Part shown: positions 1-32,000 of the stretch, piece by piece
Numbering within the stretch: position 1 is the first letter of the stretch
Layout of the letters: every line of letters begins with the position of its first letter
Source of the DNA: Cupriavidus necator
GTDB taxonomy: Bacteria > Pseudomonadota > Gammaproteobacteria > Burkholderiales > Burkholderiaceae
DNA: 32,000 bases
Direction: 5' to 3'
Assembly: GCF_016127575.1 (NCBI RefSeq)
Contig: NZ_CP066019.1
Span: forward strand, 2,700,001 to 2,732,000
Program-made: the position numbers and the translations under genes
Notes under the pieces: generated by a model
Databases searched by the model: none
Seen by the model: only the letters and a program-made list of their open reading frames with translations
What the model was told of the DNA's origin: nothing

Positions 1-543
1 GGCGCCCAAGCCGGCAAGCTTATCGTCGATCCTCTCGACGCGGAGCGCTCGATGCTCGAAGCAGTGCGATATAACAAGCTGGGTGTCGTTCACTACGCGC
101 TGGAAGGGGATATTCCTGCCGAGCTGGAGTTCTCAGGCCGTCAGTCAACGACTCGCATTGCGACCTGGCAACAGTTGCCGGCGGCACCGATCGCAGGACG
201 TTCGCACGCGCAACTCTACTGTCAGCTGACACCCGAGGCAGCCGAAGAAGCGGATCGCCTCGGCCTGGCCGATTCGCTCGACACCCTTATCCGGTCGGAA
301 GTCAGGCAGCGCATTCCCCGCTTCGATAGTCGAGTGCACACTATTGTCAACCAGTGGATTCCGTACAAGCTGCCGATCTTCTACCCTGGCTATTGCCGGA
401 AGGTGGCCGACTTTCTCACCTGGCAGTCTGCCGCGAGACGATCCGTCTACTACTGCGGGGATTACCTGTCCCAAGCGCTCCTGACCGGAGCTTGTGCAAG
501 CGGCGACTCAATCGCAAAAGCAATCCTGGCGCACCACGGTTAG
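1..543 (+). CDS. FAD-dependent oxidoreductase, amine-oxidase fold (3' part only; gene starts upstream of the window)
   Basis: Frame 1 is open from base 1 through the listed Met at 52 to TAG 541-543, so the ORF is truncated by the window edge. The C-terminal ...YYCGDYLSQALLTGACASGDSIAKAIL resembles the C-terminal FAD-contact segment of amine oxidase / protoporphyrinogen-oxidase-like flavoproteins. Recognised from memory only. Confidence 0.55.
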   Translation, partial: GAQAGKLIVDPLDAERSMLEAVRYNKLGVVHYALEGDIPAELEFSGRQSTTRIATWQQLPAAPIAGRSHAQLYCQLTPEAAEEADRLGLADSLDTLIRSEVRQRIPRFDSRVHTIVNQWIPYKLPIFYPGYCRKVADFLTWQSAARRSVYYCGDYLSQALLTGACASGDSIAKAILAHHG

Positions 544-609
544 CTCATGGTTCACCAAGGACTGGCTTGGCAAGTAGGATTCAGGCATATCCGGTGCCGC
601 TGATGAGAA

Positions 610-640
610 ACCCCGGCCACGTTGTGATCCGGGGTATTTG
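610..640 (+). terminator. Candidate intrinsic terminator after the oxidoreductase gene
   Basis: ACCCCGG (610-616) pairs with CCGGGGT (629-635) around a 12-nt loop, followed by ATTTG. It lies 67 nt after the stop codon. Confidence 0.4.
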
Positions 641-752
641 GAAGAACTGCTCACGGCCCCGCGAACCTATTCGTTCGCGGAACGCGCAGAAGACCCGCTA
701 GCGGTCACGAAATACCCTGAAATTTAGCGAGCCAGACTTTCAGCTGCAACGG

Positions 753-2060
753 TCAGGAGATGTTTCCCGCGACTCGCATCTCCTTGTTCTCCTCGCTTAC
801 GAATTCGTCATCACCTTGCAGTACCCGGCGAGCTTGCGTAAGGTCGAGGTGACCTTCCCACGCTGCGATTGCTACCGCACCTACACAGTTTCCGATCAGG
901 TTGAGCGCCACCCGGAAGAAGCCCATCAGCTTGTCCACCGACAGGATAAGCGCCACACCCAAAACGGGAATTGCGGGGATGGCAGTCAACGTCGCTGCGA
1001 GCACGACAGTCGCCGACCCGGGGATGCCATGCGCGCCCTTGGAAGTCAGGAGAGAGACCAGGAGAATCAGGGCGAGGGTTCCACCTTCCAACGGCGTGTT
1101 GGTCGCCTGTGCAATGAAGATGACGGCGCACGTCAGCCAAATCGAGAAACCGTCGAGGTTGAACGAGTATCCCGTCGGAATAACAAGCCCCACCGTAGTC
1201 TCTTTCACACCAAGGTGGCGCAACTTTGCCATCACCAGCGGCATCACGGCATCCGATGAACTCGAGCCCAGGGCGATGAGCAGCTCGCTCTTCAGGTAGC
1301 CGATGAACTTGAACAGGCTAAGACCGGAAAGCCGCATCACCACACCCAGCACAAGGAACAGGAAGATTGCGCATGCGGCATAGTAGGCCAGGACCAGTTG
1401 GCCAAGCTGCTGGATGGTGGCAAAGCCAAACTTTCCGACGGTGAAGGCCATCGCCCCTGCAACGCCGAGCGGCGACAGACGAACAATGAAGCCAATGACA
1501 CGAAAAAGGACTTCGGAAAGGCTGTCCATCAGCTGACCCACCATCTTTCCTTTTTCACCGGCGATTTGAAGCGCGCAGCCGAACAGGACTGCAATCAAAA
1601 GCACCTGCAAAATGTCGCCCTTCGCGAAAGCCGAAAGGAAAGTGGACGGAATGATGTTCAGCAAGAAGCTCTTTACGTCCGAAACGTGTGAGGCATTCTC
1701 GACGAAGGTTTGTATCGACTTCGGATCCAGCGTGGATACATCGATATTCATGCCTACGCCAGGCTTCAAGACGTACGTGACGAAGACCCCAATCAGTAGC
1801 GCAATTGTCGTGACAATTTCAAAGTAGATAATTGTCTTGAGCGCTACACGCCCCGCCGTCTTCAGATCCCCTGCATGCAGGATCCCAGTCACGACGAAAC
1901 AGAAAACAATGGGCGCAAGCATCATCTTGATGAGCTTGATAAATGCTTCCGCCAGTGGCAGCAGTTGCACCCCAAAGGACGGGTACACGAAACCAATAAG
2001 CGCGCCAACTGCAAAGCCCAAGAGGACCTGGATATGTAACTTCTTCAGATACTTAAACAC
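753..2060 (-). CDS. dctA: C4-dicarboxylate / amino acid:cation symporter (DAACS family, DctA-like)
   Basis: Near full-length resemblance to E. coli DctA: ...FIKLIKMMLAPIVFCFVVTGI..., VIPTGYSFNLDG, SSKGAHGIPGS. The ORF is open up to a TTG at 2144. A GTG at 2060 is preceded by GGTGGAGA and gives an N-terminus (M)FKYLKKLHIQVLLG that aligns with the DctA start MKTSLFKSLYFQVL. That start also removes the 22-nt overlap with allA. Confidence 0.9.
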   Translation of the reverse strand: MFKYLKKLHIQVLLGFAVGALIGFVYPSFGVQLLPLAEAFIKLIKMMLAPIVFCFVVTGILHAGDLKTAGRVALKTIIYFEIVTTIALLIGVFVTYVLKPGVGMNIDVSTLDPKSIQTFVENASHVSDVKSFLLNIIPSTFLSAFAKGDILQVLLIAVLFGCALQIAGEKGKMVGQLMDSLSEVLFRVIGFIVRLSPLGVAGAMAFTVGKFGFATIQQLGQLVLAYYAACAIFLFLVLGVVMRLSGLSLFKFIGYLKSELLIALGSSSSDAVMPLVMAKLRHLGVKETTVGLVIPTGYSFNLDGFSIWLTCAVIFIAQATNTPLEGGTLALILLVSLLTSKGAHGIPGSATVVLAATLTAIPAIPVLGVALILSVDKLMGFFRVALNLIGNCVGAVAIAAWEGHLDLTQARRVLQGDDEFVSEENKEMRVAGNIS

Positions 2061-2122
2061 AATTTTTCTCCACCATCCGCCTTCGAAGCCATCGTTGATT
2101 CCGACGGGTTCTTCGCTGTTAC

Positions 2123-2671
2123 TTACTTCTCTGCGGTGCCGCAACCGAGAATTGCATGTTCCATTTCCTGCCTGAACGCGGGAATCACCGGCCGCACCTC
2201 CTCTGGAAGCACAAACTTGTCGCAGTTCGGACCGGCGCCGATCCGGTCAACCACAACGAAGTCACAAGCTTCGGTGGGCAACAGCACGTGATGCCAAACA
2301 CCTGGGGCGTAATTGATGCCTTGCCCTGGTTTGGCGATGAAGGCGCGGACCTCGGCCGCATCCACCGAAACTCCCCGGGGAGCGACCACTACGATAAAAC
2401 TGGTCGGCTTCATGGGAATGAAGGCTTGGCTCGACAATGGGTGACGTTCGAGGAACACCACCTCCAACGGCAATACGTACGGCTTTGCGCGCATGATGCT
2501 GATGCCAGCCTTACCACCAAGAGCCAGAGCATCAACCACGGCGAGGTCATGGTAGCGCTCAACCATGCCTTCGTTGATGTGATGGAAGGCGCCCGGGGAA
2601 GCCTCAATGACCTCGCCGAACGGCGAAAAGGCCGCCTTGGTCAAGGGCTCCAATTTCAGGGTGATACGCAT
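2123..2671 (-). CDS. allA: Ureidoglycolate lyase (AllA family)
   Basis: MRITLKLEPLTKAAFSPFGEVIEA...HHINEGMVERYHDLA...LERHPLSSQAFIPM...GINYAPGVWHH matches the AllA signature over the whole length. AAAGGAGAC Shine-Dalgarno lies before the ATG at 2671. Confidence 0.85.
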   Translation of the reverse strand: MRITLKLEPLTKAAFSPFGEVIEASPGAFHHINEGMVERYHDLAVVDALALGGKAGISIMRAKPYVLPLEVVFLERHPLSSQAFIPMKPTSFIVVVAPRGVSVDAAEVRAFIAKPGQGINYAPGVWHHVLLPTEACDFVVVDRIGAGPNCDKFVLPEEVRPVIPAFRQEMEHAILGCGTAEK

Positions 2672-2712
2672 AGGTCTCCTTTTATGCTTATGACTTTGTC
2701 AGGTTCCGGCCA

Positions 2713-2729
2713 TACTGGTCTGACCAGTA
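2713..2729. promoter_or_regulatory. Operator O1: perfect 17-nt palindrome TACTGGTCTGACCAGTA (putative GntR site)
   Basis: Read directly from the sequence. It lies 3 nt downstream of the -10 of the allA-dctA promoter. The same motif recurs at 5628-5652 and 15078-15094. Confidence 0.6.
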
Positions 2730-2732
2730 ATA

Positions 2733-2761
2733 ACTGTAGACTTGCCAGAAAGCTCGGTCAA
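2733..2761 (-). promoter_or_regulatory. Sigma70-type promoter for allA-dctA (TTGACC-17-TACAGT)
   Basis: On the minus strand, TTGACC is at 2761-2756, followed by a 17-nt spacer and TACAGT at 2738-2733, upstream of the allA ATG (2671). Confidence 0.5.
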
Positions 2762-2791
2762 GTGCTATATGTGATAATTATCAGACCAGTA
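2742..2791 (+). promoter_or_regulatory. Possible gntR promoter (TTGCCA-18-TATATG) plus half-degenerate operator TAATTATcagACCAGTA (2775-2791)
   Basis: TTGCCA is at 2742-2747 and TATATG at 2766-2771. The right arm plus spacer, CAGACCAGTA, is identical to O1; the left arm matches 4 of 7. This would give autoregulation. Confidence 0.3.
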
Positions 2792-2795
2792 TGAA

Positions 2796-3593
2796 GTGTC
2801 ACCTACACAGACTATGAAAGCGACTTCCGCTGCATTGGCACCCAAGGCGCCGCTGACTGCTCCCGCGCCACCAGGGCGTCGGCCACCTATCGCATTGCGC
2901 ACGCCTGTCACGCAGCACGCCTTGGAGCGCATGCAGACATCCATCTACAGCGGCGAATGGGCGGCGGACAGCCAGATCCCCTCACAGCGTGAGTTGGCTG
3001 AGCTGCTCGGCGTAAGCCGCTCTTCCTTGCGCGAGGCAATTTCCTCGCTGGAGGGAATGGGGCTGGTGCGGGTAGAGCCCGGCAGAGGCGTGTTTGTAGC
3101 ATCGCTCGAGCAGCAGGCTGCCGTCGGCAGAAACTCTGAAGTTCATCAGATCGACCATACACCGAGTGAACTTTATGAGGCACGCCTGTTGATGGAAGGT
3201 TGGGCCGCCGCCCTCGCATCCATCCATATCACCGATGACGACATCGCCGCCCTACGAAAACTGCTGGGGGAGATGGAAATCACGGTAAAGGACCACGATG
3301 TCACACGGCTGAACCAGCTGGATTTCGAGTTTCACTCGCTGATAGCTTCTTGCTGCGGCAATCGCCTGATTCGTGCACTACTTGCTCCGATTTTCTCGGA
3401 GGAAGAAATGAGCGCCCCGCGCCTTTCCGACACGGCATTCCTGAGCAGCCGCGTCAAAGAGCACAAGGAAATCGTGGAAGCCTTGGCAACGCGCAACCCT
3501 GGCCTCGCTCAAATGGCCATGCGTAACCATGTCCTGCGCAGCGCAAAGCGTGTCCAGGTAGAGCTGCCTGAGCACGTACATCAGCTGCCTTGA
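2796..3593 (+). CDS. GntR-family transcriptional regulator, FadR/FCD subfamily
   Basis: The N-terminal winged HTH reads IPSQRELAELLGVSRSSLREAISSLEGMGLVRVEPGRGVFV. The C-terminal FCD-type motif is LDFEFHSLIASCCGNRLI. The start may be GTG 2796 or ATG 2814; no clear SD precedes either. Confidence 0.85.
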   Translation: MSPTQTMKATSAALAPKAPLTAPAPPGRRPPIALRTPVTQHALERMQTSIYSGEWAADSQIPSQRELAELLGVSRSSLREAISSLEGMGLVRVEPGRGVFVASLEQQAAVGRNSEVHQIDHTPSELYEARLLMEGWAAALASIHITDDDIAALRKLLGEMEITVKDHDVTRLNQLDFEFHSLIASCCGNRLIRALLAPIFSEEEMSAPRLSDTAFLSSRVKEHKEIVEALATRNPGLAQMAMRNHVLRSAKRVQVELPEHVHQLP

Positions 3594-3609
3594 TGCACCA
3601 CAACTGCAT

Positions 3610-3640
3610 GCCGTTGGCGGGACCGTCGCCTGCCAACGGC
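3610..3640. terminator. Hairpin between the convergent gntR and allE-like genes
   Basis: GCCGTTGGC (3610-3618) pairs with GCCAACGGC (3632-3640) in a 9-bp GC-rich stem. There is no U-tract, as is common in high-GC Burkholderiales. Confidence 0.4.
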
Positions 3641-3651
3641 CGCAGCATGCG

Positions 3652-4425
3652 TCAGAAGGTGAAATCGCGATTCACGTTCTTGTAGAGCAGGTATGTCGCC
3701 TTGGACCAACCGGTGGCATAGAAGAACTGCGGACAGAACGGTGCCATGTAGATGAAGTCCTCCGCCCAGCACTCGTGCCAGTCATTTTGCAGTAGGTACA
3801 TCCCCTGCCCTTCCAGCATATAGAGCCCATGTTCCATGACATGCGTTTCCACCATGGGAAAGTAATTGCCAGGCTCGAAGCTCAGGATGTTGATGGCAAA
3901 GTCGAACGCCGGATTTTCATCGGGCAACAGATGCTGCCAGGTTCGGCCCTTGGTGTGCTTGTTCACCTTCTCGACATTTTGCTCGTGTGAAACCAGGGCT
4001 GCCGGGGCTTCCACGCCTTCGAGGCGTTCATAAGGTTTCTTGATCCATACGACGCGCGCTTCGTCGGCGCCCGGGTTGTACACACGTACGCCAGTTCCCG
4101 CGGGCGCGTATGCGAAGCCCCCTGCCTTGAGCTCGTGTGTCTTGCCCTCCAGTTCGAGCGACACATTGCCTGAAACAACGTAAAAGAAGGCCTGCATACC
4201 GTCGTTTCGCAGGGTCGTCATTCCGCCGCCACCCTGGATCTGCAGCAGCAGCTGGGCAAACTTCGCGCCCAGACCTGGCGTAGCTTGAACGCTGATGGTG
4301 GTCTTCTCAATCCCCGGAATACGGCTTTCCAGAATGCCCTCAGGAGGCATCACCGCATAGTGAGTCGTTACGGCCGCACGATGATGAGCGAACACACCGG
4401 GGGGCTGAATTTGCCGCTTCGTCAT
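3652..4425 (-). CDS. Bicupin, (S)-ureidoglycine aminohydrolase family (AllE/YlbA-like)
   Basis: Colinear with E. coli AllE/YlbA: IPG...ATPGLGAKF...FFYVVSGN...GGFAYAP...ILSFEPG...ETHVMEHGLYMLEGQGMY...DFIYM...YKNVNRD. I chose the ATG at 4425 (AAGGAG 8 nt upstream) over the ORF-track start at 4467. Confidence 0.75.
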   Translation of the reverse strand: MTKRQIQPPGVFAHHRAAVTTHYAVMPPEGILESRIPGIEKTTISVQATPGLGAKFAQLLLQIQGGGGMTTLRNDGMQAFFYVVSGNVSLELEGKTHELKAGGFAYAPAGTGVRVYNPGADEARVVWIKKPYERLEGVEAPAALVSHEQNVEKVNKHTKGRTWQHLLPDENPAFDFAINILSFEPGNYFPMVETHVMEHGLYMLEGQGMYLLQNDWHECWAEDFIYMAPFCPQFFYATGWSKATYLLYKNVNRDFTF

Positions 4426-4453
4426 TTTTTTGAACTCCTTGGGTAGGTGAGGG

Positions 4454-4474
4454 AAGCACCATGGCATGGTGCTT
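4454..4474 (-). other. Intercistronic hairpin between the porin and allE-like genes
   Basis: AAGCACCAT-GGC-ATGGTGCTT forms a 9-bp stem. It starts 5 nt after the porin stop and ends 29 nt before the allE-like ATG. No U-tract follows it. Confidence 0.4.
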
Positions 4475-4478
4475 GAGG

Positions 4479-5606
4479 TTAGAAGCGATGGCGCAATCCG
4501 ACAGAAGCGCCGAATGGGTCGGCGCCAGCGGCCGCTCCGGTGCGGCCGTTGGAAAAGTCATACTTGGCCGCCGCCTGATTGAGAATCTTCGATATCGTTG
4601 TGCGAATCATTGTTCGCTTACTCAGGTTGTAGTTGTAGCCGAGCGTCCACAACTGTGCGCCGGTCTGGCTGCTCGAACCACAGTTGACTCCGTTGCCTCC
4701 CGTGTCCCCTTGGCAACGAACATCATTCGCACGCCCGTACATGGCGTAGATTTCGTGGGCTCCCCAGTCATATTCGGTAACAAAAGCCCACGCATCCCGG
4801 CGCAAGCGGCCGTCACCATTGGAGAACTGGCCATCGCTGACCGAACGGTCATACAGACCGCCGATGAGCCACCGCTCTGTCACCTGGTACTTCACGCCGA
4901 CGCGATGTTTTTGGTCGTGGCCATTGGTCTGTGCCAGGCCGGCCTTGTTCTTGTCGTGTCTGTCCTCGTACGCATAAGCGACGTAGAAGGGACCTCTTGC
5001 ATAGGCAAGCCCGGCACCAATGACGTGGTCGTTGCGGCCGGTCCCGTCGGCGCGGACCTCTCCAAATCCATACTGCGCGCCTACCTCGATCCCATAGAAG
5101 GACGCCGAACGGTAGCGCACCGAGTTTTGCAACCGTGAATCGTGGTCGGTCGAAATGCCGTTCATGCTCGAAACCAACGACTGCAACGCCCCGATGCCCG
5201 TATTTGCGCCTGGCGTAAGATCAAGGGCGTTGCCCAGTGCGCGCACGCTGGTAGTGTTCACACCCAGCGTGAGAGCCCCCACCGGCCGATGGCGCAGTCC
5301 TACGAACGTATCTCGATTAAAGAAGGGCGTGCTGGACGCACCAGAATCAATCGAAAAGTTGCCTTCCAGCTGGAAGAAGGCGTCCAGACCGCCGCCTAAA
5401 TCTTCTGAACCCCGGATACCCCAGTACGACCCTTGCGAACTCAGTCGGGTAGTTCCCGGCTTGTCAGCCGCCGGGCCCGCAGTCGCGCCCTTGGCGCTTA
5501 CATAGTCAATCGCAGCGTCAGCCACGCCATAGAGCGTCACGCTACCCTGCGCTGCGGCGCCGGCCGTGAGTGCCGATAGGACTCCGCCCACCAGTATACG
5601 TTTCAC
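4479..5606 (-). CDS. Outer-membrane general porin (Gram-negative trimeric porin, Burkholderiales type)
   Basis: The signal peptide is KRILVGGVLSALTAGAAAQG, followed by SVTLYGVADAAIDY. The sequence alternates in beta-strand pattern and is rich in G, Y and N, with a C-terminal ...VGLRHRF. The likely start is GTG 5606, preceded by GGGGAGAGAG. The ORF-track extension to 5687 runs through the promoter and operator. Confidence 0.85.
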   Translation of the reverse strand: MKRILVGGVLSALTAGAAAQGSVTLYGVADAAIDYVSAKGATAGPAADKPGTTRLSSQGSYWGIRGSEDLGGGLDAFFQLEGNFSIDSGASSTPFFNRDTFVGLRHRPVGALTLGVNTTSVRALGNALDLTPGANTGIGALQSLVSSMNGISTDHDSRLQNSVRYRSASFYGIEVGAQYGFGEVRADGTGRNDHVIGAGLAYARGPFYVAYAYEDRHDKNKAGLAQTNGHDQKHRVGVKYQVTERWLIGGLYDRSVSDGQFSNGDGRLRRDAWAFVTEYDWGAHEIYAMYGRANDVRCQGDTGGNGVNCGSSSQTGAQLWTLGYNYNLSKRTMIRTTISKILNQAAAKYDFSNGRTGAAAGADPFGASVGLRHRF

Positions 5607-5627
5607 ATCTCTCTCCCCGTTGTTATT

Positions 5628-5652
5628 ATCATACTGGTCATACCAGTATGAT
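5628..5652. promoter_or_regulatory. Operator O2: ATCATACTGGT-CAT-ACCAGTATGAT (11-nt inverted arms)
   Basis: Read directly from the sequence. It sits between the divergent porin (start 5606, minus) and amidase (start 5704, plus) genes and directly abuts the -10 of the porin promoter. An extra half-site ACCAGTATA is at 5590-5598. Confidence 0.6.
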
Positions 5653-5681
5653 ACGATACTCACACGTGTTGGCAGAGTCAA
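5653..5681 (-). promoter_or_regulatory. Sigma70-type promoter for porin-allE (TTGACT-17-TATCGT)
   Basis: On the minus strand, TTGACT is at 5681-5676, followed by a 17-nt spacer and TATCGT at 5658-5653. Confidence 0.45.
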
Positions 5682-5703
5682 GCACACTTTCGAGGAGAGG
5701 CTG

Positions 5704-6687
5704 ATGAACGGCTTGGGTGGGTTAAATCAGACTGAAAACGGGGTCATCGTGGGGCTGCTGCAGCTTCGGAAAGCGGATATCGCAACGGCGGAGGACCTGC
5801 GCCTCTCTGCCGAGAGGCTCGCCTCGTTTGTGCACCAGGTAAAGGCGGGGCGCCCAAATGTCGACATCATTGTCTTTCCCGAGTATTCGCTCAATGGCGC
5901 CTCGAAGGCGTTGAGCGCTGATCTCCAGTGCACTGTGGATGGACCCCATGTTGGCGTGCTTCGTGACGCGTGTCGCCTGGCAAACGTATGGGCATGCTTC
6001 TCCTTCATGGAACTCAACCCGGGCGGCAACCCGTACAACTCAGCGATTCTGGTCAACAATGAAGGCCAAGTCTGCTTGCACTACCGCAAACTTCACCCGT
6101 GGGTTCCTGCAGAGCCGTGGGCGCCGGGGAACCTTGGCATACCGGTGTGTGAAGGACCCAAGGGTTCCAAGATTGCCGTCGTCATCTGCCATGACGGGAT
6201 GTTTCCCGAGGTCGCTCGGGAGTGCGCCTACAAGGGCGCCGAGTTGATGATTCGCATCGCCGGCTACTCTTCGTCACTGCGTCATCAATGGCACCTGACC
6301 GCACAGGCCGATGCCTTTTGCAACCTGATGTACACAGCAAGCGTTTGCGGATGCTCAGCCTCTGGCCCATTTGGTGGAATGGGCGAGGCCATCGTCGTGG
6401 GTTTCGATGGAGTACCAATCCGCCACGGCAGCAACAAGGAAAATGAATTGATTACTGCCGAAATCCGACCGGACCTGGTACGCGAGGCACGCCGAACCTG
6501 GGGTGCTGAAAACAATATCTACCAGCTGGGCCACAGAGGCTTCGTGGCCGTCAGCGGCGGCGCGAACGACTGCCCGTATACGTACATGCAAGACCTGGTC
6601 GCTGGGCGGTACAGTCTGCCGTGGGAAGATGAAGTCCTCGTAAAGGATGGCACGATGGCCGGACACCCTCCCCCACGGCGAACGTGA
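5704..6687 (+). CDS. Nitrilase-superfamily amidase, formamidase/aliphatic amidase branch (AmiF/AmiE-like)
   Basis: Glu-Lys-Cys triad contexts are VFPEYSL, YRKLHPW and VVICHDGMFPE. Long blocks match H. pylori AmiF as I remember it: PWVPAEPWAPGNLGIPVCEGPKGSKIAV, ENNIYQLGHRGFVA, DLVAGRYSLPWEDEVLVKDG. ATG 5704 is preceded by GAGGAGAGG. The ORF-track start at 5566 lies inside the porin gene and promoter. Confidence 0.8.
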   Translation: MNGLGGLNQTENGVIVGLLQLRKADIATAEDLRLSAERLASFVHQVKAGRPNVDIIVFPEYSLNGASKALSADLQCTVDGPHVGVLRDACRLANVWACFSFMELNPGGNPYNSAILVNNEGQVCLHYRKLHPWVPAEPWAPGNLGIPVCEGPKGSKIAVVICHDGMFPEVARECAYKGAELMIRIAGYSSSLRHQWHLTAQADAFCNLMYTASVCGCSASGPFGGMGEAIVVGFDGVPIRHGSNKENELITAEIRPDLVREARRTWGAENNIYQLGHRGFVAVSGGANDCPYTYMQDLVAGRYSLPWEDEVLVKDGTMAGHPPPRRT

Positions 6688-6700
6688 CGACCGGTGCCCA

Positions 6701-6719
6701 CTTCGCCAGGTTGGCGAAG
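6701..6719. terminator. Hairpin between the convergent amidase and allantoicase genes
   Basis: CTTCGCCA-GGT-TGGCGAAG forms an 8-bp stem, followed by CGGGTTTCC on the plus strand. Confidence 0.35.
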
Positions 6720-6740
6720 CGGGTTTCCAAATGGCTACGG

Positions 6741-7796
6741 TCAGCGCGCAATCAGTCCAGGCGCTCCCAGGAGCCGGAGTCTTGTCACTCCGCCGTCGGG
6801 GTAGATATTCAGTCTGACATGGGTGACGAGCGTATCCCGAAGCGCCGCGCTCAGCTCGACAGCATTCTGGCATCCGCCCTTCAGGTTACTGCGCCCTACC
6901 AGTTCCGGCCAGTACATCGCCTGGTTCAGAACCACCTCGTCGGTGGCACTTTCGAGGCATGCGCCTTGCAGCGAAAAGGCGGCAGGAAAGTTGCCCGTGT
7001 AGTAGGTCGTATCGACCAGGACGCGCTCCAGCGTCCCCGGTGCCGCCAAGGCAATCACGGCCCAGTCATGCCCCGGCTTCCTCAGACGCCTGGTTTCCCA
7101 GCCCTTGCCCCATTCCACTGAGGGACCTGGCGCAATCATGGCCCGTACCGCGCCGAAGTGCGTATCACTGCAACCTACAATGCGGGCACCGTTTTCCAGT
7201 GCCGCCAGATCGCACTGGCCAGCCGGACCGAGCGCCTCCGGCAGTTGGACCAGCCCAAAGACACGAAAGCGAGCCATCCCGCCGTCCGGAAAAATGTTCA
7301 GCCGGACATGTGTGAAGACCCCTCTTGCGTCGACTGAAACCAGTCGTTGGCTGTCCCCGGCAAGCTCGGTCGCGGGCACGAGCGCGGTCCATTCGACATC
7401 GGCGATATCGTCATCCGCCGAAATGGCGCAGGCTTGCACTGACGCGGCCAAAGGATAGTTGCCGGTGTAGAAGCTGGTGTCGAATCCTATCGCGGTGATC
7501 TGGCCTGGCCGGCCAAGCTTGATAACACACCATTCGTTGCCAGCCTTGCGTCGACGAGACGTCTCCCATCCATCTACCCAGCGCATCCCTTCGTCATCGT
7601 GATAGTAGTAGTTCGCCGCTTTCGGGTTGAGCATGCGCGATGCCGGCGCATACCACTCGTCGGACGCCGCTACGACTGTCGCGCCCAGACGCTCATCCGC
7701 CAGATCCACGTACGCCCGTTCACTGCGAAGGAACGCTTCCGAAGGTTCCGAACGCTGCCGAATCATGGTCCTGTCATTACTTCCGCCTGCCATCAT
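6741..7796 (-). CDS. alc: Allantoicase (allantoate amidinohydrolase), two-repeat architecture
   Basis: There are two internal repeats, each carrying the allantoicase signature: DGWETSRRRK...CVIKLG...FDTSFYTGNYP...VRLNIFPDGGMARFRVFG, then KGWETRRLRK...AVIALA...VDTTYYTGNFP...VRLNIYPDGGVTRLRLLG. The start is ATG 7796/7793, behind AGGGAGG. Confidence 0.85.
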   Translation of the reverse strand: MMAGGSNDRTMIRQRSEPSEAFLRSERAYVDLADERLGATVVAASDEWYAPASRMLNPKAANYYYHDDEGMRWVDGWETSRRRKAGNEWCVIKLGRPGQITAIGFDTSFYTGNYPLAASVQACAISADDDIADVEWTALVPATELAGDSQRLVSVDARGVFTHVRLNIFPDGGMARFRVFGLVQLPEALGPAGQCDLAALENGARIVGCSDTHFGAVRAMIAPGPSVEWGKGWETRRLRKPGHDWAVIALAAPGTLERVLVDTTYYTGNFPAAFSLQGACLESATDEVVLNQAMYWPELVGRSNLKGGCQNAVELSAALRDTLVTHVRLNIYPDGGVTRLRLLGAPGLIAR

Positions 7797-7881
7797 CTGC
7801 CTCCCTAAATTGTCCGCAATGCAGACTGATTGAATCCGCCGCACCCCAGCCAGAGCTGACATGCGGCGATACCTGACGGCG

Positions 7882-8307
7882 TTAGCTCCAAGGCCTGGAA
7901 CAGCGCCGATATGAAATGGAAAGGCCTCCCCGCTCATGAATGAGTGCGCCGAGATCGGCGAGCCGCTCTTGCCCTGTCGTCACCGTAAGCACGTGGTGGC
8001 CAGACAGTTCGCCGCTGGGGCAGGCAAAGCGCGTAGGCCCGTAAGGAATCAAGAGTTCTCCGCCTACATCGTCATTCCCTCCATAGAGCAGAATCTGGCC
8101 CACGGCTGGCCGCGATATGCCTCCATTGCCGATATGCTTTGCGGTTCCTCCCAGGCGAGCGAAAACCGCATGGCCGCTCCAGCGCCCTTGCAGGAACTCC
8201 CATTGAGCCGGCAACCTCTCCATCAACCAGTCACATGCTGCCGGCGAGAGGTCTTGCTCAAGTCTTGCCAGAAAGGAATAGGGACCCGCCTTCATCTCGA
8301 TATCCAT
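7882..8307 (-). CDS. Small conserved hypothetical protein, possibly DUF3830 / cyclophilin-like fold
   Basis: 141 aa with GGAGAA 5 nt before ATG 8307. The motif ...LPAQWEFLQGRWSGHAVFARLG... and the overall length recall the DUF3830 family. The family call is from memory and weak; the coding call rests on operon context and the SD. Confidence 0.5.
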   Translation of the reverse strand: MDIEMKAGPYSFLARLEQDLSPAACDWLMERLPAQWEFLQGRWSGHAVFARLGGTAKHIGNGGISRPAVGQILLYGGNDDVGGELLIPYGPTRFACPSGELSGHHVLTVTTGQERLADLGALIHERGGLSISYRRCSRPWS

Positions 8308-8370
8308 AATTTCTCCGATTCGCATATAGGCAATGCAGGGGCCTGGCCAAGCCAAGGCCATTGAACAACA

Positions 8371-9573
8371 TCAACCGCGGAAACGCATGGCGGTTCCGAT
8401 GGCACACGCGAACACGATGGATAGGCACGCAGCGATGGCTATCATGGCGTTCGCCAGGCCCATCAGCCCTGCCACATATCCAACGAGCAAGCCACCCACG
8501 GCAGCGCCGGCGCGAAACGTCATGACGTGGAGCGCGACTACCCTACCCTTATGCGTCTCAACGGCTTGCATTTGAGCGAATGCACTTGAGCAGATGTTCA
8601 CAGCGGCCTGACCGAGCGCAAAAATCCCGATGGCGAAATAACCGCCTAGTTCCGAGGACGATAGCGAAAGCATTGCGGTGCCTGAGGCGAGAAAGACAAG
8701 CGAAATCACCTGGACCTTCAGCAGCGTCCGAATGTGACTGACAAGCGAAAGCAAGAGGCCAGCCGCAATAGCAAGGACTCCAAACAATGCATTGATATTG
8801 CCGAGCACCCTTGCATCCTGTCGCAGGATGCTGTCGACGATTGCCGGCAGCATGTCGATAACGGGGCGACCCAGCATCGCATACGCAAGGTAGACCAGGA
8901 AGACCAGGCGCATGGATCGGTCGTCAAGGACTGCGGTGAATGCACCCTTCAGCGTTACGAGGAAGGATTCCCGCCTGGGCGGCCGTACTGGCTTGGTCTC
9001 ACCGTCATTTCCGGAGAGAACTCGCACAAACATGGCATCTGCCAGTGCGGTGACGCCACTCAACGCGAACGCAAAAAACGAGAGATTGTTCGTTATCAAG
9101 TACGCCGCCCCAAGCGGGCCGACAGAACGTGCGATATTCATCGAGACAGAGTTCACCGACACAGCACTGGCGATTTCGGTCTTCTCGACCAGCTTGGTGA
9201 GCAATACCTGGCGGGCCGGCTGCGAAAAGCTTCCGCATATCCCGACGAGTAGCGCACACGCAAGCAACGCGAAAATCGTCAGGTTTCCGGTGACGGCAAG
9301 CGCCGCCAGGACTAAGGACGTCAGACCACAGGTCGCATCAGCGATGCGGACGACTTGCCTGACCTTGCCTCGGTCGACCAGTATCCCCGCGAGCGGGGAT
9401 ACGACGAAGGATGGTGCAAACTGGACGAAGATCAGAATGCCGAGCAGCAGTTCAGAATGAGTTTGCTCCCATGCGTACCATCCCACGACCACCTGCTGAA
9501 CCCATGTCCCAATCTGGGCCGAGGTATGAATCAGGTAATAGGCAGCAACCCGCGGCTGGCGAAGAACTCTCAT
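8371..9573 (-). CDS. MFS transporter (EntS / MFS_3 'transmembrane secretion effector'-like)
   Basis: About 12 predicted hydrophobic helices. The N-terminus reads AYYLIHTSAQIGTWVQQVVVGWYAW...SPLAGILVDRG, typical of that MFS subfamily. Its ATG (9573-9571) overlaps the TGA of the upstream ABC ATPase (an ATGA overlap). Confidence 0.8.
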   Translation of the reverse strand: MRVLRQPRVAAYYLIHTSAQIGTWVQQVVVGWYAWEQTHSELLLGILIFVQFAPSFVVSPLAGILVDRGKVRQVVRIADATCGLTSLVLAALAVTGNLTIFALLACALLVGICGSFSQPARQVLLTKLVEKTEIASAVSVNSVSMNIARSVGPLGAAYLITNNLSFFAFALSGVTALADAMFVRVLSGNDGETKPVRPPRRESFLVTLKGAFTAVLDDRSMRLVFLVYLAYAMLGRPVIDMLPAIVDSILRQDARVLGNINALFGVLAIAAGLLLSLVSHIRTLLKVQVISLVFLASGTAMLSLSSSELGGYFAIGIFALGQAAVNICSSAFAQMQAVETHKGRVVALHVMTFRAGAAVGGLLVGYVAGLMGLANAMIAIAACLSIVFACAIGTAMRFRG

Positions 9574-11624
9574 GCTCGCAAAGTCATGGACTCCACACCC
9601 ATGTCATTGCGAGAATAAGTATCCTGCATCAAAGATGAATCGGCCTCGACCAGCGAGTTCGCGTAATGGCACCGGACAGCACGCCCGTCCCCATACTCGC
9701 TCAACGCCGGCCGTTCATTGCACACGTCCGACCGATACGGGCACCGCGGGGAGAAGCAGCAGCCTTCCGGCCTTTGCATTGGGTTCGCAACGCCCGCCAG
9801 GATTCGATTCGCTTCATCCTGTTCCCGCCGCACCAAGGTCGGCGTACTTGCGAGCAGCGCTTTGGTATAGGGATGGGCCGGATTTCCCAGAACCTGCTCG
9901 GCAGGTCCATATTCGACGACTTCACCCAGATACATCACGGCAATCTCATCTGCCATATGACCCACCACAGCGAGGTCATGGCTGATAAACACCAGCGTCA
10001 GCTGAAACTCCTTCCGAAGTTGCAGCAGAAGGTTCAGGATCTGAGCTTGAACCGAGACATCCAGCGCCGACGTCGGCTCGTCGCAGACAATCAATGCCGG
10101 GTTGGTTGCAAGGGCACGTGCAATTGCAACGCGTTGGCGCTGCCCACCGGAGAGCTGCCCGGGTGAAGCGTGGTGAAGCCGGGTTGGCAGACCGACCTTC
10201 CCGAGCAAGCTGGTCACGTGCGCGTCACGTTGTGCCGCGGGCATGGCCGCAGACAGGTCAAGCGGCCGCCGTACAATCTCGCTCACACTGCGACTCGGAT
10301 TGAGCGATGAGTAGGGATCCTGAAATACGGTCTGCACAAGGGCTGCCCGCTGCGCGGGCTCATACGCTCCAATGGGACGTTCATCGAGCAGCACTTCTCC
10401 TGAAACTGGCTGCTCCAACCCGAGAAGCATCCGAGCAAGCGTGGACTTCCCGCATCCCGACTCACCCACGATGGCCAGTGTCCGGCCCTTCTGAAGACGC
10501 AAGGACACGTCAACCACAGCCTTGAGCGAGAGCCGTGGCTTGAACAGGCCGCCGCGGACCTGGTACGTCATGGAGATGTCCTTTGCTTCCAGCAGTACAT
10601 CTCCCGCCGGCCTCCGCAACATAGCCATAGGTGTCTCGACTTCCTCCGGCTGCGGGGCGCTGGCAAGGTGACATGCACCAGAGTGCTTCTTGTCGTAGGC
10701 ACGAAGCTTCGGCGCTTCGAGACCGCATCTGGCGAATGCGTACTTGCACCGACGCTCGAAGACGCAGCTGGCTGGCTGGGAATAGAAAGACTGGACGGTG
10801 CCCGGTAGTGTAGGAAGCAGAGTGCCGGCCTCATGCTTCCCAAGGTCCGGGATCGACCGTAGCAGGCCCTGCGTATAGGGATGCCGCGATGCGGCGAAGA
10901 GTGTGCTCGTCGGTGCGGCTTCTACGATTTCTCCGGCGTACATGACGGCAACGTTGTCGGCGACTGATGCTACGGCCCCCAAATTGTGGGAGATCAGCAG
11001 CAATCCCATGCCGAGCTCTCGACGCAGGTCATCCAACAAGTCCAGGATCTGCTTTTGGACCGTGACATCCAGGGCCGTAGTGGGCTCGTCGGCGATGAGC
11101 AGCTGCGGGCGATTCATGAGCGCCATGGCAATCATGATGCGCTGGCGTTGCCCACCGGAGAACTCATGCGGGAACGATGTCATACGCTTGGCCGGCGAGG
11201 CAATACCCACCCGCTCCAGCAGCTCAATCGCGCGTCTGCGGGCATGGTCGCCGGCCACCGCCTGGTGGCGCCGCATTGTCTCCGTCAACTGCCTGCCGAT
11301 GCTGTAGACGGGGTTCAAGGCCGTCATTGGCTCCTGGAAGATGTATCCAACCTGAGTCCCTCGCACGGTGCTCGCCAGGTCGCGCTCAGACATGCTGGTC
11401 AGGTCCAGGCCATTTACGCGCAGCGTGTCAGCCGAGCACTGTGCGCGCCGTGGCAGCAATCGTGGAATCGAAAGCGCAGTTAGCGACTTGCCGGAACCTG
11501 ACTCACCGACTACTCCGAGGCACTCTCCCTTGTCGATTTTGAGGCTGACGTTACGGACAGCATGCAATGTGCGCCTGTTCTCCAGCGGCAGCTTGATGCT
11601 GAGATTCTCTACTTCAAGAAGCAT
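9570..11624 (-). CDS. ABC transporter ATP-binding protein, fused double ATPase (DppD-DppF / GsiA-like)
   Basis: It carries two complete ATP-binding cassettes. Walker A motifs are GESGSGKS and GESGCGKS. Signature motifs are FSGGQRQR and LSGGQRQR. Walker B motifs are LLIADEPT and LIVCDEPT. Both halves end in the Cys-rich Opp/Dpp C-terminal segment. The true start is ATG 11624, 5 nt after the permease stop. The 848-aa ORF-track version runs into the permease gene. Confidence 0.9.
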   Translation of the reverse strand: MLLEVENLSIKLPLENRRTLHAVRNVSLKIDKGECLGVVGESGSGKSLTALSIPRLLPRRAQCSADTLRVNGLDLTSMSERDLASTVRGTQVGYIFQEPMTALNPVYSIGRQLTETMRRHQAVAGDHARRRAIELLERVGIASPAKRMTSFPHEFSGGQRQRIMIAMALMNRPQLLIADEPTTALDVTVQKQILDLLDDLRRELGMGLLLISHNLGAVASVADNVAVMYAGEIVEAAPTSTLFAASRHPYTQGLLRSIPDLGKHEAGTLLPTLPGTVQSFYSQPASCVFERRCKYAFARCGLEAPKLRAYDKKHSGACHLASAPQPEEVETPMAMLRRPAGDVLLEAKDISMTYQVRGGLFKPRLSLKAVVDVSLRLQKGRTLAIVGESGCGKSTLARMLLGLEQPVSGEVLLDERPIGAYEPAQRAALVQTVFQDPYSSLNPSRSVSEIVRRPLDLSAAMPAAQRDAHVTSLLGKVGLPTRLHHASPGQLSGGQRQRVAIARALATNPALIVCDEPTSALDVSVQAQILNLLLQLRKEFQLTLVFISHDLAVVGHMADEIAVMYLGEVVEYGPAEQVLGNPAHPYTKALLASTPTLVRREQDEANRILAGVANPMQRPEGCCFSPRCPYRSDVCNERPALSEYGDGRAVRCHYANSLVEADSSLMQDTYSRNDMGVESMTLRA

Positions 11625-11629
11625 GGCGT

Positions 11630-12532
11630 TCAATCCCGAGTCTGTGGCTGGATGACATCGCGCAACCCATCGCCGAGCAGGTTCACGCCTATCACGAGAA
11701 GAAAGAGAGATGCGCCGGGCAGCAAGACAATCCATGGATTGAGGAACATCACCGCCTTGCCTTCCGAGATCATCAACCCCCAGGACGGGATGGGCGAAGG
11801 CACTCCGACGCCAAGGAACGACAGCGACGCTTCTGCCAGGATAGAAACCGCCACTTCCGCAGTGAATACGACCAATAGCGACCCAGCCAGGTTGGGCAGG
11901 ATGTCCCAGACGATGATTTGGCGAGCACTGGCGCCAGCCAATTTCGATGCCTTGACATAGTCCAGTTCTCGAATCCGCTGCGTTGCGCTGCGCGTCACGA
12001 CCAGATAGAGCGTCCAGTGCATCAGCCCGATAACGCAGACGACGGTCGTGAGCGACGGCTGAATGAAATAGATCAGAGTCATCGCCAGGAGCAAGCTCGG
12101 AAGCGCAAGCTTGCACGTAAGGCCGAACATGACAGCGTGGTCAACCAGGCGCCCGAAGTATCCGGCGATCGAACCCAACGTTATTCCGATGACGGCGCCG
12201 ATAGACGCGGCGCAGAAGCCAATGGTGAGCGATACTCGCGCGCCCTCGAGCAGGCGCGCAAGAACGTCTCTACCCAGCTGGTCCGTGCCGAGCGGATGCT
12301 GGAGTGCGCCCCTGGCATCCCAAGCCGGCGGGCGCAGTCGCATCATCAGATCCTGCGCGTATGGGTCTGTCGTCCAAATCAGCGGCCCGAAAAGCGCAAC
12401 CATGATGTAGGCAAGTACCACCCCACCACCAATGCGCACGCTTCGGTTGCGAAGGATTCGTTTTGGCAGACTGTCGCGCCTTTCAGCATTCGATGAGGCG
12501 CTTACTTCCGTAGTCAGAGCAATATCGGTCAT
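11630..12532 (-). CDS. ABC transporter permease (DppC/OppC-like)
   Basis: The N-terminal TM helix is followed by ...DPYAQDLMMRLRPPAW... and an EAA-type loop, ASKLAGASARQIIVWDILPN. ATG 12532 lies 1 nt after the stop of the upstream permease. Confidence 0.9.
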   Translation of the reverse strand: MTDIALTTEVSASSNAERRDSLPKRILRNRSVRIGGGVVLAYIMVALFGPLIWTTDPYAQDLMMRLRPPAWDARGALQHPLGTDQLGRDVLARLLEGARVSLTIGFCAASIGAVIGITLGSIAGYFGRLVDHAVMFGLTCKLALPSLLLAMTLIYFIQPSLTTVVCVIGLMHWTLYLVVTRSATQRIRELDYVKASKLAGASARQIIVWDILPNLAGSLLVVFTAEVAVSILAEASLSFLGVGVPSPIPSWGLMISEGKAVMFLNPWIVLLPGASLFLLVIGVNLLGDGLRDVIQPQTRD

Positions 12533-12533
12533 C

Positions 12534-13451
12534 TCATGCAAGCCTAATTCGTGGGTCAAGCCAGGCGTTGAGGACGTCTGACACAAAAGTCATCAGCACA
12601 AACATCACCGCGAAGACAAGCACCAGCATCTGTAAGGTAGGGATGTCACCGGTAAGCACTGAATTCAGTGCCAACCGGCCCAATCCATTCATGGCAAAGA
12701 CGACCTCGGTAACGACCGATCCTCCCAGCTTGTTCCCCAGTTCGATGGCGAGCACGCTCACCACCGGAAGAATCGCGTTACGCAAGGCGTGGCGACGCAG
12801 AAGGCTCCAGCCGAAGAACCCTTTTGCCCGGGCGGTCCGGATAAAGTCCGCCGAAAGTACTTCCATCAGCCCCGACCTGGTCAGCCGCATGACATTCGGG
12901 ACCGCACCTTTGCCGAGAATCACCGCCGGCATAATGTAGCTCTGCCACGAGTCGTCTCCGGACACCGGAAGCAAGCCGAGGTGAACGGCGAAAAACAGGA
13001 TGAACAACAGTCCTACCCAGAAATTCGGGGCGGCCTGTATGGCGGCTGCGACTGAGAGCGCGGTGCGGTCTATCCAGCTGCCTGGCCGCAGTGCGGCAGC
13101 GACACCAAGTGGCAGGCCGATCAGGATGGTGACCAGCATCCCGCTCAGCGCCAGTCGGATGGTGACCGGTGCATGCTCGAGGATAATTTCCATGACTGGC
13201 TGCTTCATGACATAGCTGACGCCCAGGTCACCTTTTAACAGCCCGCCCACCCATGTCACGTACCGCTCTGAAGCGGGCCTGTCCAACCCGAGGTCTGCGC
13301 GGACTTGCGCGATTACGGCCGGGTCATCGGTATCGCCAACGATAGCCGCGGCCGGGTCGACGGCAAAGTTGAGCAGCGCAAAGGTGACAATCGACGCCGT
13401 CAAGGCGACGGCGATTGCCAACAGGATCTTCTGCGTAACGAATCTAAGCAC
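12534..13451 (-). CDS. ABC transporter permease (DppB/OppB-like)
   Basis: MLRFVTQKILLAIAV... and DFIRTARAKGF...LRRHALRNAILPV are typical DppB family motifs. The start is GTG at 13451. Confidence 0.9.
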   Translation of the reverse strand: MLRFVTQKILLAIAVALTASIVTFALLNFAVDPAAAIVGDTDDPAVIAQVRADLGLDRPASERYVTWVGGLLKGDLGVSYVMKQPVMEIILEHAPVTIRLALSGMLVTILIGLPLGVAAALRPGSWIDRTALSVAAAIQAAPNFWVGLLFILFFAVHLGLLPVSGDDSWQSYIMPAVILGKGAVPNVMRLTRSGLMEVLSADFIRTARAKGFFGWSLLRRHALRNAILPVVSVLAIELGNKLGGSVVTEVVFAMNGLGRLALNSVLTGDIPTLQMLVLVFAVMFVLMTFVSDVLNAWLDPRIRLA

Positions 13452-13472
13452 GATGTCGTTTCCCTAGTTCGT

Positions 13473-15032
13473 TCACTTCTTTGCCTTCCACGTGGCTAGA
13501 TACAGCCGTGGCATGCCGTCAGCAGCCTGCGGAAAATTCAGATCCGGCGCCAGGACGAAGTTCTGGGTGAATTCAAACAGAGGTACCCAGTAGGCTTGGT
13601 CAAGAATGCGACTCACCGCCTCCCGCCCGAGCTCCTTACGTGCTGGGATGTCGGTTGTGGACAGGAACTGTTCGAGACTCAAATACAGTCGCTGGTCGTG
13701 ATGGAAGTCACTGGGCGAGCCCTTGCCGAACAGATTGGGCAAGAGCGCGCCAGCATCCGCGACGCCCAGGGAGCCGTTGTTCTCGAAATATGCTGAGATC
13801 TGGTTTTCATCGCGCGCCTTGAGCACAGCGGGCGATTTGGCGACGCGCAGATTGGCGTTGATTCCGGCCTTTCGCCACATCGCGACGACAGCTTCCAGCG
13901 TTTCCTTTTCACGCGATGCCCACAGATCAAACTGAAGTCCGTTCGGATAACCCGCCTCAGTAAGAAGTTGCTTCGCCTTTGCGATGTTGTAGTTGTACTT
14001 GGTGACGTCCTGGGCGCAGCCGAACTGTATCGGCAAGCAGGGGGTATAGGCAGGAGCCGAACGTCCGCGAATGAGCTGCCTTGTCAGAGCCTCCCGGTCC
14101 ACCGCGTAGTTGAGGGCCTGACGTACCTTCAGCTTGGTAAAAGGATTGTCCTTGCCGGTGCGCCCGGCCGCGTCCAGCACGATGAAGCCGATGCGCATGG
14201 ACGGCGACGCCACAAAGACTGCTTGCTTGGTACTTCCAACCTCATCGGCAATGTCCGTTGGAATGTTGTATGTCCAATGAACGCCGCCGGAAAGAACCTC
14301 CGCTACCTGAGTTGCGTAGTCTGGAATCACCTTGATGCGAATGCGCGGGATTTCTGGCGTGCCTTTCGGGGATTCCTTGCGATAGCCGGCAAACTTTTCC
14401 AGCACGACTTCTCGTCCGGGCAGGAACGAGGTGACTTTATAGGGGCCAGTCCCCACCATTTTTCGCGACTGCGCCTCGACATCCAGGCCGCTGGGCGTCC
14501 CCGCTTTGTCGTACGTTCCGCTCTTGACAACCCGACCTGTCGTTGCCAGAAAATGCAGCGCCAGAGGATTCGCGCCCTTCATTCTGAACACCACGGTACC
14601 AGGCGCTTCCCCCTTCTCTACTTTCGCCAGCCATCGCTTGAACTGATCCCCCTTCTTGGCAGTGCTTTTGGGATTGATGATGGACTGGAATGTATAGATG
14701 ACGTCGTCGGCTGTCACTTTGCTGCCGTCATGGAACTGGATGTCCTCACGCAGGGTGACTTCAAGAACGGTCGGTTCGAGATATCGGTAGCTCTTTGCCA
14801 GCAAGGGCGTCGGCTGCTGCGTCGCCGGGTCGATGTAGAAGAGAGAATCGTCAATCAGGAGACTGAGGATTTCGTTCTCGCGAGAGGTGGAGTTGAAATT
14901 GTCCAATACCAATATTTCTCTCGCGACCGCTGCGACAAGCGTGCCGTCTGCGGGCTTGGCGTCCGCGGCAATCGGTGAGAAACATCCCCATAGGATGGAG
15001 AGGCCTGCCAAGCTGCTGCGAACTCGTTTCAT
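13473..15032 (-). CDS. ABC transporter substrate-binding protein, family 5 (peptide/nickel/opine type)
   Basis: Signal peptide MKRVRSSLAGLSILWGCFSPIAADA. About 520 aa with the family-5 pattern ...YRYLEPTVLEVTLREDIQFHDGSKVTADDV... It is the first gene of the ABC operon. Confidence 0.9.
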   Translation of the reverse strand: MKRVRSSLAGLSILWGCFSPIAADAKPADGTLVAAVAREILVLDNFNSTSRENEILSLLIDDSLFYIDPATQQPTPLLAKSYRYLEPTVLEVTLREDIQFHDGSKVTADDVIYTFQSIINPKSTAKKGDQFKRWLAKVEKGEAPGTVVFRMKGANPLALHFLATTGRVVKSGTYDKAGTPSGLDVEAQSRKMVGTGPYKVTSFLPGREVVLEKFAGYRKESPKGTPEIPRIRIKVIPDYATQVAEVLSGGVHWTYNIPTDIADEVGSTKQAVFVASPSMRIGFIVLDAAGRTGKDNPFTKLKVRQALNYAVDREALTRQLIRGRSAPAYTPCLPIQFGCAQDVTKYNYNIAKAKQLLTEAGYPNGLQFDLWASREKETLEAVVAMWRKAGINANLRVAKSPAVLKARDENQISAYFENNGSLGVADAGALLPNLFGKGSPSDFHHDQRLYLSLEQFLSTTDIPARKELGREAVSRILDQAYWVPLFEFTQNFVLAPDLNFPQAADGMPRLYLATWKAKK

Positions 15033-15077
15033 GCTCTGTAATCCCCCTGAACATACGATTTTTTGCCGTTCTGGTCA

Positions 15078-15094
15078 TACTGGTATGACCAGTG
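15078..15094. promoter_or_regulatory. Operator O3: TACTGGTatgACCAGTg, embedded in the palindrome CTGGTCATAC-TG-GTATGACCAG (15071-15092)
   Basis: Read directly from the sequence. It lies 7 nt downstream of the -10 of the ABC-operon promoter and 46 nt upstream of the SBP start codon. Confidence 0.6.
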
Positions 15095-15101
15095 TCGAGA
15101 C

Positions 15102-15131
15102 ACTATAGTCGGGGGGTTGAGCTACTGTCAA
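15102..15131 (-). promoter_or_regulatory. Near-consensus sigma70 promoter for the ABC/MFS/DUF3830/alc operon (TTGACA-18-TATAGT)
   Basis: On the minus strand, TTGACA is at 15131-15126, followed by an 18-nt spacer and TATAGT at 15107-15102. Confidence 0.55.
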
Positions 15132-15225
15132 AAGAGGGTTTTCCCGCAGTGGCAGCGCCCGATTGCCAACTCGCTGGCGTGTGCCGCCTATACTCCGCAT
15201 GCCACCTTTCATCCGGAGCCAAACC

Positions 15226-15915
15226 ATGGATTACACCCCGGGCATCAGCCACCTCGCCGCCCTGCTCGCCGATCCCGGCCGCGCGGCCATGCTGTGGGCG
15301 CTGATGGACGGCAGCGCCCGGCCCGCCGGCGAGCTGGCGCTGATCGCCGGGCTGTCGGCCTCCTCCACCAGCGGCCACCTGGCCCGCTTGACCGAAGGCG
15401 GGCTGCTGGTGGCCGAGACGCGCGGGCGCAACCGCTACTACCGCCTGGCCGCGCCGGAGATCGGCGTGGCGATCGAGGCGCTGGCGTCGGCGTCGCTGGC
15501 CAGCCAGCCGCCGCGGCTGCGCGACGTGCCGGCATCGCGCACCGCGCCACCGGCGCTGCGCCAGGCGCGCACCTGCTATGACCACCTGGCGGGCGAGCTG
15601 GCCGTGGGCCTGTTCGAGCGGATGACGCATTCGGGCTGGCTGATGCTGGACGGACAGCGCGTAGACCTGAGCGGCGACGGCGCGCAGGCGCTGGCGGGGC
15701 TGGGTGTCGACGTGGAGGCGGCGCGGCGCAAGCGGCGCCAGTTTGCCTGCACCTGCCCGGACTGGAGCGAGCGCAAGCCGCACCTGGGCGGCGCGCTTGG
15801 CGCGGCGCTGTTGGGCAGCCTGCTGTCGCGCGGCTGGGTCGAGCCTACGCGCACCTCGCGCGCGTTGCGCGTGACACCGGCGGGCCAACGCGAGATCATT
15901 CGCATCGCGGCCTAG
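15226..15915 (+). CDS. ArsR/SmtB-like winged-helix regulator with a C-terminal Cys/His-containing extension
   Basis: The N-terminal wHTH reads LLADPGRAAMLWALMDGSARPAGELALIAGLSASSTSGHLARLTEGGLLVAETRGRNRYYRL. The C-terminal half carries RTCYDHLAGELAVGL and FACTCPDWSERKPHLGG, motifs I recall from a widespread ~230-aa ArsR-like family. ATG 15226 is preceded by GGAG. Confidence 0.75.
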   Translation: MDYTPGISHLAALLADPGRAAMLWALMDGSARPAGELALIAGLSASSTSGHLARLTEGGLLVAETRGRNRYYRLAAPEIGVAIEALASASLASQPPRLRDVPASRTAPPALRQARTCYDHLAGELAVGLFERMTHSGWLMLDGQRVDLSGDGAQALAGLGVDVEAARRKRRQFACTCPDWSERKPHLGGALGAALLGSLLSRGWVEPTRTSRALRVTPAGQREIIRIAA

Positions 15916-15946
15916 GAGACCGCAGCAAGCAACAGGAGAAAACAAG

Positions 15947-16453
15947 ATGGCCACACCCCTGGACGACGACACGCAGGACGCGATTGCGCGTTTCTTCGCC
16001 CTGATCAACCTTGGCGACAGCGCGCAGACCTCGGCGCAGCTGTCGATGTTTGAAGATGCCCTGCTCGATGCCGAGGACGATGACACCGATGGCCAGGAAC
16101 TGCTGTGGGTGATCCGTGAGGTCATCGACTGGCAGTCCGGGTTCTTTGTCGACTGGAAGGATGCCCAGTCCTTTATCGGCTGCCTGAACCAGTTGTGCGA
16201 ACGGATCGACCTGGAGATCGACTGGGGCAGCGACGACCCCGAGGAAGAAGCCTTCCTGGAGACCACCAGCGTGCCGGAACTGATGGAGCTGGCGCACAAC
16301 CAATTGCGCGTGGCCGGCTATACGCTGTGGAACTGGGATACCGGCGGCGACGCCTACGGCGGCTGGATCACGCGCAGCGAGGACGACGAGGAGATGCTGG
16401 ATCTTGCCGAAGTGCTGCACTTTGACGTGCGGCCGGCCGAGCAGCCTTATTGA
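15947..16453 (+). CDS. Hyper-acidic, Trp-rich hypothetical protein (168 aa)
   Basis: AGGAGA lies 8 nt before the ATG, and the gene starts 31 nt after the ArsR-like gene, so co-transcription is likely. I count 41 Asp+Glu against 7 Lys+Arg, and 7 Trp including repeated (I/V)DW motifs. I recognise no catalytic motif. Confidence 0.65.
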   Translation: MATPLDDDTQDAIARFFALINLGDSAQTSAQLSMFEDALLDAEDDDTDGQELLWVIREVIDWQSGFFVDWKDAQSFIGCLNQLCERIDLEIDWGSDDPEEEAFLETTSVPELMELAHNQLRVAGYTLWNWDTGGDAYGGWITRSEDDEEMLDLAEVLHFDVRPAEQPY

Positions 16454-16482
16454 CCGATGCCCGCAAGCGGAGGCCGCGGCAG

Positions 16483-17415
16483 CTAAGCGTTCTCCCTCCG
16501 CTTGCCGTACGGGCGCCGCGCCTCCGGCACCCCCAGCGTCTGCTCCAGCATGTCCAGCAGCACCCGCACGCTGGCCGGCATCAGCTTGCGCGCCGGCATC
16601 AGCACGTAGACCTTCAGCGGCGATGAGGCATAGCCCGGCAGCACCCGCACCAGTTGCCCCTGACCGACCGCATCCTGCACGAAGCGCGGCGACAGCCGCG
16701 TCACGCCCAGCCCGTCGAGCGCCGCCTTGAGCCGCAGCTCGGCGTTATGGGTGCAGATGCGCGGCTCGACATCCTGGCGTGCAATCTCCACGCCGTCGCG
16801 CAGGAACTCCCAGTGGCGGTCGTCGGCATTGCCCAGCGTGGGCCACCCCTGCAGGTCCTGCGGCGTGCGCGGCAGCCCGCGCGTCTTGATCAGTGCCGGC
16901 GCGGCATAGAAGGCGCGCTCAACCAGCACCACGCGCTTGCTGGCGAACGAGGTGTCGTGCAGCGCGGTGTCGGTCATCACGAACGCGAGGTCGTAGCCGT
17001 GGCGGATCAGGTCGGGCTGGTCCCAGCTGACATCGACCTGCACGCGCAGGCCGGGGTGGGCGCGCAGCACGCGCGTCAGGCTTTCGGACAGATGCTGGGA
17101 GCCGACTTCATAGGGGGTGGAGATGCGCAGCAGGCCGCTGACTTCGGCGCTGTCCGAGGTGGCCTCGGCACTGATTTCATGGAGTTCGGCGAACAGCGGC
17201 GCCACGCGCTCATACAGGCGCTGGCCGCGTTCGGTCACGCGCACGCGGCGCGTGGTGCGCTCGAACAGGCGGATGCCTAGCTGGCCTTCCAGCCGTGCCA
17301 CCGCGGCGCTGGCGGAAGATTTGGGTACCTCTGCCAGCTCGGCCCCCTGGGTGAAGCCGCCGCCTTCCACCACGCGGCAAAAAATCTCCCAGTCCTTCCA
17401 TTCGATTGTCTTCAT
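16483..17415 (-). CDS. LysR-family transcriptional regulator
   Basis: MKTIEWKDWEIFCRVVEGGGFTQGAELAEVPKSSASAAVARLEGQLGIRLFERTTRRVRVTERG is a canonical LysR HTH, followed by a LysR substrate-binding domain. ATG 17415 is preferred over the ORF-track start at 17466. Confidence 0.9.
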   Translation of the reverse strand: MKTIEWKDWEIFCRVVEGGGFTQGAELAEVPKSSASAAVARLEGQLGIRLFERTTRRVRVTERGQRLYERVAPLFAELHEISAEATSDSAEVSGLLRISTPYEVGSQHLSESLTRVLRAHPGLRVQVDVSWDQPDLIRHGYDLAFVMTDTALHDTSFASKRVVLVERAFYAAPALIKTRGLPRTPQDLQGWPTLGNADDRHWEFLRDGVEIARQDVEPRICTHNAELRLKAALDGLGVTRLSPRFVQDAVGQGQLVRVLPGYASSPLKVYVLMPARKLMPASVRVLLDMLEQTLGVPEARRPYGKRRENA

Positions 17416-17449
17416 GCGGCGCCTCGTCATTGCGGTGCGCCGCGATTGT

Positions 17450-17477
17450 CCCACAGCGCGAACCATGGCGCTGTGGG
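17450..17477 (-). terminator. Hairpin between the ADH and LysR genes
   Basis: CCCACAGCGC (17450-17459) pairs with GCGCTGTGGG (17468-17477) in a 10-bp stem around an 8-nt loop. It lies 10 nt after the ADH stop. There is no U-tract. Confidence 0.4.
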
Positions 17478-17486
17478 CGGCGGCCC

Positions 17487-18572
17487 TTAATCGAACAGGA
17501 TCACCGAGCGCGCCAGCTCGCCGCGGCGCAGTTGGTCGAAGGCATCGTTGATGCGCTCCAGCGGCAGGCGCTGCGCGATCAGTTCGTCCAGGTGCAGGCG
17601 GCCGGCCATATAGAAGTCCACCATGCGCGGCATGTCCACCGGGAAGCGGTTGGAGCCCATCAGCGAGCCCTGGATGCGCTTCTCGCCCAGGAAATCGCTG
17701 CCCTTCAGTTCAATCTTGACGCCCGGCGCGATCATGCCGATGACCGTGGCGGTGCCGCCCCGGCGCAGCATGGCAAAGGCCTGCTCGGTGGTCTGCTTCA
17801 GGCCGATGGCCTCGAAGGCATGGTGCACGCCGCCGCCGGTGAGGGTGCGCACGGCATCCAGCACATCGGCATTGCCGGCGTCGATCACGTCGGTCGCGCC
17901 GAACCTGCGCGCCAGCTCCAGCTTGGCCGGCACGCGGTCGATGGCGATGATGCGCCCGGCACCGGCGATGGCGGCGCTGTTGACCGTGGCCAGCCCGATG
18001 CCGCCGCAGCCGATCACGGCAACGGTCTCGCCCGGCTGCACCTTCGCGGTATGGATCACCGCGCCCATGCCGGTGGTGACCGCGCAGCCGATCAGCGCGG
18101 CGCGGTCCAGCGGCATGTCGCGCCGTATTGCCACCAGCGCGTGCTCATGGATCAGCATCTGCTCGGCGAACGCCGACAGGTTCAGGAACTGGTTCATGGG
18201 CCCGCCCTGGCGGGCCATCAGGCGCGGCTCTTCGCCTTCGCGGCGGCGGGTATCGGGCTCAATGCACAGCGACAGGCGGCCGGTCAGGCAGTGTTCGCAA
18301 TGGCCGCAGTAGGCCGACAGGCAGGTGATCACGTGGTCACCGGGCTTGACCGTGCGCACTTCGGCGCCGACCTGCTCGACCACACCCGCGGCCTCGTGGC
18401 CCAGGATTGCCGGCATCGGGTACGGGTAGGCACCGTCCAGGAAATGCAGGTCCGAGTGGCACACGCCCACGGCGGCGGTGCGCACCAGCACCTCGCGCGG
18501 GCCGGGCTTGCCGATGGCAACGTCTTCGATAATCAGCGGGGTCTTGGGTTGATACAGGACAGCGGCCTTCAT
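17487..18572 (-). CDS. Zinc-dependent alcohol dehydrogenase (MDR superfamily, class-III-like)
   Basis: Catalytic Zn ligand context is GVCHSDLH...GHEAAGVV. The structural Zn cluster is CGHCEHCLTGRLSLC. The Rossmann motif is VIGCGGIGL. Confidence 0.9.
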   Translation of the reverse strand: MKAAVLYQPKTPLIIEDVAIGKPGPREVLVRTAAVGVCHSDLHFLDGAYPYPMPAILGHEAAGVVEQVGAEVRTVKPGDHVITCLSAYCGHCEHCLTGRLSLCIEPDTRRREGEEPRLMARQGGPMNQFLNLSAFAEQMLIHEHALVAIRRDMPLDRAALIGCAVTTGMGAVIHTAKVQPGETVAVIGCGGIGLATVNSAAIAGAGRIIAIDRVPAKLELARRFGATDVIDAGNADVLDAVRTLTGGGVHHAFEAIGLKQTTEQAFAMLRRGGTATVIGMIAPGVKIELKGSDFLGEKRIQGSLMGSNRFPVDMPRMVDFYMAGRLHLDELIAQRLPLERINDAFDQLRRGELARSVILFD

Positions 18573-18660
18573 GAAGCTCCTTTGCGGCAGGCAACGAAGC
18601 GGAAAACCATACGCCCAAACCCGGGTTCAGGAAAGGCGCGGTGCAGCACCGCAGCCAGGC

Positions 18661-20331
18661 TTATAGCTCTTCCTTGATCGGGAGCACGCGCAGCACGCCG
18701 ATGCCCAGATGCTGCAGCGGACCCATGCCGGGTTCGCTGTCATAGACCATGAGCTGCCCCTTCTCGCGCGTGGTCCAGGTCAGGCGCCGGTTGCCGCCGT
18801 CGCCATCGGTCTGCATGCCGACGCGATAGGCCATGTCGAGCAGCCCGTGCTCGGTGGACTTGATCATGCGCTCGGCCAGCGCCGGGCTGTCCAGCACGAC
18901 GCCCATCTCGGTATTGAGCTTGGCCGAGCGCGGGTCCATGTTGAGCGAGCCGATGAATACCAGGTGCCGGTCGACGATGTAGTTCTTGGCATGCAGGCTG
19001 GCGCGGCTGGACGACAGCCATGAGCGCGAGCGCGAACCGCGCGCGGCCTTGCCGCTGCTTGCCAGTTCGGCGTAGGCGCTGGGCTTGAGCTCGTACAGCT
19101 CGACGCCCGCGGCCACCAGCGCCAGCCGGTGCGGGGCGTAGCCGGCATGCACCGGGCTGACATCGGTGGCGGCAAACGAGTTGGTCAGGATGCGCACGCG
19201 GATGCCGCGCTTTGCCAGGGCGATCAGCCAGGCCTCGCCATCGTCGTCCGGCACGAAGTACGGCGAGATCAGCAGCACTTCCTTCTGCGCGCCGTTGATC
19301 ATTTTCTCGAGCCGGGCGGTGGCGTGCCCGGGGTCGTCGTCGGTCTGGTGCGTAATCTTGGCGGCCTTGTCGGAGACCACGACAGCCTTGCCGCTGTAGG
19401 CAGGCATGCGGCCGCTCTCGATGCCCTTGGCCAGGCCGGACTCCAGCAATTCCTTCACGTAGGGGCTGGCGACGGCCTGGTCGCCGCGTGCTTCCAGGCC
19501 CTTGCGCAGGCTGCGCATCTCAACCGGCGCTTCCTTGCCTGCGGGGATCAGCGCCACCACCGGGTATGAGGACTGGTCGTTCCAGTATTCGTCGAACACC
19601 GCCGATACCTGCGGCACCGCCGGTCCGGCAATCAGCACATCGAGGTCGCTGAAGTCCATGTCGGCGCGCGCGGAGAAGTAGGCATCGCCGACATTGCGCC
19701 CGCCCAGCAGGGTCATCTGGTTGTCCACCGTCATCGACTTGTTGTGCATGCGCCGGTCCAGCCGCTTGAAGCCGGCCAGCATTTCCAGCCAGCGCACGCT
19801 GCGGTTGGCAAACGGATTGAACAGTCGCACCTCGATATTGGGATGCGAATCGATGGCCGACAGGATCTTGTCCATGCCACCGGTATGCAGGTCGTCGAGC
19901 AGCATGCGCACGCGCACGCCGCGGTCGGCCGCGTCGATGATGTCGCCCAGCACGGCGGCGCCGGTGCCGGTGGTCTCGAAGATATAGGTCTGCAGGTCCA
20001 GGCTGCGTTGCGCCGCACGCGCCATCGCCAGCCGCGCAGCGAGCGCGTCGGGCCCGGACTGCAGCGGATAGAACAGCGACTCGCCTGGGTGCTGCGCCAG
20101 GCGCGGCGCCAGCACCTTGCCCAGCGGGGTGTCGGCGGTACTGACCGGGGCGCTCGAGGGGGTGCGCTGCGCCGAGGCTGGCAGGCTGGCGCACCCTGCC
20201 AGCAACCCGGCCGCCAGCGCCGACCCGAGCATCGCCGCCGTCAGCCGGCGCAGGCCCCGGCTGGCGCCCGCGTGCCTCGCGGCACGGCTTGGCCGGGTAT
20301 CGAACGGAACATGACAGAGCGTCTGGAACAT
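18661..20331 (-). CDS. Phospholipase D family lipoprotein with two HKD motifs (cardiolipin-synthase-like fold)
   Basis: HKD motifs are HNKSMTVDNQMTLLGGRNVGD and LHAKNYIVDRHLVFIGSLNMD. The N-terminal lipobox is LLAGC, after RRLTAAMLGSALAAG. GGGAGA SD lies before ATG 20331. Confidence 0.85.
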   Translation of the reverse strand: MFQTLCHVPFDTRPSRAARHAGASRGLRRLTAAMLGSALAAGLLAGCASLPASAQRTPSSAPVSTADTPLGKVLAPRLAQHPGESLFYPLQSGPDALAARLAMARAAQRSLDLQTYIFETTGTGAAVLGDIIDAADRGVRVRMLLDDLHTGGMDKILSAIDSHPNIEVRLFNPFANRSVRWLEMLAGFKRLDRRMHNKSMTVDNQMTLLGGRNVGDAYFSARADMDFSDLDVLIAGPAVPQVSAVFDEYWNDQSSYPVVALIPAGKEAPVEMRSLRKGLEARGDQAVASPYVKELLESGLAKGIESGRMPAYSGKAVVVSDKAAKITHQTDDDPGHATARLEKMINGAQKEVLLISPYFVPDDDGEAWLIALAKRGIRVRILTNSFAATDVSPVHAGYAPHRLALVAAGVELYELKPSAYAELASSGKAARGSRSRSWLSSSRASLHAKNYIVDRHLVFIGSLNMDPRSAKLNTEMGVVLDSPALAERMIKSTEHGLLDMAYRVGMQTDGDGGNRRLTWTTREKGQLMVYDSEPGMGPLQHLGIGVLRVLPIKEEL

Positions 20332-20741
20332 CCGTGAGGTCTCCCTGCGGCGGGATGGGATGGGGCTGGCCCCGCGCGCCGGCCGGCATGCAGCGCCTGC
20401 TACCTCGCACGATATACCGCGCGCCGCTGCCGTGGCAGCGGTGCCATTCCTGTTCCGCGTCGGGTGTTTGTCCTACATCGCATGCACAGGCAATGCGGTC
20501 ACGCGGCCAATGCGGCACACCGGGCGGCGCGCGGCTCGCGCAGCGGCTTTCCCTGCACAACGATTTCTCTTATGATGCCGCCCAATATACCGGCCGGTAG
20601 AACCGGGAGGAGGCACTGGCGGCGGGCCGCCGCGACCCGTGCGGCTGGCGCTTCGGCGCAGCTTGCCGCCTCTCGGCGATGCCGGCATAGTTGCGCGCCT
20701 TCGCGACCTTTTGTCCTGGCGCGCGCCCAGACCGGATCCTG

Positions 20742-22277
20742 ATGTCAAGCCAACCTTCCCAGCCCACCTCTTCCGGCGCCCCCGCGCCGACGCTGCGCCG
20801 CACCCTGCGGGCACGCCATCTCACCATGATCGCCATCGGCGGCTCGATCGGCACGGGGCTGTTCGTGGCCTCGGGTGCCACCATCGCACAGGCCGGCCCC
20901 GGCGGCGCGCTGGCCGCCTATATCCTGATCGGGGCGATGGTCTATTTCCTGATGACCAGCCTGGGCGAGCTGGCGGCCTATATGCCGGTGTCGGGCTCGT
21001 TCGCCACCTATGGCGCGCGCTATGTCGATGAAGGCTTCGGCTTCGCGCTCGGCTGGAACTATTGGTACAACTGGGCGGTGACCATCGCGGTGGAACTGGC
21101 CGCGGCCCAGCTGGTGATGCAGTACTGGTTCCCCGACACGCCGGGCGTGCTGTGGAGCGCGCTGTTCCTGGGCCTGATGTTCCTGCTCAACGCGATCTCG
21201 GTGCGCGGCTTCGGCGAGGCCGAGTACTGGTGCGCGCTGGTCAAGGTGGTGACGGTGATCGCCTTTATCGGCATCGGCACGCTGATGATCTTCGGCATCC
21301 TGCGCGGCGACGTGTCGGCCTCCCACGGACTGGCCAACCTGACCACCGGCGACGCGCCCTTCGTCGGCGGCCTGCCGGCGCTGATCGGCGTGGCCATGAT
21401 CGCCGGCTTCTCGTTCCAGGGCACCGAGCTGATCGGCGTCGCCGCCGGCGAATCGGCCGATCCGGCCAAGAACATCCCGCGCGCGGTGCGCCAGGTGTTC
21501 TGGCGCATCCTGCTGTTCTATGTGCTGGCGATCCTGATCATCGGCATCCTGATCCCCTACACCGACCCGAACCTGCTCAAGAACGACGTGCAGACCGTGG
21601 GCGTCAGCCCGTTCACGCTGGTGTTCCGCCATGCGGGCCTGGCCTTTGCGGCAGGCGTGATGAACGCGGTGATCCTGACCGCGGTGCTGTCGGCCGGCAA
21701 TTCTGGCATGTATGCCTCCACCCGCATGCTGTACAACCTGGCCACCGAAGGCCGCGCGCCGCGCATCTTTGCGCAGCTCACGCGCAACGGCGTGCCGCTG
21801 ATGGCGCTGCTGGCCACTACCGCGGTGGGCGCGCTGTGCTTTCTCACCTCGTTGTTCGAAAGCAGGTCGGTCTACCTGTGGCTGCTGAACCTGTCCGGCA
21901 TGACCGGATTTATCGCGTGGCTGGGCATTGCGGTCAGCCATTACCGCTTCCGCAAGGGCTTTGTCGCGCAAGGGCTGGACCTGGACCGGCTGCCTTACCG
22001 CTCGCCGTTCTTCCCCTACGGGCCGATCTTCGCCTTTGCGCTGTGCCTGATCGTGACGCTTGGGCAGAACTACCAGGCTTTCACCAGCGGCAAGATCGAC
22101 TGGGTCAGCGTGGCCGCCACCTATATCGGCATCCCGATCTTCCTCCTGATCTGGCTGGGCTATCGCATTGCGCGCAAGACGCGCTTCGTGTCCTATGCCG
22201 AGATGCAATTCCCCGCCCTGCCGGCCAGACGCGATGCCGCCCCGGCGCGCGCCGCCGTGCCGGCAATCGGTGAATAA
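20742..22277 (+). CDS. lysP: Lysine-specific APC-family amino acid permease
   Basis: Near-colinear identity blocks with E. coli LysP as I remember it: ARHLTMIAIGGSIGTGLFVASGATI.QAGPGGAL, YFLMTSLGELAAYMPVSGSFATYG, GFGFALGWNYWYNWAVTIAV, FQGTELIG.AAGES.DPAKNIPRAVRQVFWRILLFYV. I chose ATG 20742. Confidence 0.9.
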   Translation: MSSQPSQPTSSGAPAPTLRRTLRARHLTMIAIGGSIGTGLFVASGATIAQAGPGGALAAYILIGAMVYFLMTSLGELAAYMPVSGSFATYGARYVDEGFGFALGWNYWYNWAVTIAVELAAAQLVMQYWFPDTPGVLWSALFLGLMFLLNAISVRGFGEAEYWCALVKVVTVIAFIGIGTLMIFGILRGDVSASHGLANLTTGDAPFVGGLPALIGVAMIAGFSFQGTELIGVAAGESADPAKNIPRAVRQVFWRILLFYVLAILIIGILIPYTDPNLLKNDVQTVGVSPFTLVFRHAGLAFAAGVMNAVILTAVLSAGNSGMYASTRMLYNLATEGRAPRIFAQLTRNGVPLMALLATTAVGALCFLTSLFESRSVYLWLLNLSGMTGFIAWLGIAVSHYRFRKGFVAQGLDLDRLPYRSPFFPYGPIFAFALCLIVTLGQNYQAFTSGKIDWVSVAATYIGIPIFLLIWLGYRIARKTRFVSYAEMQFPALPARRDAAPARAAVPAIGE

Positions 22278-22335
22278 GCGCCATTCCCGCGCGCTTCACA
22301 ACCAGCAGTACACAAGAGCAAGAAAGCACAAGCAC

Positions 22336-22350
22336 AACAACAACAAGGAG
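22336..22350 (+). promoter_or_regulatory. (ARN)4 tract AAC-AAC-AAC-AAG fused to the AAGGAG Shine-Dalgarno of the amidohydrolase gene
   Basis: A CA-rich leader, CACAAGAGCAAGAAAGCACAAGCACAACAACAACAAGGAG, lies directly upstream of TTG 22358. A-R-N repeats are the known Hfq distal-face binding pattern. Confidence 0.3.
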
Positions 22351-22357
22351 CATCGCT

Positions 22358-24034
22358 TTGAAGAGAGCAATCCGCATGAGCATGCTGGCGCTTGGCGCCG
22401 GCATGGCACTGAGCCTGTCCGCGCACGCCGCGCCGACGCTGGTGGAATCGGTGCAGGGCTACACCCTGAAGCAGGACAAGATCACCAGCTTCACCGGCCT
22501 GGTGTTCGACCAGGGCAAGGTGCTGGCCACCGGCGACGCCGCCGCACTGCGCGCGCAGTACCCCGATGCCAAACGCATCGACGGCCAGGGCAAGACCCTG
22601 CTGCCGGGCCTGATCGACGCCCACGGCCACGTGTTCCGCCTGGGCTTCAAGACCACCGAGATCTCGCTGTCCGGCACCAGGACGCTGGCCGAGGCGCAAG
22701 GCATGATCCGCGCCTATGGCGACAAGAACCCGCAGCGCAAGTGGCTGCTGGGCTATGGCTGGAACCAGGTGAACTGGAAGCTGGGCCGCTTCCCGACCGC
22801 GGCCGAGCTGGACGCGGCGGTGTCGGACCGCCCGGTGCGGCTGGTGCGCGTGGACGGCCACGCCGCGTGGCTCAACACCAAGGCGCTGCAGGCCGCCGGC
22901 ATCACGCGCGACACCAAGGACCCGGCCGGCGGACGCATCGAGCGCGATGCCAACGGCAACCCCACCGGCGTGCTGGTCGACAAGGCCATGGCGCTGGTCA
23001 ACAGCGTGATCCCGCCGTACAGCGACGATGACCGCCGCGCCGCGCTGGCCGCCTCGCTGGCGCACATGAACGCGCTCGGCCTGACCGCAGCGGGCGACGC
23101 CGGCGTGACCGTTGCCGAGGACAAGATTTACCGCGAGTTCGCCGACCAGGGCAAGCTGACCACGCGCATCTACGGCATGATCCGCGACACCGGCGACGAC
23201 TTCAAGGCGCTGTCGGCCAAGGGGCCGCTGGTGGGCTATGGCAACGACCGCTACTACCTGCGCGCGGTCAAGCTGTATGGCGACGGCGCACTGGGCAGCC
23301 GCGGCGCCGCGCTGATGGCACCGTACTCGGACGACCACGTGCACAGCGGCCTGCTCTTCATGAGCGATGCCGCCATGCAGACCGCGATCAAGACCGCGAT
23401 CAAGGCCGGCTACCAGGTCAACATCCACGCCATCGGCGATGCCACCAACCACCAGGTGCTGGATGCCATGGAAACGGCCTACAAGGACGTGGGCGGGCGC
23501 CAGTTGCGTAACCGCGTCGAGCACGCGCAGGTGATCGCGCTGTCGGACATCCCGCGCTTCAAGACGCTGGACCTGATCGCCTCGATGCAGCCCACGCACG
23601 CCACCAGCGACATGAACATGGCCGAAGACCGTGTCGGCAAGGATCGCATCAAGGGCGCCTATGCCTGGCAGACGCTGCTCAAGCAAGGCACCGTGATCGC
23701 GGGCGGCTCGGACTTCCCGGTGGAATCGGCCAACCCGTTCTACGGCCTGCACGCCGCGGTCACCCGCACTGACCATGAAGGCCGCCCGATCCGCGGCTGG
23801 CATCCGGAAGAGGCCATGACCCTGCCGCAGGCATTCCGCGCCTTCACCCTGGACGCGGCCTATGCCGAGCACCAGGAGAAGACGCTGGGCTCGCTCGAAG
23901 CCGGCAAGTGGGCCGACTTCATCCTGGTCGACCAGGACCTGTTCAAGGCCAAGCCGGCAGACATCTGGAAGACCCAGGTGCTGGAGACCTGGGTGGCGGG
24001 TGAGCGGGTGTACGCGAAGGACGGCAAGCGTTAA
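22358..24034 (+). CDS. Secreted metal-dependent amidohydrolase (Amidohydro_3 / YtcJ-like)
   Basis: Sec signal MKRAIRMSMLALGAGMALSLSAHA/AP. Metal-binding LLPGLIDAHGHV, then NIHAIGD, RVEHAQ and GGSDFPVE. The TTG start at 22358 is 7 nt after AAGGAG; the alternative is ATG 22376. Confidence 0.85.
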   Translation: MKRAIRMSMLALGAGMALSLSAHAAPTLVESVQGYTLKQDKITSFTGLVFDQGKVLATGDAAALRAQYPDAKRIDGQGKTLLPGLIDAHGHVFRLGFKTTEISLSGTRTLAEAQGMIRAYGDKNPQRKWLLGYGWNQVNWKLGRFPTAAELDAAVSDRPVRLVRVDGHAAWLNTKALQAAGITRDTKDPAGGRIERDANGNPTGVLVDKAMALVNSVIPPYSDDDRRAALAASLAHMNALGLTAAGDAGVTVAEDKIYREFADQGKLTTRIYGMIRDTGDDFKALSAKGPLVGYGNDRYYLRAVKLYGDGALGSRGAALMAPYSDDHVHSGLLFMSDAAMQTAIKTAIKAGYQVNIHAIGDATNHQVLDAMETAYKDVGGRQLRNRVEHAQVIALSDIPRFKTLDLIASMQPTHATSDMNMAEDRVGKDRIKGAYAWQTLLKQGTVIAGGSDFPVESANPFYGLHAAVTRTDHEGRPIRGWHPEEAMTLPQAFRAFTLDAAYAEHQEKTLGSLEAGKWADFILVDQDLFKAKPADIWKTQVLETWVAGERVYAKDGKR

Positions 24035-24081
24035 GCCGCCATCCACGGCATGCCGCCATTCGCGGCGGCTTGCTGTCCTTG

Positions 24082-24124
24082 AAAAAAAGCGCGCGGCACT
24101 GATCGTGCCGCGCGCTTTTCATTT
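24082..24124. terminator. Bidirectional rho-independent terminator
   Basis: AAAAAAA is followed by GCGCGCGGCAC (24089-24099), the loop TGATC, GTGCCGCGCGC (24105-24115) and TTTTCATTT. The perfect 11-bp stem is flanked by A- and T-runs, between the convergent amidohydrolase and yafQ genes. Confidence 0.75.
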
Positions 24125-24145
24125 GCTGGCGGTCTGGACTGCGCG

Positions 24146-24436
24146 TTACATGGCCAGCTCGCTATGCGACCCAAGCCGGACAAGTTGCAGTGTCCAAGGG
24201 TCTGGCTTCCGATAGATCAGCAAAAGGTCTGGCCGAACATGGCAATCCCGGAAGTCCTTCCACTGGCCGCCAAGCGCATGGTCGCGAAATTTGTCCGGCA
24301 GCGACATGTCACTCGCCAAGGCAGTCAGGATTGCAAACCAGTCACCAGCCGGGCTTTGCAGCAGCGCCTTGAACGGCCCTTTGAGTTCGCGCTTGTAATC
24401 GCGCTTGAATTGGGTCGTCCGTTCAATCGTCCTCAT
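24146..24436 (-). CDS. yafQ: Type II toxin, YafQ family (RelE/ParE superfamily mRNA interferase)
   Basis: FKRDYKRE...FRDHALGGQWKDFRDCHVRPDLLLIYRK...LVRLGSHSEL aligns with E. coli YafQ (YKDHPLQGSWKGYRDAHVEPDWILIYK...RTGTHAALF), including the catalytic His/Asp positions. Confidence 0.8.
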   Translation of the reverse strand: MRTIERTTQFKRDYKRELKGPFKALLQSPAGDWFAILTALASDMSLPDKFRDHALGGQWKDFRDCHVRPDLLLIYRKPDPWTLQLVRLGSHSELAM

Positions 24437-24689
24437 CGTTGAGATCCGCCATCAGGTCGCTCACCGACCCGAACTTGCGGAGGCCACCGGCCCGCGCCTC
24501 TTTTAGCGACGCAATGGTTGCTGGATTGGGAGTCATCAGTTCCACAGGCAATGCCTTTTCACGTGCCACGCGCGTCAAAAGCATGCGCACGGCGTCTGAA
24601 ACCGTCAGTCCCATCGCTTCCAGAACGATCGCGGCCTCTTCCTTGATTTCAACGTCGATACGGGCTCGGACAAAGGTCGAAGCGGACAT
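24423..24689 (-). CDS. dinJ: Type II antitoxin, RelB/DinJ family (ribbon-helix-helix)
   Basis: MSASTFVRARIDVEIKEEAAIVLEAMGLTVSDAVRMLLTRVAREKALP is a typical DinJ N-terminus, followed by an acidic tail. AGGAG SD lies before ATG 24689, and there is a 14-nt overlap with the toxin start. The ORF-track start at 24839 runs through the promoter region. Confidence 0.75.
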   Translation of the reverse strand: MSASTFVRARIDVEIKEEAAIVLEAMGLTVSDAVRMLLTRVAREKALPVELMTPNPATIASLKEARAGGLRKFGSVSDLMADLNDEDD

Positions 24690-24730
24690 GACAGGCTCCT
24701 GCGAACAATAGCGAAGTGGAGAACGGATAA

Positions 24731-24763
24731 GTGGACATCTCGACCAGTTTGAGATTTGTCCAC
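24731..24763. promoter_or_regulatory. Imperfect palindrome upstream of dinJ (candidate TA autoregulatory operator)
   Basis: GTGGACATCTC (24731-24741) and GAGATTTGTCCAC (24751-24763) form inverted arms with a 2-nt bulge, 42-74 nt upstream of the dinJ ATG. Confidence 0.4.
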
Positions 24764-24896
24764 GCCAATTGTATTCACATTGTAGCTCATATGAGCTACG
24801 TCGCCCAGTTTGATGCCGCCCCGTTGTTTTCAACCACAAGGCTCATTTGGCGTCTTGACGCCCCATCCCAACGCTAGCATCATTCGGTCTTTTCAT

Positions 24897-24917
24897 AAAT
24901 GCGAATTATTCGCATTT
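24897..24917. promoter_or_regulatory. Fur-box-like perfect palindrome AAATGCGAAT-T-ATTCGCATTT
   Basis: A 21-nt AT-rich palindrome with 10-nt arms lies 54 nt upstream of the TonB-dependent receptor start. It has the GAATnATTC core shared with Fur boxes. Confidence 0.5.
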
Positions 24918-24970
24918 GTACCTACATTTACATACAGGCTTGCCTGTCTCCTGCCCCGGCGGGTCCCCTC

Positions 24971-27133
24971 ATGAATCGTCAAGTCATTCGCGCCGCGCGC
25001 CTGCGCGCACCCATGCCCCGCCATCTCGCCGTGCTGGCACAACTGGCTGTCGTGGTCGGCTTTCCGGCAACCGCCGCGCTGGCACAGCAAGCCGCGGCGC
25101 CGGCGGATGCGCAGTCGCTGCCCGCGGTGACCGTCAGCGCCTCGGCGGTCGACGATTCCGGCCTGCAGCTTGAGAAAAAGGCCAGCACCGGCGCGCTGGG
25201 CTCGCGCACGCAGCTCGACACCCCGTACTCCACCACCATCGTCACCGGCGAAGACCTTGCTGAGCGCCAGGTGGCCAAGCTGGGCGATGTGTTTGCGATG
25301 GATGCGTCGGTCAGCGACAACGGCAACGGCTACAACAGCTGGTCCAGCTACCTGAGCGTGCGCGGCCTGCAGATCGACTGGCAGAACGGCTTCAAGATCA
25401 ACGGGCTGCCGTTCGTGGCCTACGGCATCACGCTGCCCTACGAGCACATGGAGCAAGTGGAACTGCTCAAGGGGCTGCCGGGCTTCATGTACGGCTTCGC
25501 CACCCCGGGCGGCATCGTCAACTACGTCACCAAGAAGCCGACCGACACCTTCTCCGCCTCGTTCGAACTGGGCTACCGCGCCGCCAATGTCTGGAGCGAG
25601 CACGTCGACCTGGGCGGGCGCGCCGGCCCGAACAATATGTTCGGCTACCGCCTGAACGTGACGCACGAGGAAGGCACGCCCTACAACGCGCGCAATATCA
25701 AGCGCGACAGCGCCTCGCTGGGCCTGGATGCGCGCCTGACCAGGGACCTGACCTGGACCTTCGACTCGATCTACCAGGACCGTCGCGCCACTGGCCAGAT
25801 GCCGTCGTTCAGTCTGTGGAGCTACGGCGACACGGCCCTGCCGGCCGCGGTGTCCGGCCGCATCCGCAACTTCGCCGGTGCCGACCAGCACCTGAACACC
25901 AACCTGCAGCTGTACAGCACCGGCCTGCGCTACCAGATCAATCCGGACTGGGCGGTGAGCACAAACTACAGCTTCACCAAGGTCAACCGCAGCCGCAACG
26001 AAAGCACCTACAACCTGCTGAACCAGGCCGGCGACTACAGCGACCAGCGCTACGACACCGCGCAGAACCAGCAGGTGGGCCAATGGCAGGCGATGCTGGA
26101 AGGCAAGTTCCGCACCGGGCCGTTCGGGCACCAGCTGGTGGCGGGCCTGTCGTGGCAGAAGCAGATCGACCGCTATGACAACAACGGCTTCGGCGCCGTC
26201 ATCGGCGCCGGCAATATCTTCGAGCCCAACACCAACACGTACTTCAGCTCGACCGCCTTCAACAAGGTGCGCAACAGCGACATCACGCAGAAGTCGGTGT
26301 TCGCCAGCGACACCGTCCAGCTGAGCGAGCGCTGGTCGGTGCTGGCCGGCCTGCGCGTGACCAACTTCGAGCAGAACGGCTACGTGCCGGTGAGCTCCAG
26401 CTACAGCAAGAACGGCGTGGTCACGCCCACGCTGGCGCTGATGTTCAAGCCCGTGCCCACGGCCACGGTCTACGCCAGCTACGTGGAAGCGCTGGAGCCC
26501 GGCTCGATCGTGCCGGATGGCTACACCAACGCTCGCCAGCTGCTCAGCCCGATCCGCAGCAAGCAGTATGAAGTCGGCGTCAAGGCCGACCAGGCCGCCT
26601 GGAGCGCCACCGCCGCCGCCTTCCGCATCGAGCGCGGCGCCGAGTACGACAGCATCAACGGCGGCGTGCCGACGCGCCAGCAGGACGGCACCTCGATCTA
26701 CCAGGGGCTGGAACTGGCCGGCGTGTACCGGCTGGGCCCGCAGTGGGAATTCGGCGCGAGCGCGATGTACCTGGACTCGTACTACGACAAGGGCCTGGCC
26801 AACAACGGCAAGCGCGTCGCCGGTGCGCCTGACCTGGTGCTGGCCGGACGCATCAGCTACCGCGTGCCGTTCGTGCCCGGCCTGCGCCTTGGCGTCGATG
26901 GCAAGTACACCGGCAATACCAAGCTGAACGCGGGCAATACGCTGGAGGCCGGCGGCTACACGGTGTTCAATCTCGGCGCGAGCTACAACACCCGCGTCGC
27001 CGGCAAGGACCTGACGCTGCGCGCCGCGCTGAATAACGTGACCAACAAGCGCTACTGGGGCTTCCAGTACGAGAACTACATCCAGCCCGCGGATCCGCGC
27101 AGCGTGAGCCTGACGGCGAAGATTGCGTATTGA
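24971..27133 (+). CDS. TonB-dependent siderophore receptor
   Basis: A long signal peptide ends in ...ATAALAQQ. The plug region reads LPAVTVSAS...DTPYSTTIVTGEDLAERQVAKLGDVF. A 22-strand barrel-type sequence follows, with C-terminal ...RYWGFQYENYIQPADPRSVSLTAKIAY. There is no FecA-type N-terminal signalling extension. Confidence 0.9.
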   Translation: MNRQVIRAARLRAPMPRHLAVLAQLAVVVGFPATAALAQQAAAPADAQSLPAVTVSASAVDDSGLQLEKKASTGALGSRTQLDTPYSTTIVTGEDLAERQVAKLGDVFAMDASVSDNGNGYNSWSSYLSVRGLQIDWQNGFKINGLPFVAYGITLPYEHMEQVELLKGLPGFMYGFATPGGIVNYVTKKPTDTFSASFELGYRAANVWSEHVDLGGRAGPNNMFGYRLNVTHEEGTPYNARNIKRDSASLGLDARLTRDLTWTFDSIYQDRRATGQMPSFSLWSYGDTALPAAVSGRIRNFAGADQHLNTNLQLYSTGLRYQINPDWAVSTNYSFTKVNRSRNESTYNLLNQAGDYSDQRYDTAQNQQVGQWQAMLEGKFRTGPFGHQLVAGLSWQKQIDRYDNNGFGAVIGAGNIFEPNTNTYFSSTAFNKVRNSDITQKSVFASDTVQLSERWSVLAGLRVTNFEQNGYVPVSSSYSKNGVVTPTLALMFKPVPTATVYASYVEALEPGSIVPDGYTNARQLLSPIRSKQYEVGVKADQAAWSATAAAFRIERGAEYDSINGGVPTRQQDGTSIYQGLELAGVYRLGPQWEFGASAMYLDSYYDKGLANNGKRVAGAPDLVLAGRISYRVPFVPGLRLGVDGKYTGNTKLNAGNTLEAGGYTVFNLGASYNTRVAGKDLTLRAALNNVTNKRYWGFQYENYIQPADPRSVSLTAKIAY

Positions 27134-27156
27134 GATTGGCCGGACTGCAAGGCCGC

Positions 27157-27179
27157 CCGCAGAAGCCCCGCTTCTGCGG
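27157..27179. terminator. Hairpin between the convergent TonB-receptor and Bug genes
   Basis: CCGCAGAAGC-CCC-GCTTCTGCGG has 10-nt inverted arms and no U-tract. Confidence 0.4.
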
Positions 27180-27189
27180 ACGCCTGCCT

Positions 27190-28167
27190 TCAGTCGACCT
27201 TGACGTCCAGGTCTTTCACGACGCCAGCCCATTTGGCCAGCTCGGCGTTGACGAAGCGGCTGAGTTCGGCCGGGGTGCTGCTTGCCGGCGTCGCCCCCTC
27301 CCCGTTGAAGCGCTGAATAAGCTTCGGCGATGCCAGTGACCTGGCGACGGCCCGGTTCAGCGCATCGATCACCGGCTGTGGCGTATTTTTCGGTGCCAGC
27401 AATGCATTCCAGGTATTGATCTCGAAGCTGCCGAAGCCCGGCACTTCACGCATGGCGGGAACATCCGGCAGCTGCGGCGACCGCTCCCTGGTGGTCACGG
27501 CGATGGCGCGCAGCCTGCCGGCCTTCACCTGCGGCAGGGCGCCAGGCAGCGTGGCGAAGCTCAGTTGCGTCTCGCCGGCGATCACCGAAGTATTGGCAAG
27601 CGCTCCGCCCCGATACGGCACATGCACCAGCTTGGCATTGGCGCTCTGGGCAAACATCGCACCGGCCAGGTGGACCGGCGAACCGTTGCCGCTGGATGCG
27701 TAGTTCAGCTCTCCCGACTTCTTCCGGGCCAGCGTCACCAGGTCAGGCACGTTCCTGGCGGGCAGGTTCGGGGTCGTGATCAGCACGAGCGGGATCGAGG
27801 CGACCATGCTGACGGGCGCAAAGCCGCTGACCGGCTCGTAGCCCAGCGTTTTCTTGTACAAGGCTGGGTTGATGCCGTGGCTCGACACGGTTGCCATGAA
27901 CAGCGTATAGCCATCCGGCGCCGACTGCTGCACATAGGCGGCGGCCGAGTTGCCGGCCGCGCCGGGCTTGTTCTCGATGATCACCGACTGCTTCAGCTCG
28001 CTGGCCAGTTGTTCGGCCAGCGCCCGCGCCAGGATGTCGGTGGTGCCCCCGGCCGCATAGCCCACCACGATACGGATGGGCTGTTGCGGATATTGGGCCG
28101 CCGCGTGCCCTGCCAGGCCCAGGCCGGCCACGGCCATCGCGAGGACAAGCCTCTGCTTCGTGTTCAT
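27190..28167 (-). CDS. Tripartite tricarboxylate transporter substrate-binding protein (Bug family)
   Basis: MNTKQRLVLAMAVAGLGLAGHAAAQYPQQPIRIVVGYAAGGTTDILAR...ENKPGAAGN is the canonical Bug N-terminus, at about 325 aa. ATG 28167 is preceded by GGAG. The ORF-track start at 28329 lies inside the upstream gene. Confidence 0.85.
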   Translation of the reverse strand: MNTKQRLVLAMAVAGLGLAGHAAAQYPQQPIRIVVGYAAGGTTDILARALAEQLASELKQSVIIENKPGAAGNSAAAYVQQSAPDGYTLFMATVSSHGINPALYKKTLGYEPVSGFAPVSMVASIPLVLITTPNLPARNVPDLVTLARKKSGELNYASSGNGSPVHLAGAMFAQSANAKLVHVPYRGGALANTSVIAGETQLSFATLPGALPQVKAGRLRAIAVTTRERSPQLPDVPAMREVPGFGSFEINTWNALLAPKNTPQPVIDALNRAVARSLASPKLIQRFNGEGATPASSTPAELSRFVNAELAKWAGVVKDLDVKVD

Positions 28168-28250
28168 GCCATATCTCCTCTCTTTTGTATGTGTCCCCAC
28201 GTCATGCGTGGCGGTATTGCCGATATTCCCGGATCGCCGGGATGTAACGC

Positions 28251-29066
28251 TTATTGGCCCTTGAAGACGGGGCTGCGCTTTTCGGCGAAGGCGCGCTTGC
28301 CCTCGCGGTAATCGTCGCTGGCGAAGCACTGCATGACGAGCTGCTGCATGCCCGCGATATCGACCTGCGGGCCCAGCTGCTGCAATTGACGAATCATGCG
28401 TTTGCCGGCGCGCAGCGTGAGGGGCGCATTGGCGGCAATCTGGTCCAGGCGTGTCTGCAGCGTCGTGTCGAGGTCGGCCGCATCGGTCACGTGATGGACC
28501 AGGCCAAGGGCCTTGGCGTCCGCCGCCGCATAGCGGTTGGCGGTCAGGAAGATTTCGAGCGCATTGGCGGCGCCGACCGTGCTGACCAGATTCCGGATTG
28601 CGGTGAGCCGGTAGCCCAGGCCGAGCTTGCCGGCCGGAATGGCAAAGGTGCTGTCGGACGACGCGATCCGGATGTCACAGCACAGCGCGATATTCAGGCC
28701 GCCGCCGATGCAATAGCCCTTGATCCTGGCGAGGGTCGGCTTGGCGTGGTCGTAGAGGGCCAGCTGGGCAGCCTCTGCCACTTGCTCATAGGCCGCGACG
28801 GCCTCTTCGCCGGAGCGCAGGTTGTCGAACTGCGCGATGTTCGCCCCGCTCACGAAGGCGCGCTCTCCGGCGCCAGTCAGCACTATCGAGCGCACTTCGT
28901 CGTCCTGCTCGAACGCTGCGAGCGCCTGGGGCAGTGCCGCCCACATGTCGAATGAGACGGCGTTGTGGCGGCCAGGGTCGTTGAAGGTAATCCAGCCGGT
29001 GCGGCCGCGTTTTTCCACCAGCAGGGTATCGGTAATCTCGCCTTGCAGTATGCGTGTCGTGGTCAT
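28251..29066 (-). CDS. Enoyl-CoA hydratase/isomerase (crotonase) family protein
   Basis: ...ITFNDPGRHNAVSFDMW...VLTGAGERAFVSGANI...GYCIGGGLNIALCCDIRIAS is a crotonase-fold signature. Its ATG overlaps the stop of the upstream GntR gene (ATGA). Confidence 0.85.
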   Translation of the reverse strand: MTTTRILQGEITDTLLVEKRGRTGWITFNDPGRHNAVSFDMWAALPQALAAFEQDDEVRSIVLTGAGERAFVSGANIAQFDNLRSGEEAVAAYEQVAEAAQLALYDHAKPTLARIKGYCIGGGLNIALCCDIRIASSDSTFAIPAGKLGLGYRLTAIRNLVSTVGAANALEIFLTANRYAAADAKALGLVHHVTDAADLDTTLQTRLDQIAANAPLTLRAGKRMIRQLQQLGPQVDIAGMQQLVMQCFASDDYREGKRAFAEKRSPVFKGQ

Positions 29067-29821
29067 GTTGTCTTTCCAGGCGCTCGGGCCTTATGTCTTT
29101 CAATACCGTTGGTCAGGTGGTAGCGCATGGCGGCGCGCGCCTGGTCGGCGTTCCCCGCGGCAATGGCGTCGAAGATCGCGTGGTGCTCCTGCTCGACTTC
29201 CGCGATGCGCGTGGTCCCGGTCGAGGTGGAACGCAGCGTGCGCACGGAGTCGTGGAGCACATGGCTCAGATGGGCCATCAAGCGGATGAAGTACGGGTTG
29301 TTGGTCGCATTGCCCACAGCGAGGTGAAAATCGAGCGCGGTGTCCGCGCCCTTTTCCCAGTCTGCGCCCGCTTCATCGACCTTCGCCAGCGCCAGTCGCA
29401 GCGCCTCCAGCTGCGCGGGCGTGCGGAACCGCGCCGCCAGCGCGGCCGCGCCCGATTCGATCTCGACGCGCAGCTGGAAGACATGCTCGAGCGCATCCTC
29501 ATGCAGCAGCTCGTCGGTGACGATCTCGAAGTTGCGCTGCCCGATGCCCTGCGCCACGAACGTGCCGGTGCCGCGCCGGGTTTCAACGTAGCCGGCCAGC
29601 TTCAGGCGCGCGATGGCCTCGCGCACGACATTGCGGCTCACGTCGAACGCGGTGGCCAGCTCGTTCTCCGTGGGCAGCTGCTGCCCGTGGGCCAGGGTGC
29701 CGTCCAGGATGCGCTGGCGGATCTGGTGCGCGATCTCGTCGGGCAGGTTGTCCGGCCGGCGCAGGCTCGTGAATCCGCGAATCTCCATGCCAAGTTGGGC
29801 CTTCATCAGAATCTCCGTCAT
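29063..29821 (-). CDS. GntR-family transcriptional regulator, FCD subfamily
   Basis: The HTH reads LPTENELATAFDVSRNVVREAIARLKLAGYVETRRGTGTFV. The FCD motif is ALDFHLAVGNATNNPYF. Confidence 0.85.
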   Translation of the reverse strand: MTEILMKAQLGMEIRGFTSLRRPDNLPDEIAHQIRQRILDGTLAHGQQLPTENELATAFDVSRNVVREAIARLKLAGYVETRRGTGTFVAQGIGQRNFEIVTDELLHEDALEHVFQLRVEIESGAAALAARFRTPAQLEALRLALAKVDEAGADWEKGADTALDFHLAVGNATNNPYFIRLMAHLSHVLHDSVRTLRSTSTGTTRIAEVEQEHHAIFDAIAAGNADQARAAMRYHLTNGIERHKARAPGKTT

Positions 29822-29871
29822 GTCCGTGGCCCCGGAAGCGGGGCAATCATGGCGGATATGGTAGCGCCCAA

Positions 29872-31053
29872 TCAGATGACCCCCTGCGCTGCAAGCGCTT
29901 CGATCCGCGCGGAATCCAGGCCGAGCAGCGAGCGGTACACGTCGTGGTTGTGCTCACCGCTCTCCGGTGCCGGCGCCAGTTCGCCCAGCGAGGTCCGGCT
30001 CAGGATCACCGGCTGGCCGACGACGGAGATCGTGCCCAGCCTGGGGTGCTCGATGGGCTGGCTCATGCGCAGATGTTCGACCTGCGGATCGGCGAAGGCC
30101 TCGTTCATGCTGAGGATGGGGCCGCACGGCACCCCTTCGCGATTCATGCGGGCGATCCATTCCTCGGTGGTGCGGGTGCGCGTGCGCCCGGCGATCGCGG
30201 CGTTCAGCGCCGGCCGATTGCGGGCACGCAACGGCACCGTCAGGAAGCGCTCGTCCGCGATGAGTTCAGGCACCTCAAGCACCTTGCACAGCCGCGCGAA
30301 GATGTCGTTGCCCATGGCGGCAATATTCATGTAGCCATCCTGCGTCGGGAACACGCCGGTCGGGCTGCTGGTGGGATGATCGTTGCCGCTCTGGCCCGGC
30401 ACCTCGCCATTCATCAGCCAGCGCATGGCCTGGAAGTCCATCATCCACAGCTGCGATTGCAGCAGGGAGGTCTGCACCCACTGGCCCTGGCCGGACACTT
30501 CGCGTTCCAGCAGCGCCACCATCAGGCCGATCGCGCAGAACAGACCGGCGGTCAGGTCCGCAACGGGAATCCCCGCGCGCATCGGTCCGCGCCCGGGTTC
30601 GCCCGTGACCGACATCATGCCGGAGATCCCTTGCGCGATCTGGTCCAGACCCGGGCGCTCGTGGTACGGACCATCCTGCCCGAACCCCGATACGCTGCCA
30701 TAGACGATGCGCGGATTGACCTTGCGCAGCGACTCATAGTCGATGCCCAGCTTGAACTTCACGTTGGGCCGGTAGTTCTCCACCACCACATCGGCCTTGC
30801 GCACCAGCTCCAGGAACAGCGCGCGCCCCTCCGGATGCTTGAGGTTGAGCGTAATGCTCTGCTTGTTGCGATGGGTGTTCTGGTAGTCGGCAAACTGCGC
30901 CGAACCGCCCGGCTTGTCATCGGGCGCCTGGCCCGGCTCTTCGATCTTGATGACGGTCGCCCCCCAGTCGGCGAACTGGCGCACGGCGGCCGGACCGGAG
31001 CGCACGCGCGTGAGGTCGAGTACGGTGAATCGGGAAAGCGGACCATGCCCCAC
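29872..31053 (-). CDS. Family III CoA-transferase (CaiB/BaiF family)
   Basis: GPLSRFTVLDLTRVRSGPAAVRQFADWGATVIKIE, ...ENYRP... and GLDQIAQGISGMMSVTG are typical of the family. The likely start is GTG 31053, 6 nt after GGAGAC; the ORF is open to TTG 31065. Confidence 0.9.
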   Translation of the reverse strand: MGHGPLSRFTVLDLTRVRSGPAAVRQFADWGATVIKIEEPGQAPDDKPGGSAQFADYQNTHRNKQSITLNLKHPEGRALFLELVRKADVVVENYRPNVKFKLGIDYESLRKVNPRIVYGSVSGFGQDGPYHERPGLDQIAQGISGMMSVTGEPGRGPMRAGIPVADLTAGLFCAIGLMVALLEREVSGQGQWVQTSLLQSQLWMMDFQAMRWLMNGEVPGQSGNDHPTSSPTGVFPTQDGYMNIAAMGNDIFARLCKVLEVPELIADERFLTVPLRARNRPALNAAIAGRTRTRTTEEWIARMNREGVPCGPILSMNEAFADPQVEHLRMSQPIEHPRLGTISVVGQPVILSRTSLGELAPAPESGEHNHDVYRSLLGLDSARIEALAAQGVI

Positions 31054-31083
31054 AGTTGTCTCCAATTTTGTCTCTTTTCCAGG

Positions 31084-31136
31084 CCATCTACAGATGGGAT
31101 GTTGGACATCCTATATTCAGGATTCGCACGAATCAA
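31084..31136 (-). promoter_or_regulatory. Candidate promoter of the CoA-transferase operon (TTGATT-17-TAGGAT) followed by the palindrome CCATCTGTAGATGG
   Basis: On the minus strand, TTGATT is at 31136-31131 and TAGGAT at 31113-31108. The palindrome at 31097-31084 carries the TGTAGA/TCTACA hexamer and lies just downstream of the -10. Confidence 0.4.
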
Positions 31137-31198
31137 GCCGGGGGTAAACCCCTGAGGACATTCCGGATTGGGCGAGAAGACTTCAGGGAAAGCGAATG

Positions 31199-31227
31199 TT
31201 GACAATCACGAATCCGTGATCTACAAC
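31199..31227 (+). promoter_or_regulatory. Candidate promoter of the NCS1 permease gene (TTGACA-17-TACAAC)
   Basis: A perfect -35, TTGACA, is at 31199-31204. The 17-nt spacer contains the palindrome ATCACG-AATC-CGTGAT (31205-31220). TACAAC is at 31222-31227. Confidence 0.4.
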
Positions 31228-31270
31228 ATCGTCTACACACTAAATCAATTTTGTAGACAATTTTGTAGTC
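31219..31270. promoter_or_regulatory. Operator-like array: two direct TCTACA boxes, then two inverted TGTAG(A/T) boxes, each pair in 12-nt register
   Basis: aTCTACAa is at 31219-31226 and gTCTACAc at 31231-31238. They face the tandem 12-mers AATTTTGTAGAC (31247-31258) and AATTTTGTAGTC (31259-31270). TTGTAGACAA fits the generic GntR operator shape (GT-Nx-AC). Confidence 0.45.
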
Positions 31271-31361
31271 AATAAAAAGCAGCTTTCCACCGGCGCACAC
31301 CAAAGAGCCCAACGGCCGCATGTCGCCTATCGTCAAGACACACATCTGCCAGGAGACTCAG

Positions 31362-32000
31362 ATGATGCAAACGACCGCAACCCCCGCCGACGCACCGCAG
31401 GTGCAGGCCGGGCATGCCGCACACGGCAACGCCCTGATCAAGCCGGGGTATGACGAACGCCTGACCAATGAGGACCTGGCGCCGCTGCGCAAGCAGACCT
31501 GGGGCACCTACAACATCTTTGCCTTCTGGATGTCGGACGTGCACAGCGTGGGCGGCTATATCACCGCCGGCAGCCTGTTCGCGCTGGGGCTGACCAGCTG
31601 GCAGGTGCTGGTGTCGCTGCTGGTCGGCATCCTGATCGTGCAGTACTTCTGCAACCTGGTGGCCAAGCCCAGCCAGGTGACCGGCACGCCTTATCCGGTG
31701 ATCTGCCGGGCCTCGTTCGGCGTGCTCGGCGCCAATATCCCGGCGGTGATCCGCGGGCTCATCGCAGTGGCGTGGTACGGCATCCAGACCTACCTGGCTT
31801 CCAGCGCCTTCCTGGTGCTGGCGCTGCACTTCTTCCCCGCGCTGGCGCCCTATGCCGACGTGAAGCTGCACGGCTTTGCCGGACTCTCCACGCTGGGCTG
31901 GGCCGCATTCATGGTGCTGTGGGTGTTGCAGGCGCTGGTGTTCTGGACCGGCATGGAGACCATCCGCAAGTTCATCGACTGGGCCGGCCCGGCGGTGTAC
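31362..32000 (+). CDS. NCS1-family nucleobase/allantoin/hydantoin:cation symporter (5' part only; continues beyond the window)
   Basis: The open frame runs from ATG 31362 (AGGAG 6 nt upstream) to the window end. It is not in the ORF track because it has no stop. Translation: MMQTTATPAD...YDERLTNEDLAPLRKQTWGTYNIFAFWMSDVHSVGGYITAGSLFALGL...PYPVICRASFGVLGANIPAVIRGLIAVAWYGIQTY. This is the typical NCS1 (PucI/Mhp1/FUR4-like) N-terminal region. Confidence 0.8.
   Translation, partial: MMQTTATPADAPQVQAGHAAHGNALIKPGYDERLTNEDLAPLRKQTWGTYNIFAFWMSDVHSVGGYITAGSLFALGLTSWQVLVSLLVGILIVQYFCNLVAKPSQVTGTPYPVICRASFGVLGANIPAVIRGLIAVAWYGIQTYLASSAFLVLALHFFPALAPYADVKLHGFAGLSTLGWAAFMVLWVLQALVFWTGMETIRKFIDWAGPAVY

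Follow-up and report, generated by a model that had tools for sequence, protein, structure and literature searches.

Which compound does a catabolic block take up and degrade when it carries the last enzymes of allantoate breakdown beside a peptide-type importer? The window analysed here, a stretch of 32,000 nucleotides from Cupriavidus necator, raises this question because of an unusual set of enzymes and transporters that recurs in several related bacteria and is known from its genes alone. The original prediction was that the block may import and dismantle a different compound, possibly an amidated or peptide-like ureide.

A mobile block without the early purine enzymes

Profile matches uphold all gene calls of that prediction over positions 753-15093 (Table 1). 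This block is self-contained and spans about 14.4 kb. The window corresponds to about 2,774,566-2,806,565 of C. necator H16 chromosome 2 (AM260480.1). The G+C content of the block is 55-61%, compared with 66-69% in the right-hand flank, and its genomic neighborhood differs between H16, C. oxalaticus, and the related locus L007, demonstrating that the block is mobile and was acquired horizontally. Its distribution is patchy.

With every gene of the block accounted for, we confirmed the absence of allantoinase, an M20-type AllC, uricase, HIU hydrolase, OHCU decarboxylase, and urease. We considered whether the missing genes might lie just left of the window. In H16, the 4.3 kb on that side contain a porin, a TPP enzyme, and an amine oxidase, but neither a ureide gene nor the operator described below; puuE/allB, allC, uricase, and other urate genes are thus found neither within the block nor in this flank. 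The amine oxidase at the left edge of the window, previously counted as a regulon member, belongs to a separate operon.

Table 1. Features of the block and its left edge, with profile scores (bits) and curated cut-offs
Feature	Position	Strand	Evidence or context
Amine oxidase	1-543		Final gene of separate upstream operon; without operator
DctA-family (SDF) secondary transporter	753-2060	-	PF00375 343; NF009587 601, cut-off 570
Ureidoglycolate lyase AllA	2123-2671	-	PF04115 193; NF009932 179, cut-off 160
Operator O1, ACTGGTCTGACCAGT	2714-2728		allA/gntR divergent region
GntR-family repressor with FCD effector domain (FadR subfamily)	2814-3593	+	PF00392, PF07729
Bicupin, (S)-ureidoglycine aminohydrolase family	3652-4425	-	TIGR03214 317, cut-off 200
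Porin_4 outer-membrane porin	4479-5606	-	PF13609 168
Operator O2, ACTGGTCATACCAGT	5633-5647		Common to overlapping divergent porin and amiF promoters
AmiF-type formamidase	5704-6687	+	NF009803 526, cut-off 406
Allantoicase, distinct clade	6741-7793	-	PF03561, two repeats; TIGR02961 355, cut-off 278
DUF3830 protein	7882-8307	-	PF12903 49, cut-off 26
MFS_3 (EntS-like) transporter	8371-9573	-	PF05977, PF07690
Fused double ATPase, DppD-DppF type, oligo_HPY domains	9570-11624	-	NF008453 619; two ABC domains
ABC permease, DppC/OppC type	11630-12532	-
ABC permease, DppB/OppB type	12534-13451	-
Family-5 periplasmic SBP (SBP_bac_5)	13473-15032	-	First gene of long operon
Operator O3, ACTGGTATGACCAGT	15079-15093		Downstream of SBP-operon promoter

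One operator system

The perfect 15-bp palindrome ACTGGTNNNACCAGT occurs three times, once in each of three promoter regions, where it immediately follows a promoter-like -10 box. Allowing up to three mismatches, we counted six matches compared with 0.9 expected, a number that none of 100 shuffles reached. The allA promoter-like boxes (-35 at 2761, -10 ending at 2733) immediately precede O1, with a degenerate second site nearby at 2776-2790. The SBP-operon promoter, TTGACA-18-TATAGT at 15131-15102 (11 of 12 matches), precedes O3, which is overlapped by a degenerate copy at 15070-15084.

These three sites place the allantoicase, the bicupin, and AllA under one operator system, as proposed. The allA gene forms one operon with dctA, its second gene; the porin gene heads the porin-bicupin operon; and the allantoicase gene is the last of the long operon that begins with the SBP. 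Within these operons, the gaps between genes range from a 4-bp overlap, as between the MFS_3 start and the ATPase stop, to 88 bp.

The operator motif is found at equivalent positions in five other genera. The O1 position is kept in L007, L107, L015, and L099, and O3 is kept, ahead of the SBP gene, in L007, L107, L014, L013, and L108; in L007, which lacks amiF, a degenerate O2 copy precedes the porin start by 29 bp. The core TGGTN3ACCA, the only pattern scanned for in L098, is absent there. The presumed binder of the palindromes is the GntR/FCD protein, whose orthologs (48-95% identity) are present in every related locus.

Conservation of enzymes and importer

We compared nine distinct loci from Cupriavidus, Achromobacter/Bordetella, Rubrivivax, Verticiella, and two metagenome contigs. 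A core of a distinct allantoicase clade, a UGlyAH-type bicupin, AllA, and the GntR/FCD repressor is present in all nine, and no allantoinase or urate gene lies in or beside any of them. Seven of the loci also have the family-5 ABC importer, whose linkage to the enzyme genes holds in four genera. The original prediction that importer and enzymes share a common control is borne out by their co-conservation and common operator. DUF3830, DctA, the porin (five of nine loci), MFS_3 (also in L007, L107, and L014), and a family-3 SBP are accessory; the first four had been listed as parts of the regulon, and their gene calls stand, but not as constant members.

The SBP itself matches no curated family. 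All of its NCBIfam matches fall far under their cut-offs (best GsiB, 133 bits versus 594), and its best PDB match is YliB/GsiB with 118 bits. Orthologs with at least 58% identity always adjoin alc, the bicupin gene, and allA, whereas relatives with at most 47% identity never do.

The ExHxxxH...Q metal motif of the bicupin is intact in the printed alignment with Escherichia coli YlbA, and the hit table lists a match to Arabidopsis thaliana UGlyAH (4E2Q, 100.6 bits). The allantoicase shares 54-92% identity with members of its clade, at most 50% with all others, and 43-48% with canonical allantoicases. In the clade, three residues with at least 97% invariance among 95 other allantoicases have been exchanged: Arg-79 for Ser, Thr, Ala, or Val; Lys-266 for Thr, Leu, or Val; and Met-228 for Trp. 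In both repeats, such changes lie next to the GWET and HFKGN motifs. The clade also has an N-terminal extension and an indel, and it retains 73 of 92 canonical invariants.

The formamidase and the DUF3830 protein

The formamidase aligns over its full length with the Bacillus cereus enzyme (5G3O, 345 bits). It was found in only two of the nine loci, those of C. necator and C. oxalaticus, and is absent from L007, L013, L014, L015, L108, L113, and L114. The enzyme is therefore not part of the ancestral pathway but a lineage-specific insertion beside the porin operator, co-regulated through O2. The predicted amidase thus does sit behind the common operator, although it lies outside the core.

DUF3830 proteins form a small family of 254 representatives. 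The model of the block's copy (pLDDT 86) predicts a cyclophilin-like fold, with matches to 3KOP and to the Pictet-Spenglerases KslB and McbB. The family recurs in ureide and hydantoinase clusters, among them urate clusters of haloarchaea and hydantoinase clusters of bacteria, and this recurrence provides a lead to its function.

Proposed role and alternatives

The explanation that we prefer, at about an even chance of being right, is that the block, under one GntR/FCD repressor, serves to scavenge a linear ureide from outside the cell, with allantoate or a near analog as the most likely substrate. Because allantoinase and urate genes are missing in and beside all nine loci, the ureide must already be open when it enters the cell. 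From these data we infer what is imported and in which direction, what acts as effector, and the following order of reactions. The porin would admit the compound to the periplasm, and the family-5 SBP with its ABC transporter would import it, the allantoate backbone being dipeptide-like; the DctA paralog, a candidate transporter of allantoate or some related carboxylate, could be a second route. The allantoicase would then remove urea to give ureidoglycolate, which AllA would cleave to glyoxylate and a second urea, while the bicupin would turn any ureidoglycine or similar aminal into ureidoglycolate. Enzymes encoded elsewhere would process urea and glyoxylate. Without inducer, the repressor would occupy the palindrome just downstream of each -10 box, and a pathway carboxylate (allantoate, ureidoglycolate, or glyoxylate) would release it. 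The formamidase gene may have joined later, as a passenger inserted next to the porin operator.

This role is supported by the enzymes' family scores, which exceed curated cut-offs, by the bicupin's metal motif, and by the promoter-proximal palindromes with their equivalent placement in other genera. Four points count against it. The allantoicase route yields no ureidoglycine, yet the bicupin accompanies it in every locus and is absent from canonical alc-allA clusters. The allantoicase forms a separate clade in which canonical invariants are replaced. No family-5 SBP is known to bind allantoate. Finally, a family-3 SBP is all that accompanies the enzyme core in L114, where the 3.5 kb of available upstream sequence contain no SBP5 system.

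The obligatory pairing of allantoicase and bicupin and the replaced allantoicase residues keep alive the idea of a different ureide, a possible but less probable explanation. In a sharpened form, the substrate would be a candidate such as an N-substituted ureidoglycine, X-NH-CH(COO-)-NH-CO-NH2 (N-acyl or N-formyl), a product of oxidized purines, or an opine-like aminal. Urea would be removed by the divergent allantoicase and the amine displaced by the bicupin, leaving a carbinolamide for AllA to cleave; the formamidase would handle the released small amide in C. necator. The clade-specific changes by the GWET and HFKGN motifs, the N-terminal extension, and the indel would fit such a substrate, as would the replacement of the NCS1 allantoin permease by peptide/opine-type importers (family-5 and family-3 SBPs) and the recurrence of DUF3830 beside enzymes acting on ureido compounds. 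However, the scheme is hypothetical and names no specific compound as substrate. All three enzymes score as ordinary family members, most canonical allantoicase invariants are retained, the formamidase is too restricted in distribution to belong to the ancestral pathway, and the Paracoccus pairing of AllC with the bicupin suits plain allantoate. The peptide-like ureide first suggested was not borne out, plain allantoate being the most economical substrate.

It is improbable that the block serves ordinary terminal purine catabolism, in which the allantoicase and AllA would finish intracellular urate-derived allantoate, the earlier enzymes being encoded elsewhere in H16, and in which the ABC system, porin, MFS protein, and DctA would be unrelated, co-located peptide or dicarboxylate transporters. 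The three enzymes are annotated family members, the 120 best allantoicase homologs include no canonical Cupriavidus enzyme, so that the block copies could be the sole ones, and physiological work by Kaltwasser in the 1960s reportedly found urate degradation by strain H16. Nevertheless, the transporter genes lie in the enzymes' own closely spaced operons behind the same operator, the SBP5-enzyme linkage persists across genera while more distant SBPs are never linked, and the block is patchy, low in G+C, and variably placed. Its regulator is only 25% identical to that of the canonical cluster and shares no operator with it.

A block centered on the formamidase, with the porin and ABC system importing short amides or urea in the manner of the Methylophilus fmd cluster, is very unlikely: the enzyme is a true AmiF type behind O2, and formamidase activity is reported for the species (Friedrich and Mitrenga 1981, as cited in PMC10781810), but amiF is missing from seven of nine loci, the operator belongs to the porin promoter where amiF is absent, and the ABC system is of the Dpp rather than the FmdDEF or Urt type.

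Comparison with known systems

The block differs from an ordinary purine cluster. Canonical Burkholderia clusters (GntR, NCS1 permease, racemase, puuE, uraD, alc, allA, puuD, and hiuH) and those of Pseudomonas share with it the sequence of allantoicase and ureidoglycolate lyase, giving glyoxylate and two urea. A GntR/FCD-type regulator is common to the block and the Burkholderia cluster, but the operator is absent from the latter (L112). Compared with that cluster, the block lacks allantoinase, racemase, uricase, HIU hydrolase, OHCU decarboxylase, and the NCS1 permease and adds the bicupin, Dpp-type ABC importer, porin, MFS protein, DUF3830, and DctA. The alc-allA-bicupin grouping that the original prediction attributed to pseudomonads was not borne out in P. 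aeruginosa, where alc-allA is followed by puuD, without a bicupin or an ABC importer.

The AllC/AllE route of E. coli and plants uses a bicupin of the same family, although the window's copy scores 211 bits against the E. coli-type equivalog (cut-off 445) and has an allantoicase as partner instead of an M20 AllC. Rhizobial UGlyAH2, named "bifunctional allantoicase/(S)-ureidoglycine aminohydrolase" in NCBIfam NF040771, is likewise a bicupin of an allantoate pathway without AllC. The window's bicupin reaches 209 bits there (cut-off 350), is about 40% identical to Rhizobium copies and, unlike UGlyAH2, coexists with a true allantoicase. The formamidase of the block resembles the Helicobacter pylori and B. 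cereus AmiF enzymes in full-length alignment and equivalog score, but is inserted in a ureide regulon.

The gntR/dctA-alc-allA module of Caballeronia sp. SBC1 (pSBC1_1) has the same palindromic operator, a GntR/FCD regulator with 36% identity, and a DctA paralog with 58% identity, whose gene heads dctA-alc-allA. It also lacks the upstream purine enzymes. The module shows that allantoicase-route genes supplied by a transporter alone can be under a regulator of this type. In contrast to the block, its allantoicase is of the canonical type, with Arg-79, Lys-266, and Met-228 kept, and a bicupin, ABC importer, porin, MFS protein, and DUF3830 are all absent.

A plasmid cluster of Paracoccus pantotrophus contains a Dpp-type ABC system, an AllC-like M20 hydrolase, a bicupin adjoining it, two DUF3830 genes, and an MFS fragment. 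Identity to the block is 72% for the bicupin and 40-42% for DUF3830, and in both a peptide-type importer precedes the ureide enzymes. The Paracoccus cluster differs in having the M20 amidohydrolase instead of an allantoicase, an RpiR-type regulator, and no AllA nearby; its ABC system is not orthologous (SBP 25% identity, separate ATPases). By analogy, this association of the other known allantoate route with the same kind of importer would support allantoate as the substrate.

The importer of the window matches the GsiA/YejF architecture (family-5 SBP, two permeases, and fused double ATPase), although its SBP falls short of every curated family cut-off. Yeast Dal5 transports both allantoate and dipeptides and, as an unrelated MFS protein, offers a functional analogy for allantoate as a peptide mimic.

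Gene content of the ureide block

Profile searches recovered every gene named in the original prediction (table below), with the allantoicase (Alc), AllA, the bicupin, the formamidase and DctA all exceeding curated NCBIfam cut-offs. When all block genes were searched, we found no allantoinase, M20 hydrolase (the AllC type), uricase, HIU hydrolase, OHCU decarboxylase or urease, which upholds the absences noted from the sequence. The G+C content of the block is 55-61%, compared with 66-69% in the right-hand flank, and the remainder of the window holds genes unrelated to it. The formamidase protein is identical in C. necator H16 chromosome 2 (AM260480.1), placing the counterpart of the window there at ~2,774,566-2,806,565.

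Features of the ureide block and other features of the window
Feature	Coordinates	Strand	Evidence
DctA	753-2060	-	profile search, above curated NCBIfam cut-off
AllA	2123-2671	-	PF04115 192.9 bits vs 23; NF009932 178.6 bits vs 160; full-length
GntR/FCD regulator	2814-3593	+	PF00392 (wHTH) and PF07729 (FCD)
UGlyAH-family bicupin	3652-4425	-	TIGR03214 317.2 bits vs 200
Porin_4	4479-5606	-	profile search
AmiF-type formamidase	5704-6687	+	NF009803 526 bits vs equivalog cut-off 406
Allantoicase	6741-7793	-	PF03561, two stretches, 300.6 bits; TIGR02961 355.5 bits vs 277.9
DUF3830	7882-8307	-	PF12903 49.3 bits vs 26
MFS_3	8371-9573	-	profile search
Fused double ATPase	9570-11624	-	profile search
Two Dpp-type permeases	11630-13451	-	profile search
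Family-5 SBP	13473-15032	-	profile search; under all curated family cut-offs
ArsR/SmtB-like regulator, DUF6630 protein	15163-16453	+	
PLD/cardiolipin-synthase-like gene	18661-20331		
AA_permease, Amidohydro_3 enzyme	20691-24034	+	
YafQ toxin/RelB-DinJ antitoxin	24146-24839	-	
TonB-dependent receptor	24899-27133	+	

The original prediction would have been undone by puuE/allB, allC and uricase genes lying just left of the window under the same operator. In H16, that DNA instead carries a single plus-strand operon encoding a porin, a TPP enzyme of generic type and an amine oxidase (its C terminus is window 1-543). Because these 4.3 kb contain no ureide gene and no operator copy, the missing purine genes are ruled out at that position, and the amine oxidase, which had been counted in the regulon, belongs to a separate operon. 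The same porin-TPP enzyme (NF006052 subfamily)-FAD amine oxidase operon (L001 597-4840, left of the window, plus window 1-543) also adjoins the block in C. oxalaticus, with a TctC gene between, and may be a unit for amino-acid oxidation and 2-oxo-acid decarboxylation with its own porin.

On the right, the ArsR/SmtB-like regulator, which has a long C-terminal extension, and the DUF6630 protein sit directly at the G+C boundary of the block and adjoin it in all H16-type loci. Farther on, the amino-acid permease and the 558-aa Amidohydro_3 enzyme make up a small uptake-plus-hydrolase unit without an operator copy. The toxin-antitoxin pair lies just upstream of the TonB-dependent receptor gene in a local G+C dip (~0.62 vs 0.66-0.69).

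A palindromic operator at three promoter regions

Common operator control of the block had been proposed, and the sites are consistent with it. The 15-bp palindrome ACTGGTNNNACCAGT has three perfect copies in the window, at 2714, 5633, and 15079, all within the three promoter regions. Allowing up to 3 mismatches, there were six matches against 0.9 expected, a count reached in none of 100 shuffles. Each palindrome is directly downstream of a promoter-like -10 box; these boxes belong to the SBP operon, the overlapping divergent porin/amiF promoters, and allA. A site just past the -10 box is the classical arrangement for a repressor of the FadR subfamily of GntR proteins, and binding by the block's regulator is predicted on this basis. 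The regulator has the wHTH and FCD domains of such systems, and the palindromic TGGT-N3-ACCA at promoters is kept across genera: it is present at the equivalent promoters in all genera with orthologous loci and also upstream of the family-3 SBP genes in the Rubrivivax and Verticiella loci.

Intergenic spacing within the block ranges from a 4-bp overlap to 88 bp, suggesting five transcription units (SBP through alc; amiF; porin-bicupin; gntR; allA-dctA). An operator-like sequence at window 19572-19586, ACTGGTCGTTCCAGT, has 2 mismatches, falls within the PLD/cardiolipin-synthase-like gene and is probably a chance match.

The conserved core in related loci

We counted gene presence over nine distinct loci, using tblastn tables and called genes. 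These were the window, its counterparts in C. oxalaticus (L107) and a Cupriavidus-like genome (L007), and loci from Achromobacter aloeverae (L013), Bordetella genomosp. 10 (L108), a Rubrivivax MAG (L014), Verticiella sediminum (L015) and two metagenome contigs (L113 and L114); the metagenome scan recovered three loci, two of them informative. The neighborhoods of the block differ between the H16 window, C. oxalaticus and L007, showing that the block is mobile.

The allantoicase, bicupin, AllA and GntR genes were each found in all nine loci. The family-5 ABC system was present in seven, one of the negative loci ending at alc and the other offering only 3.5 kb upstream. The porin and the family-3 (polar amino-acid type) SBP each occurred in five loci, MFS_3 and DUF3830 in four, DctA in three and the formamidase in two. 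On contig L114, a class-III aminotransferase (1230-2603) flanks the alc-bicupin-gntR-allA core on one side, and Rut-pathway-like genes for a luciferase-like monooxygenase, an isochorismatase and an alpha/beta hydrolase (7102-10189) lie on the other, providing a physical link to pyrimidine catabolism.

This distribution excludes the formamidase as the key to the pathway, since amiF does not belong to a conserved core defined as genes found in most orthologous loci. What stands of the predicted AmiF-type amidase in the regulon is its identity and its shared operator site. The protein aligns along its entire length with the B. cereus formamidase 5G3O (345 bits), and the regions of the Glu-Lys-Cys motif are conserved (FPEY, YRKL, and ICHDG). 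In L007 the porin gene directly follows alc, and an operator lies 29 bp upstream of the porin start. From this gene order, we therefore conclude that amiF in C. necator and C. oxalaticus was inserted beside an operator that already existed.

A distinct allantoicase clade paired with a ureidoglycine aminohydrolase-type bicupin

The window allantoicase has two tandem repeats and scores above the TIGR02961 equivalog cut-off. It forms a clade with ~20 database clusters that are 54-92% identical to it, whereas all other allantoicases are at most 50% identical; no second Cupriavidus allantoicase appeared among its best 120 homologues. Comparison with 95 other allantoicases gave 92 positions with an invariance of at least 93%, of which 73 are kept and 19 are changed in the clade. 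The replacements include R79 to S/T/A/V, K266 to T/L/V, M228 to W, several F to Y and, in an alignment of eight sequences, D230 to K. The clade enzymes also have an N-terminal extension and an indel, and the changed residues adjoin the conserved GWET and HFKGN motifs in both repeats. These changes would fit a shift in substrate or product but do not prove one.

Ureidoglycolate is the direct product of allantoicase, so a ureidoglycine aminohydrolase should be superfluous beside this enzyme. The pairing of the two is nevertheless strict across the nine loci, in conflict with the textbook either/or of the two allantoate routes, and hints at a new substrate or an unrecognized intermediate. An AllC-type M20 gene, as a partner for the bicupin, was found neither in the block nor in any of the nine loci.

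The bicupin falls below the E. coli-type (211 vs 445) and UGlyAH2 (209 vs 350) models. It retains an ExHxxxH...Q metal motif in the C-terminal cupin, and its ETHVMEHG and CPQ stretches align with the metal-motif residues of 1RC6 (YlbA), 1SEF, and 1SQ4. It also matches the A. thaliana UGlyAH 4E2Q, from whose structure we take E-x-H-x3-H ... Q of the C-terminal cupin to be the Mn ligands. On a Paracoccus pantotrophus plasmid, a 72% identical bicupin adjoins an AllC-like M20 hydrolase, which suggests genuine UGlyAH chemistry for the bicupin clade. The alc-allA-bicupin grouping put forward for pseudomonads did not hold in P. aeruginosa: there, alc-allA is followed by puuD, and a bicupin homologue (1SQ4) exists but was not found beside alc.

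The binding protein and other transporters

SBP orthologues of at least 58% identity always adjoin alc, bicupin and allA, and the next relatives, at most 47% identical, never do. A genome-collection scan with the SBP alignment, in which the back-translated patterns were too general to serve as more than a negative control, placed none of the relatives among the matches listed (at most 41% identity) beside alc, allA or bicupin. Relatives of ~45% identity in Pelobacter and Chelativorans have unrelated enzymes nearby and give no clue to the ligand.

The original prediction had also singled out an SBP orthologous to a characterized ureide binder as a finding that would overturn it. The best curated match was GsiB, at 132.6 bits against a cut-off of 594, and the best PDB match was 1UQW (GsiB/YliB), at 117.7 bits. 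The protein falls outside the characterized family-5 SBPs (DppA, OppA, GsiB, NikA, CntA, AccA, and others); since it lies under all curated cut-offs with GsiB/YliB nearest (118 bits), it is not orthologous to a characterized ureide-binding protein. We know of no characterized allantoate importer in bacteria that depends on a binding protein. Our literature search gave no mention of an allantoate ABC transporter with an allantoicase, of DUF3830, of UGlyAH2 or of the likely H16_B242x-245x locus tags.

In five loci, a family-3 SBP (lysine/arginine/ornithine- or cystine-like) accompanies the alc-bicupin-allA core (L013 18737-19519, L014 7018-7797, L015 8000-8788, L108 13262-14044, and L114 2656-3534), in most of them as an orphan with no permease of its own. 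Where these loci have this protein, Cupriavidus has DctA. The DctA paralogue could plausibly transport allantoate or a related carboxylate.

DUF3830 in ureide and hydantoin gene clusters

The DUF3830 family is small, with 19 word-index matches and 254 representatives among 1.84 billion proteins. A sequence search against the PDB returned nothing significant, and matches came from the fold search alone: the model is confident (pLDDT 86), has a TM-score of 0.80-0.81 to 3KOP and also matches the cyclophilin-like Pictet-Spenglerases KslB and McbB. Such enzymes condense amines with aldehydes or 2-oxo acids.

Outside loci of the window type, the immediate neighbor of DUF3830 was a cyclic amidohydrolase or an M20 carbamoylase-type hydrolase in nine of 11 contexts, two of these within complete urate clusters (Haloferax volcanii pHV3 and Halalkalicoccus); the other two contexts were unrelated. 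We take these neighbors as a lead to a possible role in ureide or hydantoin catabolism. The survey provides a testable functional context, in bacteria and archaea, for this small family, whose known structure had lacked an explanation.

The haloarchaeal genes, in H. volcanii pHV3 (L103, 6652-8414), Halalkalicoccus jeotgali (L110) and Halorubrum lacusprofundi (L104), lie in or beside urate and ureide clusters. Their neighbors include an NCS2 permease, an M20 "Zn-dependent hydrolase" and an amidohydrolase, as well as XDH genes, uraD, pucL and uraH. The genes listed include neither a bicupin nor AllA, which leaves a step that DUF3830 could supply. The bacterial genes, in Paraburkholderia (L105), Agrobacterium vitis (L109), Aureimonas (L111), Azospirillum (L101) and Rhizobium johnstonii pRL10 (L102), directly follow a gene of the dihydropyrimidinase, hydantoinase or dihydroorotase family; a hydantoin-racemase-family gene is frequently present as well, and an M20 carbamoylase is frequently absent.

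A mobile unit for a proposed external ureide

Together, these data indicate that the block is mobile and, under the control of a repressor, serves a linear ureide that comes from outside the cell. What is both unusual and conserved in it is the importer, along with the pairing of allantoicase and bicupin; this part of the proposed non-ordinary ureide pathway stands, and the formamidase and amine oxidase drop out of it. For the substrate itself, we give allantoate about an even chance, and the Paracoccus cluster speaks for allantoate-type compounds as substrates of peptide-type importers. A distinct ureide other than allantoate is a possible but doubtful alternative, with which the clade residue changes would be compatible.

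We propose only tentatively that the clade allantoicase, the UGlyAH-type bicupin and AllA make up an undescribed ureide pathway fed by peptide- or amino-acid-type SBP importers, acting on a non-allantoate substrate or on allantoate via a bicupin-requiring intermediate. DUF3830 may help in such a pathway; it would then be a missing enzyme of ureide/hydantoin catabolism acting on carbinolamide or aminal intermediates, which fits both the Pictet-Spenglerase fold and the haloarchaeal urate and bacterial hydantoinase clusters. Ordinary terminal purine catabolism with unrelated transporters is improbable. Of the genes that accompany alc-allA in a canonical purine cluster, puuE/allB and those for OHCU decarboxylase, HIU hydrolase, uricase/PuuD and an NCS1/NCS2 permease were found neither in the block nor in the 4.3 kb to its left nor in the related loci.

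In legumes, soils, and excreta, allantoate and allantoin rank among the main carriers of nitrogen. The mobile ureide unit provides a concrete candidate allantoate importer, and its clean regulation offers a handle for work in an organism amenable to genetics. For the engineering of C. necator, it marks a repressor-operator pair, with repressor binding predicted, and a native formamidase gene.

Comparison with known systems

The canonical purine cluster of B. multivorans (L112) has the order GntR, NCS1 permease, racemase, puuE, uraD, alc, allA, puuD, hiuH. Allantoinase, OHCU decarboxylase, HIU hydrolase, uricase/PuuD and permease are thus all present there and all missing from the block, whereas the bicupin and the ABC importer of the block are absent from both the B. 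multivorans and the P. aeruginosa clusters. The B. multivorans regulator is 25% identical to that of the window, and the window operator is absent.

A gntR|dctA-alc-allA module on Caballeronia sp. SBC1 pSBC1_1 (L099 6657-10494) shares with the block the palindrome and a 58% identical DctA but, unlike the block, has a canonical-type allantoicase and no bicupin; its operator, CACTGGTCCGACCAGTC, is at 7516, and its flanks are unrelated. By analogy, this module suggests that the DctA paralogue may be dedicated to substrates of the allantoate route, and the common palindrome and DctA indicate that the block's type of regulator governs transporter-fed allantoicase modules more widely. The Paracoccus pantotrophus cluster has two DUF3830 genes and another Dpp-type ABC importer, non-orthologous to that of the window, and there the other known allantoate route, the AllC-like one, stands behind the same kind of importer as in the block.

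Follow-up and report, generated by a model that had tools for sequence, protein, structure and literature searches.

A repeated 17-base palindrome is very probably the operator of a local FadR-type repressor in a nitrogen-scavenging gene cluster of Cupriavidus necator

Introduction

AllR of Escherichia coli, a member of the IclR family, and the GntR protein HpxS of Klebsiella act locally to repress ureide or purine catabolism until pathway intermediates release them. HpxS is counted among the FadR-type regulators (PMC4494728). Operators of this subfamily typically take the form of TKGT and ACMA boxes in which 3 nt separate GT from AC, and additional half-sites have been described at 7-12 nt from their centre (PMC4494728). 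E. coli NanR assembles cooperatively on three closely spaced repeats by means of a 32-residue N-terminal extension (PMC8012715). In function, UgmR (PA1520) of Pseudomonas aeruginosa appears to be the closest analogue of the system described here; as summarized in PMC12694930, citing Xu et al. 2022, this GntR-family repressor binds in front of both the allantoin-catabolic cluster PA1513-PA1518 and gcl, and is released by uric acid, a pathway metabolite.

Here we analyse a 32-kb window, the whole stretch of C. necator DNA under study, which holds a 14-kb nitrogen-scavenging gene cluster. Its regulator shares with PdhR, LldR and GlcC the architecture of a GntR winged helix-turn-helix joined to an FCD domain, operators with TKGT/ACMA boxes around a 3-nt spacer and an A/T-rich centre, and control of a local catabolic cluster together with autoregulation, here predicted. 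It differs from them in its low protein identity, a ~38-aa N-terminal extension, other flanking specificity bases (here TAC...GTA) and other targets, here ureide catabolism and transport genes. AllR belongs to another protein family, and HpxS-type motifs have a 2-nt rather than a 3-nt GT-AC spacing (PMC4494728). The predicted regulon overlaps in function with that of UgmR, as far as the cited summary describes it, in allantoicase, ureidoglycolate lyase and a ylbA-type cupin, but it extends to a Dpp-type ABC transporter, an MFS protein, a porin, DctA, DUF3830 and formamidase and, unlike UgmR's, is without urate-to-allantoin genes; none of 67 regulator homologues at E ≤ 1e-20 is named as a Pseudomonas protein. 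Like the regulator here, NanR is an FCD protein with an N-terminal extension, and the operators here also have three half-sites, but the NanR operator is made of three direct GGTATA repeats whereas these consist of a palindrome plus one extra arm, and the N-terminal extension here is not clearly similar in sequence to that of NanR.

Results

Profile scores confirmed all of the gene identities proposed in the original prediction (Table 1). As it had also proposed, the sole GntR+FCD protein of the block is the product ending at 3593, with a GntR domain (PF00392, 1.8e-17, 63.2 bits against a cut-off of 27) at residues 40-101 of the 265-aa form and an FCD domain (PF07729, 3.3e-28, 99.1 bits against 24.3) at residues 125-246. 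The gene and its family therefore stand as first described, but its start does not: the ATG at 2814, in frame with the GTG at 2796 and used in orthologues, is most likely the true one. All scores against NCBIfam equivalogs were far under their cut-offs, the best being 105.2 bits against 260 for NF003011 (NanR); the protein's relatives in the PDB include 2di3 (LldR, E 6e-17) and 9jpj (PdhR, 9.7e-15). Residues D170, H174, H217 and H239 are invariant among 18 homologues and fall at the D-x3-H, H, H positions of the FCD proteins 6az6, 7xp0, 2di3 and 6on4 in an alignment, positions that bind metal in FCD structures. The winged helix-turn-helix, the FCD domain, these Asp/His residues and the operator shape are all those expected of a FadR-subfamily GntR member, an assignment made from sequence. 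The N-terminal extension is common to the orthologues and conserved among them.

Sequence reading and a pattern search bore out three operator copies and a degenerate fourth at the predicted places. O1 (TACTGGTCTGACCAGTA) and the core of O2 (TACTGGTCATACCAGTA) match TACTGGT-N3-ACCAGTA with 0 mismatches, the latter within a 25-nt palindrome, ATCATACTGGTCATACCAGTATGAT; the O3 core palindrome (TACTGGTATGACCAGTG) has 1 mismatch and overlaps the 22-nt palindrome CTGGTCATAC-TG-GTATGACCAG (15071-15092), and the copy at the regulator gene, TAATTATCAGACCAGTA (2775-2791), has 3. The TGGT-N3-ACCA core, which had suggested a FadR-type operator, is indeed the typical shape for that subfamily (PMC4494728). 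With up to three mismatches allowed, the search returned 8 matches where 0.29 were expected by chance, a number reached in 0 of 100 shuffles. A weight matrix built from sites outside the window only gave 28.7 bits for O1, 28.7 for O2 and 24.3 for O3, and on shuffles its maximum averaged 8.9 bits and peaked at 18.6. Unrelated genes contain two more matches, at 19571-19587 and 27053-27069, each with 2 mismatches and neither listed in the original prediction; the first, at 17 bits, counts against the operator model. Very probably, the palindrome, repeated where each transcription unit begins, is bound by the GntR/FadR-type repressor that the island itself encodes.

Table 1. Features of the gene cluster, with positions in the window
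Feature	Coordinates	Strand	Basis or remark
DctA-type dicarboxylate symporter, second gene of allA unit	753-2060	-	NF009587 596.5 bits; GTG 2060 behind GGTGGAG
allA, ureidoglycolate lyase	2123-2671	-	NF009932 178.6 bits (cut-off 160); PF04115 3.7e-57
O1, perfect 17-nt palindrome over predicted allA-dctA start site	2713-2729	-	pattern search; matrix
allA-dctA promoter TTGACC-17-TACAGT	2761-2733	-	O1 begins 3 nt past -10
Predicted regulator promoter and autoregulatory operator	2770-2797	+	extended -10 TGTGATAAT at 2770-2778
FadR-subfamily regulator (GntR wHTH + FCD), proposed repressor	2814-3593	+	domain profiles; GTG 2796 = alternative start
(S)-ureidoglycine aminohydrolase-type bicupin ('allE-like' in the original prediction)	3652-4425	-	TIGR03214 317 bits (cut-off 200); ATG 4425 behind AAGGAG
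Porin_4 outer-membrane porin	4479-5606	-	PF13609 3.7e-49
Candidate formamidase promoter TTCACA-16-TATTAT, upstream TG	5602-5629	+	10/12 matches; ends 2 nt before O2, faces formamidase gene
O2, common to divergent porin and formamidase promoters	5628-5652	.	17-nt core 5632-5648 in 25-nt palindrome; matrix
Porin-cupin promoter TTGACT-17-TATCGT	5681-5653	-	-10 gap: 4 nt to O2 17-mer, 0 nt to 25-mer
Formamidase, CN-hydrolase family	5704-6687	+	NF009803 526.8 bits (cut-off 406)
Seven-gene operon, 8.3 kb	6741-15032	-	one strand, gaps ≤85 nt or overlaps
Allantoicase	6741-7796	-	seven-gene operon
DUF3830	7882-8307	-	seven-gene operon
MFS	8371-9573	-	seven-gene operon
Double ABC ATPase	9570-11624	-	seven-gene operon
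Permease	11630-12532	-	seven-gene operon
Permease	12534-13451	-	seven-gene operon
SBP_bac_5	13473-15032	-	seven-gene operon
O3, core plus gene-proximal third half-site	15071-15094	-	core 15078-15094; half-site ACCAG 15071-15075; matrix
Transport/allantoicase operon promoter TTGACA-18-TATAGT	15131-15102	-	11/12 matches, region's best; 7 nt gap to O3

The three minus-strand promoters of the original prediction were found where it had placed them; transcription starts in the window are predicted. At the regulator's own site, the weak arm TAATTAT (2775-2781) overlaps the extended -10, and the perfect arm ACCAGTA (2785-2791) is followed by an extra arm, TGAAG (2792-2796). Both allA-dctA hexamers are kept against diverged flanks in one orthologous locus (L001) and are kept also in L008 and L009, the porin-cupin hexamers are identical in L001 and L009, and the formamidase -10 has decayed to TGTTGT in L001, a locus without a formamidase gene. 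Of the roadblock repression originally proposed, the adjoining of operators and promoters holds, but the operators span roughly +1 to +17 or, at the regulator gene, the -10 itself; judged from these positions, occlusion of RNA polymerase binding or of promoter escape would be the better description.

Regulator orthologues of 48-89% identity are encoded at nine independent loci in Cupriavidus, Bordetella, Rubrivivax and metagenomes (L001, L003, L005 and L007-L012). Conservation of the motif ahead of orthologous genes, one of the points on which the original prediction had chosen to stand or fall, was found in all nine: each has intergenic sites of 16-29 bits ahead of the same gene families (allA, regulator, cupin, porin/CN-hydrolase, SBP and DUF3830), and the two loci outside the matrix training set (L011 and L012) have sites scoring 21-27 bits. 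O1 is kept at the same place in five loci (L001, L003, L008, L010 and L011), O2 ahead of the porin gene in three (L001, L009 and L012), and TGnGATAAT with TCAnACCAGTATGAAC at the regulator gene in five (L001, L003, L005, L008 and L009), while in L005 and L007 an O3-type composite also precedes the SBP5 genes. Between allA and the regulator gene, a conserved footprint made up of the operator, the half-site and the -35/-10 elements stands out from diverged flanks. Eighteen aligned sites give the consensus (T/A)ACTGGT-N3-ACC(A/G)GTA, and the promoter-then-operator layout is itself conserved, with at least 12 of the 18 lying 2-14 nt past a TTGAC-17/18-TAnnnT promoter. Only 1 of 27 matches of at least 14 bits falls inside a gene in the ~172 kb scanned, a low background density at this scope. 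Among three control loci, two are free of matches, and in the third the one match precedes the gene of its own FCD paralogue. Such conservation of sites before both targets and regulator gene across genomes is the pattern expected of a locally autoregulated catabolic regulon of the divergon type.

Discussion

The sites occur non-randomly, are conserved together with the regulator and hold a constant place with respect to promoter hexamers that are conserved as well; from these observations we infer DNA binding, the sign of regulation and an effector. We hold with good confidence a model in which the 2814-3593 product binds the consensus operators as a dimer and represses five sigma70-type units (allA-dctA, the regulator gene, porin-cupin, formamidase and the SBP-to-allantoicase operon) until an effector releases it. 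Because the operators lie directly past or over the -10, the bound protein would keep RNA polymerase from binding or from escaping the promoter. Release from DNA probably comes about when a small carboxylate or ureido pathway metabolite binds the metal-containing FCD domain; candidates are allantoate, ureidoglycolate and glyoxylate, or else a purine product from upstream in the pathway. Such release would switch on uptake and allantoate-to-glyoxylate catabolism. Membership was read from the 32-kb window, and the regulon may have further members elsewhere in the genome.

The operators could be real and yet be bound by a paralogous FadR-type regulator (PdhR-, LldR- or GlcC-like) encoded elsewhere, alone or with the local one. 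The GT-N3-AC core is common to many regulators of the subfamily (PMC4494728), and at L013, which encodes a 33%-identical paralogue, an 18.3-bit matrix match lies just upstream of that paralogue's gene; as the TGGT-N3-ACCA core is thus shared, cross-talk is possible. We nevertheless consider this explanation very unlikely, given that the motif with its flanking TAC/GTA accompanies orthologues of this regulator in 9 of 9 loci, across differing neighbourhoods and taxa, and that the regulator gene has a conserved autoregulatory site fused to its -10. A role as activator, or a dual role like that of FadR at fabA, is less probable still. Some FadR-family proteins do activate certain promoters, and several orthologous sites have no obvious sigma70 promoter upstream (the L010 allA and L007 SBP3 sites), a point that also weighs against the local repressor model. 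In the window, however, the four structural-gene operators begin 2-7 nt past the -10 and the regulator's own overlaps it, positions that are incompatible with class I or class II activation.

Least probable of all is that the palindromes act in RNA, as 5'-terminal hairpins that stabilise mRNAs or tune translation without protein binding. The predicted 5' ends do fold at -11 to -19 kcal/mol (z-scores -2.0 to -4.75), but such folding is expected of any DNA palindrome. Compensatory arm changes are absent among the 18 aligned sites: T>C at position 4 and A>G at position 14 are seen six times, never together, and outer positions mismatch freely. Moreover, the regulator's own site is conserved though it has one arm only, and hairpins leave no place for the conserved third half-site.

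The local repressor model gives an uncharacterised Burkholderiales FadR-type regulator a well-supported predicted regulon, with an operator consensus, five promoters and candidate effectors, and places the poorly understood DUF3830, Dpp-like ABC system, MFS protein and Porin_4 porin in the physiological context of ureide-nitrogen scavenging. Cupriavidus engineering could also draw on it for a promoter/operator cassette under tight, metabolite-inducible control. The system is a solid but ordinary locally regulated catabolic cluster that leaves concepts unchanged: a local GntR repressor acting at TGGT-N3-ACCA operators that cover the transcription start is a textbook arrangement, and extra half-sites are known too. 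Beyond the original prediction, our analysis adds the third half-site, the weak arm fused to the extended -10 and the orthologues' N-terminal extension.

The third half-site, (T)GACCA, is conserved on the gene-proximal side of the operators, matching at 3.3 of 5 positions there compared with 1.6 of 5 on the opposite side, and the three half-sites of the composite are spaced by 9 nt. It may recruit a further subunit or dimer. We think it unlikely that the operator is a three-arm composite, CTGGT-N3-ACCAGT-N3-ACCAG, with the extra arm always gene-proximal, on which the conserved N-terminal extension specific to this orthologous group would make a second dimer stack cooperatively in the manner of NanR, or, independently, that the substrate is an undescribed ureido compound. 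If true, the three-arm reading would describe a hybrid of classical palindromic FadR-type and NanR-type repeat recognition, and the pair of sites between allA and the regulator gene, 61-64 bp from each other, might also form a loop. The company of a Dpp-type ABC system, DUF3830 and formamidase could reflect a true substrate other than allantoate itself.

Operator copies and promoters

The observation of a repeated operator, TACTGGT-N3-ACCAGTA, is confirmed, and its interpretation as the regulon of one FadR-type regulator is supported. Every operator copy in the original prediction was found again, both by reading the sequence and by a pattern search of the window with TACTGGTNNNACCAGTA at up to three mismatches, which gave 8 matches where 0.29 were expected; 100 dinucleotide-preserving shuffles all gave fewer than 8. 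The additional matches at 5330, 19571 and 27053 are intragenic, lying in porin, PLD-like and TonB-receptor genes, respectively. Scored with a matrix trained on orthologous sites, those at 5330 and 27053 reach at most 7.7 bits, and that at 19571 reaches 17.4 bits.

The three minus-strand promoters proposed from sequence alone were recovered independently by a consensus promoter scan, in which the SBP-operon promoter matched 11 of 12 positions, the top of its region. A candidate plus-strand promoter from the same scan points at the formamidase gene and ends 2 nt short of the neighbouring operator. With promoters on both sides, that operator therefore sits at the start of two predicted divergent transcripts. 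When sites are oriented to the downstream gene, TTGAC(N)-17/18-TAnnnT is found upstream of at least 12 of 18 sites and the operator starts 2-14 nt past the -10, which places the predicted start sites at or just ahead of the first operator bases. In the window these starts are predicted near 2726 (-), 5646 (-), 5636 (+), 15095 (-) and 2785 (+). The regulator gene's promoter has an extended -10, TGnGATAAT, that is kept in the window and in three orthologous loci (L003, L008 and L009), with TATAAT in a fourth (L005). The 3' half of this -10 doubles as a weak left operator arm, TAATTGT or TAATTAT, and the right arm after it is a perfect ACCAGTA; this explains why the half-degenerate copy in front of the regulator gene is still conserved. 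The fusion of an operator arm to the regulator's own -10 implies that the gene would be negatively autoregulated.

Operators (sequence reading and pattern search), promoters (consensus promoter scan) and genes (NCBIfam and Pfam) of the block, with the paired sites of four loci
Feature	Position	Strand	Detail
Operator copy	2713-2729		perfect, 0 mismatches
Operator copy	5632-5648		perfect; within 25-nt palindrome 5628-5652
Operator copy	15078-15094		1 mismatch; overlaps 22-nt palindrome 15071-15092
Degenerate operator copy	2775-2791		3 mismatches
allA-dctA promoter	2761..2733	-	TTGACC-17-TACAGT; operator 3 nt past -10
Porin-cupin promoter	5681..5653	-	TTGACT-17-TATCGT; operator 4 nt past -10
SBP-operon promoter	15131..15102	-	TTGACA-18-TATAGT; operator 7 nt past -10
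Candidate formamidase promoter	5602..5629	+	TTCACA-16-TATTAT, TG upstream
DctA-type symporter	753-2060	-
Ureidoglycolate lyase (allA)	2123-2671	-
GntR+FCD regulator	2814-3593	+
(S)-ureidoglycine-aminohydrolase-type bicupin	3652-4425	-
Porin_4 porin	4479-5606	-
Formamidase	5704-6687	+
Allantoicase	6741-7796	-
DUF3830	7882-8307	-
MFS_3 transporter	8371-9573	-
Double ABC ATPase with oligo_HPY	9570-11624	-
Permease	11630-12532	-
Permease	12534-13451	-
SBP_bac_5 binding protein	13473-15032	-
Site pair, window	2713-2791		allA/regulator spacer
Site pair, L001	9904-9981		allA/regulator spacer
Site pair, L003	9891-9968		allA/regulator spacer
Site pair, L008	5151-5231		allA/regulator spacer

Conservation in orthologous loci

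The regulator is rare: about 17 proteins at least 48% identical were found among 5.8 billion, all of Burkholderiales-type origin, with the top homologue in Cupriavidus taiwanensis (94% identity). We compared nine independent orthologous loci, in which identity to the regulator is 89% (L001, a Cupriavidus MAG), 76% (L008), 74% (L003), 69% (L005, Bordetella genomosp. 10), 57% (L009), 55% (L007, Rubrivivax), 55% (L010), 53% (L012) and 48% (L011), the others being metagenomic; a single scan of genome contigs returned L001 as its one true orthologue. Gene order and content are reshuffled among these loci, with allA, cupin, allantoicase, the SBP5-type ABC system, SBP3, MFS, DUF3830, porin, CN-hydrolase and DctA families recurring. 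The motif is intergenic, directly ahead of recurring families and the regulator gene, in all nine, which bears out the expected conservation in front of orthologous genes in relatives. When the allA/regulator spacer of the window is aligned with that of L001, the sequence has diverged around islands of conservation, which are the operator, the half-site ACCAGTA and the hexamers of the -35 and -10. L001 is the closest relative; its flank stops inside the SBP gene, so comparison with it stops short of the operator at 15078-15094.

A weight matrix built from non-window sites only ranks the three operators as the top three in the window (28.7, 28.7 and 24.3 bits). Over 200 shuffles the mean of the maximum scores was 8.9 bits and the highest was 18.6. 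Sites in L011 and L012, two loci outside every matrix's training set, score 26.9, 21.0, 25.2 and 26.0 bits. Across about 172 kb of window and orthologous loci there are 27 matches of at least 14 bits, 26 of them intergenic ahead of regulon genes. Three control loci (61 kb in total) gave no match in two and one in the third, ahead of its own FCD paralogue. The single intragenic match at this threshold, GACTGGTCGTTCCAGTA at 19571-19587 (about 17 bits), lies inside the PLD-like gene 18661-20331 on the minus strand and may be a chance match or an internal site.

A third half-site and the regulator protein

Column counts over 18 sites give the consensus (T/A)ACTGGT-(C/A)(A)(T/G)-ACC(A/G)GTA and a third half-site, (T)GA(C)C(A), that begins 3 nt past the gene-proximal arm (G in 15 of 18, A in 16, C in 12 to 14, A in 12). 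Mean agreement with ACCAG is 3.3 of 5 at this position versus 1.6 of 5 at the upstream mirror position. The longer palindrome originally described was a glimpse of this third half-site. Extra half-sites 7-12 nt off the centre of GntR-family sites are presented as a general, unexplained feature in PMC4494728. In four loci the centres of the two sites in the allA/regulator spacer are separated by 61-64 bp, about six helical turns, a spacing with which in-phase interaction or looping would be possible. A leader ORF starting at ATG 2791 (2791-2817), whose TGA overlaps the regulator ATG at 2814, was rejected as a conserved upstream ORF: the ATGA overlap is present in the window and L001, but only three codons are kept in L003 and L008 reads out of frame into the regulator, so ATG 2791 belongs to the conserved operator extension GTATGA.

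The regulator carries GntR wHTH and FCD domains (Pfam). Its residues D170, H174, H217 and H239 are invariant in 18 homologues and align with the D-x3-H, H and H of solved FCD proteins, which makes a carboxylate-type ligand bound with the help of a metal likely. Orthologues at least 48% identical have a common N-terminal tail, Pro/Ala-rich and 20-60 residues long, that closes with R-x(2-4)-(V/I)A-x-R-T-P-V-T-Q (window 2814-2930, residues 1-38); in the homologue alignment the tail is missing from FCD paralogues at 30-40% identity. NanR is the top NCBIfam model, yet the score is far under the NanR cut-off. PMC8012715 describes a 32-residue N-terminal extension of NanR that leads to cooperative assembly on three repeats, at most a suggestive parallel to the tail and three half-sites seen here.

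Probable repression by a local regulator

A local repressor that is released by an effector and occludes five promoters is the best explanation of these data, and we regard it as highly probable. Four operators would span about +1 to +17 and the fifth the -10 of the regulator gene, while the third arm would probably tighten repression, as site-to-site interaction possibly would too. The statistical and comparative support is computed; that the protein binds, that it represses and that an effector releases it we infer from sequence.

Occupation of the sites by a paralogous FadR-type protein is unlikely. The locus of a 33%-identical FCD paralogue, L013, has its own 18-bit site, GACCGGTATGACCAGAC (L013 9912-9928), just upstream of the paralogue's gene. 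Paralogues thus have the TGGT-N3-ACCA core in common, and it must be the bases flanking it that confer specificity, but the sites co-occur strictly with the regulator's orthologous group. Activation by the regulator is very improbable, being incompatible in the window with where the sites lie. We give least credence to the palindromes working as 5' RNA hairpins: although the predicted 5' ends fold well, compensatory arm substitutions are never seen and a one-armed site is kept, and this was rejected as the primary function.

Set against known systems, the motif has the geometry seen with PdhR, LldR, GlcC and FadR, and the locus is well supported in silico as a textbook, locally autoregulated FadR-type regulon. 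The functionally nearest described system is Pseudomonas aeruginosa UgmR (PA1520), which PMC12694930 describes as a GntR protein that represses gcl and the allantoin cluster and is released by urate. PA1520 is unmentioned in the text of the HT-SELEX atlas, the Suvorova 2015 supplements hold no allantoin, ureidoglycolate or formamidase regulon, and we found no account of the regulator's orthologous group or its motif in the literature and supplements searched.

Gene content and a possible island

NCBIfam and Pfam upheld the earlier gene calls, after which start codons were refined, and revealed no second GntR/FCD protein within the block, in keeping with the sole regulator proposed. To its right lie unrelated genes encoding an ArsR/MarR-like HTH protein, DUF6630, a LysR regulator, a Zn-dependent alcohol dehydrogenase, a PLD-like protein, an amino-acid permease, an amidohydrolase, a TonB-dependent receptor, TctC, an enoyl-CoA hydratase and a CoA-transferase. 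The block (about 750-15130) is GC-poor, at 0.55-0.61 versus 0.65-0.72 to its right (15130-32000), and is 77% identical in nucleotide sequence to a likewise GC-poor block in L001 (8005-20777) that is flanked by unrelated genes. Together these features suggest a transferable catabolic island that may bring its own regulator and operators. The right edge of the GC-poor block coincides with the -35 of the SBP-operon promoter.

Relative to L001 the formamidase gene is an indel (window 5660-6764; L001 12843-12977). L001 retains the operator and the porin promoter, and in place of the candidate formamidase -10 TATTAT it has the decayed form TGTTGT; L009 (4587-4777) keeps the porin/CN-hydrolase divergon with the operator between the two genes. 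The DUF3830 gene, from a cyclophilin-like family of unknown function for which our searches found no literature matches, is a conserved regulon member: the Rubrivivax copy (L007 9372-9812) comes with an operator and a promoter of its own. DUF3830 is a candidate for a missing pathway step.

Follow-up and report, generated by a model that had tools for sequence, protein, structure and literature searches.

What would an AmiF-type formamidase do inside a gene cluster for ureide catabolism? The enzymology of AmiF is well described; its natural job in free-living bacteria is obscure. The question is raised by a stretch of 32,000 nucleotides of the Cupriavidus necator genome (contig NZ_CP066019.1, positions 2,700,001 to 2,732,000; hereafter the window), in which amiF (5704-6687, + strand), an open reading frame encoding 327 amino acids, lies within a cluster of ~14.4 kb with the gene order dctA-allA, gntR, allE-porin, amiF and alc-DUF3830-MFS-Dpp ABC. 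The explanation preferred here, which is judged rather probable, is that the amiF product is an ordinary formamide hydrolase, formamide being its likely substrate, and that it serves the ureide regulon as a co-regulated but non-essential step of nitrogen salvage. To our knowledge, formamide is not released at any textbook step of either the allantoicase or the AllC route, which counts against this explanation. Literature searches for formamidase together with Cupriavidus, Ralstonia eutropha, allantoicase or biuret returned nothing on this gene or its association with ureide genes.

The block containing the cluster (753-15158) has a GC content of 58.4%, versus 66.2% in its right flank. A transporter of the DctA (SDF) family (753-2144, - strand; by family match) is encoded downstream of ureidoglycolate lyase (allA, 2123-2671, - strand; the sole PF04115 match in the genome). 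These are followed by an FCD-family GntR regulator (2796-3593, + strand), an AllE-like bicupin annotated as (S)-ureidoglycine aminohydrolase (3652-4425, - strand; 317 bits with TIGR03214, cut-off 200) and an outer-membrane porin matching the Porin_4 family (4479-5606, - strand), the first gene of the porin-allE unit. Beyond amiF lie allantoicase (alc, 6741-7796, - strand, in a reading frame open to 7937; 355 bits with TIGR02961, cut-off 278; single copy in the genome), a DUF3830 protein (7882-8307, - strand; by family match), and, at 8371-15032 on the - strand, an MFS transporter, a fused DppD/F ATPase, two permeases and an SBP_bac_5 binding protein. A reading frame at 2156-2794 on the + strand was rejected as a gene, having no family match; the real gene there is allA, on the opposite strand. 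The cluster is scarce: allantoicase is encoded by 4 of 78 genomes of the genus, the cluster is colinear in few congeners, and of 401 genomes in the family, 3 encode its binding protein. The proteins with the best hits are those of Cupriavidus taiwanensis and C. oxalaticus. Four Cupriavidus versions of the cluster were compared (the window, G003, G012 and G091), together with a metagenomic contig (L082) and a Caballeronia locus.

By family, the product of amiF is an AmiF-type formamidase, as judged from its sequence. It matches the Pfam family CN_hydrolase (116 bits) and, over positions 1-329 of 333, the NCBIfam formamidase equivalog NF009803 (526.8 bits, cut-off 406; confirmed in the genome search), falls below the cut-off for the aliphatic amidase AmiE (NF009802, 217.3 bits, cut-off 427) and is far from N-carbamoylputrescine amidase (AguB, TIGR03381, 44.9 bits, cut-off 410), with all carbamoylase-type models at 45 bits or less. 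It is 31-36% identical to the AmiE-type proteins of the genus Cupriavidus. The closest solved structures are the formamidases of Bacillus cereus (5g3o, E = 3e-102) and Helicobacter pylori (2dyu, E = 6e-96), followed by AmiE structures at ~1e-53 and D-carbamoylase structures at 1e-7 or weaker (1e-7 to 1e-4). The start codon is consistent with N-terminal alignments that begin at residue 1-2 and with a ribosome-binding site, GAGGAGAGG (5692-5700, + strand), that ends 3 nt before the ATG.

In HMMER alignments, the catalytic tetrad E60, K129, E137 and C162, together with D164 and the aromatic residues W133 and Y188, corresponds to E60, K133, E141 and C166, D168, W137 and Y192 of the H. pylori enzyme, and the C-E-E-K tetrad is invariant in the 37 AmiF sequences compared. 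In H. pylori AmiF, the wall formed by Trp137 and Tyr192 leaves room for formamide alone, and Asp168 is essential (PMC10781810). Alignment thus predicts the same narrow pocket in the window's protein, with both wall residues and the essential Asp kept. Growth on formamide is supported by each of two AmiF enzymes that share just 48% identity (PMC10781810). The first-pass annotation, which had recognized Glu, Lys and Cys contexts of the active site (FPEYS at residue 58, YRKLHPW at residue 127 and ICHDG at residue 161) and had placed the protein in the AmiF branch rather than among the carbamoylases, was right on both counts; the comparison of pocket residues with AmiF structures and the phylogenetic placement that it had recommended agree with it, in that an IQ-TREE phylogeny of 37 AmiFs and four AmiE outgroups, from which characterised AmiF sequences are absent, puts the protein among the AmiFs and splits off the AmiE-type outgroup with support of 100/100.

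The same annotation had taken the allantoate amidohydrolase (AllC) step to be missing, a premise that is wrong as stated because the cluster holds the full allantoicase route (alc plus allA), with alc convergent with amiF and 53 bp past its stop codon. On that premise it had proposed that AmiF substitutes for AllC; the enzyme would then supply AllE with ureidoglycine by hydrolyzing a ureido group of allantoate. Other branches of the nitrilase superfamily do hydrolyze N-carbamoyl groups, which lends the proposal a precedent. A search of the whole genome with the AllC model TIGR03176 likewise gave no match above the cut-off, and clusters of Alcaligenaceae with AllE, AllA, Dpp and DUF3830 genes carry an M20 allantoate-amidohydrolase-type gene in place of alc and amiF. 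Against these points, allantoicase is not only present but conserved, and AllA is in the cluster too; the residues of the AmiF pocket wall are kept; the carbamoylase models reach 45 bits where 410 are needed; and outside the cluster the genome encodes two or more M20 paralogues that pass NF006769, one of them also NF006771, both being 'allantoate amidohydrolase' subfamily models. An AllC counterpart would be expected to have the M20 metallohydrolase fold or to be required for AllE, but AmiF has the CN_hydrolase fold, and allE, whose dN/dS of 0.01-0.03 is the lowest in the cluster, keeps that rank in G012, where amiF is deleted (0.010), and in G091, where it is absent (0.027). With allE constrained in the absence of amiF, M20 genes elsewhere and narrow-pocket residues in AmiF, there is little support for replacement of AllC, which is highly improbable.

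The 97-bp gap between the porin start codon (GTG at 5606, - strand) and amiF contains a perfect palindrome of the FCD-GntR operator type, ATACTGGT-N3-ACCAGTAT (5631-5649; two 8-nt arms and a 3-nt spacer, found by sequence pattern), centered 64 nt 5' of the amiF ATG. Related sites are located between gntR and allA, just upstream of the regulator gene (2712-2730 and 2774-2792), and before the ABC transporter operon (15077-15095), where the chance expectation is none. The palindrome at 5631-5649 is conserved in G003 and G012, and G091 and L082 have degenerate copies. A predicted promoter of the porin-allE unit (TTGACT-17-TATCGT, 5653-5681, - strand; by consensus match) lies immediately ahead of the operator, as does that of allE in L082 (TTGACG-17-TATTGT, then the operator). 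On the other strand, a candidate amiF promoter with a TG extension (TTCACA-16-TATTAT, 5602-5629, + strand) is predicted, its end lying 2 nt short of the operator; its weak conservation in G003 was counted against the preferred explanation. A sigma-54 promoter before amiF was also considered, from a GG/GC pair of sigma-54 type at approximately 5669-5684 noticed by eye, and was rejected for its spacing of 9 nt rather than 10. Downstream, the convergent stops of amiF and alc are separated by a predicted hairpin (6696-6724; -27 kcal/mol, z = -3.1) whose core spans 8 bp and whose outer stem, of 4 bp, is altered on both sides between G003 (CCCAC/GTGGG) and G012 (CCCGC/GCGGG). The suggestion that amiF shares an operator with the porin-allE unit is borne out by the site at 5631-5649 and by an operator-like site in L082; the position and conservation of the operator support the assignment of amiF to the predicted GntR/FCD-operator regulon of the cluster, and GntR would act as its repressor.

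Comparison of cluster versions reveals how long amiF has been part of this arrangement. In G003 the gene is intact, its product being 94% identical to the window's AmiF at the amino-acid level. In G012 a deletion of ~800 nt with a frameshift has removed E60, K129 and C162, and what is left is the promoter region, the ribosome-binding site, the ATG and first 13 codons, and then the last ~140 nt. In G091, whose cluster has ~77% nucleotide identity to that of the window, ~130 bp separate the porin promoter from the alc stop, and no trace of amiF was found between them although the cluster is present. Both G012 and G091 keep alc, allA and allE under constraint, and amiF is dispensable.

The metagenomic contig L082 (AmiF 84% identical) carries dctA-allA, allE, amiF, alc, MFS and Dpp ABC genes at 75-81% nucleotide identity in a rearranged cluster without the porin and without DUF3830, and with a different GntR. 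Its amiF nonetheless faces alc tail to tail and is transcribed away from the allE unit, as in the window, and is preceded by an operator-like site 65 nt before the ATG, versus 64 nt in the window. In Caballeronia sp. INDeC2, amiF (86% identical) directly follows an alc-allA operon and is separated by IS elements from a module of gntR-allA / dctA (80%) and allE (85%); the cluster operator was not found before this amiF, the single match elsewhere in the locus being at chance level. Nucleotide similarity of the window with the L082 and Caballeronia genes begins at 5693, within the ribosome-binding site. The GC content of amiF (0.59; GC3 0.68) is like that of the cluster (0.584) and unlike that of the flank (0.662), its dS (0.46 versus G003, 1.7 versus L082) is within the range of its neighbors, and its dN/dS (0.065 for G003, 0.058 for L082) is as low as those of the core enzymes, and as low as or below that of alc. 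Composition, dS, dN/dS and the layout in L082 therefore mark amiF as a long-established member of this type of cluster, kept under selection and lost at least once. Recent insertion, which the absence of amiF in G091 and the IS elements in Caballeronia had brought to mind, was rejected in view of L082, where amiF has diverged in step with its rearranged cluster and the operator spacing agrees.

The same comparisons bear on whether amiF has any metabolic tie to ureides, or has merely hitched a ride on a promoter and operator active under poor nitrogen supply and scavenges formamide from the environment. Formamide is assumed, from general chemistry, to need no transporter, and free entry of this kind would suit such a scavenger. 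So would the dispensability of amiF in two of the four Cupriavidus versions, the IS elements adjoining it in Caballeronia and its stand-alone occurrence in most other genomes; however, the operator spacing is kept between two versions of the cluster that are ~77% identical in nucleotide sequence and otherwise rearranged, the dN/dS of amiF is as low as those of the core enzymes, and a substrate-specific GntR repressor would be an odd route to control by nitrogen limitation. Such detachment from the pathway is improbable, though it overlaps with the preferred explanation of a co-regulated formamide hydrolase, the sole difference being where the formamide originates.

The window's AmiF belongs to a 14-member clade (support 100/100), for which no characterised enzyme was found in the literature searched and whose sister group (98/94) consists of stand-alone soil AmiFs. 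The stem of this clade is ~1.0 changes per site long, whereas other inner AmiF branches are 0.15 or less, and median identity is 79% inside the clade, 77% among the other AmiFs, even across phyla, and 57% between the two groups. Twenty-seven positions are fixed differently in the clade; among them, H64N, L66A and M68K follow the catalytic Glu, and T185I, T189S, P191S and I192L surround the pocket Tyr. The burst of change on the stem is real, and the long stem and the 27 fixed positions could mark a changed specificity. Within the clade, ureide-linked members (Cupriavidus, L082, Caballeronia) intermingle with stand-alone ones (Enterovirga, Paracoccus and five metagenomic contexts), so that 7 of its 10 contexts are unrelated to ureides and the remainder are Cupriavidus, L082 and, loosely, Caballeronia.

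Given the long stem with full clade support, a shift of specificity stays a candidate: the diverged clade might act mainly on another very small ureide-linked amide, such as urea or carbamate, oxamate, formylurea or an N-formyl compound. Some of the 27 clade-fixed substitutions flank the catalytic Glu and the pocket Tyr, but the clade has kept W133, Y188, D164 and the catalytic tetrad, and at positions 185 and 189 its residues (I and S) match those of the two formamide-specific enzymes, from H. pylori and B. cereus. Co-divergence of the strongly constrained amiF with its cluster, and the recurrence of AmiF-type genes in clusters with urea-type products (biuret hydrolase operons and this allantoicase/AllA cluster), would fit such a shift, although clade members outside the Burkholderiaceae mostly stand alone. 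Urea reaches the catalytic Cys of B. cereus AmiF and inhibits the enzyme by carbamoylating it, according to a review (PMC10781810), which would be in keeping with a urea-like substrate, but the genus has a conventional urease (Ralstonia eutropha is listed in PMC3098086). On balance a shifted specificity is unlikely, while deserving more weight than the other alternatives.

Inhibition by urea also bears on the preferred explanation. Urea is the main product of the cluster, and inhibition of the B. cereus formamidase by it, as the review describes it (PMC10781810), sits oddly with co-expression of amiF and the pathway: either it poses a difficulty for that co-expression, or it is a clue to what this clade is adapted to. 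In a more radical alternative, allantoicase or AllA would release formamide rather than urea from an analogue of allantoate, or AmiF would turn over the S-carbamoyl-cysteine that is a dead end in B. cereus and so hydrolyze urea without nickel; such an altered, pathway-coupled job is very unlikely.

Across the order Burkholderiales, AmiF-type genes are found in 19 of 401 genomes. At every one of the 16 Burkholderiales loci fetched, amiF is inside an operon with a BMP-type ABC transporter, and at 14 of these it is beside a biuret amidohydrolase gene (BiuH; at locus L057, for example, 427 bits with NF050097, cut-off 370, next to an AmiF of 582 bits with NF009803). The arrangement of BMP transporter and amiF recurs in Gracilibacillus, Ilumatobacter and a spore-former. 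The BMP transporter is present at 19 of the 47 metagenome loci that extend over 6 kb or more, in nine cases with BiuH; the other 28 have no recognizable partner, and alc, allE and allA were found at none. In the genome of the window itself, BiuH gave no match above the cut-off. The partnerless metagenome loci, like the non-ureide contexts of the 14-member clade, were taken as a sign of a self-sufficient enzyme and counted in favor of an ordinary formamide hydrolase. A claim that amiF would have a new physiological role here is weakened by the biuret loci: its membership in an allantoicase cluster stands, but AmiF genes are routinely part of another ureide-type nitrogen-scavenging operon, that of the BMP ABC transporter and BiuH.

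According to the preferred explanation, then, the cluster would be a horizontally acquired ureide cluster under an FCD-type GntR repressor, the core of which converts allantoate or a close analogue to glyoxylate and urea through allantoicase and AllA. Within it AmiF would hydrolyze formamide with water to formate and ammonia via a thioester intermediate at Cys162, recovering ammonia from formamide that may enter from outside or may arise as a side product of the cluster's substrate. The gene would be a long-standing co-regulated accessory, and its loss in some lineages would be explained by a step that brings a benefit but is not required. The other possibility offered by the first-pass annotation, that the enzyme removes a small amide by-product, is plausible and is the favored reading. 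If AmiF is simply formamide-specific and its link to ureides merely regulatory, the finding is an ordinary one. Even so, amiF belongs to a ureide cluster in which it has been conserved under selection and linked to an operator, and in many other bacteria its relatives lie inside biuret operons; taken together, these settings suggest that breakdown of urea-derived compounds really does yield formamide, or an amide nearly isosteric with it, as a by-product that has gone unrecognised. G012 and G091 are natural amiF knockouts.

The enzyme resembles the AmiF formamidases of H. pylori (2dyu/2e2k) and B. cereus (5g3o; EC 3.5.1.49) in fold, in length, in full-length alignment and in the Glu-Lys-Glu-Cys tetrad, as well as in the Trp/Tyr pocket wall, the Asp two residues after the Cys and the motif I-x-G-Y-S at the pocket Tyr. 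It differs from them in belonging to a separate, long-stemmed clade with the signature EYSLNGASK, IAGYSxSLRH and TAQ(A/S)D, and its control, judged by position to be exerted through a GntR/FCD operator in a ureide cluster, contrasts with control by acid, Fur and NikR in H. pylori (PMC10781810).

The BMP ABC and BiuH operons share with the window the enzyme family and an operon organization for scavenging a urea-derived nitrogen compound, but their AmiF proteins are 52-65% identical to those of the window's clade, and their partners are BiuH and the BMP ABC transporter instead of alc, allA, allE and the Dpp ABC transporter. The FmdA formamidase of Methylophilus methylotrophus belongs to the unrelated acetamidase/formamidase (FmdA_AmdA) family. 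The review PMC10781810 is inconsistent on this point; its account of the fmdCABDEF genes describes an inducible nitrogen-scavenging unit, which also includes a regulator, that resembles the window in that its formamidase gene adjoins genes for a dedicated outer-membrane porin for amides and urea and for an ABC importer with a binding protein, although the porin and transporter families differ, and in the window both go with the allantoicase pathway. The AllC-type cluster of Alcaligenaceae (Candidimonas nitroreducens L088, and L089) consists of DppBCDF-SBP, an M20 allantoate amidohydrolase-type protein, AllE, AllA, RpiR and DUF3830; it has in common with the window AllE (74-76% identical), AllA, a Dpp-type ABC importer and DUF3830, but has the M20 amidohydrolase and neither allantoicase nor AmiF. 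There allE directly follows the M20 gene, which passes NF006771, and this gene order shows what the AllE-feeding step probably is when it is encoded within the cluster.

In Cupriavidus genome G012, which carries a version of the ureide cluster, amiF is a natural pseudogene (L016, 9870-10050, the counterpart of window 5704-6687), its first 39 nt being fused out of frame to the last ~140 nt, yet the remainder of the cluster is intact. The amiF of Paracoccus binzhouensis (L019, 8001-8980) is 80% identical, the match starting only at residue 34, and its frame is interrupted in the ORF list; it may be either a pseudogene or the product of a sequencing error. Between amiF and the gntR-allA/dctA-allE module of Caballeronia sp. 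INDeC2 stand two or three genes for transposases (DUF772 and IS110 family; L024, 9341-12167).

In the window, the convergent amiF and alc (allantoicase) genes are separated by a hairpin (6696-6724) that has only a weak T-run and may act as a bidirectional terminator; its outer stem differs on both sides between genome G003 and G012. The allA gene lies on the minus strand (2123-2671) and overlaps the start of dctA by 22 nt. A long plus-strand ORF (2156-2794) matches no family and was rejected as a gene, the real gene being the minus-strand allA. Immediately outside the cluster boundary are a winged-helix (ArsR/MarR-like) regulator and then a DUF6630 protein (15163-16453, plus strand).

Elsewhere, the gene for a 70%-identical member of the AmiF sub-branch that contains the window's protein is preceded by those for an SDF transporter and TerC and followed by that for a cyclophilin-like protein (L028, 7204-11575; L029, 1673-6068). 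An SDF transporter is common to this neighbourhood and the window's cluster, and the DUF3830 protein of the latter belongs to the cyclophilin-like clan; the resemblance in both respects may be coincidental. AmiF is also found in an operon widely conserved across phyla, which encodes a BMP-family binding protein, two permeases, AmiF, biuret amidohydrolase (BiuH) and a double ATPase (L057, 7219-13893; likewise L058-L072, L022, L023, L031 and L135-L166). One conceivable chemical rationale for the pairing of AmiF with BiuH is that formylurea, if hydrolysed in the manner of BiuH, would yield N-formylcarbamate, which would then decarboxylate to formamide, the substrate of AmiF.

The cluster version of Alcaligenaceae (L088, 2955-12878; L089, 3063-12313) comprises a Dpp ABC transporter, an M20 "allantoate amidohydrolase"-type enzyme, AllE, AllA, an RpiR regulator and DUF3830, with AllA inside the cluster in L088 only and at the far end of the locus in L089. 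It appears that one and the same AllE/AllA/DUF3830/Dpp module can be entered through either the M20 enzyme or allantoicase.
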